A stretch of 64,000 nt of DNA, from NCBI RefSeq assembly GCF_052425735.1, contig NC_135764.1, forward strand, positions 30,070,001-30,134,000, written 5' to 3'. Below are positions 1-64,000 of this stretch, piece after piece. This DNA comes from Oculina patagonica. Lineage: Eukaryota. The translations under genes and the position numbers were made by a program. The notes under the pieces are model-generated. The model worked only from the letters and a program-made list of their open reading frames with translations. It made no database searches and was not told the DNA's origin. How positions within the stretch are numbered: position 1 is the first letter of the stretch; each line of letters opens with the position of its first letter.

Positions 1-91
1 ATTGCAATATACTATTGGTAGTTTTAAATAATAACTCAAATAAACTGAACACTTTTAAGATCTTTAAAATAAATATTATTAACAAGTTTTA

Positions 92-214
92 GGCCCGGGC
101 CAAACGTCGAACTTCACCTAATGTAAACGAAAAAAACCTATCTGCCTATTGTTTTTGGTCATTTGCATTAGGTTCGACTCATGTGAAGTTCGACGTTTGG
201 CCCGGCCGCGGGCC
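92..214. mobile_element. PIF/Harbinger-type MITE
   Basis: GGCCC...GGGCC ends; inverted repeat CCGGGCCAAACGTCGAACTTCAC at 95-117 vs 183-205; TTA duplicated at 89-91 and 215-217; paralogous flank near 10230 lacks it. Confidence 0.75.
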
Positions 215-815
215 TTAAGTCGTCTGAAACTTCCTATAAACTTACGAAAATTACATACAAAGTTTACAATATAACTACGAAATGACTGTTAATCAGTCTC
301 CAAAGAACAGTTAAACCTGTTCTGCAACATTCTGATGAGTGCACTGAATCAAATGAAGGTTTGAAATAAATGTTCAGTTTACAAGTTTCAGTTCGACTAT
401 ACAGAAGTACCGTCGCTTCAAAGAAAGATCATATTTTATCTTCCTGTTTTCAATAAAAAGCTGCGAGCTAAAGATTTTTTATCTGTGTGCCGGTATATTA
501 TATGTTAGTCTTATCTTTTTTCGCATTAAATCCGTTCGGTGATGTCTGCATGATAAATAGTGGAAAATAACCGCCTTGTAACAGTGTATAAACGTTCTAG
601 TCAAAACGGAAAAAAATTTTGTTTGCTTTTTTCAAGTTTCGTTTGTGACCATTTGTTGCACAATCGCAATTCGCGATTTGGGTTAGTGATCCGTTCCTAA
701 CATTTAAACATTTAACGTCAGGAATCGCATTTTTCGCCATTTCGAGAAATCATCCGTTTGAACTGCCGATATAACGTTATACTTGAGTAGAGGCTCGATT
801 GGTTGATTGTTTGAC

Positions 816-1811
816 TCATTGAGGCCTGATTACCCTTGAATTGCCGCAAACGCGTCTTAAGAGATTCTTTAGTGCTTGGCGATAATTTCCACTGAAAATA
901 AAACAGATGCAAGGATTTATAGCACAATTTGCATATGCCAAAAACTTGACAACAATCAAGAAGTATTGGAAGCCACAAGACCATATGTCCGGTACAAAAA
1001 GGATCAGAATCCAGTAGATACTGAGGGGCAGCCAGCATACTGCAAAGCCTAACACAATAGCAATGGCCATCTTCAATATTTTTCGCTCCCTTTTCACGCG
1101 TTGCTGTCTCGTGTTGGCCGATTGCTCGCCTGGAATCTTCTCTGACTTCAGCTTTAAGTAGGTGATAATGTAAAGTATGGCTATCAACACTAAAGGGGTA
1201 TAAATGCAAGCAACAAGTATTGCTAACATGTAATCTACAAGAGACGAAGACTCTCCAAAGACTTCAATCCACTGCAGTGAACACACGAGTCCTCCTCGAA
1301 ATTCAACAAGTTTATAGGTGAAGAGATCAGGAGAGTTGATGGCCATCGCAACGATCCAAGTGGCAAGGACGAAGAACGGGCACAGCTTTGAACTGATGAG
1401 TGGGGAACGGAGGGGAAATACCACAGCACCAAATCGATCCACTGCTATCAGAACCAGGCTCTGAATAGACACAGTAACGGAGACATTTGGTAAGAAGAAA
1501 GACAGCTTACATGAGACCTGACCGAGAGGACCACTATTCAGCCAGGAGACGACGTATAACTCAGTTAGTCTCCGCGGGATCAGGAAAATCGGATACAGCA
1601 GATCGGACATGGCCATGTTAACGATTAAAAAGTTGATGGGTTTTCTCATGGTTTTCGTTTTGTAGACGATTACTGCGATGAAGATGTTTCCAGCCAGCGA
1701 AACAACAAAGATCAGGCAGTAAGCGAAGGTCTCACCGATTTTTTCTCCTGTAGGATTGAAGCAGCTCGATAGTTGTGTTGCATTCGTAGTTGTGTTCACG
1801 TTTGCCGACAT
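816..1811 (-). CDS. Class A GPCR, neuropeptide (RFamide/tachykinin)-receptor-like, paralog 1
   Basis: 331-aa uninterrupted ORF with 7 hydrophobic segments; GN, MAMSD, C3.25, DRF, CWLP, NPCIC. Confidence 0.92.
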   Translation of the reverse strand: MSANVNTTTNATQLSSCFNPTGEKIGETFAYCLIFVVSLAGNIFIAVIVYKTKTMRKPINFLIVNMAMSDLLYPIFLIPRRLTELYVVSWLNSGPLGQVSCKLSFFLPNVSVTVSIQSLVLIAVDRFGAVVFPLRSPLISSKLCPFFVLATWIVAMAINSPDLFTYKLVEFRGGLVCSLQWIEVFGESSSLVDYMLAILVACIYTPLVLIAILYIITYLKLKSEKIPGEQSANTRQQRVKRERKILKMAIAIVLGFAVCWLPLSIYWILILFVPDIWSCGFQYFLIVVKFLAYANCAINPCICFIFSGNYRQALKNLLRRVCGNSRVIRPQ

Positions 1812-1890
1812 TCTAGTAATTCAGTTTTTTTTCAGCTATTTCTTTCTCAAATTGTTTTTCTTCTGGTTTTCTAAGGAGGAAGCAACACTC

Positions 1891-1939
1891 TATTTATGTT
1901 CTACCGAAGGCGTAATAATTGCTTTTCGCGCTGACGTCA
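1891..1939 (-). promoter_or_regulatory. Candidate promoter: TATA-like CATAAATA plus full CRE TGACGTCA
   Basis: CATAAATA ~80 bp upstream of the ATG, identical at the same offset in paralog 4 (12091-12098); TGACGTCA at 1932-1939. Confidence 0.4.
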
Positions 1940-2950
1940 ATCATGTAATTATTACGGCAATTTAAAACATGATAACGATTTTTAAAACCGACAGTTTAAT
2001 TTGCCGATGTTAATATAAAAAACGAGTGCGAAAGCAAATGAGCAGCTGCTTGTTTCTGATCTGCTTATCACAAAGGGATTTTTTTGACAATTTTGAAAGG
2101 AGGGTTCCTGTTTTCCAGAGATAGTTTAATCATGTTGCTCACTGTCACAGTGACAGCGCTAAGTCTTGTCCTACTCTCAAAGAACGCCGCGAACGGGAAA
2201 AATCGTTATAAACTAGGGCGCCCTCAATTTTCGCGTGGTTGTTTTGCCTGCTTGTTTCTTCCGCTTTTTACTTGTCAATCTATGAGTAGCGACTGCTCGT
2301 AGTCTAGGGTTTGTATTACTTGATAAAATTCATTTCTGTTATTAAAATGACATTTCCTTAAATATCACGTTATTTTATTTTTAAATTACAATCGTTGATT
2401 AAGTATAATTTTAATTATCTGTTAGATCTTGAAAGATCTAACAGATAAAACTTCTTAGATCCCTCAAGCTTATCGTTTAAAACCTTGTGAGCCATATCCA
2501 AAACGGGTGAATATTTTTCATTTCCAAAAACGTTTAAGTCGCACTAATTTACTTTGTGGAACTGTTGACAGGGTAATCATTGGCAAGGGAAGCAGTGGTG
2601 GTCCTGGCAAAGGCAAAAACGCAATTCATTTTGCTGGATAGCATTTATATAGATTTCTTTTCTAGAGTAGTTTCCCTTAGTTTGCGCTCAACAATATCAC
2701 TTTTGAAGGCGTCTTACTACCAACCACTAACCACAAGCAGTTTTGCAAAAAGGCGAGAAACTTAATTTTGGCAGTTTGTCAATCCAGACAACTCCAAAAC
2801 ACATGTGTGATTTTCAATTTTAAGTCTTATTCTTATTTAAATATAATATCGTTTATTTTAGTTTATTACAATGTAATATTAATTTCTCTTAGGTAGGTAG
2901 TTAGTCACACGTACACACGACCCCTCAAGCATGTATTTGCTTTAAAACAG

Positions 2951-3079
2951 NNNNNNNNNNNNNNNNNNNNNNNNNNNNNNNNNNNNNNNNNNNNNNNNNN
3001 NNNNNNNNNNNNNNNNNNNNNNNNNNNNNNNNNNNNNNNNNNNNNNNNNNNNNNNNNNNNNNNNNNNNNNNNNNNNNNN
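2951..3079. other. Assembly gap
   Basis: Run of N. Confidence 0.99.
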
Positions 3080-3303
3080 GTGTCCAAGAGGAAAACATCC
3101 GGGAACTGCACGTGATAATTAACATCCGTGCAAGTGATTGACAGAAGCTTCCTGCTCAGGCTTCCCACTCAGTCAACAAATAAGTAAGATATTCTACTTT
3201 TTTTCTGGGGGAAATTAGACTTAACAAGCACAACCCCACCGCCTCTTATGTAAAGGAAATCATAATGAAAGCTTTTTGACGGATAGACAAAGTCTTTTTC
3301 TCC

Positions 3304-3492
3304 ATTCGCTGTTTTCACCGTTCCCATAATACATCTTGTTAACCCCCCAAAATTTTTGCATAAGCATTGTTTTCAATTTCTCTTGGGATTTACGATGACG
3401 TACAATCGTCCCAAGAGAAATTGAAAACAATGCTTATGCAAAAATTTTGGGGAGTAAACAAGATGTATTATGGGATCGTGAAAAAAGCGAAT
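3304..3492. mobile_element. Palindromic hairpin MITE
   Basis: ~85-bp inverted arms containing GCATAAGCATTGTTTTCAATTTCTCTTGGGA; related copy at 59674-59834. Confidence 0.75.
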
Positions 3493-4219
3493 TAAAGATG
3501 CTGTCAAATAAAGGGGTAGCTTCAAACGTTATTTATTCCAATGGGGGTTTAAGCTGCACTTTAAGCTTCAAGACTTAATCGAATTAAATACTACTGCGAT
3601 GCGTTTTATTAGCGATTTATAATAAACTCCTCCAAAGAGTTATTCCTCGTCTGGTCTCAAGTTATCGCCGTGTACACGCTGGTCTAATTGTGTTTGTATT
3701 AAAAGCGGAATTACCTTCTTGTGCTCCTTTAGGAAGAGTTTTATTTAATTACAAAATACACATTGGTCTTGCATTGGTTGTCAAAGTGGTTGCCAAAGTG
3801 TCTAAACTAAGACATGTATTTGCCAGAAGCCGAAGAAGGAAAAATTAAAGAGCGTCTGTTTATATTTTGACTCCTACAAAATGACATGAAGCGTAGGATT
3901 GTTAAATAATAAAGCTGCTTGTTTCCTCCTTATTTTAAACCTGAAAAAACTTTCACAAATTTTAAATTAATATTTACATAGCTATTTGCTGCGATAGAAA
4001 ACCTGAACCTTTGTGAATTATAGAAAAAAAAAAAAGTTTTATTCACAGTAAGTTACTTTGAGGGTTTTTTTTTAAGCAATCGTACAACAGTCGATCGCCA
4101 GAATCAAGTGAAAGCAGGTTTGAAATAAATGTTATTTACAAGTTTCAGGTCGACTATACAATCGCTTCAGAGAAATATCTCACTTGATCTTTCTCAGGTT
4201 TTCAATGGAAAGCTGTTAA

Positions 4220-4482
4220 AGGGACGTGGTCAGCGTTTACGTTTTGAAAAAAATCCACCTTAACCCGAAATCAAAATACGCGTAGAGAACCTTCAGAACT
4301 ATGATCTGCTTCAATCTTCTCAGTGTTTTTTTTTTCTTCTAAATTTTTCCATTTAGTGAAAAACTGAGAAGATTGAAGCAGATTTCTGATGGCTCGTTTT
4401 GAAAAAAGTCCACAGTGGTCTTTTTTCAAAACGTGAAAACTAGTGTTCAGGTCAGCGCGGTAAGAACGCTGACCATGTCCCT
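4220..4482. mobile_element. Kolobok-like MITE
   Basis: TIR AGGGACGTGGTCAGCGT / ACGCTGACCATGTCCCT; TTAA on both sides; internal 21-bp inverted repeat; paralogous site near 460 is empty. Confidence 0.75.
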
Positions 4483-5202
4483 TTAACTAAAGATTTTCTC
4501 TTTATCTTTGTACCGGTCTATATGTTACTCTAATCCTTTTTTTTAAATCCATTTTTCCGCTTTAAAGACACAACTGAGACAACCTTTCTTAACTGCTACA
4601 AAAAAAAGGAACCGAACTCTCCTCCCATCACCCCGGCGTCATGTTGTTGTTGTTGTTGAAATTGTTTTGGCAATTTCAGAATGAGAGGAGCTGCTCATGC
4701 GCCTTAGAGGTATCTGCTGACTACCGCACCTATGTGAGTACATCGCTCAGATTGATGTATGGGCAAGTTCCTCCCCAACCCCCCCCCCCCCCCCCCCTAA
4801 AGAAAATTTATTGTGCTTTGGTTAAAACAGATATTTTCAGGGTGCATTCTTTTAGGCTATTTTATACCAGATATCGCGAACAAAATGATTATATTAAATA
4901 ACATAGGCCGATACATAGAGGAATAAGGCGTTTTGAAAGAGATATTTAGTTAATTAACATCTCTTTGAATTAAAAACAGAAAGATCAAATACAATTTTTT
5001 AACGTAATGATACTTCTGTACAGATTTACGAACTGAAACTTGTAAACTTCATAACTGGTTTGTAGTTGATTAATGTTTTTCTTTACCCTGCGTGTGAAGA
5101 AATCATTCGCTTAACCTACCAGATGCGGTACTAGTCTTACTAGTGAAAACTAGACTTGAATTTATTCTTCTACGAACCACCTTAAAAACACTCCTGGAGT
5201 AC

Positions 5203-6168
5203 TTAAAAGCATCTCAGTAGATTCTTAAGCCCTTTACGATAATTTCCACTAAAAATAAAGCAGATGCAAGGGTTTATAGCCCAGTTTGCCTGCGCCATAA
5301 GAACGGCAACGAACCCGAAGTGAATGAGGCTACAAGACAATATGTCCGGTACAAAGAAGAACAGAATTAAGTAGATAGTGAAGGGAAGCCAGCATACTGC
5401 AAAGCCTAACACAATAGCAATCGCCATCTTCAGCACATTTCGTTCTCTTTTCTTGCGTTGCTCTCCAGCGTTGTCCGATTGCTCGCCTGGAATCCTCTGT
5501 GACTTCAGCTTTACATAGACTACAGTGTAAAGCACGGCTATCAACAATAAAGGGGTGTAAAACAATACAACAAGTATTGCTAACACGTAATTTTCAAAAG
5601 ATGAGGACTCTCCATGGACTTCATTTCACTGCGCTACACATATCAGCCCTCCCTGATATTCAACAATTTTGTAGGCGAAGAGATAAGGGGAGAAGATAGC
5701 CATCGCGACGAACCAAGTGGCGAGAACGAAGAACGGGCACAGCTTTAAACTGATGAATGAGGAACGGAGGGGAAATACCACAGCACCAAATCGATCCACT
5801 GCTATCAGAACCAGGCTCTGAACAGATACAGCGGTGGAGATATCTTGTAAGAAGGGAACCAGCTTACATAAGGCCTGGCCAAAAAGACCACTGATCAGCC
5901 AGGAGTTGACGTACATCTCTGTGAATTCTTTGGGGAACAGGAAAATCGACGACAGCAGATCGAACATCGCCATGTTTACAATTAAAAAATTGATGGGTTT
6001 TCTCATGGTTTTTGTCTTGTAGACAATTATTCCGATGAATGTGTTTCCAGCCAGCGAGACAACAAAGATCAGGCAGTAAGCGAAGGTTGTTCCGATTCTT
6101 TTTGCTGTAGGATTAAAGCAGCTCAATGACTGTGTTCCATTCGTCGCTGTGTTCACATTTGCCGACAT
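5203..6168 (-). pseudogene. Class A GPCR paralog 2 with single in-frame TGA
   Basis: 322 codons colinear with paralogs; ...GCG CAG TGA AAT GAA... at 5626-5628 where paralogs 1 and 4 have Trp; frame continues to the normal C-terminus. Confidence 0.88.
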
Positions 6169-7320
6169 TTGCGTAGCTCAGGTTCTTATTCAGCTATTTA
6201 TCTCACAAAAGATGTTTCATCTCGTTGCCTAACTTAACTTGCAAGCCCCCATAATTCATTTATGTTCTGTTGAAGACTGCGTAATCATGCATTTAGCTGG
6301 AGGTCATCCGTCCGAAAGCAGTTCAATATTCAAAGGCTAACTGACAGCGATCATTAAATATAGCATGTCATGATGTAGGAAATTTCCGCGCATTGAGAGC
6401 ACAATATCATGTGATGGCTTTTTGCCGGAACTTCCTGTGTTCTTTATTCTTCTCTATGCGTATTGTACGCGGAGAAAAATATGGCCAAGGAAAACTAATT
6501 GCTGTTCATTTCGTGTCACAATACCGACAGCTGTAATCAAGGTGTGCTATGATTATTCTTTTCAGAGCTTGCTTTTTTTTTGGTCCGGAGTGTAACTTCA
6601 TTTTGTAATAAGTAGCCACGGGATAATTATGCCGGGTTATACTGAAAAAATAAATTTCTCTACGATGCCTTATAATTTTCGCGATTTTATATTTTCTTGT
6701 TGCTGAAAATCCACACAGTTTTTATTGGTCAGAGCTCTCGACGGTTCCATTTATTAATTGTCATATGTTCATATGTCGTTAATTGTTCTTTGCAGAAGTG
6801 TTTGAAATTGCTCGCTTATAAGTTCAGGTGTATTGTTATGCAAATATTTAAGTTTTCGCTATTTGCGAAAAAATGGTCCGACTTCCTTTCTTTCATGTAT
6901 ATTTTTTTGTTGTTGTTTCATGCCATTTCCGGAATTCTTTCCTTATCGTAAAGCTGAAAGAATTATTGTAGGGATTGTTTTAATTTATATTCTTTGTTGC
7001 AGCTTACGCTAGAATTTCCTTTAACTGAACGATTTAGCCTACAGTTGAGAAGTTGCCAAGTCTTCGTTTTTTCCGCAAATGGAAACAACTGAAACTTTCT
7101 GAAAAGAACAAAATTATTTGTAGAATTTACAAGATTCCAAACTGGCGAATTGTAAAGACAGCCTTAGAGACCTCTAAAGAACCGTTCCGAAAAGTTTCTA
7201 ATTTAAGTGTAAATTAATCAAACAAACTGAAGAACTTTGAAATAAATATTAATAACAAGTTAAAGAGCAACTGCATCTTATTATGAACTTAGGTAAATTA
7301 CATATAAAGTTTACCATATA

Positions 7321-7759
7321 CCGTATTTTCTCAAATAAACGCCCCCGGCGTTTATTTAAAACTTGACTTCGTGAACCCGGCGTTTATTTGAAGCTGGCGT
7401 TTAATCGGGGCCCGGCGTTTATTAACGGACAGCAATTTTCTGCCAATTTTTAAGATTGATTTATTGTTGCCGATCTTCGAGACCAAGGGGCATTTTGTCA
7501 AGGCGGGACAATTTTTCTCTTCGTTCTGCCCCGAAAAAGTGTCCCTGGGTATCCAAAGGTGATTATTTCCCAAAGGTGCACTATTACGGATTGGATAGTT
7601 TATGTTGCAATCGAGATTTGTGACAAACAGAATATATTTACTTGTTTTCTTGACCTCAAATAAACGCCGGTACCTCCTTTAAAAACTAGCAAGTTTGACC
7701 CGGCGTTTATACGAGGCCGGCGTTTAATCGGGGTCCGGCGTTTAATCGAGAAAATACGG
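7321..7759. mobile_element. Tc1/mariner (pogo-like) non-autonomous element
   Basis: TIR CCGTATTTTCTC / GAGAAAATACGG; TA TSD; internal CCGGCGTTTA repeats; empty site in paralogous flank near 270. Confidence 0.8.
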
Positions 7760-8456
7760 TAACTATGATATGACTGTTAAGCCATGCAGTGTCCAAACGA
7801 ACTGTTAAACCGTTCTACAAGTGTTTCTGATGTGTACATTATATCAAATGAAAGTAGGTTTGATATAAATATTATTTACAAGTTTCAGGACAGCTAAAAC
7901 TTCCCATGAACTTACGAAAATTACATATAAAGTTTTCAATATAGCTACATTCGGGGGTGGAAGAGGAATTATGAATAAAGAATAACGGGCTAAGACAGTA
8001 AATGGATAAGGAACATTTAAGGTTTTAATGCTTGAAATAATGAATAAGACATTTCCATTAAGGAATTATGATTAACACGGATCTGACGAGAGCGGTTATT
8101 CACCGTCCTCAAACATAATAATTTTATCTTATCCGGCCTATCCTGATATTTGCATTATTTTAATTTCGATTCTATTTTTTCGAATTTTATTTGTTCGGTG
8201 CTGTTTGGTAAATATTGGAAAAGAAGCACATTTATATATACCTTTATAAACAATGCCTTCCTTGTATTGTTCAAGTTTGATTTGCAGCTATTTAGTTTAC
8301 AATCGCAATTCGAGTTTTGACTTAAATTTCCGTTTCTAGCATTTTAAAGAAATCATTCGTTTAACCTATCAATATAACTGGTAAAGACACGAGTTTAGTT
8401 GATTGTTTCTGCGATCCACTTTAAATTTGACTTGGTGTGGCCCTGCTGAGGAGTGC

Positions 8457-9428
8457 TCAAAAGCATTTAAGAAGATTCTTTAGCGCTTGACGATAATTTT
8501 TACTGAAAATAAAACAGATACAAGGGTTTATGGTGCAATTTGCGTAAGACATAAAACGGGCAACCAACCCGAAGTAATGGAAGCCACAATCTGACCCTAT
8601 GTCCGATACAAAGAGGGTCAGAATCCACCAGATAGAGTAAGGCACAAAGCATACTGCAAAGCCTAACACAATAGCAATGGCCATCTTCAGCACATTTCGT
8701 TCCCTTTTCTTGCGTTGCTCTCCAGCGTTGATCGATTGCTCGCCTGGAATCCTGTGTGACTTAAGCTTAACATAGACTACGGTGTAAAGCACGGCTATCA
8801 AAATTAAAGGGGTGGAAAACAATACAACAAGTATTGTTAAAAAATATTCGACATAAGAAGACGCTTGAAAGACTTCATGATCATTCCCTTGCGGAGCACA
8901 CATCACTCCTTCTGGATACTCCGCAAGTTTGAAGACGAACAGATATGGTGACGAGGCAGCCATCGCGACGATCCAAGTGGCGAGAATGAAGAAGGGGCAC
9001 AGCTTTGAACTGATGAATGGGGAACGGAGGGGAAATACCACAGCACCAAATCGATCCAATGCTATCAGAACCAGGCTCTGAATAGATACAGCAAGGGAGA
9101 AAGTAACTGAGAAGGGAACCAGCTTACATAAGGTCTGGCCAAGAGGACCACTGATCATCCAGGAGTCCCCGTACAACTCTGTGAATTTTTTGGGGAACAG
9201 GAAAATCGGCCACAGCAGATCGGACATGGCCATGTTTACAATTAAAAAGTTAATGGGTTTTCTCATGGTTTTCGTCTTGTAGACAATTATTCCAATGAAG
9301 ATGTTTCCAGCCAGCGAAACAACAAAGATCAGGCAGTAAGCGACGGTTGTTCCGATTTTTTCTGCTGTAGGATTGTAGCAGTTCAATAGCTGTGTTCCGT
9401 TCGTTGTCGTGTTCACGTTTCCCAACAT
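8457..9428 (-). CDS. Class A GPCR, neuropeptide-receptor-like, paralog 3
   Basis: 323-aa intact ORF, 7TM, DRF, CFVP, NPCIC. Confidence 0.92.
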   Translation of the reverse strand: MLGNVNTTTNGTQLLNCYNPTAEKIGTTVAYCLIFVVSLAGNIFIGIIVYKTKTMRKPINFLIVNMAMSDLLWPIFLFPKKFTELYGDSWMISGPLGQTLCKLVPFSVTFSLAVSIQSLVLIALDRFGAVVFPLRSPFISSKLCPFFILATWIVAMAASSPYLFVFKLAEYPEGVMCAPQGNDHEVFQASSYVEYFLTILVVLFSTPLILIAVLYTVVYVKLKSHRIPGEQSINAGEQRKKRERNVLKMAIAIVLGFAVCFVPYSIWWILTLFVSDIGSDCGFHYFGLVARFMSYANCTINPCICFIFSKNYRQALKNLLKCF

Positions 9429-10384
9429 TCTCGTAGCTCAGGTTGTCATCAATCAGCTATTTCTCTCTCAAATGGTGTAACTTTCATCTAGTTGCCCAAC
9501 TTTAACGTTTGAGGTTATTCATTCGCAAACAATTCGTTTTTCAAAGGCTAACTGACAGCATTTATTAGAAACAGCTTTATTTTCCGATGTCGACTGAAAA
9601 TAGACAGCTGCTGCCATATGATAATGTAGTGATGTAGGACATTTTAATTCCGCGCATTCAGAAAGAATAATATGATCACGGAATAATTCATGTTTTCCGA
9701 AAACTTAAATCTTTTGCTTCTTTAGGCGTTTGTAGTCGAAAATTGCCTTTTGGACTAGAGAACCATTTCACCATCCAGTTTTTTTGTTAATTACAGTTTA
9801 TTAAAATTGATGTTATTACTGTTCATGTTGACCAGGTTTTGTTTGAAATTGACTCTCCGTTCGATTGCGTTGTAATGTAAATAATAACTGAGTTCTTTGT
9901 GAAATGGTCGATTCTCTAATTATAACTTTTAATGGTCAGTTCTATAAGACGGAAAAAATTCCTTTGAGATAAATGATTTCTGCTTAAATTGTAAGAATTC
10001 CCTAAACCCGAGTCCTTTTATTTAATGTCACTATTTTTTTGTTTCAAATTGAAGCAAATACAATGCTGTTTTGAAAGAATATTAATTAAAAGTTACAGGT
10101 CGAAAGACACTTCCTGAATACAAAATAAATTATGTAGAGAAGAGAAGAAGAGAAGAACTTTAAATTGCAAATTTTAAAGCCAGTGTCCATTAACGCAAAT
10201 AAACAGAAGTACTTTAAAATAAATATAATTTAGAGTTAAAGGTCGACTGAAATTTCCTTTGCACTTACGAAAATTACACAAAACGTTTACAAAATACTTT
10301 CGAATTGACTGCAAAGTTTTCTGAAGTGTACGTCGAATAGAATGAAACCAGGTTTGAAATAAATGTTATTTACAAGTTTGAGTT

Positions 10385-10718
10385 GTCTTTTTTAAGACTG
10401 TTCTAAAATGGCAATATGTGTTAAATCCTAGAACACCACAAAAAAGATATCAACCGAATTCTCGAAAAAAAGAAAACTCAGGATCGTTTCTATCATATTT
10501 TGGAAACAATAATGCGAGAACTCGGCGAGAATTTGAATGAATTCCGCCGGAATTTTTCAAGTTGTAATTCATTTCGATCCTTTAATTTCCACCCATGGCT
10601 AGAGACACTTGTCGACAGTTTTAGTATACTAGGTGGTAATTTATAACGAACCTGAACCAATAACACTGAAATGTTTCTTAGCTTTTGAAGTTTCACAAAA
10701 TCCCGTGATACTTCCCCT
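10385..10718. mobile_element. One-ended Kolobok-like fragment
   Basis: Ends ...CCCGTGATACTTCCCCT followed by TTAA; interrupts the conserved downstream block of paralog 4; left boundary approximate. Confidence 0.5.
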
Positions 10719-11047
10719 TTAACTAAAGATTTTCTTTTTATGTACCGCTCTATATATTACTCTAACCCTTTTTTCGCATTTAATCCGTGCGGCGGTGTTT
10801 GAATTGGTAAATAGTGGAAACTGAAGAAGCTCCTTGCAATATAACTGATATCATTGTACGTTTCAGTCGAAACAGGGAATGTCTTCCTCAAGTATTATTT
10901 GTAACTATTTAGTGCACAATCGCAATTTTGCGTTTTGGGTTAGATTATGAGTTTCTAGCATTTTAAAGACTGAATCATCCGTTTAACCTTCCAATAATAT
11001 CATGCAGTGGAGACTCGATTTTTGAGGCCTGATTATCCACGGGGTGC

Positions 11048-12010
11048 TCAATAGCATCTAAGGAGATTCTTCAGTGCTTGACGATAATTTCCACTGAAAA
11101 TAAAGCAGATGCAAGGATTTATAGCACAATTTGCGCGAGACATAAAATAGGCTACAAACCAGAAGTATTGGAGGCCACAAGACCGTATGTCCGATACAAA
11201 GATGGAAAAAAGAAACCCGAGAGTGAAGGGCACCCAACATACTGCAAAGCCTAGCACAATAGCAATGGCCATCTTCAGCACATCTCGTTCCCTTTTCACG
11301 CGTTGCTGCCCAGCGTTGACGGACTGTTCGCCTGGAAACGTCTGTGATTTTAGCTTTACATAGAGGAAAATGTAAAGTATGGCTATCAACGATAAGGGGG
11401 TATAAACGAATACAACAATTGTTGCTAACATGTAATCTAAATACACTCCAAAGACTTCATTCGGCCACTGCACTTCACACATCAGCCCTCCTTGATATTC
11501 AACAAGTTTGTAGGCGAAGAGATAAGGAGACCAGGTAGCCATGGCGACGATCCAAGTGGCGAGAACGAAGAAGGGGCACAGCTTTGAACTGATAAGTGGG
11601 GAACGGAGGGGAAATACCACAGCACCAAATCGATCCAATGCTATGAGAACCAGGCTCTGAATAGAAACATCAAGGGAGACATCATGTAAGAAGGGAGCAA
11701 GCTTACATAAGGCCTGGCCAAGAGGACCACTGATCAGCCAGGAGTCGACGTACAACTCTACTAGTCTCTGGGGGAGCAGGATTATTGGAAACAGCAGATC
11801 GGACATGGCCATGTTAACGATTAAAAAGTTAATGGATTTTCTCATGGATTTCGTCTTGTAGACAATTATTCCAATGAAGATGTTTCCAGCCAACGAAACA
11901 ACAAAGATCAGGCAGTAAGCGAAGGTTTGTCCGATCTTTTTTGCTGTAGGATTATTGTAACAGCTCCATAGTTGCGTCTCATTTATCGTCGTGTTCACGT
12001 TTGCCGACAT
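11048..12010 (-). CDS. Class A GPCR, neuropeptide-receptor-like, paralog 4
   Basis: ATG at 12010 (MSANVNTT, matching the paralogs); 320 aa, 7TM, DRF, CWVP, NPCIC. Confidence 0.92.
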   Translation of the reverse strand: MSANVNTTINETQLWSCYNNPTAKKIGQTFAYCLIFVVSLAGNIFIGIIVYKTKSMRKSINFLIVNMAMSDLLFPIILLPQRLVELYVDSWLISGPLGQALCKLAPFLHDVSLDVSIQSLVLIALDRFGAVVFPLRSPLISSKLCPFFVLATWIVAMATWSPYLFAYKLVEYQGGLMCEVQWPNEVFGVYLDYMLATIVVFVYTPLSLIAILYIFLYVKLKSQTFPGEQSVNAGQQRVKRERDVLKMAIAIVLGFAVCWVPFTLGFLFSIFVSDIRSCGLQYFWFVAYFMSRANCAINPCICFIFSGNYRQALKNLLRCY

Positions 12011-12301
12011 TTTCGTAGTTAAGTCCTTATTCAGCACTTTTCTTCATAAACTGTTTTTTCTCCTGGTTTGGTTACGAGAAAGGAACACTCTATTTATGTT
12101 GTACTGTAATTTTCTCGTTGAGGTCTAGTTTGGCCTTATTCTCCTGTGATATGCAAATTTTGCAAATAACGTTTTGGGTATTGTTAGATCTTCATATAAA
12201 CATCCTGCAGTACGCTATGTTTTAGCGGCGTCAAACAATGACGAAGGGAAGCTATTTGCGGTTCCTTCCGTGGCACAATACTGACAGCTGTGATCATATT
12301 G

Positions 12302-12801
12302 NNNNNNNNNNNNNNNNNNNNNNNNNNNNNNNNNNNNNNNNNNNNNNNNNNNNNNNNNNNNNNNNNNNNNNNNNNNNNNNNNNNNNNNNNNNNNNNNNNN
12401 NNNNNNNNNNNNNNNNNNNNNNNNNNNNNNNNNNNNNNNNNNNNNNNNNNNNNNNNNNNNNNNNNNNNNNNNNNNNNNNNNNNNNNNNNNNNNNNNNNNN
12501 NNNNNNNNNNNNNNNNNNNNNNNNNNNNNNNNNNNNNNNNNNNNNNNNNNNNNNNNNNNNNNNNNNNNNNNNNNNNNNNNNNNNNNNNNNNNNNNNNNNN
12601 NNNNNNNNNNNNNNNNNNNNNNNNNNNNNNNNNNNNNNNNNNNNNNNNNNNNNNNNNNNNNNNNNNNNNNNNNNNNNNNNNNNNNNNNNNNNNNNNNNNN
12701 NNNNNNNNNNNNNNNNNNNNNNNNNNNNNNNNNNNNNNNNNNNNNNNNNNNNNNNNNNNNNNNNNNNNNNNNNNNNNNNNNNNNNNNNNNNNNNNNNNNN
12801 N
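12302..12801. other. Assembly gap (500 N)
   Basis: Run of N. Confidence 0.99.
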
Positions 12802-12805
12802 TGGT

Positions 12806-13230
12806 CCCGGGGGGGGGGGGGGTACTCCCTATAATGGCCTATACGGGGAGGCTCCGCCCGAAAGGGGTACCTTTTTCAGGCTTAAGGTATATGAAAGGGT
12901 AGGGATTTTACAAGTTTTGGTATACGAAAGGGTATGGAAATCTGTCATTTAGGTATTTAAAAGGGCCTTTAATTTAAATATTTCGAACAGACGCAATTTA
13001 CGGCTATATTATTTTAATGTTTTGAGCGCCACGTGAAAATGACAAGAAAACGTCCTGTTCTAAGTCCATGCCATGTCTTTTAGGTATATGAAGGGGTACC
13101 CTTTTTCAGTAAAAGATATACGAAAGGGGTACAATTTCTGTCAAAAATGGTATATAAAAGAGTAAGGGGTCAGACCTCGGGGCGGAGCCTCCCCGTATAA
13201 AACTTTTTTGAGTGCCCCCCCCCCCCCGGG
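12806..13230. mobile_element. MITE with CCCGGG/poly-G termini
   Basis: CCCGG(G)n ... (C)nCCGGG ends; subterminal inverted repeat TATACGGGGAGGCTCCGCCC; no clear TSD. Confidence 0.7.
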
Positions 13231-13480
13231 ACGTTGGTATAACAAAGCGGACTTGTTCAAATCAAGTGCCCATAATTATAATCTCCGAATTCGTGTAAGA
13301 ACTCGAACGAAGTTAACACAGTCAATGACGTAACTAAGTAGGAGTTTAATATCACAAGTAACGTACAAGTACATCACAAAGCCAATTGGAATTAATAAAA
13401 TGCGCGATAAACGTGGCGTGTGCCAAGTCAGTTTTAGATTTTCCGTTTCGACGAAGGCCTTACATTTTATTAGACGGTAG

Positions 13481-13695
13481 CTGCCTCGTCCCCAGGCGTC
13501 CTCGTCCTTGGTCGTGCACGGTTCGCTTGGTGTTGTGGGACTGACGTGCACGGTTCGCTTGGCGTTCTGGGCCTGATGCGGACGGGGAAGCGGACGCGCT
13601 CCGCGGCTCGCTCCCTAACCATCAAACCCCGCGCTCCCTGTTTTCCCGCCTTACCGCCTCAACGTCCGGCCAATCGGCGCCTGGGGACGAGGCAG
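13481..13695. mobile_element. MITE with 9-bp TSD (AcademH- or MULE-like)
   Basis: 18-bp TIR CTGCCTCGTCCCCAGGCG; perfect TSD AGACGGTAG at 13472-13480 and 13696-13704. Confidence 0.85.
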
Positions 13696-14275
13696 AGACG
13701 GTAGCATTTCATGCATTCATTCGTCGAAGTTCTGAAAGCAAGTTCTTCTGCTATTATTGAGGACCTTGTTTGTGAAAATAATATGAATTTCTGATGGAGA
13801 TTTGTCGGCTTCTTTTCCATCCCCTCTCTTGATCGTCGCCATTTTGCTTCTGCGTGCCAAACCAACCTCGTCCTCAGGGTCTCATTTCTCGCCCAGAGAT
13901 GAGAGACCCAGAGAATGACGATTACGTCGAACATAAGAGGTAGAGGCTCTCCAGTCGTGACCCAGGCCTCCGAGTTGAAACAAAAGGGAATGATAGACTG
14001 ATCATGACATAGCATCTGAGCAGTTTTCGTTTGACTGTGGAATGAATGTGGCGGATTAATGGATTAAAAAACGTGAAGCGTGCTTTGAGATAACCAATCA
14101 GGAGCAGAATTTTTTATTGCTTGTCAGCGTTGCATACCTCGGCAACGGTTGCATGTCATTTTCCCGCGCTTGTTTGCTTCGTATTCTTGCGAGTTTTGAT
14201 TGCTTCCCTGCGTTTAATAACGGGCTAAATGAATGCTCTGAGTGAACTTGAGTTTTCCCATCCTCTCATCTACAT

Positions 14276-15337
14276 TCAGGAAAAAGGACTTGTCAGCAAG
14301 TTCCAAAGAGCAACTAAAACAAGACGAAACGTTCTTTTGTACTCTGTATTCCAGCCGGCGTAGATAAAAACATTCACTCCTGAGTTGGCGTAAATCAAAC
14401 AGACTGTGGCATTGACCACAGCAGGCGGAGCAAACGGCGCCTTCCACATCTCCACCACGTCAATCACGATGATTGGCAGCACAAGAATGATGAATACACC
14501 TAACAAGACAGCGATCATCCGGGCACCTTTCCCGCGCCTGTTGCTGTTAACAACGCGGTTACGTAGACGTATGTGAGGAAGGTTATCTCGAGGTTTTTCC
14601 CGAATCTGTTCCCCGTTTGTGCTAAATTCTTCGTGTGTAATCGAGATTTCGTTAGGCAGTGAATTGTTTGTCCTCAAGCTGAATTCCTGGGCCGCGATAG
14701 CGCGCGAATGTCGAAATGACGCTTTCAGGATAAAGAGGTAGAAGATTATAATGGTGATTAATGGAAATCCGTGAATGAGAACATAGCCAGTAGCGACGTA
14801 CTCTCTGTTTAAGGTCGCGGTAAAACGACACGTCGGAGATGACGTTCCTTCAGACCTTCCCCACCCCACAAGGGGTAAAATTGCAAACACAATCAGAGAT
14901 AACCAGCTTATGGCAAGGGAACAAATGAACAACTTCATTGTAACCCAGCTATTGTAATTGAATGGCCATTTTATGGCTATGAATCTATCTACGCTTACGA
15001 GCAGAATGTTAATGTTCGAAGCACCTCCAAAAAGTATCGCAAAACAAACAACCACGTGACATGAAATTGAACGTTCGTGGCTAGCTTCGAGAAGAACTGC
15101 GACACGAAGAGGAATCGCCATAGCCGCTTGGCACAAGTCCGCCACGGCCAAATTCGCCAAAAAGAGGTCTGAAATGGAGCGAAGATTTCGGTTGATCGCA
15201 ACAGCGGCCAACACAAGCAAATTCCCGCCAAAAGCCAAGGCAGATATCACGATTAAACAAACGGCTGTAATAACAGAGCTGGTTTGATATTTACCATCAG
15301 TGTCAACATTTTCTGTGTTGTTAAATGCCACATCCAT
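14276..15337 (-). CDS. Class A GPCR, adenosine/amine-receptor-like orphan
   Basis: 353-aa ORF, 7TM; GN, LAVAD, DRF, LPLVGW, ECL2 Cys, long ICL3, NVFIY. Confidence 0.9.
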   Translation of the reverse strand: MDVAFNNTENVDTDGKYQTSSVITAVCLIVISALAFGGNLLVLAAVAINRNLRSISDLFLANLAVADLCQAAMAIPLRVAVLLEASHERSISCHVVVCFAILFGGASNINILLVSVDRFIAIKWPFNYNSWVTMKLFICSLAISWLSLIVFAILPLVGWGRSEGTSSPTCRFTATLNREYVATGYVLIHGFPLITIIIFYLFILKASFRHSRAIAAQEFSLRTNNSLPNEISITHEEFSTNGEQIREKPRDNLPHIRLRNRVVNSNRRGKGARMIAVLLGVFIILVLPIIVIDVVEMWKAPFAPPAVVNATVCLIYANSGVNVFIYAGWNTEYKRTFRLVLVALWNLLTSPFS

Positions 15338-17383
15338 GTCAAATGTTATTAACAGAAAGATATCTGTATTATTTATGAACTTTTTTTCAGTAAACTTCCT
15401 TTTGAATAAAGTTACAGCGTCGTTTAGTAGAAGAATGAAACACCCACAGTATTTTGCTGCGTGATAAATACCCCGGCGTTCGTCCTCAAACAGGGAACTG
15501 CTCTCTTCTGTCTACAAAATCAACTATAGGGGTTTGTGTTTTTACCTCAAGTTCCCTGAAGTTCCAACCAAACAGTTTCCAAAACTGCACTGTTTAGTTC
15601 GTCGATACAAAGTGACTAATAAACTCTATCAATTCCCTCTTGGCTAAAGTTTTGTCGTCCATGTTTCCATGAAAAGACTCTTCTAATCGCCTTTCTGTTC
15701 CGGCGCAATATTTGCACTGAACCGAAATATAAATATGGTTAAAACTTTCCAGTTTTCAAAAAAGACGACGAACACGCACTCAGACAGCTTCCCGTGTATC
15801 AAAAATACAGTAAATCGTCGCCTCTGACCGTCGTTTACCTTAGCCTGAACCAAAAACCATTGAGTAAAATCGAGTTTCCCCATATGAATTGAACACCCAC
15901 TTGAAAACACAGGATGATATTTCGCTTCCACCCGTGCACAACAAAAGCGTTAATTATGGGACTGTCAATGCGCTATTTATCTCTTGACACGCATTTGAAT
16001 ACCAAAGAAACAACCTGCTCTACGCCAACACGCGAAACGGTTTTGTTTGAGTTATCAAATGTCTTACCTGACTGCTTGTCAATCAAATATTGAAAATTGG
16101 ATTGCTCCGGCAATTTTCTTTTTGTATTTGAGGAAAGACCCCTATTTAGACACGTGCATTAGAAAAGAAAAAGAATATATTGTGAAAATAATTTTGCGTT
16201 AGAACAATGTAGGGCTGTTTGTAAGCGGATAGCTGATAAAAATGACAATTTGAGACATAAAACTGCTAAAAAAGCGATGGCTATTTGAAATGGCTGTCAA
16301 ATATTTTAATTTTCCTCACTTAATATTTCCTGCTTGAAAACAATACTCAGGATTCAGAAGGAAATTACGTGACATTAATTATTCAAAAGGGTAAGCATTA
16401 TATTTTATTCACAGATTAAAAAACAACCTGCGACCCAAATTAACCAATTTTGTACCTATAATATTCCAGTAATACATAATTTGCGAAATGACAAAATGTT
16501 TTAATGATTTTGTAAATTAACTGTTTTGAATAATCATGATAATTAGCAAACATTTTCTTCACCAAAGTCAAATAACCCAAACTCAGTGTTGTCTTTGTTG
16601 ATGTTTGTTGCAAAGAGCTTTATCGTACCCAGGCTCATTTCGTCGATGAAGAACGCGGTACTTGAAACGCAGATCGGGGTCCAGTTTTCGCGTGCACCGG
16701 GCAACAAAGCCACGCGAACCAAAGACGGACAGCTAGGGACATGGCAGGGCAAAGAAAATATTACCATATAAAGCGTCTATAGCCATTTCACTGGCTAGCT
16801 TACTAATGGCAAAAGGCTAAGGGACTTTTGACTGGTTGCTCAGCAAGCATGTCATGCAAAGTATATTACATGAATGGGATTTGCCGCCAGAATCTAGATC
16901 TCTCTATTGGTTTTGTGTACACTTGTTGGAAAATTAACTTAAAGGCGGCCCAACGACCTACTTTTTTGTGCTGGATTTGATGAACCACAGAAACAAACAG
17001 TCTTGTTGCCAAAGGAGGGTTATCAGTTTCAATTTTGGCTTCTAAAAATGCGAAAAAGGGGGAGGGGGGGGAGGTAAAGTGCCGTGCTCGTCAGTTCCTC
17101 TCGTATACTCCACTCCACCCTCCCCCCCCCCCCCCACCAAAAAATTAAGATTATCTTTCCACTTTTAGACAGCTTCCTCCCTAGCGACTTCTGACACTGG
17201 ACTGGACGCAATTTCTTGCAGCATTATTTCTTAACATTTATTTGCCACAACCAGTAGTGATTATTTACAACAAAGGAACGATGATACTTGCATTTGTCGT
17301 GACCTGAATCAATTTACATGTGTATCTTTTACACGAACAAAAAATTTCGTATCCACTGTCTTCACTTTTTAATTGATTTTTTT

Positions 17384-18327
17384 TTAATTAGCGGGATGCA
17401 CAACTTGGGTTTGTAATCGAAATACGAACTTTCTCATTTCTTTCTGTCGCCAGCAGTAAATCAGTGGATTAAGAATTGAGTTTTTATTAAAAACGAGCGG
17501 ACCCACGGTAAAAACACTGAGACTGAGGCTTGGAACAGTCCCACAACAAATGACACGAGGAATAAAAACACTGGTGCAAAGCACAGCATAACAGCACCAA
17601 CTACAAACACAGTTGTCTTGAGCGCCTTGCTTTCTTTGACGAATTGTTCCACTTCTTCTTGGGGCAGCTGTTGAGTTTTGATCTTCTTCTGGTGGCGAAG
17701 AGTTTCACGATATAAAATCAAGTTAGAAAATAAAATGAAAAGAATGCACGAAATAAAGGTAAAAGCAACGAAAATGCTAAATAACGTTAATATTGCGTCA
17801 CTGTTTATTACACTGGATACCCCACATAAGAGAGCAACGATCCAAACTGCGATCACTGCCACCTTAATGTTTCGTTTTGTGACAAGGTAAGGATAGTTCA
17901 TAGTAAATTTGATCGCAATAAGTCTTTCGCAAGTTGCTAACATCAGATGAAGACACGAACAAACAGACGCAGTACGTATACAAGTCCTGTGAAAAATGAA
18001 TAACGTTTCAGAATCGGTCATACCAAGCAACTCGATGTATATTTTCCACACGATAAACGATGGTTGCACTACGAGTCCAGTAAATACATCAGTTGTCGCT
18101 AAACAGGCCAGCAAGATGTTGGTGTTGCTCTGGAGCCTTGGTCTTCTTTTCACGGCCATTATCACCAACACGTTGAGCAGAACTGTCAAGGGACAAGTGA
18201 TGCTGTTAATGATGACGGTGATGATACAATTAATCTCGTACAGAGTATTTGGTGCTTCGCCTTCCTTGCTAATATTTGTCAACTTGTTGGTAATGTTTGT
18301 AAAATTTGAGCTGGAGTTGTTGGCCAT
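17384..18327 (-). pseudogene. Class A GPCR (adenosine/melanocortin-like family) with 1-bp frameshift in TM7
   Basis: ATG at 18327 (MANNSS); LACLATTD, ERL; NSILNPLIYCWRQKEMRK lies in another frame after an A-run near 17485; 944 nt = 3n+2. Confidence 0.85.
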
Positions 18328-19107
18328 GATTGTCGACGATATCGTAAGGTAAAGTTTACTGTCTCTCAAATTGCATTAAATACTGTAAAAACAAGAAGAT
18401 TAATTAACGTCGGCTCTTGAGAGTGCAAATGTTTCCATGCATACTACATTTTCCATACAGTGTATTTTTTCCGAGCAGTTTAAATTGAAATTTATGGAAA
18501 AGAGCTGTTAGCTAATGGAGTTGTACCGAATTCGAAATTGCCTTTTTCATCGGTTTAAAGCTAATTTCCCATCACAAATGTTCTTTAATTTTTTCCCATA
18601 CAAGTGTTTTTACTCGCTAAGCAAAGTTTTACTTGAGACTACTATGCAAATCAGTCTAAAAATCGCAGAAATGTTAAATGGACGCTGAACTTCGTGAAAA
18701 TCCAGTCGCCAAATTTATAACGATGTGATACTTCGCAAAATTTTACAAAAAAAACATCTAACACAAAGTCTAAATGAGATCGCGTGTTAATACAAACATC
18801 AGGCCAGTATCGACGATCGTATATAGAATATAAGCGCAAAAAATGGGTTACCAGGTACCCCCTACTAAAATCTCCTCGCGTTCGCTCATCCGTCGTTCAT
18901 TACGTAAACGCCTCGATAAGAAACTTGACAATGTATAATTTCGCAAATTCGTTTTTTTTTTGCCATGCAAAGTACAATTTCGCAAAAGTTCCTGATTTCA
19001 GTAATTGCCATTTCACCAAATTTGCATATTTAATTTTCCATTTCTATTTCGCGAAAGTTCCCGATTTCAACACTCTCTCCAAGTGCCACTTGTCCATGTA
19101 CCGACTA

Positions 19108-20337
19108 CAGGCCCGTAGGCTGGTTTTTGCCCGGGTAGGTTCGTTTTCTTTTAGAACGGACCATTAGTTACCAGTGTCCCACTAATTTAAAAAAAAATAC
19201 CGTTACTGAAGAAGATTTTCCAGTTGTAGTCTTGAGGCCGGTGCACAAGATCGTCACCACATACAGATAATTCTCCACTAGTACTAGGGGCTGAGGCCAC
19301 CAGAGTAGACTCAGCCGGGCTTTGATCGTATCACTCTCTAACGACGTTGACTCTGACCAGGACGTCTCATCTTGTTTTGGCTTCTTTGACGACATAAATC
19401 GATCTAACATATGGCATGAAGCAGCTGCTCGTTTCCTTTCTCGTTCGTTTTGCTCGCGACGCCCCATACTACCTTCGTTTACGAATAACAAAACAAATCG
19501 ATAGCAGTTTCCTGGTGTAAACGCCGATGTTCTTGATGCACTCGATGTTCTGTAAGCACAAAATGGCGACCACTTGCTTCAGGCCACGACCGTTCAAAGA
19601 TAGACGTTGGGCCCTAGACCGAGAAAACCCTTCGGCATCCTAAATAAATTTTTCACTTAAAAATATTAAGACAAAGAGATAAATAAATTTTAAGCAACAG
19701 CAAGAAATTAAAGATAGGAAGCCACAACTCTCCAAAATCAGTGAGAACGAGAATTTAAGGACTCAGAGCGCACTATCTCATGTACTTATTCGTTTGCCAG
19801 CTGGCCTTATCCTGATGGCTTTTAAATAAGAATTTTGTTTACCCCGCTACCGTCATGACGTGATTCAAAGTCATTTATTTTAATTTCCTTCTTTTCTCTA
19901 CTTTCCACAATGTCACGCTGTCCAGGGGAATTGGATGTCAATTATATTGTTTGCGTTAGGCTTCAGAGCTTAGCTTCAGATATATTTAATTTATTTATAC
20001 GACCGCGACATATTCAAATCGGTGAAATCAACATCAGTTATAACTTTAGTCACACTTTGCTAATGGTTCCAGTCTGAAAACCGAAAAAGAGGAGAATACA
20101 CGAGAAACGTTTGAAAATTAGTCGATATTGTTGAAAATCAATACAAATAACGTCAGTATGTTTTTATTTTTATTTTATTATGCGCGTAGGCCATATGTAT
20201 GCTGTACCATTCAGACCGGACCTTTAATGCTGTACCATTCAGACCGGTACATTAATGCTACACCATTCAGACCGGACCTTTTCAGGCGGTGGGGGGGTTC
20301 GTCCGAACCCCCCGAACCCCCCCAGCCTACGGGCCTG
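19108..20337 (-). mobile_element. hAT-like non-autonomous element, 7-bp TSD
   Basis: TIR CAGGCCCGTAGGCTG; CCGACTA duplicated at 19101-19107 and 20338-20344; remnant N-terminal ORF MGRREQNERERKR... from 19467. Confidence 0.82.
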
Positions 20338-20986
20338 CCGACTATTTGCATTTTTAACTTTCATTTCATCTGCTGTAATTTGCAAAGTTCTCAGCATTTC
20401 ACTAAGTGTCATTTGCCGTCAAATTTCAATTTAATTTCGCAAAGTACCCACCGAATGATCGTTAGAAATTGATGACAACCGATAGCAATCCATTAAAATT
20501 GAAATAGTTTAGTTTATATTGTGACTGTGCATGAAAATTGGAATTCGCGTGGAATTAAAGCTGGTTAAATCTGAATTAAAGTTTGTTATCCAACTTTAAA
20601 CCGTCAAATAAAGGTTGTTAAAGGTGGTTAAACCGACCTTGAAGCTAGGTAGCGAAAAGCTAATAAAATTAACTCAAGCTTTACTTGCGCTTTACAACAA
20701 TCTATTATGGGATCACTACATCAACTGAGTGCTAAATAGTTAGTCCCATGCTATCATGCATGTTATTAAACGATCACATAGGTCACCACAGTAGCCGACC
20801 TAGGGCCTCTTTACATGAGAACCGGCGAGTTGAGTTTCGTCCCGGGATGAAAAAAAAATTTTACACGAACGTGCTCATCCCGGGATGCCGGGACGTAAGT
20901 CGTGCCGCCCGAGTTGAGTTCATCTCGCCCTTGCTTACATTACATTACATTTCATCCCGGAAGACTGTTTACATGGCGGTTTTCGT

Positions 20987-21178
20987 CTACCTTATTATAG
21001 GACATTAACGATACATGTTATTAACGCGAATTTCAAGAATTCGCGTTAATTTTATGTATGTTAGCTTTTTTACTATAAGCATTTGACCAGAACTTTTCCT
21101 AAATTCGCGTTAATTTTGTTACGCGTAAATTTTGTTCGCGTTGTTAAAATGTCTCGTTATATTCCTATAATAAGGTAG
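20987..21178. mobile_element. Small inverted-repeat element
   Basis: TIR CTACCTTATTATAGGA / TCCTATAATAAGGTAG; internal TTCGCGTTAA repeats. Confidence 0.6.
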
Positions 21179-21458
21179 GCTCTTTTTATACCGTTGGTGC
21201 TAGCATTTTTTTGGCATTATTTGGCTTCGCGAGCATTTTTTTCTGCATTTTATCCCCAAAAGCACTGCTAGTATTATTTTAAACTGATTATTTGTATAAT
21301 TTTGTGTTAAAAAGCACAATCTGACTTTATTTATGGCGTCCAAAGCCTCCCAGATGCATTTTGCCCTCATTTCAGTCAAAGGAGCCGAGGAGGCCTGGGG
21401 AATAGGTTTGATAGGTCAGCGGTTGCCTTCTAGAAACCCAGTCCATCACACTCGTTCC

Positions 21459-23107
21459 CAATCTCGAGCCCAGAGTCCATCTAGTCGGTCAGCGGTATGG
21501 GATGGACTCTGGGAAACTGGAATCGATCAGATCAATTTCAGGTCGATTTCAGGAAGAACCTTGGTCTTCCGTTTTTTATTGCGCATGCTCGTAGTTCCAA
21601 GCGGAAGTAAATTTCCCAGAACGGAAGTAAATCGAGAAAGTTGAACTACAGTATTACTGGTGTTTATTGATTCAACAAAAGTAACAATAACGTCCTGCAG
21701 TTAACAAAAGAGAGAGTTAACAAAAATGCGTCTGGTGTTTTGATTTCCTTAAGTCTCTTTCTTGAGCATTCTGCTAAGTTTGTTTTAAATCAAAGGTGTT
21801 GTTAGCCTTCCAGGATTCCGTCCGTGAAGACTGCGTGCGTGTGTCAGTTGTTGTTTTTTCGAGGACAGCTAAGAAATTTACATCATACACAGCGCACAGA
21901 CAAGCTATTGTTCTGTTCATAAAAAAATTTTGTTTGGCGACTTTCGCATACTTTTGTTTGGAAAGGCTTTTCGCTGACAGCGCATCTTTTCAGGATAGGT
22001 TGCATGTTTTCGAGCAAATATTTTTTTCCTCGTTGAATGGCGGTGATATTAATAAAGACGTTGAAGGCCACACGCACACAGTTCAACGCTATTAAAAAGG
22101 CGTAATTAGCATTTTGGCGACTTAGCACGTGCACACGTGTGTTATGATTTTTGTACAATTCATTTTCTTCAGCAAAACAACAACGCGTTTTGTTCAAATT
22201 CTGCGTCATTAGTAATTATTTTGAATCGTGCACTGTCTGCCATATTCAGTTTTTCAGTCCTTTTTTATTCATGGTATCTTTTACGCTCAAAGAGAAGGAA
22301 AGAATTAGAAAATACTTCATTTATTTAGAGCCACATCACGATTTCTTAGGTGTTTTTACAAAATTAAGCTGATACTTCAAAACATTTGACCACAGAAAAC
22401 AAAAAAAAATGTTTTTCCAGGGTTTCCGGTTTGGTTTACTTCCGGGAAGATTTTCAGACTTCCGTGTTGATTTCTATTGTTCTGTGAGGGCCAATAGAAA
22501 AAAAGAAATACATTTCAGTTTCCCAGAGTGTCTACCGGCGACCCTACCGCTGACCAACCACTGACGGACCGCGGAGCCGGGAGACACTCTGGGATCGAGA
22601 TTGGAGATTGCCCAGAGTGAGTCCCGGCGACCCTACCGCTGACCAACCGCTGAGGGATCGCGGAGCCGGGGGTCACTCTGGGCTCGAGATTGAGTGTGTA
22701 CCGGCGACCCTACCGCTGACCAACCGCTGACGGACCGCGGAGCCGGGCACACAGCGGTCAAACGCAGCGCGCGTGCGCAGTTCCTGTGTAATTCCCGCCA
22801 AAATTTTCCATACAAAGTCTTAAATCTTCCGAAAACTTTCGCTTTAAAGCCAAAAGTTAACGCCGTTGCTGTAAAGTTAAGGTTTATACGCTGCTTATGG
22901 ATTGGAAATTTGATAATTCATCTCCACTGAGTGTCCCAGCTTGAACTGTTCTTTCACCGTACCATTTCTTTAACAGTTTCCTACAAAAGTTTGCACACTT
23001 TCGAGACAAATTCTCAGAAAAGTTCGAGGCGCCGAAAACCGGAGGTGACGTAATTTTTGCGTTTGACCGCTGTGTGGGAGCCGGGAGACACTCTGGGCTC
23101 GAGATTG
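21459..23107. mobile_element. Academ-like non-autonomous element with reiterated right end
   Basis: Left TIR CAATCTCGAGCCCAGAGT; its reverse complement ends at 22603 (1 mismatch), 22692 and 23107; no TSD found. Confidence 0.6.
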
Positions 23108-24075
23108 AGAATGATTGCAAAATGATCAGTGCAAATTTCACTCGTGACAATTTCAAAAGGATACAACTTCCGTTGGCACAAAATGGCTGTTCTAGAAAAC
23201 CTGTATTCCGTTTAAAATGATACTACATACCTATCTGAAGCTACCGTTTCCTTTTATCGTGAAATATTTTTGTATTTTGATCGAAATAACCGCCTAAAAC
23301 TTTCCGTATGGCAGTGTTTACAAAGAGCGAACCTGTATTTTCACAGCAAAGACCGCTGGGCCAAGGTACTTTTTTCGAATCCTTTCCCAAAGAAACGCAC
23401 GGATCATGAATCCTAAAAATCCGGATTCAGATATGATCTGATGTATCCACTCGAAGTGTGGATTCTTCAAATTATTGATCCAAGATTAATCCATTTTCGG
23501 ATATAGGTAAAGAAACGCAAAATCCGTTTTTGGATCAAGATTCCGGATTTGGATTTTTCCCAACGAAACGCACCCTAAATCTCAACTTGTGAAGATCAGA
23601 CTGATTTGTTCAAGTTTTGTGCTAGTGGACTGAAAAAACACCTAAAAGTTATTATGACTCCATTCATCCTTTAATTTATTTTATTTGATGTCTTCATCCT
23701 TGATGTCCTTGAAGACCTTTTCACAAACTTAAAATTAAAATTCCCGTGACAGTTTCCTTTTAAACTGCCTGGGAACACATGCTGAAAAAGCATTTGGAAT
23801 CGGCGAACATAATTGATCTGGAATTAATTCGTATAACAATATTTTAATATTCAAACTAAAAGTATTAAAAACCATGACTACCTAAAGCGGTAAGAAAGGG
23901 ACTAAAATGTTTCTTTACAAACGAGTTAATCTGTATGGGAACAAATGCTAAAATAGCATTTGGAGTCAGCTAACACAGTTAGTCAGGGATTAATTCGTAG
24001 CACTGAAGTGAATATTAATACCATGACTGCCTAAAGCCGTAAACTTTAGACAATTTTAAACAGTCGTCCCAAAAC

Positions 24076-24829
24076 ATGGCCAATTACAACAATACCGGTA
24101 CGTGTTTAAATTTTACAATCGTTAACAACTGAAGTCTTCCATGGAAGAAGAAACACTAACTGCGCCACTTGAGGCAAATGACATCATCACCATCATCATT
24201 AACAGCATTGCTTGTCCCTTGACAGTTCTTCTCAACGTGCTGGTGATAATGGCCGTGAAAAGAAGACCAAGACTTCAGAGCAACACCAACATCTTGCTGG
24301 CTTGTTTAGCGGCAACTGATATCTTAACTGGTCTCACAGTACAGCCATCGTTTATCCTGTGGACGGCATATGACAAAGGCTGCTTTACCTGTTCCGTATA
24401 CAAAATCCACAATTCATGTATACGACTCCTTTCTGTTTGTTCGTGTCTTCATCTGATGTTACTTACTTGCGAGAGGCTAATTGCGATCAAATTTACCATA
24501 CGCTATCCTTACCTTGTCACAACAAGAAACATTAAGGTCGCAGTAATTGCAATTTGGTTCTATTCCATTTCGTGCGTAGCGTTTAAACCGTTCGAAAACT
24601 TTAGAATAATTCTAAATTTTTTATTTGGCTTTGCTCTAATTTCGTGTATTCTTTTTATTGCCGTCGCTTACATCATATTGTATCGTGAAACCATTCGCCA
24701 CCGAAAAATGATCATAACTCAACAGCTACCGCAAGAAGAAGTAAAAAGATTCGCTAGAGAGAGCAAAGCGCTTAAGACATGTGTGTTTGTAGTCGGTGCT
24801 GTTGTGCTGTGCTTTCTACCAATGGCTTT
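24076..24829 (+). pseudogene. Class A GPCR paralog of 17384-18327, truncated in TM6 by an insertion
   Basis: Shares AVKRRPRLQSNTNILLACLA...CERLIAIKF; homologous ATG at 24076 is 1 nt out of frame with the 24141 ORF; homology stops after LCFLPMAF; no TM7. Confidence 0.88.
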
Positions 24830-25107
24830 CACAGGGCGAAATGGCAAATTTCCTGATCTTTAAGATAAAATTAAATGTCACTTAAAGATAATAAAAATCT
24901 TTAAGTTAAGCATTAAAATCTCTTAAAGTTATTAAAGGTCTAAGCTCCCTTTAAGTGACCTTTAAGAGACCTTAAAGGTCCAAATCGGAACTTAAAGTTA
25001 ATAATTCCTTTAAGAAATTTAATTTTCTACTTAAAGGTAAGGTAAATGTAATGATTCCTTTAATAGTCTTTAATTTGCATATTAAAGGTTAAGTAAAAAA
25101 TTATACC
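24830..25107 (+). mobile_element. Left terminus and TTAA-rich subterminal repeats of a CACTA/EnSpm-like element
   Basis: Begins CACAGGGCGAAATGGCAAATTTCCTGATCTTTAAG exactly where GPCR homology ends; dense CTTTAA/TTAAAG motifs. Confidence 0.65.
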
Positions 25108-25223
25108 TTTGAGAGAAAGCCTTTGTGAAATTCTGTTCGCCGAAGCCAAGAAAGTATTACTGAACATCATAATGATATGGGAAAATCTCATTTGCATTTA
25201 CTTTCAACACACTTAATTAATAT

Positions 25224-25277
25224 ACACGACTACAAAAACTAGTTTCGTCCGAAGACCTCGTCAGTTGGTAGCCGTAT
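25224..25277 (-). ncRNA. Type I minimal hammerhead ribozyme (left arm)
   Basis: Reverse complement of 29190-29243. Confidence 0.82.
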
Positions 25278-25543
25278 GCTGTTAAAAATTTTAAATTTCA
25301 GACGACTTCATATAACATTGCACAAAGAATAACTCTAGTATCTAGGCAACTATAACGCTATATAACTCAAAAAACAGAAAAAAAAAATTTGCTAACGAAA
25401 TCTAAAATAACAACCAGAATAGTATTAAACATAGCAGTAACTAAAAACAAAATACTTAATATATCTAAAGAATAGGAAAACAGAGTTCAGAGTTCAGTTT
25501 CTATTGTGCAATAAAATACAAAGAAATGCTTGTAGCTAGAATT

Positions 25544-27490
25544 TCATGATTGCGTGACAACCGCTCTCGGGATCCGGAAATACGCCCACTCTTCTTTCGT
25601 GTTGATTAGTTGATCCTCTTTGGTTTGATTGATCATCACCGATTCCGTGATCTCCCTCAACATCGCATCATTCTGAAACGTTCCTGTGACATTCATGGTG
25701 AAGCCTGCGATGTTACCTGCATGAATATCACAGCAATGTCTCCACAAGACAGAACTTTCCTCGCGCTGTTCAAGGGCTCTGAGATGTTCTTTGCCGCGAG
25801 TGTAAGCACTCCGGGATGTTTCGCCAATGTACTTATGGCGGCAAATCTGACAGACGAGCTCATAAGTAACACCTGTGCTACGACAAGACCCTTTTCCTCC
25901 AGTGCTACAGATCAGACAGTCGGTGTTATTGCACTGCCTTTCTTTAAACGGGTCTGACCTTTGCAGCATTCGTTTTAGGGTTAGGCCTGACTGCTCGATC
26001 ACTTTGATTCTGAAGCCTGTTTCCTTGATCTCTTTCATGAACTGGTTTCTTAATTGAGATCGCGGTGTTGCTGGTACGAAGATCACACTATCGAAACCAC
26101 CCTTTCTGTACCAGGTTTCTCGCTTTCCCCGCCTCTCCTCAGCTCGTTCTAGCTGTTTCCAACTTCTTGGTCGGTACAGTGGTTGTTCGCCGCTAGCATC
26201 TAGCTCAATCAGACGGTTGTAAGCTTTCAGTGCAGAACGTACCACTTCCGTTCTGAACTTCTGATCGTAGCCGGAGTACTGGAGGCGCAGCATCATGTGG
26301 TTCACATGGCTGACTGCAGTCTCCCAGGGAAGCTCTCTACTGCAGTTCAGAAGGATCCTCAGGATTTCTTGTGTGAGAACCGTTCTCTTACAGCTCCAGG
26401 GCAATGCTGACCTTGCATTGATCACACACTTCGAGGCCACATCCTTAGAATAAAACTCATGTAACACTACACACACCCCACTCTCTTCCTCTCCTCCACT
26501 TTCCATATTTCTCCTTTCCATCCAGACTCTCAAATCTAGTATGGGTAGCTTACCATCTTCATGTCGTGAAGGGTAATCAACCTCCAACTCAATTGATGAG
26601 TGAATGTTGTTGCCAATCTTCTGGACTAAAGCCATACATCTTCTATCGGCGCTGACGTCCCGTTCCTGCTCTGCCGCGCTGCCATCCTCGATCACCCTAC
26701 CCTCACTCTCAACAAACTTGAGTCCTGCCTTGGGAGCGTTCACAATGACATTGATGTCATCAACATACCTCTTGTACATCCTCAACCTCAACCCGTTTTC
26801 ATTCATCTTGATTTTAAACTGCCTGTCCCACCAGACCATGAACAACTGAGCTAAAACACCAGTAAGTTCAAGACCTATGGCACCCCCCTTTGACTGCAGT
26901 TTTATCTGCTTGTCGAACGTGTACACGTGGTTCTTCATAATGAAGGAGAGAACTATCTTTAGAGCCTCAGTGAACATCTTTCTGATGGTTTCCTCATCAG
27001 CTATTTCAGTTGGTGGCAGCCAAGGTTTGAACCTCTTGCTCTTACTCTCATCTAAGGCGCAGCCTGTAACAGTGGGTGGGCGGCCTCTGTTGGTCTTGCG
27101 CCGTGGACAGAACTGTAGTAACCCGACATCTCTCAACTCCGCTTCAGTTCTGTTCAGCGCTAGATATAACCCTAGCTCCTCAGCGTCTACACCGACCACT
27201 TGTACATCACTCGTGTAGAAAACTTCACACGCCTTCTCTACTGTAAAAGATATGTCCAGACTTGGGTACAAAGCCTTCACATCAGCCGAGCCAATAATTA
27301 CTTCCTCAGTGATGTTGTTACTATTCACCTTCCTGAAGTCTGCCAACATCTCTTCAGTGTTTAAGCACACAGTCTCCTCCTTCTTCCACACTTCCGTTAA
27401 GATCATACTTATAAGATGGGACAGATTTCTGTTGTAGGCTGATACTGCTCCACAAACTGGTCGAACCGGTGGGCCACTGTTTTGATCAGC
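25544..27490 (-). CDS. Penelope-like reverse transcriptase + GIY-YIG endonuclease, 5'-truncated (Neptune/Naiad-like)
   Basis: RPVCGA, DVKALYPS, QSKGGAIG, YVDD, LPILD; Cx4Cx2C linker; GVTY...YIGET...R..EH; frame open from the 27490 junction, first Met at 27406. Confidence 0.93.
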   Translation of the reverse strand, partial: ADQNSGPPVRPVCGAVSAYNRNLSHLISMILTEVWKKEETVCLNTEEMLADFRKVNSNNITEEVIIGSADVKALYPSLDISFTVEKACEVFYTSDVQVVGVDAEELGLYLALNRTEAELRDVGLLQFCPRRKTNRGRPPTVTGCALDESKSKRFKPWLPPTEIADEETIRKMFTEALKIVLSFIMKNHVYTFDKQIKLQSKGGAIGLELTGVLAQLFMVWWDRQFKIKMNENGLRLRMYKRYVDDINVIVNAPKAGLKFVESEGRVIEDGSAAEQERDVSADRRCMALVQKIGNNIHSSIELEVDYPSRHEDGKLPILDLRVWMERRNMESGGEEESGVCVVLHEFYSKDVASKCVINARSALPWSCKRTVLTQEILRILLNCSRELPWETAVSHVNHMMLRLQYSGYDQKFRTEVVRSALKAYNRLIELDASGEQPLYRPRSWKQLERAEERRGKRETWYRKGGFDSVIFVPATPRSQLRNQFMKEIKETGFRIKVIEQSGLTLKRMLQRSDPFKERQCNNTDCLICSTGGKGSCRSTGVTYELVCQICRHKYIGETSRSAYTRGKEHLRALEQREESSVLWRHCCDIHAGNIAGFTMNVTGTFQNDAMLREITESVMINQTKEDQLINTKEEWAYFRIPRAVVTQS

Positions 27491-28921
27491 TTCACTGAGG
27501 CTCTAAAGATAGTTCTCTCCTTCATTATGAAGAACCACGTGTACACGTTCGACAAGCAGATAAAACTGCAGTCAAAGGGGGGTGCCATAGGTCTTGAACT
27601 TACTGGTGTTTTAGCTCAGTTGTTCATGGTCTGGTGGGACAGGCAGTTTAAAATCAAGATGAATGAAAACGGGTTGAGGTTGAGGATGTACAAGAGGTAT
27701 GTTGATGACATCAATGTCATTGTGAACGCTCCCAAGGCAGGACTCAAGTTTGTTGAGAGTGAGGGTAGGGTGATCGAGGATGGCAGCGCGGCAGAGCAGG
27801 AACGGGACGTCAGCGCCGATAGAAGATGTATGGCTTTAGTCCAGAAGATTGGCAACAACATTCACTCATCAATTGAGTTGGAGGTTGATTACCCTTCACG
27901 ACATGAAGATGGTAAGCTACCCATACTAGATTTGAGAGTCTGGATGGAAAGGAGAAATATGGAAAGTGGAGGAGAGGAAGAGAGTGGGGTGTGTGTAGTG
28001 TTACATGAGTTTTATTCTAAGGATGTGGCCTCGAAGTGTGTGATCAATGCAAGGTCAGCATTGCCCTGGAGCTGTAAGAGAACGGTTCTCACACAAGAAA
28101 TCCTGAGGATCCTTCTGAACTGCAGTAGAGAGCTTCCCTGGGAGACTGCAGTCAGCCATGTGAACCACATGATGCTGCGCCTCCAGTACTCCGGCTACGA
28201 TCAGAAGTTCAGAACGGAAGTGGTACGTTCTGCACTGAAAGCTTACAACCGTCTGATTGAGCTAGATGCTAGCGGCGAACAACCACTGTACCGACCAAGA
28301 AGTTGGAAACAGCTAGAACGAGCTGAGGAGAGGCGGGGAAAGCGAGAAACCTGGTACAGAAAGGGTGGTTTCGATAGTGTGATCTTCGTACCAGCAACAC
28401 CGCGATCTCAATTAAGAAACCAGTTCATGAAAGAGATCAAGGAAACAGGCTTCAGAATCAAAGTGATCGAGCAGTCAGGCCTAACCCTAAAACGAATGCT
28501 GCAAAGGTCAGACCCGTTTAAAGAAAGGCAGTGCAATAACACCGACTGTCTGATCTGTAGCACTGGAGGAAAAGGGTCTTGTCGTAGCACAGGTGTTACT
28601 TATGAGCTCGTCTGTCAGATTTGCCGCCATAAGTACATTGGCGAAACATCCCGGAGTGCTTACACTCGCGGCAAAGAACATCTCAGAGCCCTTGAACAGC
28701 GCGAGGAAAGTTCTGTCTTGTGGAGACATTGCTGTGATATTCATGCAGGTAACATCGCAGGCTTCACCATGAATGTCACAGGAACGTTTCAGAATGATGC
28801 GATGTTGAGGGAGATCACGGAATCGGTGATGATCAATCAAACCAAAGAGGATCAACTAATCAACACGAAAGAAGAGTGGGCGTATTTCCGGATCCCGAGA
28901 GCGGTTGTCACGCAATCATGA
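27491..28921 (+). CDS. Penelope-like RT/GIY-YIG, shorter 5'-truncated inverted copy
   Basis: Same protein sequence as the left copy from FTEALKIV to the stop; lacks the first catalytic Asp motif. Confidence 0.88.
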   Translation, partial: FTEALKIVLSFIMKNHVYTFDKQIKLQSKGGAIGLELTGVLAQLFMVWWDRQFKIKMNENGLRLRMYKRYVDDINVIVNAPKAGLKFVESEGRVIEDGSAAEQERDVSADRRCMALVQKIGNNIHSSIELEVDYPSRHEDGKLPILDLRVWMERRNMESGGEEESGVCVVLHEFYSKDVASKCVINARSALPWSCKRTVLTQEILRILLNCSRELPWETAVSHVNHMMLRLQYSGYDQKFRTEVVRSALKAYNRLIELDASGEQPLYRPRSWKQLERAEERRGKRETWYRKGGFDSVIFVPATPRSQLRNQFMKEIKETGFRIKVIEQSGLTLKRMLQRSDPFKERQCNNTDCLICSTGGKGSCRSTGVTYELVCQICRHKYIGETSRSAYTRGKEHLRALEQREESSVLWRHCCDIHAGNIAGFTMNVTGTFQNDAMLREITESVMINQTKEDQLINTKEEWAYFRIPRAVVTQS

Positions 28922-29189
28922 AATTCTAGCTACAAGCATTTCTTTGTATTTTATTGCACAATAGAAACTGAACTCTGAACTCTGTTTTCCTATTCTTTAG
29001 ATATATTAAGTATTTTGTTTTTAGTTACTGCTATGTTTAATACTATTCTGGTTGTTATTTTAGATTTCGTTAGCAAATTTTTTTTTTTCTGTTTTTTTGA
29101 GTTATATAGCGTTATAGTTGCCTAGATACTAGAGTTATTCTTTGTGCAATGTTATATGAAGTCGTCTGAAATTTAAAATTTTTAACAGC

Positions 29190-29243
29190 ATACGGCTACC
29201 AACTGACGAGGTCTTCGGACGAAACTAGTTTTTGTAGTCGTGT
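29190..29243 (+). ncRNA. Type I minimal hammerhead ribozyme (right arm)
   Basis: Stem I ATACGGCTACCAA/TTTGTAGTCGTGT; core CTGACGA(G); stem II GTC-TTCG-GAC; GAAA; palindromic CTAG stem III; GTT cleavage triplet at 29228-29230. Confidence 0.85.
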
Positions 29244-29377
29244 ATATTAATAAAGTGTGTTGAAAGTAAATGCAAATGAGATTTTCCCATATCATTAAGA
29301 TTTTGAGAGAAAGCTTTTCCAAAAAAATGGTGGATATGTATCTTTAAAAGTATTTAAATTGTATCTTAAAGGTACCC

Positions 29378-29580
29378 CACAGAAAAAAATGACAGATTTC
29401 CTGATCTTTAAGAGGCACTCAAATAGCACTTAAAGATCATAAAAATCTTCATATCGTATGAAAACCTTTTAAAGCTATTGAAGAACACAAATCCCTTTAA
29501 GTAACCTTTAAGATGCCGTCAAGGTCCAATTGTCCAAATTGAGGAAATTCTTTGGTAAATGTAATGACACCTTTAAGAGT
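29378..29580 (+). mobile_element. Second CACAG-type left terminus
   Basis: CACAGAAAAAAATGACAGATTTCCTGATCTTTAAG... colinear with 24830-25070. Confidence 0.6.
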
Positions 29581-29969
29581 CAGGGTGCTTCGAAGTCACT
29601 TTGGGTTACAAAGTAAGTTTTAATTCTTGAATTCTCGATCTTCTCCAGGCGATGTTACTAAAGTAATTCGCAGGAACAATACAATATTTATAGCTACCCT
29701 CATAAATCCGAGGAGAAATAAAGGTGGTGTGTCTATGTGTTACAATGTTCCGAAAATGTGAAAGTCTAGATGTGCTGTTTTGAACAAAAAATGTCGCCGT
29801 ATACACTTCAAATAGATCATCAAATTCGGCTCAATGTAACTATCGACCTTGTTTTAAAAGAAGCATTCCTTGCTTTTATTATTGACAATAAACCCTCTTT
29901 TACAAGAACTGATTATAAAGGGGAAACTAATTAATGCCCTAGCATTTGCAAGTGAACTGATTACATTTC

Positions 29970-32900
29970 AGGACTGATTAAAGCAAAAGCTTTGCATGCA
30001 AGTTATCTGAAACAATCAGGTATATGTTACCCATGACAGTAGAGGACTGATTAAAGCCATAGATTTGCAGTTATCTGTGACTATTAGGTATACTCTACCC
30101 ATGATAGTTCAGGTCTGATTAAAGCAATTGCTTTGCATGTTAGCTATAATCGTCAGGTATACACTACCTACGACAGTATAGAACTGATTAAAGCGATAGC
30201 TGTGCATGTTATCTAAAACCGACAGGTATACTCTACCCACGACAGTATAGAACTGATTAAAGCAATAGTTGTGCATGTTATCTATAACCGACAGGTATAC
30301 TCTACCCACGACAGTATAGAACTGATTTCGGCAATAGTTGTGCATGTTATCTATAACCGACAGGTATACTCTACCCACGACAGTATAGAGCTGATTAAAG
30401 CGATAGTTGTGCATGTTATCTATAACCGACAGGTATACTCTACCCACGACAGAAAAGAACTGATTAAAGCAATAGTTGTGCATGTTATCTATAACCGTCA
30501 GGTATACTCTACCCACGACAGTATAGAACTGATTAAAGCGATAGTTGTGCATGTTATCTATAACCGACAGGTATACTCTACCCACGACAGTATAGAACTG
30601 ATTAAAGCGATAGTTGTGCATGTTATCTATAACCGTCAGGTATACTCTACCCACGACAGTATAGAACTGATTAAAGCAATAGCTTTGCATGTTATCTATA
30701 TCCGACAGGTATACTCTACCCACGACAGTATAGAACTGATTAAAGCAATAGTTGTGCATGTTATCTATAACCGACAGGTAAACTCTACCCACGAAAGTAT
30801 AGAACTGATTAAAGCAATAGTTTTGCATGTTATCTATATCCGACAGGTATACTCTACCCACGACAGTATAGAACTGATTAAAGCAATAGTTGTGCATGTT
30901 ATAGATCTATAACCGACAGGTAAACTCTACCCACGACAGTATAGAACTGATTAAAGCAATAGTTTTGCATGTTATCTATAACCGACAGGTATACTCTACC
31001 CACGACAGTATAGAACAGATTTAGGCAATAGCTTTGCATGTTATCTATAACCGTCAGGTATACACTACCCACGACAGTATAGAACTGATTAAAGCGATAG
31101 TTGTGCATGTTATCTATAACCGACAGGTATACTCTACCCACGACAGTATATAACTGATTTAGGCAATAGCTTTGCATGTTATCTATAACCGTCAGGTATA
31201 CACTACCCATGACAGTATAGAACTGATTAAAGCAATAGTTGTGCATGTTATCTATAACCGACAGGTATACTCTACCCACGACAGTATAGAACTGATTTAG
31301 GCAATAGTTTTGCATGTTATCTATAACCGTCAGGTATACTCTACCCACGACAGTATAGAACTGATTAAAGCAATAGTTGTGCATGTTATCTATAACCGAC
31401 AGGTATACTCTACCAACGACAGTATAGAACTGATTAAAGCAATAGTTTTGCATGTTATCTATAACCGTCAGGTATACACTACCCACGACAGTATAGAACT
31501 GATTAAAGCAATAGCTTGGCATGTTATCTATAACCGTCAGGTATTCTCTACCCACGACAGTATAGAACTAATTAAAGCAATAGTTGTGCATGTTATCTAT
31601 AACCGACAGGTATACTCTACCCACGACAGTATAGAACTGATTAATTAAAGCGATAGTTGTGCATGTTATCTATAACCGACAGGTATACTCTACCCACGAC
31701 AGTATAGAACTGATTTAGGCAATAGCTTTGCATGTTATCTATAACCGTCAGGTATACACTACCCATGACAGTATAGAACTGATTAAAGCAATAGTTGTGC
31801 ATGTTATCTATAACCGACAGGTATACTCTACCCACGACAGTATAGAACTGATTTAGGCAATAGTTTTGCATGTTATCTATAACCGTCAGGTATACTCTAC
31901 CCACGACAGTATAGAACTGATTAAAGCAATAGTTGTGCATGTTATCTATAACCGACAGGTATACTCTACCCACGACAGTATAGAACTGATTAAAGCAATA
32001 GCTTTGCATGTTATCTATAACCGTCAGGTATACTCTACCCATGACAGTATAGAACTGATTTAGGCAATAGTTGTGCATGTTATCTATAACCGACAGGTAT
32101 ACTCTACCCACGACAGTATAGAACTGATTAAAGCAATAGCTTTGCATGTTATCTATAACCGTCAGGTATACACTACCCACGACAGTATAGAACTGATTAA
32201 AGCAATAGTTGTGCATGTTATCTATAACCGACAGGTATACTCTACCCACGACAGTATAGAACTGATTAAAGCAATAGCTAAGCATGTTATCTATAACCGT
32301 CAGGTATACTCTACCCACGACAGTATAGAACTGATTAAAGCAATAGTTGTGCATGTTATCTATAACCAACAGGTATACTCTACCCACGACAGTATAGAAC
32401 TGATTTAGGCAATAGCTTTGCATGTTATCTATAACCGTCAGGTATACACTACCCACGACAGTATAGAACTGATTAAAGCAATAGTTGTGCATGTTATCTA
32501 TAACCGACAGGTATACTCTACCCACGACAGTATAGAACTGATTTAGGCAATAGTTTTGCATGTTATCTATAACCGTCAGGTATACTCTACCCACGACAGT
32601 ATAGAACTGATTAAAGCAATAGTTTTGCATGTTATCTATAACCGACAGGTATACACTACCCACGACAGTATAGAACTGATTAAAGCAATAGTTGTGCATG
32701 TTATCTATAATCGACAGGTATACTCTACCCACGACAGTATAGAACTGATTAAAGCAATTGTGAGCGTAGAACGTTACTCACAGGACGATCGTTAAATCCC
32801 ACGTTAGAACAGAAAATTCTTGACGCGCTTTTAGAAACATTTGCTACAATAATGATGCTCACGACGATAAGGATGTAAACAAAGTTTATTGAAGCGAGGC

Positions 32901-34180
32901 GATGAGACGTTAACAAACGAAGCGATGCGTAGCGAAGCGATGAGTAGATGTACAAATGATTCGGTAAAGCGGTACAAAGTGGTACTAAGCGATAAAAGCG
33001 GTAGAAGCGGTAGAAGCGGTTTCGAAAACTAAAAAGTAAATACAGCGAAAACTACAATTAGACTAGCTAGAAACTACCTTAAACTATGAAAACAAACTTC
33101 GGAACGATGCAAAACGACTTATAAAACGTAACATGCACAAAGTAAAAAGACTTACTTCTGTGTCCGCGTTAGGGATTTCACAGCGTTGACGTTGAGCCTT
33201 ACTTTTGATCTTAACACGATGACACGTTGACTAGAACTCAGAAAGTTTCCTGAGCACGTTCGACAAAATGCTAGCTAATACAAAGGAAAATAGATTTCTT
33301 TGTTTGTAGATAATACGTAGGCAAGTATATCCGCGGCAAAAAACCACAAATGCTAAAGATAATAACGCAAAAGAAACTACAAAGGGATCGAAAGGAAATA
33401 CGGAAAACCAGAAAATATTTGGCAGTAACAGCAATAGCTTTGCATGTTATCTATAACCGTCAGGTATACTCTACCCACGACAGTATAGAACTGATTAAAG
33501 CGATAGTTTTGCATGTTATCTATAACCGTCAGGTATACTCTACCCACGACAGTATAGAACTGATTAAAGCAATAGTTTTGCATGTTATCTATAACCGTCA
33601 GGTATACTCTACCCACGACAGTATAGAAATGATTAAAGCAATAGCTTGGCATGTTATCTATAACCGTCAGGTATTCTCTACCCACGACAGTATAGAACTA
33701 ATTAAAGCAATAGTTGTGCATGTTATCTATAATCAACAGGTATACTCTACCCACGACTGTATAGAACTGATTAAAGCAATAGTTTTGCATGTTATCTATA
33801 ACCGTTAGTTATACTCTACCCACGACAGTATAGAACTGATTAAAGGGATAGTTTTGCATGTTATCTATAACCGTCAGGTATACTCTACCCACGACAGTAT
33901 AGGACTGATTAAAGCAATAGTTTTGCAAGTTATTTATAACCGCCAGGTATACTCCACGCACGACAGTATAGAACTAATTAAAGCGATAGTTTTGCATGTT
34001 ATCTATATCCGACAGGTATACCGACGACAGTTTAGAACTGATCAAATTGATAGTTTTGCATGTTATCTATAACTGTCAGGTATACACTACCCACAACAGT
34101 ATAGGACAAATTAAAGCGACAGTCTTGCAAGGTGTCTTTAACCAAAAGGTAGGCACTACCCGTGATAGTACAGGACCATG
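29970..34180. repeat. 69-bp tandem satellite, about 50 units
   Basis: Unit CTGATTAAAGCAATAGTTGTGCATGTTATCTATAACCGACAGGTATACTCTACCCACGACAGTATAGAA (starts at 30184, 30253, ...); degenerate edges; outlier units near 34930-35045. Confidence 0.97.
32759..33430 (-). mobile_element. Solo LTR (672 bp)
   Basis: TG...CA ends; 5-bp TSD GCAAT at 32754-32758 and 33431-33435; minus-strand AATAAA near 32885. Confidence 0.85.
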
Positions 34181-34448
34181 ACGAGCTTAGTCCTCCAAAA
34201 AAATTATGCAAATTAGATTTAATCTCCTTAGTAGAGAATATTTCTCCATTTAGGGGATTGAAATCAGAAACATAAGTAAGTAGTTCACACCTTGAACTAC
34301 TGCAATGTACAGTAAGGTGTCAGTTGCGGTATCTCTGTAGAAAGTAAAAAACATATATTAGCTGGATTCTGGGTTGATTTTGTTGTCTTAAAATCGCAGG
34401 TTACATCAAACTGAATGAGGTTTGCCAACCACCAGTTCCTATGAAGTA

Positions 34449-34700
34449 CTGTATTTATTCAATCAAGTGCTGGGCGCTTATTCGAGGTGGACACTTATTC
34501 GAGGCTGGGCGCTTATTACATTTTCGCCATTTCTTGAGAGTAGAAAGTTTGTTTTACAACAAAACAATGAATAATAATAAAACATGAAGTTGCACAAAGC
34601 AACTGTTCATTGAAAGTGTCTATAAAATGCTAAGAAAACTCGGTCTTCAGAGAACCCTCTTAGTAGTACTTAGTCAATTTCAATCTCTATTAGTATTACT
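34449..34700 (+). mobile_element. Mariner-type MITE, left fragment
   Basis: TA+CTGTATTTATTC start; GGGCGCTTATTCGAGG repeats. Confidence 0.55.
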
Positions 34701-36461
34701 GGTGACATCGAACTGTGCAAGGTGTGCCACCCACCAGTATTGATGAAAAATATAAGCAGGCAGTATTAGATTTGCAGGTTACATCAAACTGTATGAAAAA
34801 ACTGCCAGAGCAAAAACTGCGTGACACACCAACATATCGTAACAATCACACTGGTTTCATTTCAAATTTCCTGGCATGCCGTAAAAAATAAAATACCTCC
34901 TGGACAGAATTTTTTGAGAGCTTAGCTCGTCATGGATTTAAGCGAAAGTGTTGCAAGTTATCTGTAACCATCATTTATACACTAACCACGATAGTACAGG
35001 TCTAATTAAAACGATAGCTTTGCAGGTTATCTGAAACAATCATATAGGTCACACAATGGTCACGCAATGTCACACAACATAATAGCATACACTGTTGCAT
35101 TATCGTTCGTTAAAACAATGTATGTAACAAACTTACCTGGAATCCTCCTCACTCGTGAATGATTTAAAGAATGAATGATCCACAATGTCAAAACTCCTAT
35201 AAACAAACGCGACTAATATTTTCCTGGTTGCAATTGCATACATGCATGCCAGCAGCTTTCACTGAGGACCACGTGCTTCAGTACTACAGACCAAAACGGA
35301 CATTCACCACCGATCGACGACAGAACAATTTTGTTTGCGTGCGTAAAAGAAATCTGTACCAACTGCAAGACCTCGAGACATTTTTGAAAAGCAAAGCGGT
35401 TGTCGATGTACGGCACCCGTTCGGTGTCTACTGTCGCTGTAATTCCCCATTTCAAGTCGCCGAAACAAAATCAACAATGTATTTGATACCGATCCATACA
35501 GATTACAATCTTGTGAGGAGTGAAATCTTCCACTTGAACAGCATTTCACTATAATGACTTTCAAAATGGTTATACAGCATCGAGAAGCTAGAAATCGCCG
35601 GAAATCGGAATAACCGGATCGATAATTCGCATGAATAAATATTTGAGCACTCGTCGCAGCTAACGAAATTCACCGAGAATTCAACTGCTTGAAGTCGTCA
35701 CTTCGCGCTTCCATTTCAGTTTAAGACCCCAGTAGAATTTGTCCCCAGTAGAATGATGCCACCGAAAGCCGAAAGGTGGACCATGAAAAGCTTTCCTGAC
35801 AATGATGTGGACGCACAACGCATTGCTTTGACTGCTTTTCGCTCTGGCCTCTAACAAACAAGAGATTCGCGCGAAATGACTCTTTCGCGCGCGAATCAAA
35901 ACTATTTTATCCAGGGGTGGGACGTCAGCTAAATTACACTATCCGGTGATTGGATCATAAACCTTTGATAATACATATTTTTCCACACTAAGAGAAAAAG
36001 TAAATGATTTAAAACACAAGAAAAAAGTAGATGAAGTCAGTTGAAACAAATTTTGTTTGCACAATAACATCTAAATGATATCCCCAGCTACTACCCCTCG
36101 AAAAAGCGTGATTCTTGGCGCCAAATCCTTCTGCATAAATTTGCCGCCCGAAGACTGGGGAAAGGACGAATATAATACCGACCGTCCCCGGGGTAGAAAT
36201 ATTAATCTTTAGTCTATCTGCCCAGCTGCCCTATTTATTTCCTTTTTCCGAATGCTTATTCACTTTAAATAAACAAAAACATTTATCTTCCTGTGTTTTT
36301 TGTTGATATATTTAAAGATGGTACGCTGGAGAACGCCAACGCCGGCGAAAAACTTTCCCTACTCACCCCCTCCCCAAGACATCAGCAATAATTCATATTT
36401 GAGCGCCAAAATCTTGAAATACGTTACGTTATTTCGGCGATCATGGCGGAGATCAAAGAGG

Positions 36462-37638
36462 CATAGGCGTACGGGCCGGGGGGGCTGGGGGGGCTGCAGC
36501 CCCCCCAAATTTTGGGCAACTCAGATTTTTTGGGCAGCAAGAGAAATTTGGGCAAAGTCAGTTTTTAAAGTAGTTTTCTTTTTTTTCTCGAAAAGATAGA
36601 TATGTTCTATTTTAACCTGAAGTCGGCGTGGTTATTATTTTCTTGACAATGTGAGACCAGATTCACTAACAAGATTTACCCAAGATTCCTTATTTCGAGA
36701 GGCGCTGATATCTTCGTAACTGTAGGACGTAAATTTCCGGCGGCCACCATTTCAAGTAGAGACGTCAGTGAGAATCGATACGTCCAGAAAGAACGTGGAA
36801 TCTAGTGAGATGTTAAATTTTAAGAACCAGTGAATGGACAGTTTGATGAATGCACCAAAGAAGCGCTGCTTGTACGTGGAAGCCAGCAGTTATTATGAAC
36901 TTCCTTTTCTAAACGTTATAACAAATAAATTCATATTTCCTTTAATAATGGACAAAATGATAGTCACTCAATTTGGGAAATTTATGTCACGGTGAAACAC
37001 GACCCTGATAAAGAAAGCTTCTCCCGCGTTGCTAAATTTTACAAAATCGACGGCGAGATTCTGAAAGCCGAGCAGAAAATGTACGCGAGTTTTCGTCGTT
37101 TGCGCGGATTAGGCTACATGACTGTTTCAGAAATGCTGGAGACAATGCACGAGAATGGTCTATTTGATATGTCTCCACAGTTTTCTTATGTGGTACATAT
37201 CCTCGCAGAGCATGATACTTGCTACATGTACATCGTGTTCTGCAGAAAGATCATTGTGTGCATTGCGCAGATTGAAAACTTACCTCAACAGCACCATGGG
37301 GCAACGTGTCAGTAACATCGCACTTATTAACATTGAAAGGGCATATGCCAAATCTGTAGTCAACAATGAAAAGATTGTACCATTGAAATCTTCGGCCATC
37401 GAAATGGCAGATAGCTATTTCTTTTAAGGTGATTTATGAGCTCATATGATAAATTCATATGCAAGAACTGCACGAGAATATTTTCTCTTCATATGTAGGC
37501 CTATGGTAGCTTATATTAGTGCATCGCAGTACCCTCGTTTCTTCTCGACTTTTTCGTAAAAATTTGGGCAACTTGCGATAATTTTTTGGGCAAATGGTTC
37601 ACCGCCCCCCCTGGCAAAAAATTGCCCGTACGCCTATG
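36462..37638 (+). mobile_element. hAT deletion derivative with transposase C-terminal remnant
   Basis: TIR CATAGGCGTACGGGC; 8-bp TSD CAAAGAGG; frameshifted dimerisation-domain motif TSCSAERSLCALRRLKTYLNSTMGQ...IALINIE within 36992-37427. Confidence 0.92.
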
Positions 37639-38439
37639 CAAAGAGGAGTGCAATGATCTTTTCGAAGAAACGCTGCAAAAATCAAAGAAGTACCAGTCGA
37701 AAACGAGAAATTACTGTAGAAATGCAAGCTCGCGAAGAGAATGCTCGGTGAAGTACTGTAAGAGCTGAATCGCCTGAAAGAAATGAGCCAAAACACGACA
37801 GAAGGGAATCGATGACTCGCAGAAACAATAACCGGTATGCAATGCATACTAAGGCGGTGACGTTCCAGTATAGCGAGTCAGTATGTTTGAAGCCCAGACA
37901 GAGGACTGAGAATGGACATTTTGGGCTTCGTTTGTTTGTTGTTCAATTTCAGACTGTAATGTTACCCTTGAGAATTACTTCTTTCAAAATCAATTAAAAG
38001 AAATTCACAATAATTATTCAGATAGATAAAAGAAAACTCTCTAGGGGAGCATCATGTGATTTGTAATGGGCAATCTATATACAAAGCTAGTAAGGTCTAC
38101 TGTTGTGAGTGAAAATGTGATTAAAGTTGATAGTTTAGAAACTGATTCATTTGCTATAAAAGGGGAAAAGGGGTTTGTCGAGTAAATAGAATTTTGCAAT
38201 AAGTTGCTTTCGGGTGGTGTTCTTTGTTAAGTTGTGCATTCCAAGGTAAGGATGTTAGTTTCTAACCAAAGTTAATAAAAAAGGCAAATACTGAGCTGCT
38301 TTGATCACAAAATTGGAATTTTAATTTGTACAATTGTAACTGAATGTCTTTTATTACAGTGGAATGCAACATAGTATGCAACTGTACTAGAAAGCCAGGA
38401 AGCAACCACAACTTGGCAGAAAAATACTGTTTTGAAATA

Positions 38440-38755
38440 ATGTATCTTGATTAACTGTTGTTTAAATGCAGCTGATAGTTGTGATGCAGGATAAGTCCAA
38501 TAAGTCCAAAATCTTGTTATATAATTTTAGAGGTAATACACACAATACAAGTGAAGTCCAGGAAGCAAGGTTGATACAGTATCTTGATTTACTCTTGTTT
38601 TAATGCGGCTGATAGCTGTCTACACTGACTGTACAATCAGTGGAGCAAGATACAAATGTATGTCCAATAAGTCCAAAGTATTGTTATCACTCCGACATTT
38701 GGAGGTAATACACACATACAGTACAAGTGGAGTCCAGGAAGTAAAGTTGATACAC
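38440..38755. repeat. Diverged direct duplication (two copies of ~150 bp)
   Basis: GTATCTTGATT...GTCCAATAAGTCCAAA...GAGGTAATACACACA...AGTCCAGGAAG occurs twice. Confidence 0.6.
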
Positions 38756-40120
38756 CAGTGAGCCAGTGAAGACCTCCGATTGAAGGGTCTTTTCATTGGT
38801 TAATCCCAAGATGTTTAACACAGTTTCTTTTTAACTCCGTTGTTACTGCTACATGGTTTTAACTGTGTTGTTTGAATATAGCTGTCGCTCATAGTGAGGA
38901 TTGGGCCTTTTATAACTGTATACAGACCAATAAGTTCTAGCCAGTTCCAATGCAATGGGCACTTTACATAGTGTCTCTTGACAAAATGTAGATTGAAAAT
39001 GTTGGAGTAATCAGCACATAACATGGCAGTCAGTGGATTCTCTGAAAACGGTATCTTGTGCATTTTCTTGTTGTTTTGCATTTTTGTTCTGTAAACATAA
39101 TAAAAGAAAAAATCAATAGTTAAAAATATTAATAATGTTTTTAACAATAACTAATAGAGATGTACATGTAAATATTATGAGGTAACATATTAACATATAT
39201 CACGACTACATGTACATGTTGATGCAGGGATGTCGCTAATGGACGGCTGCCCGCTAATTTCACTGGTTGAAAGAGGATTTACGGTAAATCCAGCTGAAAT
39301 TTCACATGAAAATGAAGATTTAGATAAACTTTTAAAGCTACTAAGGCCATAAATACCAGCTGGGTTGTTGATGATGAGCTGGCTTAATGTTCTCTTAGCA
39401 ACATCCCTGTAGATGTCAAATTAATAATTATCAACATACATGTGTAATTACATGGACAAGAACAAGAAACAACTACATTGTGTACTGTATGTATGCTTAC
39501 CTTAAATGTACAGTTGCAATATGGTGGGTTTGTGACCCAAAGGGTGACAAGGATGCGTTTGTCAGTGACCCAAAGGGTCACAAGGGATTCAAAAGAACCC
39601 CACAGATTTATGTGCTTAGACACCAAGACTGATTAACTACAACACTTTAATGTAACACAAGTAGATACTGAATTCACTTAAATCTTCTTTCTTTCTGAAA
39701 CACATACCAAGGTACTTAACATGTAAATTATGCTTCTTTTTAACCCTTTAAGACCCAACAGTTACCACAACAAATTTCATCTCACAATGTCAATACTAAA
39801 TCAAGAGAAGAGGTTAGGAGAATTATACTGTAATAAAACACTGGAAAAGTTGAAAATTTACATAGTATGTAAATAACATGTAAATAACATGTAAAGACAC
39901 TGTAAAGGATGATTTACATAGTTTTTACCCTTTTACATGTTCTTCTCAAAACATGTCAAAAACATGTAAATATTTGAAGTAAAACATGTAAAAACACAGA
40001 ACATCATGTAAATTTCCCGAACGAAAGACCACGGACCATGTAAATAACATGTCAATTTATCCGATCAACCCTGTAAAAAGCATGTAAAAACATTTATACC
40101 TGATGCTTATAAATAGACTG

Positions 40121-40745
40121 AACATGTAAAAAACATGGAAATTGACAAAGGGGGCCTGTTTGGAAACATGTAAATTGACAAAGGGGGCCTGTTTGGAAAC
40201 ATGTAAATGGACAAAGGGGGCCTGATTGAAACATGTAAATACCCTGGAAATCTACAAAGGGGGCCTGTTTGGAAACATGTAAATACCCTGGAAATCGACA
40301 AAGGGGGCCTGTTTGGAAACATGTAAATTGACAAAGGGGGCCTGATTGAAACATGTAAATACCCTGGAAATCGACAAAGGGGGCCTGTTTGGAAACATGT
40401 AAATACCCTGGAAATCGACAAAGGGGGCCTGTTTGGAAACATGTAAATTGACAAAGGGGGCCTGATTGAAACATGTAAATACCCTGGAAATCGACAAAGG
40501 GGGCCTGTTTGGAAACATGTAAAAACCATGGAAATTGACAAAGGGGGCCTGTTTGTAAACATGTAAATTGACAGAGGGGGCCTGATTGAAACATATAAAT
40601 ACCCTGGAAATCGACAAAGGGGGCCTGTTTGGAAACATGTAAATTGACAAAGGGGGCCTGATTGAAACATGTAAATACCCTGGAAATCGACAAAGGGGGC
40701 CTGTTTGAAAAATGTAAAAAACATGGACATTGACAAAGGGGACCT
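40121..40745 (+). repeat. Subterminal minisatellite (32-33 and 44-bp units, 120-bp higher-order period)
   Basis: GACAAAGGGGGCCTGTTTGGAAACATGTAAA repeats. Confidence 0.92.
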
Positions 40746-41719
40746 GCTTAGCCCCTGTAATTAAAATGAAGAACAGAATGCCTGGCACGGTTTTCTTTTA
40801 TTCGTCTAGAACCTTTTCTTGATACTATCCTAACTACATTCATTTTCAGTACGTCAGTGCATATATTTTTCCAGTTAATAATAATACATACAAATGATTT
40901 TATACCCCATAAGTAATAAAGTTTTTCTGCATGTATCTTGTATATATAGCTTGGAATATTCTTTATAAATATAATAAAAACTAGCATTTCATTCAGAATA
41001 AAATGATTTAGATCGTATAGTTTTGCATAGTTTTTTCAGTTCAAATAAAGCAGTTTTACTAGGTCAAAAATTGCTGATACCAATAATTTCAACTTCACGT
41101 AATCATTATGGAAAACAATAAAGATTAAGATAAATTTATGCATGGTTAATTGATAGAACTGTCTAATAACATATCAGTGACTTCATTTCCAAATAGTAAT
41201 AATACTACTCCTCTATTGCAAAGGCCCACTTTGATCCTGCATGTTGCACTGGTGTTTGCTTTTCTCTTAAAAAGCCAATCTCTTTTGCTTCCGATTTATC
41301 CTATGTTCCTCTACTGAAGTGTCTTCATGCACTCATTATGAGGTGAATTATGCAATAGCTTAGCATATGACAAAGACATGTATTGTAGGATAAAAATGAG
41401 CCTTTTAAAGTTATACTATGGGTAAGATATTGATCACTTTTATTAATAGGCGTAAATGGTCTTTTTGAATAACCGCATAAAATATACTTTACAGTAACTG
41501 AAGGGTTGGAAATGAAACCATGGTATTTCAGGATTAAATTTTTGTTGAATGTTTTTCTTTTGCTTCAATTCATTTAATGTTTGGCACATGATTTTGCATT
41601 CAGCCCTTCAGTTACTACCACAACCCTTCCATATCATAAAACTATGAAATCAAACGAATAATAAACATTGCAGAACCTTTTGCACAATGATTTTGAACAC
41701 TGAACAGCCAAGTTCACAC

Positions 41720-42031
41720 TAGCCTGCGAGTAGGCTCACCTAAGAGCACGCACAAGAATGACATTTACGTGGCAAAGCCGCGAGTGAACCTGCATCAACC
41801 TCTGCTAATTTTTCACTCCCACCTCGAAAACCGCAGGAATACTGACAAGCCAATTTAATTTCAAAGAAAGTAGAAGTTTGACAGGAATGTTGACAAGATA
41901 TAACATTCATTGAGATATGAAATTTACTGGTGCCTCTTCACCAGTCTCCTCCCCACCATATTGCTGTGCCCGCCAGTCGTGAGTGCCCCAAAGTATATTT
42001 TGTGCCCCAAGGTGAGCCTTCCCGCAGGGTA
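41720..42031. mobile_element. Academ(H)-like MITE
   Basis: TAGCCTGCGAGTAGGCTCACCT / AGGTGAGCCTTCCCGCAGGGTA; 9-bp TSD AGTTCACAC/AGTTCAAAC (1 mismatch). Confidence 0.65.
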
Positions 42032-42228
42032 AGTTCAAACACCATTCATTGCTAAGCTATGTTAAAATTGTCCCAAAAAATGCCTTGAATTTAAATTGTA
42101 CAAAAGCTGATTTTCATCTTTGCTCGGTCGCTCTCGTTGTACATTTACAAGACCTTATTTTTTACTTTTCCTACCTACAGAGTAAGCGCTTATTCGAGGT
42201 GGGCGCTTATTCGAGGTTGGGCGCTTAA

Positions 42229-43287
42229 GGTGGCTCGTACCAGTTTTTCTTGCGTGGGAAGTCTGGTGACTAGCGCGCGCGTCACGCTTCATACCCACGA
42301 GTCACGCGCGAGATTTGAAAAGGAAAACAAACATGGCGGCCCAGCGCGAGGTTGCTTTTCTTCAATTTAAGAAAAAATTCCGCGTTCAACTGAAGCTGTT
42401 TCAACAAGAACATTTTAAGTAAACGTAATGTTCGTCAGTCAAAATGTTTTCGGATCTTACTGCTTGAGTTACAAAAGCAAATTCGCATGTGCTATGATCG
42501 ATCTTGTCGGAGATCGTGAGTCAATTTTCGTTTTACCTTATTTGAGCTCGCTGTCAAACACATGATTATTCAGACAAAGAAATACTTAAAAGTAAGACCT
42601 AAGAGGCACAACTGGCGCCAACTGAAACTGGCTAAATCCCATGAAATCCTGAGCCGAATAGTTTCGCAGACAAAGCGAGGGGAAGTCCACGCGTGTTGCG
42701 CGCGTATATGCCCGCAAATATCAGCGGTAGTCAGAACTGAGCATGAGTAAATGCCAAACTTTTAAAATCGAAATTTTGAAGTGCACGGAAACGCGCGTGG
42801 GAATTATCGAATTCGCGAAGGCTTTAGCAAGAAAACTAACTCGATGACCCCTATTTTTTATTGCCCTAATATTTTCCTTTTTTGTAAAGGAAACTTCAGA
42901 AAAAATCTAAAAAAATTCTACGAAAGGAATTTTTAATTACTTACAAATTGCCCTTTTTTGCATTTGCAGAAAATCCGCTTCGTAGAAATTTTTTAAAATA
43001 ATTATACAGTTTCTTTTTCAGATGCCAAAAGTTATCACGAGAAAAAAAATGGGGGTCATCGAGTTAGTTTTCAAGATATAAGCACCGGAAGCTGAAAAAG
43101 GGTCCTAAAAACCATTGGCTATCGTTGCCATGGTAACCACTGATGACGTAATTATCGATATTTTGGATCAACAACACAATGGGTAATTTAATCTTACAAA
43201 AATTTTGTTATGATCTTTAATTGATTTTTTGGCCATTTTCTTTCAAAGTTTGCACAGTCAAAAACCTGAAAACTGGTACGAGCCACC
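42229..43287. mobile_element. Kolobok-like non-autonomous element inserted in a mariner-type MITE end
   Basis: 19-bp TIR GGTGGCTCGTACCAGTTTT; TTAA TSD; removal restores GGGCGCTTAATCGAATAAA. Confidence 0.88.
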
Positions 43288-43416
43288 TTAATCGAATAAA
43301 CACTTAATTGTGAAAGTACAGAACTAAGACTGACACTGATGTAGAATAATTCTTCACCTTTAACAGTGGTTATTTGGCAAATGGTTTGGGTTCCAACCCT
43401 TCAACTACTATCATAG

Positions 43417-44593
43417 CAGGGGTTTTATTAGAAGCCGGGACCCGGGTACCGGCACCCGTCTACTCTAAGTACAGTACCCGCCTTCGCGAAAATGAGGTCT
43501 CAAGTAGACAAATACAAGATCTATCAAAAGTCAGACTAACCGAAACATCTTTTCACCATTCTCCTACATTGATAGCAGAGTCTAACCAGGAATTGCATCA
43601 CAGTCCTTTTTCATGTAAATTAATATTCTTGTGTCCGGATTACCGAGGGTTTCCTCAAGCAAAGTAATAAATTTCAAAGTTTGATCGCATCGCGTTCCTT
43701 CGCGAAACGCATCGCCTACGATATCAAAGTAGTAACCAGGACCTCTCTTGCAAGCTGTTGCATAACATTTGCACGTGACATTTCACACGACTGAAAAGCA
43801 CATGGTTTAAAATGGCCGCAACAAATAAAAGATCTGCTCAAGGCGTCCTTGACAATTTCTTCGTTGTTTCAAAGAAGTCAAAAGGTGAGTGATTAATACT
43901 TCACAAGTCTTTTTTTCAATATAATAAACTTGCACTGGCGTATATAAATAAAGTGTACGTTCATTTGCATGTCAAAACAGTCAGTGAACCGGAACGACCT
44001 TTGAATACAAACAATAATCGAAATCGCCGTTCTTGAAAACTTTCGTTCGCCACCGATTTCGCCGCTTTTTCTTACTTCCCGACTATCAATTCCCTGAGTC
44101 TGCAAATAGTTACGATATTGTTTTTCACAAAGTCACTTAAATTTAGTAAATTCTCTAAGGCTGTGAACAGTTCCAGTAGTGTTTAATAAAGTCACAATGC
44201 TTGTCAATTTTACTAAATTCTCTAAGCCAAAAGGCTGTGAACAGTTCCAGTAGTGTTTAATGAGGTCACAATGATTGTCAATTTAATAAATTCTCTAAGG
44301 TTGTGGACAGTTACAGTAATGAGTATTGTTTTTCATTAAGTCACTATGTGCTAGTGGGTAAAAGCTCCATAAATTTTTCACAATTTGTGTTTGCAAAATG
44401 AGGATGTAGAATGTTAAATTTCCACCTCAGAATGCTGGAAAATGCATTTCCGAGAGTCTAATTTTAAAAATTTTCTGGGGGGGCATGCCCCCAGACCCCC
44501 CTAGCGGCTCGGGCCTTCGGCCCTCGTGTAGGTGGGGTGCCCGCTTACTCTATCAAAAGAACCCTCCTACTTCAAAACTTAATGAAACCCCTG
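43417..44593 (+). mobile_element. hAT-like non-autonomous element, 6-bp TSD
   Basis: TIR CAGGGGTTT(T/C)ATTA; TCATAG duplicated; candidate first exon at 43812-43884; ~70-bp triple repeat at 44140-44345. Confidence 0.8.
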
Positions 44594-45606
44594 TCATAGC
44601 ACTACAATTGATAAAAAAGCTATGGCATCAAATAACCATAGTACATGTAGAACCTCTTGAATAATGATTTCGAACACTGACCAGCCTAGGTTCACTTTAC
44701 ACATTTATCACTGTAATTGTCAGGCTTTGTTAACATGGTCCTATTTGAAAACTGCCATGAATTCAAATAATTTGTACAAAAGTAGAACAAAAGTGATGGA
44801 ATAAATTTCCACCAGAAAACCACACAACATGTACATGTATGTACACCAACTGAACATTCAGCAAGATGCTTCATTGTGATGGTACAGACTTGATACTGAC
44901 CCCGAGGTGAAACGATTTTACACCTTAACCACCTCTGGTTATTGCCACCTTTTTAGTATTTGTATGTACAAGACTTCATCAGTGAAAGTGGTAGAGCCTT
45001 CTTTAACCTAACAACAAATTATAAAGAATCATTAGGAATGACATTCTGGTTAGATCAATGTTGTGGTTAAAAAAATTTCAAACCAATTTTTACTTTCCAC
45101 TGTCTCATTTCTTAATATTATCTGAAACAAAAGAAAATAAAAATCAAAACTGGTTTGAAAAATTAAAGCCAACAAAGAGTTGAAACCACAACATCACCAC
45201 TTCTGAACCTGCACATTAGGGACTTCAAGATAACTGGGAGGGCTGACCTTGAGAACAGCTGACTGAAAGTAATTTTTTACATGCAGACATTGCTCCATGT
45301 ACATTGCCATCCAGGTGTTATCAAGGACGCAAGAAGTAGAGTTTTGCAGTCCACTGGTTGCACTCAAATATAAACTTTACACAAGAATAAAAGACCTTAT
45401 GGTATCACAAAATTCAAACAAATATGCACATGTACAATTGAACATGTATTTGAGGCTTGTACTTACATGCCACTCTTGCTATCAACCCTTTCATCTGAAA
45501 ATAATAACACATCCAAACAATTCAATGTCATTAATTTTGCTGACTCAATTAAAAAGTCACTTCAGTACTCCTGACGTAACCAATTGAACATTCCATATTC
45601 CATATT

Positions 45607-47130
45607 CAAACCCCATCGAACACCAATGGTTGATTGGGTACGGTAATTGCACATAACCGTACTAAAATTAAAATTTGGTCCATCCAACAAAATGGAATGT
45701 TTGATTACGAACTCTTGCTTGTTTGTATATTATGCAGACATTTTGTATGGTGCACTACTGCCTATGTTTTGTTGTTGTTTTTTTATTTATTTATTATTTT
45801 GTTTTTACTACTGCCTATGTTGCGGTGAATGAAATGGTGCAAGTTCTGTTTAAGTAGAAAAAAATGTTCTGTTTGAGTCTTATGGTGACTACAAGGCAGA
45901 AACCATTTCCTTCCCACCACTATAAAAAAGTAAACAAAAGTGCATATATCAGTATTTAATTGTTGTTTCGTTCTCTTAAACAAAATATGTATAAACAAAC
46001 ATTGACACTCGGTTTAATTAGTCCTGCATGTTTTTACTTATCAATAGATGGATTCCGAACAAAGTCGAATCACATTGAGTTTGGTTGCGTTCGGTTGTGT
46101 ATGATTGGTTCCCCGGGGTATCCAATCCAACAAAATTGAACCAAAAATCAATCGAACCCAATCGAACACCAATCGTTCAATTGGGTTTGGTAATCGAACA
46201 AAATCAAACATCTATTTTGCTGTAAGTCCGATTTTCGAACCAATCGAACATAATCAAACACAGTCAAACTCAATCGGGTTTGATCTAGTTCTGAATCTTT
46301 CTCTTGATAAGTAAATCACGCAGGACTAATCAAAATCAACTTTTATTGAATGGAATAAATATAAAAACGTCCAAATATCGAACTGAATGTCAATGTTTAG
46401 TAAAATATATTTGGTAGAAGAGAACAGAAGGACGGTAAAATAACTGAAATGCACTATTGTTTACATTTCTATATTAGAAGGAAGGATATGGTTTCTGCCC
46501 TGCAGTTTTTACCATTACACTCAAACAGAAGTTGCACCATTTCATTCACTGCAACACAGGCAATCAGTGTGTTCAATATGTGAAGAATCATTATAGGGAG
46601 CCAAAACGCTGCCGCCATCAGTCTGTCTTAGCCCTCGAGGGCGGCCAAAAGCGACGTTGACAGGAGAAGAGCAATTTCCAGCATAACAATTACATTGGAG
46701 GAAGTGCTTACTATCAACATGGATGACAACAATAATAAGTGAACAAGTAAAATATTTTTTTTTCTTAAGACCAAAATCATCGTAATAAGCAAAAAACTTG
46801 CATGCAAAATTGACTTCAGTTTCGGACGAGTACGTTGTTCGACTGCCCCAGCTGTGGCTCTTGAAATCAATCGATATGTACGCAGTATAAATCAATATAT
46901 ACGCAGTATAAACAAACAGGAGTTCGGTAATCAAACTTTCGATTGAATTCGATTGACCAAATTTTATTGTGAGTTTGATTATGTACGATTACCGAACCCA
47001 ATCGAACAATTGGTGTTTGATTGAGTTCGATTACCGAACATTCGATTGGTTACCCTGGGAATAATCGAACTCACAGCAAAATAGACGTTCGATTTTTTTC
47101 GACTAACAAAACCAATCGAATGAGTTTGAT
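45607..47130. mobile_element. Tandem or nested CCC...GGG-ended MITEs with AATCGAAC subterminal repeats
   Basis: CCCGGGGTATCCAATC (46112) / GATTGGTTACCCTGGG (47059); inverted AATCGAAC/GTTCGATT clusters; partial copies on both sides. Confidence 0.6.
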
Positions 47131-48437
47131 ATGTCAGGAGTACTATATAGATAAGATTGATAAATACTGCTAAATACTTTGGGTGATAATTTTAAAGCTG
47201 TTTTAGTTTGCTTTATAATTTGCCAGTTGAAAGCCTCACTGAGTTTAAACGGTTGCAAATCGGCAAAATAATAATTACTATACATACAATAACATGAATA
47301 AATAAGCCTTGCACTCTTAAATTATATAAGCTTATATTTTAAATAAAGCATGTTGAACAGTCCTGTGTTGACATCTCTACATGCACACGCAATTATTCAA
47401 TTTATTCTAACAATAACTTCATGTTTAAGAAGTGCTGAATTATACGTATGAAGTGCAAGAACAAACACGAAATTCTACATTTTGAACTTCTATTAAAATA
47501 TTAAAACCAATCTCACCTAGAAGCTACATAGAGGAAATCAAACATGATTTGAACGGTCATATATAAGCTTACCTTGGAAAGAAACTTGGCTAAAACAGGC
47601 GTATTGATTGGAGATCCGGTGAAAGAAGGCTCCATGCAGCTAATTTGGAAGTAATAAGGTCTTAAAGAGAGGAAAATTGCCCTTTTTAGCGAGAGAAAAG
47701 GCCTCTCAATGATCGATCTTCGAACCGTTGAACCGAGCGCCAAAAAGTACCAGAGAGGACGCCGGGATTAATTTTCGTTCGCGCCAGTGCTTCTCGGCCT
47801 TACCTCTCGACCAGGTCAAACACGGCAAACGACCAATTTTACCGCCGTTCGCGTGCAAAATTTCCTTGTCTATAATATAAAGAAAACCAAAACGCATGCC
47901 TCGAAAAATATATAAGCCAAACTGTTGGACGCTAGCGTTTTCCCCCCACTGCTCCAGATTGTTTAAAATATTGTTAGACGAAGTCATAGTCGCCTTCGTT
48001 TTCTGCATCAAAAGGTTTTTATTTATAATCTGTTTACTTTTTGATATTAGTAAAAGATTTGTAACTAAGAGTTTTTGTAATGAGTTATGTTAAAACTGAT
48101 ATCAGTCGCTTAATTTCGTCTTGCGCTTCGTTCATCTAGATAATTAGTAAATAATAAAAACCCATTCAGGCGATTGCATATTGGAGGATAATGCCCTTGG
48201 CTGAAAAAATGAACAGTTGACTAAGCTTCAAAGGCAACTGTGAAATTTTGAGGATAATCTTTCAGGCAAGGAGTATTATCCTCCAGCAAGCCGGAAGGGG
48301 AAATATTTATTTTATACTTTCTTAAATCCCTCCGATTTCTTCTTCGTCGTTTAATTTCGTACCACGTGATGCGTTCTGTCTAACTAATGAATGCACGCGA
48401 AAGTTATTTGGTGGGTTACATCATGAATTAAAAGCTC

Positions 48438-48835
48438 ATGTTCACATGTTTTCAAACAGCCCCCTTTGTCAATTTCCAGGGTATTTACATGTTTCCAAAC
48501 AGGCCCCCTTTGTCAATTTCCATGTTTTTTACATGTTTCCAAACAGGCCCCCTTTGTCGATTTCCAGGGTATTTACATGTTTCCAAACAGGCCCCCTTTG
48601 TCAATTTCCATGTTTTTTACATGTTTCCAAACAGGCCCCCTTTGTTAATTTCCATGGTTTTTACATGTTTCCAAACAGGCCCCCTTTGTCAATTTCCATG
48701 GTTTTTACATGTTTCCAACCAGGCCCCCTTTGTCAATTTCCATGGTTTTTACATGTTTCCAAACAGGCCCCCTTTGTCAATTTCCATGGTTTTTACATGT
48801 TTCCGAACGGCGCCCCTTTGTCAATTTTCCATGTT
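48438..48835 (-). repeat. Inverted subterminal minisatellite (~44-bp units)
   Basis: TTTACATGTTTCCAAACAGGCCCCCTTTGTC, reverse complement of the 40121-40745 unit. Confidence 0.92.
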
Positions 48836-49305
48836 CTTTACATGATTTAGTAAAGAAATTTACCTGTTTTTTACAAAGAAAGAAACTGTAAAAGTGGTTA
48901 ATACATTTGACCTGTTTTTTACATGTTCTTACAATTAGCGTTGTAATAAAGGACCATGTAAATCACTTTTTACAATACATTTACATGATCCGTTGAAGAC
49001 TGTAAATTTCATGTAAATTTTGTTTTACAAAACTCCAACATGTAAATTTTAATTTACAAAGAATGTAAATAAGATTAACATTTTGTAAATCGTAATTTAC
49101 ATGTGCATGTAAATTTTCAACTTTTCCAGTGAAATGGTCACCAAAGGGAAATTGCTTTGAACTTTTAACAAATTCTCCAAACAATGCTATAAGAAAATGT
49201 ATGGAGATCAGTCAGGAGAATTTGTATTTGTATGATTGGGCTTAAAAGGTTAATCATTTACTGGTCATTATAGCCTACAAAAATGTACTGTACATACTGT
49301 GTCTA

Positions 49306-52300
49306 CTATTTTTTGGTTGCTATCCACACAGCTTTATGGTCACTAAAGTATGTCTCGAGAACACCAGTTTGGACTCTTGATTCATTTAGATTTGTATAAA
49401 TGTGATCAATTGTAGTTCTGTTGTCAGTGGTGAAGCCTGAAATAAGTTGTTTGTATCCATATGTTTCAATCATTTGATTATGTATACTGCTGTTTTGTAC
49501 AACATTATTAAAATCAATGTTAAAATCACCAAGTATTATATGAAAATGTTCTGTTGACATAATGGAATGAAGTTCTCTCAATGCTTGTAGCAAATGTCTC
49601 GTTGACACTTTTGGTGATCTATAAATTCCAGCAATAAGAACATCTGGCAGACATTTAACTTTAATTATTGTTATTTCAACTCCATGCATATTTTGACATT
49701 TGGGATATCCATCATTACATTGAGCTCTGGTATAAACTGCAGTTCCATAGAATGGTCTTTGTGTATGCAACTGCCTATCAAATGAAGCATCATTTCTAAA
49801 CAAGGAGAAGTCATTGATATTATATTCATCATTTTGGTCAAACACCCACAACCTAGTTTCAACAATGATATTTACATCTGCTACCTTTATGTTAAAATCA
49901 TTTTTCACATCTGATATATGCTTGTGTAGTGAACGTGCATTAAGAAAAACAATCTTGACAAAATCATCACCAATGTCTTGAAGAGAAAATACAGATGTCT
50001 GAAGATAAGCCACTGTTCGCAACCTCTGCATTTCATTCTTAACTTTGTTACTCACAGTTATCTTTTTTTCATTGAGATTCTTTATATGTAATCCATCAAT
50101 TGTGGTAACTCTACTTAATGCAACATAATGAATGTGGGGAATAGCGCGTCTTGAAGTAAGATCAACTACAACCTCAGTTTCAGTGTCACCCTGAGAACGG
50201 TGAATAGTTTTCCCTGCAGATGGCCGTAAAGGAAATTGTTTTCGAACGATTTGAGCAGCTTTACTTCTTCCTACAAAAAATGTCACACAAACAGGTTTTA
50301 CTGGTGTCCAACTCTGCTGGATATTGTCACTGTAAAGGTGTCTATTTTCATTTCGAGTTTTCTCTCCAACTTTAGCATGATCAAATTCAACCCAAACAAT
50401 TCCATCAGGACGTTCAGAACTTAGGAGACTGATAAATCTCACTAAACCTGCACTACCATTTGTAAGCCCATCATCTAATCTGATGTTTTGGCAGACTTCA
50501 ATCCTTTCATTTTCTGCAATTGCAAGATGAGTTGCTAATTGCATAGTTTTTCGTGGATTATCTGGAACCTGTCGTAATAACCGTACCTTTAATTCCTCAG
50601 ATTGAGTACCAATGACACTGTCAACCGCCTTGACAATATATTTTTTACCTGCTGCAGAATTATAAACTGACCTGTTAAACTCATCAACACTGTCATTTTG
50701 GATAAATAGGTGTGGAGCATGTCTGGGATAGTTCATATTAGGATCTTCAATGATTCTTGCTCTCAGTATATTCAAGTCATTCTCAGTGTGAATGCCTTCA
50801 CGTAGCCGATTAAGAATTTCTGCAAACTGATGGCTTTCTCTTTGACGCATAATTTCATGCAATTCAAACATCTGAAAATGTTTTTGCCATAGATTAGCTG
50901 CTAAAGGGGCATAATTACTCTCCAAATCTTCAAAAACATACCCGTCAAATACTGGCTGAAGTTGAAACAAATCTCCAATTGCTATAATACTCACTCCCCC
51001 AAAATCATTAGCTGTACCTATGATATCTTGAAGTCTTTTGTTAATCTGAATATTGAACATAGAATTTCCTACCATTGATACCTCATCAATGAAAATTATC
51101 TTCAAACCAGCAAATTTGCATCTTAAGGAGTTCAAACGACTGGCATCAAGCTTCTTATAAATTTTTAAGGACTGGTTTGCAGGCACACCTAATGCAGTAT
51201 GGATTGTATTTCCTTGAATATTGTAAGCAGCTTTACCAGTTGGAGCAACAAGGACAGCTTTAATTTGATGAAAATCATCACCGGCTCTTGTATTTAAATA
51301 TTTGTAAACTGCTTGAAACATCACTTTAGGCAAGTGAGACTTTCCAACTCCAGCACCACCAGAAAGAAACAAATAGAAAGGTTCATTAGTTGTCTTTACA
51401 AGGTGTAAAACATGGTAGAAAAATTGCAATTGCTCAACATTTAGAGAACGGACAGCTTCCCTATACTCTTCATCTGGCAATTCATCAAACGAGAAATTTT
51501 GTTCACGATTCTCACTACTGGAAGGAATCCCCAGATCTTCAGAAAGATCGTAGTTCCTAACTTCTTCTGTGTTGCATAAACGTTCCCTATCGGTTTCTGC
51601 AAGGTCATGCAGTTCTACGTGTTGAGCATTTGGAGCTACGCAATCCCACATATCATCAGTGCATTCTACAGTTTGTACATCATCTAATACCTTGTCCAGT
51701 TGCTTACTACATGGTGCATACTGAGACATCTGATCATTTATCTGTTCAGTTAATCTCTGACAACGCTCCTTGTATGTCTCAAAGTCACCAAGCAAATCAG
51801 TGTTTTCATCTCTCCATGCAGTAAATAACATAAGGAGCTCACGATAGTGCTTTTCAGGGTTACTTTCTTTATTAAACCAAACACTTCTAATTACCCTAGC
51901 TTTTGACCGCTTCTGGGGTTGTTTTTGGTTCTTTGTTTTCAAATCACTGCTAGCTGCACATGTAATATCTGTACTAACCTCATCATCTTCATTATTGTCA
52001 TGATCAAATATTTCTAATGGCAATCCATCAACATCAGTATTGTTGCAACTCTGCAAGTTTTTCAGGTTTGATTTCATATTATTGTCATACCAAGCTGCCC
52101 AGTCAGCTAATGTCACATTCTCTAGGCAAGATGGCCTTTTGGTGTACCTTTTTATTAAGCCACCTGATTCAATGTCTTCTGACTCATCTTCTAGGTGCTG
52201 AATGTCATCAATTGATTTCAGAAGATGAACCCTTTCATCTGGTAAAGCTGTATTAATAAATACCACTTCACGAGAAGAACGACGCATTGGTAACTGAAGT

Positions 52301-55300
52301 ACAATATATACTGCCTCTTGTGCGCTTATTTCAACACTGTTCAAGAATTTGTTACCAATGTCACGCACTTGCTGTTTAATACCCAAATTTCCTTCTCGAG
52401 CTTCCTCACATGCTTTTCTTAAAAGTTCACTCATACCTCTTTGCGCCTTTGATATGTAAGAAACAACATACATCGCACAAGAGTAGATATCTAAAATGAA
52501 TTGAACATCCATGTTTGCTCTCCATGCAAGCAGGCAGTGCTTGTTGTAATTATTGATTCTAAGTTCATTTGGCTTTCTTTTCAAAAATATTGTTGCCCTA
52601 CTTAAGGAAGATCTAATGGCTAGAATATAGACCTCTTCTGTGACACCAAGCTTTTCGAGAAGTTCGTCAAATGAAATATCTTCTCCTTCCCTCATTGCAT
52701 TAAGTTGCTCATTGATTTCTTTCCAAGTTGCTTTGTGCTCGTCCAAAAGACTAATTTGGTCACTTTCACTTAAAGGATACAATATTCGAGTGCTTTTCAT
52801 TGGAGGCTGTGGAAAATTAAACCTGCATTTTTTCTCAAACCTTTTTTTACAAGTAAATGAATGTTTATGTTCCTGACGAGAAACTAATTCATCTAACTCA
52901 CAACTGTTTCCAGGTTTTGAACAAGTGATAATTTTATCAACAAAATTGCAAATTTTTTCATCTGAATCTTCACCAAACTTTGGTGCACCTTCAATCCATA
53001 AAAGCATATGTATATGTGGTGAGCCACGCTGTTGAAATTCAACACGATAAAACCAATCTGCTATTTTTCCGAGAGGCGCACAATCACTATGCAAAAATTT
53101 AACAATAAATTGCTGAACTTGGAAGTCAAAATGTCTTGCACATGTGATAGGATCACTTTGTATTAACCTTGACTTTTCCTCCCACGACAATTTGCATTTA
53201 ATTCATTATCACTGTATATTTTATGATCAGTCAATTCACCTAACATCCTTAACAGATGATTCCACTTTGTTTCAGCTGCAGAAAAGCTACAGAAAAGTGT
53301 TGCAGCTCCAAGTTGCCTTATCATGGCAAATAAATCTTTCTTAGCCTTCTCAAAGTAGGGTGGTGAACCACGAAGAGCTCTCAGAAATCGGTAGCCTTCA
53401 TCCAAATGAACTAATTTGTCTAAAGCACCTTCTTTTTTTAACTCGCCTGCTGTTAGTCTCTTTCCTTTTGTTTTATGCTTTCGTAGAGCAATCTGGCATT
53501 TGCCTAATATTATTTTCATTTGCAGCTTTTTCAGTTTAAAAAAAATATTTTCGATACACTTAGCAACTCTGCGATCAGAACGCCTTAACTCTGATTTGCA
53601 AATGTCACTATAATACACAGGCACACTTCTTTCCTTATTATCTGCTCTCACTTTGCCATAGAATATCCCAGGATATGCTAGTTCTTCGCAATATTGGTCT
53701 TTAAACACACTTATTGGATGATTGCTTTCACCTGGTGCAAAGTTCAAAACCTTTTCACGCTCACAATCTTCTACAAAGTCTGGAGATGTCAACATTGTAT
53801 CCAAAGTACCAGCACACATTTCTGATTCATCCACCTCATTCCAAGAATCTTCTTTTTCCCCTTCAGATTGAGTAGGACAAGAATCCTTAGAAAGATCTCT
53901 GCTAGAAAAATGCAAATCTTTTCCACTACCTGAGCATCTTGATACATCCAAAGTCACTGGTATACCAACTAATGCTTTTAGACTAATAGGGTTTGCTGAT
54001 CTATACCCTTTTGAACACACTTCAACAAGAACAACATTTTGTGGCTCACGAATTTTATATCTGAACAGTTTGATTACAGTGGAAGTACTTACATTAACTG
54101 CTGCTTCACTGAATTCAGTAGATAAGTCATCTTCCAGTGGTAATAGATCATGTACAATGACCATGTGCTTTCTAAAAAGTGTTTGCTCTTTTTCCCAGGC
54201 ACTACACAAAGAACAAAAAAACACCACTTCATTACTATTACAGTCATTGTGATGGAATACTGGCAGGTAGTTACTCTCTTCACAACATTCACTATCAGTT
54301 TCTACTGCATGATCATACAACATATGACTTTTTAATTTCATCCAGTCTATTAACACCTGTTCACAAGCAAGGCAAATAAAAACTTGACCACATTGAAATG
54401 GAAACAATCCACTATTTTGTGACAAAGATTCCACATTGTTATTCATTGACTCATTAGAAGCTACAGGTGCATTCATTTCTCCAATGTTGCTTGAACTGCA
54501 GCAAGGTCTATCATTAATTGTGTCATTTTCCTTACACCCTGTAAACAAATCATTCCAATCTGGATTAAGTTTGATGCCTTCTTGTTGATATAGTACACCA
54601 TTTTCAGTCAGCCATTCAGCCGCTTCAAAAACTTTGGATGGTCTTATATTTTGAGATAGGACATAGTTTTTGTATTTTAATTTTCTCTTCAGTTGCACTT
54701 TGATAGTCTCTGTTTCAGACGAAAGTCTTGGTAAAATAGTTACAGTATTAACAACATCAGCAGGAACATTTACTATGTTGCCATGGATTTTGAACTGCTT
54801 TCCTCTAGCTGCTTCATGTATCTTTTGAAAGATCAACCGTGGTGATACAAGTCTCCATTCTAGTTCTGTCAAGTCTAAATGGTCAGGTTTAGATGGAAAA
54901 TTCATTTTATTTTGCACTGCACATGGAGGAATTTTATTCTGCTTTAGGTGTTTATAACACGTATTACAAACCCATTGAGCTGTACAACATTGCTCACTTA
55001 TTTTTATGCATTTTAGCACAGCTTCATTATCAAGTTTTAGTACAGTTTGAGCTCTAACAAGACTATGTTTGTACCATAACTGATCACAACATGTACAGAC
55101 AAATGTTGGCCCTGTAGCAACCAGTTCACGAAAAATGGTAACTAGCTCATCGCAAGACATTTGGTTTCTATTTGTATAGGCTTCTCTCCTTTTTCTCAAC
55201 CGTTCTTCTTTCTGTTGCTTTGTTTCAGTTTCTTTTGCTTTTCTTCGGGATTCTCTCTTTTTCTTTAGTCTCCTTTCTCGTTGTTCATTGCTTTCAGTTT

Positions 55301-55398
55301 GCTTGTTTTTCATGTTTTGTTCTCTACTTTCCTTTAACCTATTTTCTTTCTGCTGCTTGGTTTCACTTTCTCTTTTTTTTCTCATTAGTTCCCGATAC
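49306..55398 (-). pseudogene. Helentron (Helitron2-type) Rep-PIF1 helicase-AP endonuclease polyprotein, one frameshift, 5'-truncated
   Basis: Charged N-terminal repeats; CTCC...CNTC; Rep motifs VEFQQRGSPHIHMLLW and YVVSYISK; helicase GGAGVGKS, DEVSM, GDLFQL, TIHRSQG; EEP motifs NARSL, GIYRSP, GDFN, IDHIY, SDH; ORFs 53163-55685 and 49306-53190 join by a frameshift near 53190. Confidence 0.93.
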
Positions 55399-57916
55399 GG
55401 TAGTATCGAAAACGAAGACCTCGAAAACGAAGACCTAAGACCTAAGACCCAGTCGAAAACTAAGACCCAGTCGAAAACTAAGACCCAGTCGAAAACTAAG
55501 ACCCAGTCGAAAACTAAGACCCAGTCGAAAACTAAGACCCGTACGAAAACTAAGACCCATACGAAACGAAGACCGTATATACGAAAACTAAGACCCATAC
55601 GAAAACTAAGAGTGCGTGACATTAATAATAATGACAGAATAATATTGAAGCAGACTGAGCGTACTGAGAACGTACTACTGATCAAAAATCTAGACTTGAT
55701 CGAAAACTAAAACCTGATCGAAAACGGTTGCTGCGTCACAGAAGAGACAGCCAAAGTCTCCAACAGTAATGCACCGTATCGAAATCTTAACGCGCACAAT
55801 ACTTGCTTCAATAAACTTCGCTACCCGATTATTATTTCTCGCTTTACATCCGCGTAGAAGGGTGCGGAGAGGGGGGGGGGGGGATTGTGCTGGGATGCTC
55901 TCCAATGATGCCTTTAGAGGCCATGACATTAGGGGGGACTGAGTATCCTATATCCCATTAATTTTTGGAATAAATATCCCTTATCGCGAGAAGGCCGCGC
56001 GAGGAAAACTCGAGGAGAAAACTCCAAGATTTTTTCCTCGCGTGGCCCCCTTGCGCCTTTCGCGTTTCTCCCATACGCGCGCTAGAAACTATACGGCGCC
56101 TGCTACGCAGGCTACCTAAAAACCAACTTGTTCACGTAGTTTCGTAAAAAACGCCAAAGAATCTATTACGTATTCTAAGTAGACATGCACTCGTTTCGCT
56201 CATGCCAGGGTTATGAAACACACCTTGTTTAATTTGTTTCTTTCCTGCGTATTAACACCCTTGCGGCTTTTTGTGATCAAAATTATTCTTAGGAAAACAA
56301 ATGTTTTCTCTAAGCAGTTCCTTTCAAAAGGATTTCTCAGCAAAGAATACGCTAACTGAGTTATGTCTAACTGTCTCGTTTGAAGCCAAACCTGCTCCCA
56401 TTATACCTCAGTGTTTATGATCCCGTGGGTAACATTAGGAATTGAACCATGTATGAACGATGAGCGCTTATACAATCCTTTTGTCTTCCAACTTTTGGTG
56501 CTTTGTTTTTGTTTCTTTGCCAAGCCGGTATAAATGAGAGGTATTCAAGACTAGTACCTTTTAAATCGCTTTCACGCGTAACCGATTTATCAGATGATGT
56601 TTTCTTTTATTTGAAACTAGAAACGCGTCATCTTTAGTGACCTTTAGTGTCCTTTACATTGTCGATATTGTTGTTTACATGAACGTGTGCCATCGTTATT
56701 CGTTTCGAAATGTCTCGAACTGTCATGTATATGATTTGACATTGAACGAGTACATTTCATTTTCTTCGCAGTTTTTTGGATCGAAACCGCAATGTCAATT
56801 AAAGGGATGGATCAGCCAGTAAGAATACAAACTGGACACATCTGTTTGAACTGTACTGTGCAGTTGGGATCTGCAGTGCAGTTGGGATCTGCACAAGTCA
56901 TTGCGACAGTGTAGTGTCGTATATTTGCCAAACAGGGCTACATTGTGTATAGATCTCGTCAGTTTGCGAGGTTATCTAGTTTTACTTAGAGTTTGTTTCA
57001 GTTTCAATGATAATGAATGATAGATTTTTCTAAATTTAGTAAATAAAGGTTTTGTTAGTGCTTCTTATGTGTAGGCCAAGATGTTTTAATTTTACTCATG
57101 TAGCGCGTAACGAGGCGTACTCACTTCAAAATTAAAGACAAATATTTGTAGGATTTCAATGAAACTTGATCGATACGTTCTCAGTACTCGTCTGCTTCAA
57201 TGTTATTCTTATCCAACACTGATTCGTAGAGTACAAACATCGCGCAAAACGAGTACAAGTGTCACTCGATATTTGTACTTGTCTCATTTCCCCGACCAAA
57301 AGATTAAAAACCTTGGCAAGTCATGTGTGACCTAGGCTCCCGCAGTGCTATCAGAATGGAATTTTCAAAAGGAACAGCATCTTTTCATTCCGTTTACGTG
57401 TTGAAATAACTGTAGCGTTCCATTTGTCGAAAAATTCTCTCCGAAAATTCCATGTAAATGGAAAGCGCTCATTGATTTTCGATTTCAGTAGTACGTTCTC
57501 AGTACGCTCAGTCTGCTTCAATATTATTCTGTTATTATTATTAATGTCACGCAACTCTTGGTAACGCTGGTTTTGGCCGGGTCTTCGTTTCGTATGGGTC
57601 TTAGTTTTCGTACGGGTCTTAGTTTTCGTACGGTCTTAGTTTTCGTATGGGTCTTAGTTTTCGTACGGGTCTTAGTTTTCGTACGGGTCTTAGTTTTCGT
57701 ACGGGTCTTAGTTTTCGTATGGGTCTTAGTTTTCGTATGGGTCTTAGTTTTCGTACGGGTCTTAGTTTTCGTACGGGTCTTAGTTTTCGTATGGGTCTTA
57801 GTTTTCGTATGGGTCTTAGTTTTCGTATGGGTCTTAGTTTTCGTACGGGTCTTAGTTTTCGTATGGGTCTTAGGTCTTAGGTCTTCGTTTTCGGGGTCTT
57901 CGTTTTCGATACTACC
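55399..57916. mobile_element. Foldback-like element with modular long inverted arms
   Basis: Ends GGTAGTATCGAAAACGAAGACC and its reverse complement; 18-bp arrays (CGAAAACTAAGACCCRTA/CAGT) at ~55440-55610 and ~57590-57870; inner unique inverted repeat ~55610-55690 vs ~57475-57560. Confidence 0.88.
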
Positions 57917-58661
57917 ACTCACCAACACGTAAAAGCGTTAAACCAAATATAATGTAGACCCTTGACCTGTCGCGTTTGCGAGTAAGTCGATTTTGTATGT
58001 ATGCACGACAAGTTCTGAAAGAGTTTGTAAGTGAGTGCAAAAATATAACAGCTACGTACAAAACTACAAGTCGAGGCTTCTCTTCTCACCAAACAGCAAA
58101 ATCACCACAACCCAAGATGGCGGATCCCAAAGAAATGAAGGAAACAATAACACACGTGACCCATATGCCTAGTTCCCAGTGCCACTCGGTTGGAGTAATT
58201 GTAACATTGCCCGTCCACGGGCCACAACATATAGGCGTCTGTCACCGCCTAATCACCGCCTAAAAAGTCGAAGTTCTGAAAAGCTGTCGGGTAAGTGTTT
58301 GAACGTCATTTTGTGTTATATCACCAGTTTACTTTATTAATTACCGAATGTACACCATTTAATATATATTCAAAACAAAATGAATGTTCTGTGTATCTTA
58401 TGGGATTATAATTTTGCTTTCAGATGTTTATAGTCAGCTTATAACTGTTCGGTCGTTATATTCAGCCCAGTCATGAGTCTGGCAGTCTAGTTTTATATGC
58501 CAGAGTCACACAGGAAGCCTAAATATAATTTAACTGTTGTTAGCTGCGGTTGTGGATTCTATTCTATATCGAGGAACAGTGTCCGGATTTTAGCATTATT
58601 TTGAACTGAAGGCTCAAAACCACTTTTCTAGATCTTAGATAAGCTAAACTAAACAAATCTC

Positions 58662-58956
58662 TGTCAAACACTGATCGCCCTAGCAACAAGCCATAATAAG
58701 TTCAGATTTATAACATGATTTCTCAATACAAAGATTCAAAATAATTTTATTACACTGTTTGCTGTCAGTGTAATAATGCAGTGCTAATATTTTCCAAAAC
58801 AAATTAATGATGATTTTGTTTTCGAAAATATTAGCACTGCATTATTACACTGACAGCAAACAGTGTAATAAAATTATTTTGAATCTTTGTATTGAGAAAT
58901 CATGTTATAAATCTGAACTAATTATGGCTTGTTGCTAGGGCGATCAGTGTTTGACA
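58662..58956. repeat. 295-bp near-perfect hairpin
   Basis: 133-bp arms 58662-58794 and 58824-58956, one mismatch seen. Confidence 0.92.
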
Positions 58957-58974
58957 TAATAAAAATTTGGTTTG

Positions 58975-59058
58975 TATCTGATCTTAAAATCGGTGGTAAA
59001 AACGTATAAAACTGAATTCAGTTTTATACGTTTTTACCATCGATTTTAAGATCAGATA
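58975..59058. repeat. 84-bp loopless palindrome centred on GAATTC
   Basis: TATCTGATCTTAAAATCG...GAATTC...CGATTTTAAGATCAGATA, one mismatch. Confidence 0.92.
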
Positions 59059-59350
59059 TGGCTTCTTTGTGTTTTCTTTAAAAAATTTCTTCAGTGTCTG
59101 ACATTTGCAGACTGCAGAGTGCAAAATGCAGAGTGCATAGCAGGCTAGCCTTGAGTGTAAAGTTTGCATTCTGTTTTCTGCTGATTAATTATTAATGACA
59201 GACACCGAATTTCTTATAGACAAAATCACGAAAAGTTTTCTGATAGACACAGAAGGGACACTTCAGGGAAATTTCTTATTGCCCTGTCTTGAATTTACTT
59301 GAATATTCATCACAGGATCATTAGGTTGCATCTAGGGGATGCTGGCCCCA

Positions 59351-59666
59351 CAGGGCTCAAAATAATTTTCGGACAGTGTTCGGTCATGTTGTCCAGCCAG
59401 ACAGATTTTACATGTAGCTCGGTCATGTGTCATTTCTGAACGGTCAAAATATTGAAAATAGCACTTTCAAACTACCACTCATTTCTGCTGTTTTAGCTGC
59501 AACTTTTATGAATAGATCACTTTCTAATGCCCTTCTGGTCATCAGTTATCATTCTTAAAGCCATGTACGTGACCGGTCAAAATGACCGGCAAACTGAAAC
59601 TTTGTCCCGACAAATTGTCATCTTGGCTGGACATTGTCCATTGACCGGCCATTAATTTGAGCCCTG
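59351..59666. mobile_element. hAT-like MITE
   Basis: TIR CAGGGCTCAAA / TTTGAGCCCTG; imperfect flanks CCCCA/CCCTA. Confidence 0.6.
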
Positions 59667-59673
59667 CCCTATG

Positions 59674-59834
59674 GGCCATTTTCAACACAACACTCTGCTG
59701 TCCCTCCAAAATTTTACATAAGCATTGTTTTCAATATCTCTTGTTGTCCCAAGAGAAATTGAAAACAATGCATATGCAAAATTTTGGAGGGACAAGTCAC
59801 AACAAAGAGTATTATGGTATTTTTAAAAATGGCC
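59674..59834. mobile_element. Palindromic MITE related to 3304-3492
   Basis: GGCCATTTT...AAAATGGCC ends; shared core GCATTGTTTTCAAT / GAGAAATTGAAAACAATGC. Confidence 0.7.
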
Positions 59835-61054
59835 TATTCAGCTGAATAGCAGTAGAAGGGAATGTCATTAGTTTACGTTCAGTAATGTTCAGCCTGGTTT
59901 CCTTGCAGCTAGCTTTACACCGGTTTGTTTGCAGTTAGCTCGACATGGTTTGTTTGCAGTTGGCTTTAATTTGTTTGTCAGGGCAATTTACTATCATCTT
60001 TCTGCCCTTCCAACAAAAAGGTTCACCTCATCTTGAAAAGGATAGAAATGTGATTTTTTAAGTCCAAGGCATCTTAATAAAATGAAAAACAGTGTTACAG
60101 AAGCCTGAACAATTTATCAATATATTTTTATCAATATGATTACATCTATCATTGAGGCAATTAGAAACATTTTTTTGTTTTTTGCTTTAGTTGACAGCCA
60201 TGCATCTCAGCAAGAAATGTAAACACACTAGGAAGAGTAATCAAGAGACAAAAACTGTATATATGGAAAAAGGTCTTAATTGAGGTAAGTGTCCTTGCTT
60301 GTAATTGTCTTACTTTAATCTCATGGCATATCTAATTTTATTGTATGTCTTGAGAATGGCATGCCAATGATGGTAAAAGTGTTGATTCTTTACTATAATT
60401 TGTTCATGTATTTGATTTACCAAATCTAAAAAGATATATATTTTATTTTTAGGGGCACTCGAGTGCTGTGGCTATGTCCAAACAAAGCAAAAAATGCAGG
60501 CAACAAGGCAGGAAAGGAGAGGTGAGGTTTCACTGGAAACACACTAGTTGCCACTAAATCTTGAAAAGATTTGCCTAACATGAAAACTAGAGTAAACAAC
60601 AATTTAGCTAGCATTCTCAGAGCAGGGAACTGAGCAGCAAAATTGTAAGAAGCAAAGAGGTTTGGTTTTGTTTTACAGTGTAACTACACTGGGCTCATGT
60701 TAATATGTATTTTTGCCCAAGAAATCTGTGGCCCCTGGCTCTATAGTGACAGCTAGCCCTGCATTGCATTCCAAGAAAAAAATATTTCCTGAACTTTGCC
60801 ATTAATCCAAGCTCATTCAATTTTTTTTAAGTGTAACTTTTGAACAGTTGGGTTATGAGTTGTTGACCAGGGCATAACCTGAGTTACCCGGTAACTACCA
60901 TGCATAGAAATCTTTGTAAAAATCTCACAAATATGAGACTAATAATAAGTGTATATTCTATAAAATTATATTTCACCATTTATCATATAAGTACACAACA
61001 TTGATACAATAACATGCTTTTATATGGTGTATATGGCAAAGTTTGGTGTACTTG

Positions 61055-61243
61055 TGAAAAAACAGCTCCCTTTTAATTGTTGGTTGACTGTCAGTCGTCT
61101 GTCAACCGATATATTTATTACAAATTGAACTTTGTAAAAGTAAAATTTATGTTTTGGAAAAATTGTCAGTAGACTGTTGGTGGCGTGTTGGTAACCTGTT
61201 GGCCGACAGTTGACCCACAGTCGGTTACAGGGAGCTGTTCTTC
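61055..61243. mobile_element. Degenerate MITE
   Basis: Inverted AACAGCTCCC / GGGAGCTGTT; CTGTTGG/CCGACAG internal motifs. Confidence 0.45.
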
Positions 61244-62115
61244 TAAGGCCAGGGGCCATAGATTTTCCAGGCTAATATCAACATGAGACCAGGGTAATTA
61301 CACAGAATAATAGAACCAAAACTGTTAGCTGCTTGCAGCTTTGCTGCTCAGTTCGCTGTCTACTAACCCATAGCTAGTAGAGCCATGAAACATCAAATCT
61401 TGGTGACAGCCCTGGCAATGTATAGCTTGGTCAACATCTCAACATCTCATAGCAAATTGACCATTATCCAAAATTATATATTTTTTTAAAACAACTTCAA
61501 TCAGGACCTTGTTATTGTCCACTTCTTACACTAACTAAGCCATACTTCTTTACCTTTTAGGACACTACAATTTTAACATACACTACTATGGGAATGTGGT
61601 GGTTTGAGGCTGTCAGTGTTTTTAAACAATATTGAATAAAAAGCATTTACACTCAAGGAGCCCAGATGTTAACAATTAGAACAGTTACTGTACAATGTAT
61701 GTTATACAGTCAACTCTCTGTAAGGTGGGCACTATTTGGACCGGCCTCAACTGTCTGTCTTAAAGAGGTGTCCGCCTCCCTGGCATGGTATAAAAACATA
61801 TTTTTTATCAAGTGTTGACATGGTAATGATCATTTTTGTTTGTAGGGATTAACCAAAGGAGCCTTGGCATTAGACCATGTTGAGAAATTGGAACAAGCAG
61901 AAAGGAGTTCTTAAAGAGCTTAAATGGGACTATGAATATTTACAGTATTATATTTTCTTGAAATATTTGACATATCTGATAGATTATCAATATTGGAGCA
62001 ATACTGGTATGTCTTTTCAGTAGAAATTGAAAATTACAGAGGTTTTTGTTAATGATTATTTTCCAAGATATATACATCAAACTTACCTTGACAGTTTTTT
62101 TTTCTTTAAAGGACC

Positions 62116-62151
<36 letters not shown>

Positions 62152-62349
62152 GAGAATTGCTGTATTATATTTTTCTGTGAGCACAAAAAGGCTCACCATA
62201 AAACTCAGTGCTCAAGGTAATTAAACAGACTCCCAATAACGCAACTTGCAGCAATGCAATAAGGCTCCACTTCACTGTACATTTTTAAATGAATTCGATG
62301 CCATTGATGGCAGATGCTGACTAGGAACCTTTAAGCTTTCATAGACTGA

Positions 62350-62771
62350 AACTACGTTTACACGGACACGGTTTCATTTGTAACCGCATCGAAAGCGATG
62401 CGGTTACGCCTTTCGTTTACACGGCACCGATCGAAACTACTACTGTAACCGGGTCGTTTTGAAAACGCTGTCAAAAGTGGAGCGTTTTCAAAACGATACG
62501 GTTTCGTTGTCGTGTAAAAGGTCAAAAACGGCAAAACCGCATCGATTTGAAAACGGCCATGTATTTTGGCACGAACTGGCTGGCTTGCGAAGGGTAAACA
62601 TAGCGAAACAAGCATAGAGAGCAGCGCTCGGCTTATACAATCACATTCAAAAACAGTTGGAAAATCGTTAAATAGGCTCCGTGTAAACACTTCGAAACTG
62701 TGTCGTTTTCGATGCGGTTTCAAGGTCATGAAACCGTGTCGATTGATAACTGTGTCCGTGTAAACGTAGCC
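62350..62771. mobile_element. PIF/Harbinger-type MITE
   Basis: CTACGTTTACACGGACAC / GTGTCCGTGTAAACGTAGCC; TGA on both sides. Confidence 0.75.
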
Positions 62772-63439
62772 TGAAATAAAGCAATTTGCAACATGTGTTA
62801 CAAATATTGTATGTTTATTTATCATTAAAAAAAATGATTGGAACCGTTACATTTAGCATATTTTTTAATAATTTAGGACATAAATATATTATTCATTTAT
62901 AGAGCTAAATTGGAAAAGTTGAATTATTATAAATATCTGAGAGATGCAAATGCGGCCATACTACTGAAAATCTGAAAAAAAATTCAGGCTCTGAGCATTG
63001 CTACTGCTGGACGCACATTCACTTATTTTTTAATTATTATATTTGACAGAAGTATTTATTTCTGCCAGGCAGGGTCACCCACCGGTATTCAAGTAACACA
63101 TGTACAGTTACAATATAAATTGAATCTATCTTTTATATGAAGAATTTTTGAGTTTATGGAGATAATTGTTACTGTGATTGTTTTGTAATTACAACAAAAG
63201 TAGATCTGTCAACACCTTAGTTAGTGATGTAGGTTTGTATTAAAAGAATTACAGAGACAATAAACTTTTATTACTTTGAAATCTTACGTGAATTGTGTTA
63301 GTAGACATAATGCTAAGAAGGTCCTTGCAAGAAGATTCCCTTGATGTTAACTTGCACATTCATTGCTTTTGGATTGTACCCTTTACAGATCCCAGATGTA
63401 CATTAATGATGATGTACATCACATTCAAATAACTCAGTA

Positions 63440-64000
63440 AAAGGTTATCTTTCCCTGACATTAAAATTAATGGACATTAGATGTGTCATCGTATCTGAAA
63501 GAGTGATATCCTTCCTTACTGTTCCTTTAAGTGGAACATTTAAATAAACTTAAAGTTTATCCTTTAATTACATTTAAGTGACATTTAATGGGGCATAGAA
63601 TCTTAAAGATTCCTTTCCAGTTCTTTAAGCTGCCACTTAAAGTCTCTTTGAACTTAAGGTTATCTTTACATTACATTTAAGTGACATTTAACTTGGCAAA
63701 GTATCCTAAAGATTCCTTTCTTGTTCTTTAAGCTGCCACTTAAATGTTCTTAAAGCAGTCTTAACTGGTCCTTTAAGTTAAACGCTTTAAGTCACTTAAA
63801 CGTGACCATTCCTTAACCTTTAAGTCACATTTAATGTGTCCAAGCATCTTAAAGATTTCATTTAATTCCTTTAATTTATCACTTAAAATTTCTTAAAACA
63901 TCATTTAATGCATCTTTAAGTGCATTTCTTAAAGATGCATTAAATGGTTCATTATTGAATTTAAGTGATCCACTTAAAGATTAAGAAAAGAAACATTTAA
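63440..64000 (-). repeat. TTAA-rich subterminal repeats, inverted relative to 24830-25107
   Basis: TTTAAGTGACATTTAA at 63573 and 63676 is the reverse complement of 24871-24886; runs off the window end. Confidence 0.65.

Follow-up and report, generated by a model that had tools for sequence, protein, structure and literature searches.

A coral receptor gene very probably split by a non-autonomous CACTA-type transposon that was later enlarged by nested insertions

Transposons of the CACTA type generate TSDs of 3 bp (PMC8978399), a length with which the coral family described here agrees. Among the animal CACTA/En-Spm elements, SmTRC1 of Schistosoma offers a comparison of the non-autonomous type, and duplications of 2 bp have been reported (PMC1636069). 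In Chenopodium, the plant CACTA element 'Jozin' carries satellite arrays (PMC8978399, PMC7320549). A CACTA insertion of 20.5 kb in the F3'H gene of soybean, Tgmt*, is proposed to be autonomous in the part of the published account drawn on here (PMC2613891). The present study concerns a window of 64,000 nucleotides from the genome of Oculina patagonica, in which the coding sequence of a GPCR breaks off and gives way to more than 39 kb of mobile-element DNA. We consider it highly likely that the receptor gene was split by a copy, about 12 kb long, of a low-copy, non-autonomous family of the CACTA/EnSpm (CMC) type, and that nesting later brought this copy to 39,266 bp (Table 1).

The 5' half of the receptor occupies an ORF at 24141-24863 that matches the Pfam family 7tm_1 (E 1.6e-18) and shares 184-188 of 227-229 residues with residues 20-249 of the intact paralogs. 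The resemblance extends to ...LCFLPMA and divergence begins precisely at 24830, in TM6 and at CACAG..., where the original prediction had placed the end of the homology. The final three bases of this half, TTT at 24827-24829, are the 5' copy of the TSD. Past position 64000 the order is ...ATTTCGCCCTGTG, ending at L021:95, then AA, TTT and the remainder of the receptor (LTVLSLALELNLDVKNSFAAPWIRTFGMLNSLFNPLIYCWRLKKMRRF...stop), which reads LTVLS...NSLFNPLIYCWR...stop and lies directly 3' of the outer element; the CTGTG, the TTT duplication and the GPCR remainder with NSLFNPLIYCWR that had been forecast for this region are all present just beyond the window. Aligned to the paralogs, the first half covers residues 20-249 and the second continues seamlessly with 250-313, and this abutment across the element bears out the claim that a single element disrupted the receptor gene. 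Since the uninterrupted paralogs read LPMALTVLS, the target was TTT, which was duplicated. Two additional A's, absent from every sibling copy, separate the 3' TIR from the 3' copy of the TSD. Between the halves, all long ORFs belong to mobile elements or repeats and no host gene is present, as had also been claimed for 24830-64000. No empty allele was found in the assembly: neither receptor flank has a second near-identical locus, the only matches being paralogs of at most 89% identity. Four public runs consist of short contigs interrupted at the repeat, and those with free ends at 24829 resemble paralogs.

The outer element measures 39,266 bp, from 24830 (CACAGGGCGAAAT...) to a point 95 bp beyond the window (...ATTTCGCCCTGTG, G000:C7:30134095). 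Its TIR is a perfect one of 13 bp, positions 24830-24842 being the reverse complement of L021:83-95, and bases 4-5 of the TIR are AG, not TA or TG. Homology begins at the identical base, CACAGGRCGAAATGGCA, at ten other loci, each with unrelated flanks, and the 3' end is common to 12 loci. A genome search for the 17-mer terminus with up to one mismatch gives 43 occurrences, compared with 7 for a reversed control, which argues that the match is not due to chance. Of the 39 heptamers CTTTAAG or CTTAAAG that the entire element contains, 10 fall within its first 295 bp and another 16 within its last 700 bp, 26 in all, and TRF detects arrays at 24856-25097 and 63547-63744; such subterminal repeats are putative protein-docking sites. 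The 17-bp inverted match noted earlier between 24870-24886 and 63573-63589 is exact. The CAC-starting TIRs, subterminal repeats and short TSD attributed to the element thus correspond to a 13-bp TIR, clusters of CTTTAAG and a 3-bp TSD, TTT.

Nine full copies of the outer family, including the one in the window, were found in the coral genome. The eight siblings range from 6,775 to 24,159 bp (mostly 11-14 kb), and all eight are flanked by perfect 3-bp TSDs (CGA, AGA, AAA, ATT, GAC, TTA, TAT and CTA); the TTT on both sides of the window copy was checked against the empty sites of the paralogs. Siblings match the backbone of the window copy and nothing else, with the segments in the same order and orientation from end to end, and differ from it by 3-4% in the best-aligned unique segment. 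This backbone of about 12 kb is made up of the 13-bp TIR (CACAGGRCGAAAT), subterminal CTTTAAG/CTTAAAG repeats extending over several hundred bp and an internal 69-bp satellite, found in the window at 29970-32760 and 33430-34176 (TRF copy numbers 40 and 10). The satellite is present in all eight siblings, in keeping with its proposed place as part of the element, and a genome search at 80% identity or more found matches confined to copies of the family.

Table 1. Coordinates of the split receptor gene, the outer element and the insertions nested in it (window positions)
Feature	Position	Strand	Basis
GPCR 5' half, start codon to TM6 (...LCFLPMA)	24141..24829	+	7tm_1, paralog alignment
5' TIR of outer CACTA, CACAGGGCGAAAT	24830..24842	+	homology boundary in 10 other copies
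5' subterminal region, CTTTAAG/CTTAAAG-rich	24843..25124	+	97-99% identity in 8 other copies
Penelope-like retroelement palindrome	25125..29301	.	empty site in siblings
Outer backbone and 69-bp satellite	29302..36461	+	colinear with siblings L022-L028
664-bp window-specific insert in satellite	~32760-33423		6-bp duplication AGCAAT
hAT-type miniature element	36462..37638	.	junctions and empty site in siblings
Outer backbone segment	37639..37826	+	96-98% identity to siblings
Helentron, split by inner CACTA	37827..58261	-	Pfam domains, empty site in siblings
Inner non-autonomous CACTA, unrelated to outer, within Helentron	39839..49131	.	termini read
Outer backbone, long ORFs absent	58262..62351	+	colinear with siblings
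415-bp miniature TIR element, unclassified	62352..62766	.	junctions, empty site in L023 and L025
Outer backbone and 3' subterminal repeats	62767..64000, continues 95 bp past window	+	L024 colinear to end

Nested insertions account for about 68% of the 39 kb. Each of these window-specific inserts has its own duplication or termini, and precise empty sites mark their positions in the siblings. The Penelope-like palindrome is bordered by a 17-bp TSD (25108-25124 and 29302-29318) and its arms are 100% complementary across 1606 nt; the Penelope label itself comes from a sub-threshold Pfam match only (RVT_1, E 0.017). A scan of the whole window with Rfam returned nothing at the gathering threshold and thus, at that stringency, did not confirm hammerhead ribozymes, which had been proposed for the Penelope termini. 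The hAT-type miniature, likewise named from a sub-threshold Pfam match only (Dimer_Tnp_hAT, E 0.071), has a 15-bp TIR, CATAGGCGTACGGGC, and an 8-bp TSD, CAAAGAGG. ORFs for Rep, PIF1 helicase and C-terminal endonuclease of the Helentron lie in two frames at 49306-55685, with Pfam matches to Helitron_like_N, PIF1 and Exo_endo_phos; copies elsewhere in the genome are about 10.2 kb long and identical to it (100%) at both ends. A 5-bp TSD considered for the Helentron was dropped, the apparent overlap being an A-run in a T/A-rich target. The CACTA inside the Helentron has a 25-bp TIR, CACTGGAAAAGTTGAAAATTTACAT, a TSD of AAA and inverted 44-bp subterminal arrays; intact Helentron copies lack it, and their empty site shows a 3-nt overlap. 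Copies of the Helentron and of the inner CACTA sit at unrelated loci, and their identity of 99-100% suggests that several DNA transposon families are active now or were so very recently. Finally, the 415-bp miniature element has the TIR CGTTTACACGGACACGG and a TSD of 6-10 bp, ...CTGAAA.

In the sequence of events that we favor, one outer copy would have integrated by cut-and-paste at TTT, among the codons for TM6 in a rhodopsin-type GPCR paralog that lacks introns and belongs to a tandem receptor cluster. Integration would have duplicated TTT and cut off the last 65 codons (the end of TM6, TM7 and the tail) from the rest of the gene. At least six more mobile elements would then have landed inside the copy, bringing it to 39,266 bp: the Penelope-like palindrome, the 664-bp insert, the hAT miniature, the Helentron, the CACTA within the Helentron and the small miniature element. 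These insertions probably postdate arrival in the receptor gene; cut-and-paste transposition leaves no donor copy behind that would attest the order.

The original prediction envisioned a different course, in which a giant cargo CACTA of more than 39 kb entered the receptor gene with the Penelope palindrome, the Helentron and the rest already on board. The intact TIRs at both ends make the composite formally mobilisable, the lack of another loaded copy does not amount to proof because cut-and-paste removes the donor, and the satellite is truly carried in every copy. Nonetheless, we regard this course as distinctly unlikely. The same ends do recur elsewhere, in eight full copies, but the predicted cargo does not: the satellite alone is common, and the siblings, most of them 11-14 kb long, are all without the palindrome, the Helentron or any other nested insert, their empty sites being exact. 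No sign of the 39-kb composite ever having moved as a unit was found among the sibling copies or in the assembly. Furthermore, the Helentron matches its own sibling copies at 99-100% identity, as does the inner CACTA, against the 3-4% difference in the outer backbone, which makes the inserts look younger than the spread of the outer family. Small siblings with precise empty sites, and inserts that all have their own TSD or termini, thus indicate that the great size is due to secondary nesting; the 39-kb stretch is an ordinary nested transposon pile, not a giant cargo carrier. As the element retains intact TIRs and subterminal regions at its two ends, one could still envision, as an unlikely but somewhat less remote prospect, that the composite has kept its competence for transposition or, more generally, that the family is moved by an enzyme recognising the shared 13-bp TIR only, the difference in subterminal motif notwithstanding. 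If so, the Helentron, the inner CACTA and the Penelope palindrome would be passengers of the 39-kb composite, and a transposase-less, satellite-bearing family would serve as a vehicle spreading satellite seeds around the coral genome.

The family has no transposase of its own. Transposase_21, of the tnp2/TNPD type, is the CACTA enzyme. A tblastn search with the CACTA transposase of this genome found no similarity in the window or at the sibling loci, ORF lists contain no long ORFs in the backbone, and a Pfam search of the backbone ORFs was empty; with Transposase_21 absent from the window copy and the siblings, the family is therefore non-autonomous. Transposase_21 is present at 29 loci in the genome. 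One of them, an element of 14,968 bp (C2:26407527-26422494), has the identical 13-bp TIR, a TSD of AAA and an intact 890-aa Transposase_21 ORF, and is a candidate helper. Its subterminal motif is GTTTCCG, versus CTTTAAG in the outer family, and a search with 352 ORF pieces gave zero matches between this element and the outer backbone; the TIR is the sole common sequence, and the real helper may be another element. It is this shared TIR that suggests that movement of the outer family depends on Transposase_21 supplied in trans. Among the elements whose two TIRs were paired, no cognate autonomous copy was found. Unpaired TIR matches lie, for instance, at C2:19455736, C3:19510513, C5:3617137, C11:20574051 and C11:10875766, and transposase loci of 78% and 76% identity at C2:20281793 and C8:21461899.

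Without a transposase of its own, the outer element owes its superfamily assignment to its ends alone, and one might ask whether its likeness to CACTA is superficial and the element belongs with Transib, PIF/Harbinger or Academ. The terminus CACAGG is similar to the CACAGTG of the Transib/RSS type, and on contig C8 there is a subfamily with CACAGTGCGAAAT. However, Transib elements, with their CACAGTG-type termini, generate TSDs of 5 bp, whereas the TSD is 3 bp long in all nine copies of the coral family. PIF/Harbinger elements do have 3-bp TSDs, with a preference for TWA (TTA/TAA), but no such preference is seen here, a single TSD of the nine fitting TWA. The occurrence of the identical 13-bp TIR and a 3-bp TSD on an element encoding Transposase_21 is a further argument against another superfamily, which we judge to be very improbable. 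Even less credible is the notion that the two ends stem from separate insertions or a rearrangement, for, despite the two additional bases at the 3' junction and the mosaic interior, the flanks run in one orientation, fit together without a break as halves of a single gene and each bear TTT, and the backbone segments keep the order and orientation of the siblings throughout.

On the reading preferred here, a ~12-kb CACTA-type copy enlarged by nesting, the locus provides a cleanly documented case of gene-family turnover via mobile elements, a receptor of a coral GPCR cluster having been knocked out by a DNA transposon. It also illustrates in detail that an element of apparently giant size can be broken down into a backbone of about 12 kb and a three-level nest. 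The existence of a satellite-carrying CACTA family devoid of transposase, and the question of its helper, are a small point of interest; the known picture of the transposon classes involved is unchanged.

Like CACTA/En-Spm (CMC) elements, the outer element has TIRs starting with CAC, direct and inverted subterminal repeats and internal tandem repeats, and Transposase_21 is present in the same genome in an element that shares the TIR. It departs from them in its terminus, CACAG rather than CACTA or CACTG, and in the absence of its own transposase; the subterminal motif of the candidate helper is also a different one. While the animal elements of the SmTRC1 paper have 2-bp duplications, those of the coral family are 3 bp long. 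As in Jozin, a tandem satellite array is held within the element and present across copies, but the host is a stony coral, and no free-standing arrays were found among the matches to its 69-bp satellite that reach 80% identity. The analogy with Tgmt*, as far as the account cited above describes it, lies in a very long CACTA interrupting a coding gene; in the coral, the element proper makes up no more than some 12 kb out of 39 kb and the remainder is nested insertions. Lastly, as in other TE nests, successive insertions come with their own TSDs, here on three levels (CACTA > Helentron > CACTA), and the coral nest differs only in being placed inside a recently split receptor gene of a gene cluster, and not in heterochromatin.

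The receptor homology stops at window position 24830, and a CAC terminus begins at that same base. The window is C7:30070001-30134000 of a 529-Mb animal genome. When this genome was searched with window 24831-25130, nine loci matched at 97-99% identity over 294 bp from the first base of the query, besides a few weaker loci. In copies aligned with their flanks, homology started at a single base in all, the C of CACAGGRCGAAATGGCA, and the sequences 5' of it were unrelated from copy to copy. The original prediction had placed a matching terminus, a TT or TTT duplication and the rest of the receptor gene beyond position 64000, and all three were found. A sibling copy, L024, is colinear with the window to 64000 and then for 95 more bases that match L021:1-95, the DNA directly downstream. 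The element ends in ...ATTTCGCCCTGTG, the reverse complement of its 5' end, with a terminal inverted repeat (TIR) perfect over 13 bp and a length of 39,266 bp. The inverted 17-bp match already noticed between 24870-24886 and 63573-63589 is exact.

Past this end come AA, TTT and then GACTGTTTTG...; translation from L021:99 reads LTVLSLALELNLDVKNSFAAPWIRTFGMLNSLFNPLIYCWRLKKMRRFVFRTSPAVAPSTHAQNDV followed by a stop. The open reading frame on the other side, 24141-24863, matches 7tm_1 (E 1.6e-18) and shares 84-86% DNA identity with five intact or nearly intact paralogs. Compared with paralogs separately, the 5' half covered residues 20-249 and the 3' half residues 250-313, and on paralog DNA the two overlapped by exactly 3 nt in five cases out of five. 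Intact paralogs read ...LCFLPMALTVLS... at this site. The paralog sequence, the overlap and the meeting of the halves at residues 249/250 together give gcTTTgactg as the target and TTT, present at both junctions, as the duplication. Two extra A's (L021:96-97) separate the 3' TIR from the 3' TTT copy, an arrangement seen in none of eight siblings; possible origins are filler DNA, donor flank that came along with the element, or a later insertion. An empty allele, which had also been envisaged, was not found in the assembly; contigs from public runs over the site were short and ended at the repeat. Among the public runs that contain the stretch is one labelled 'coral metagenome'. One contig, from a run labelled with a different organism, carries the family 5' end at about 98% identity, adjoining another flank.

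Each receptor half has retained its open reading frame. Relative to the paralogs, the split gene has two insertions at about 24076-24141: 6 nt that keep the frame, and 2 nt (TG) that, 19 nt before the ATG at 24141, introduce a TGA and shift the frame. The first 19 codons of the paralogs are thereby cut off from its ORF. The change represents either another lesion or a move to the internal start codon. The first 24 kb of the window form a cluster of intronless rhodopsin-type receptor frames; between 816 and 18369 these lie in tandem and represent at least three subtypes. A run of about 500 N's (12300-12800) within the cluster is an assembly gap or a masked stretch.

The outer element has relatives elsewhere. 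With one mismatch allowed, the genome contains 43 instances of its 17-mer terminus versus 7 of the reversed control, and pairing of 5' and 3' ends yielded eight further complete copies, every one with a perfect 3-bp target site duplication (TSD). A 69-bp satellite (40 + 10 copies in the outer element) is found in every sibling, and its matches at 80% identity or more lie inside family copies only. Three termini, at C8:2274702, C8:2411692 and C8:2486425 (C-numbers denote contigs), read CACAGTGCGAAATGACA, a variant family end whose first seven bases are the RSS/Transib-type heptamer CACAGTG.

The expectation that other loci would share both ends and cargo was borne out for the ends and the satellite, whereas the other inserts are replaced there by empty sites. 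We chained sibling alignments onto the window to define the backbone, which forms one colinear series (24830-25124, 29302-36461, 37639-37826, 58262-62351 and 62767 to the end). It amounts to about 12.4 kb, within the usual size range of the family. The remaining parts, some 26.9 kb (68%), are missing from siblings at exact empty sites; nested insertion therefore replaces the earlier reading of a giant element carrying cargo.

Features of the window and related copies in the genome (C-numbers denote contigs)
Feature	Position	Size	Details
Receptor ORF	816-1811		
Receptor ORF, truncated	5626-6168		
Receptor ORF	8457-9428		
Receptor ORF	11048-12037		
Receptor ORF	14276-15337		
Receptor ORF, split-gene paralog	17461-18369		C-terminus degenerate, without NPxxY region
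Retroelement palindrome	25125-29301		arms 100% complementary over 1606 nt; flanking 17-bp duplication
Insert in satellite	~32760-33423	664 bp	6-bp duplication
hAT-like insert	36462-37638		15-bp TIR and 8-bp TSD, as in hAT elements
Helentron	37827-58261		Helitron_like_N, PIF1, C-terminal endonuclease domain
Inner CACTA, unrelated to outer	39839-49131, within Helentron		25-bp TIR CACTGGAAAAGTTGAAAATTTACAT; TSD AAA; inverted 44-bp subterminal arrays
Small TIR element	62352-62766		
Helentron sibling	C6:24851154-24861351		
Helentron sibling	C1:29037904-29048087		
Helentron sibling	C2:19343220-19353404		
Inner CACTA sibling (example)	C5:14903133-14911972		
Inner CACTA sibling (example)	C4:43141190-43148901		
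Outer sibling		6,775 bp	TSD AAA
Outer sibling		11,115 bp	TSD AGA
Outer sibling		11,508 bp	TSD ATT
Outer sibling		12,368 bp	TSD CGA
Outer sibling		13,173 bp	TSD TAT
Outer sibling		13,763 bp	TSD GAC
Outer sibling		15,607 bp	TSD TTA
Outer sibling		24,159 bp	TSD CTA

Among the inserts, the Helentron has a 9-nt repeat of its terminal sequence (TCACCGCCT) at 58253-58261, and in the window copy the Rep/helicase frame is broken in two (49306-53190 and 53163-55685). Other copies, of about 10.2 kb, are 100% identical at both ends, so the family has probably been active very recently. The inner CACTA, with a canonical CACTG terminus, represents a second non-autonomous CACTA family; its siblings measure 7.6-8.8 kb, with ends 99-100% identical at no fewer than eight loci. 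The palindrome's ORF matches RVT_1 only below threshold, and the Penelope label therefore draws chiefly on motifs identified by eye and on notes of the first readers. At gathering threshold, Rfam detected neither hammerheads nor any further RNA family in the whole window. At its termini the outer copy shares 97-99% identity with its siblings; the figure is 96-97% in the best-aligned unique backbone segment and lower in some other segments. Being 99-100% identical to their own siblings, the Helentron and inner CACTA look younger than the spread of the outer family. This would fit, without proving, a landing of the nested inserts after the outer element's arrival.

Outside the satellite, the outer backbone holds no ORF above 128 codons, and neither backbone nor siblings resemble the genome's CACTA transposase; judged by its sequence, the outer family is non-autonomous. 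The genome has 29 Transposase_21 loci. One of them belongs to an element of 14,968 bp (C2:26407527-26422494; L061, L062), a complete CACTA with the same 13-bp TIR CACAGGACGAAAT, TSD AAA and an intact Transposase_21 frame of 890 aa; the closest relatives of this transposase reach just 78% and 76% identity. The shared TIR identifies this terminus type as CACTA and makes the element a candidate helper. Beyond the TIR, it has no DNA or coding sequence in common with the outer family, and its subterminal motif is GTTTCCG/CGGAAAC, as opposed to CTTTAAG. We infer that its transposase may move the outer family in trans. Internal tandem arrays in the C2 element translate as PTGSN/AQMTQ-like repeats.

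CACTA/En-Spm elements are defined by TIRs that start with CAC, varied 3-bp TSDs and dense subterminal repeats (PMC8978399), and the superfamily has known animal members (PMC1636069). The outer element has CAC-starting TIRs, its eight siblings have 3-bp TSDs, and 26 of its 39 CTTTAAG/CTTAAAG sites fall within the terminal 1 kb. These features support the original CACTA-like assignment and place the outer family in an already known kind of transposon.
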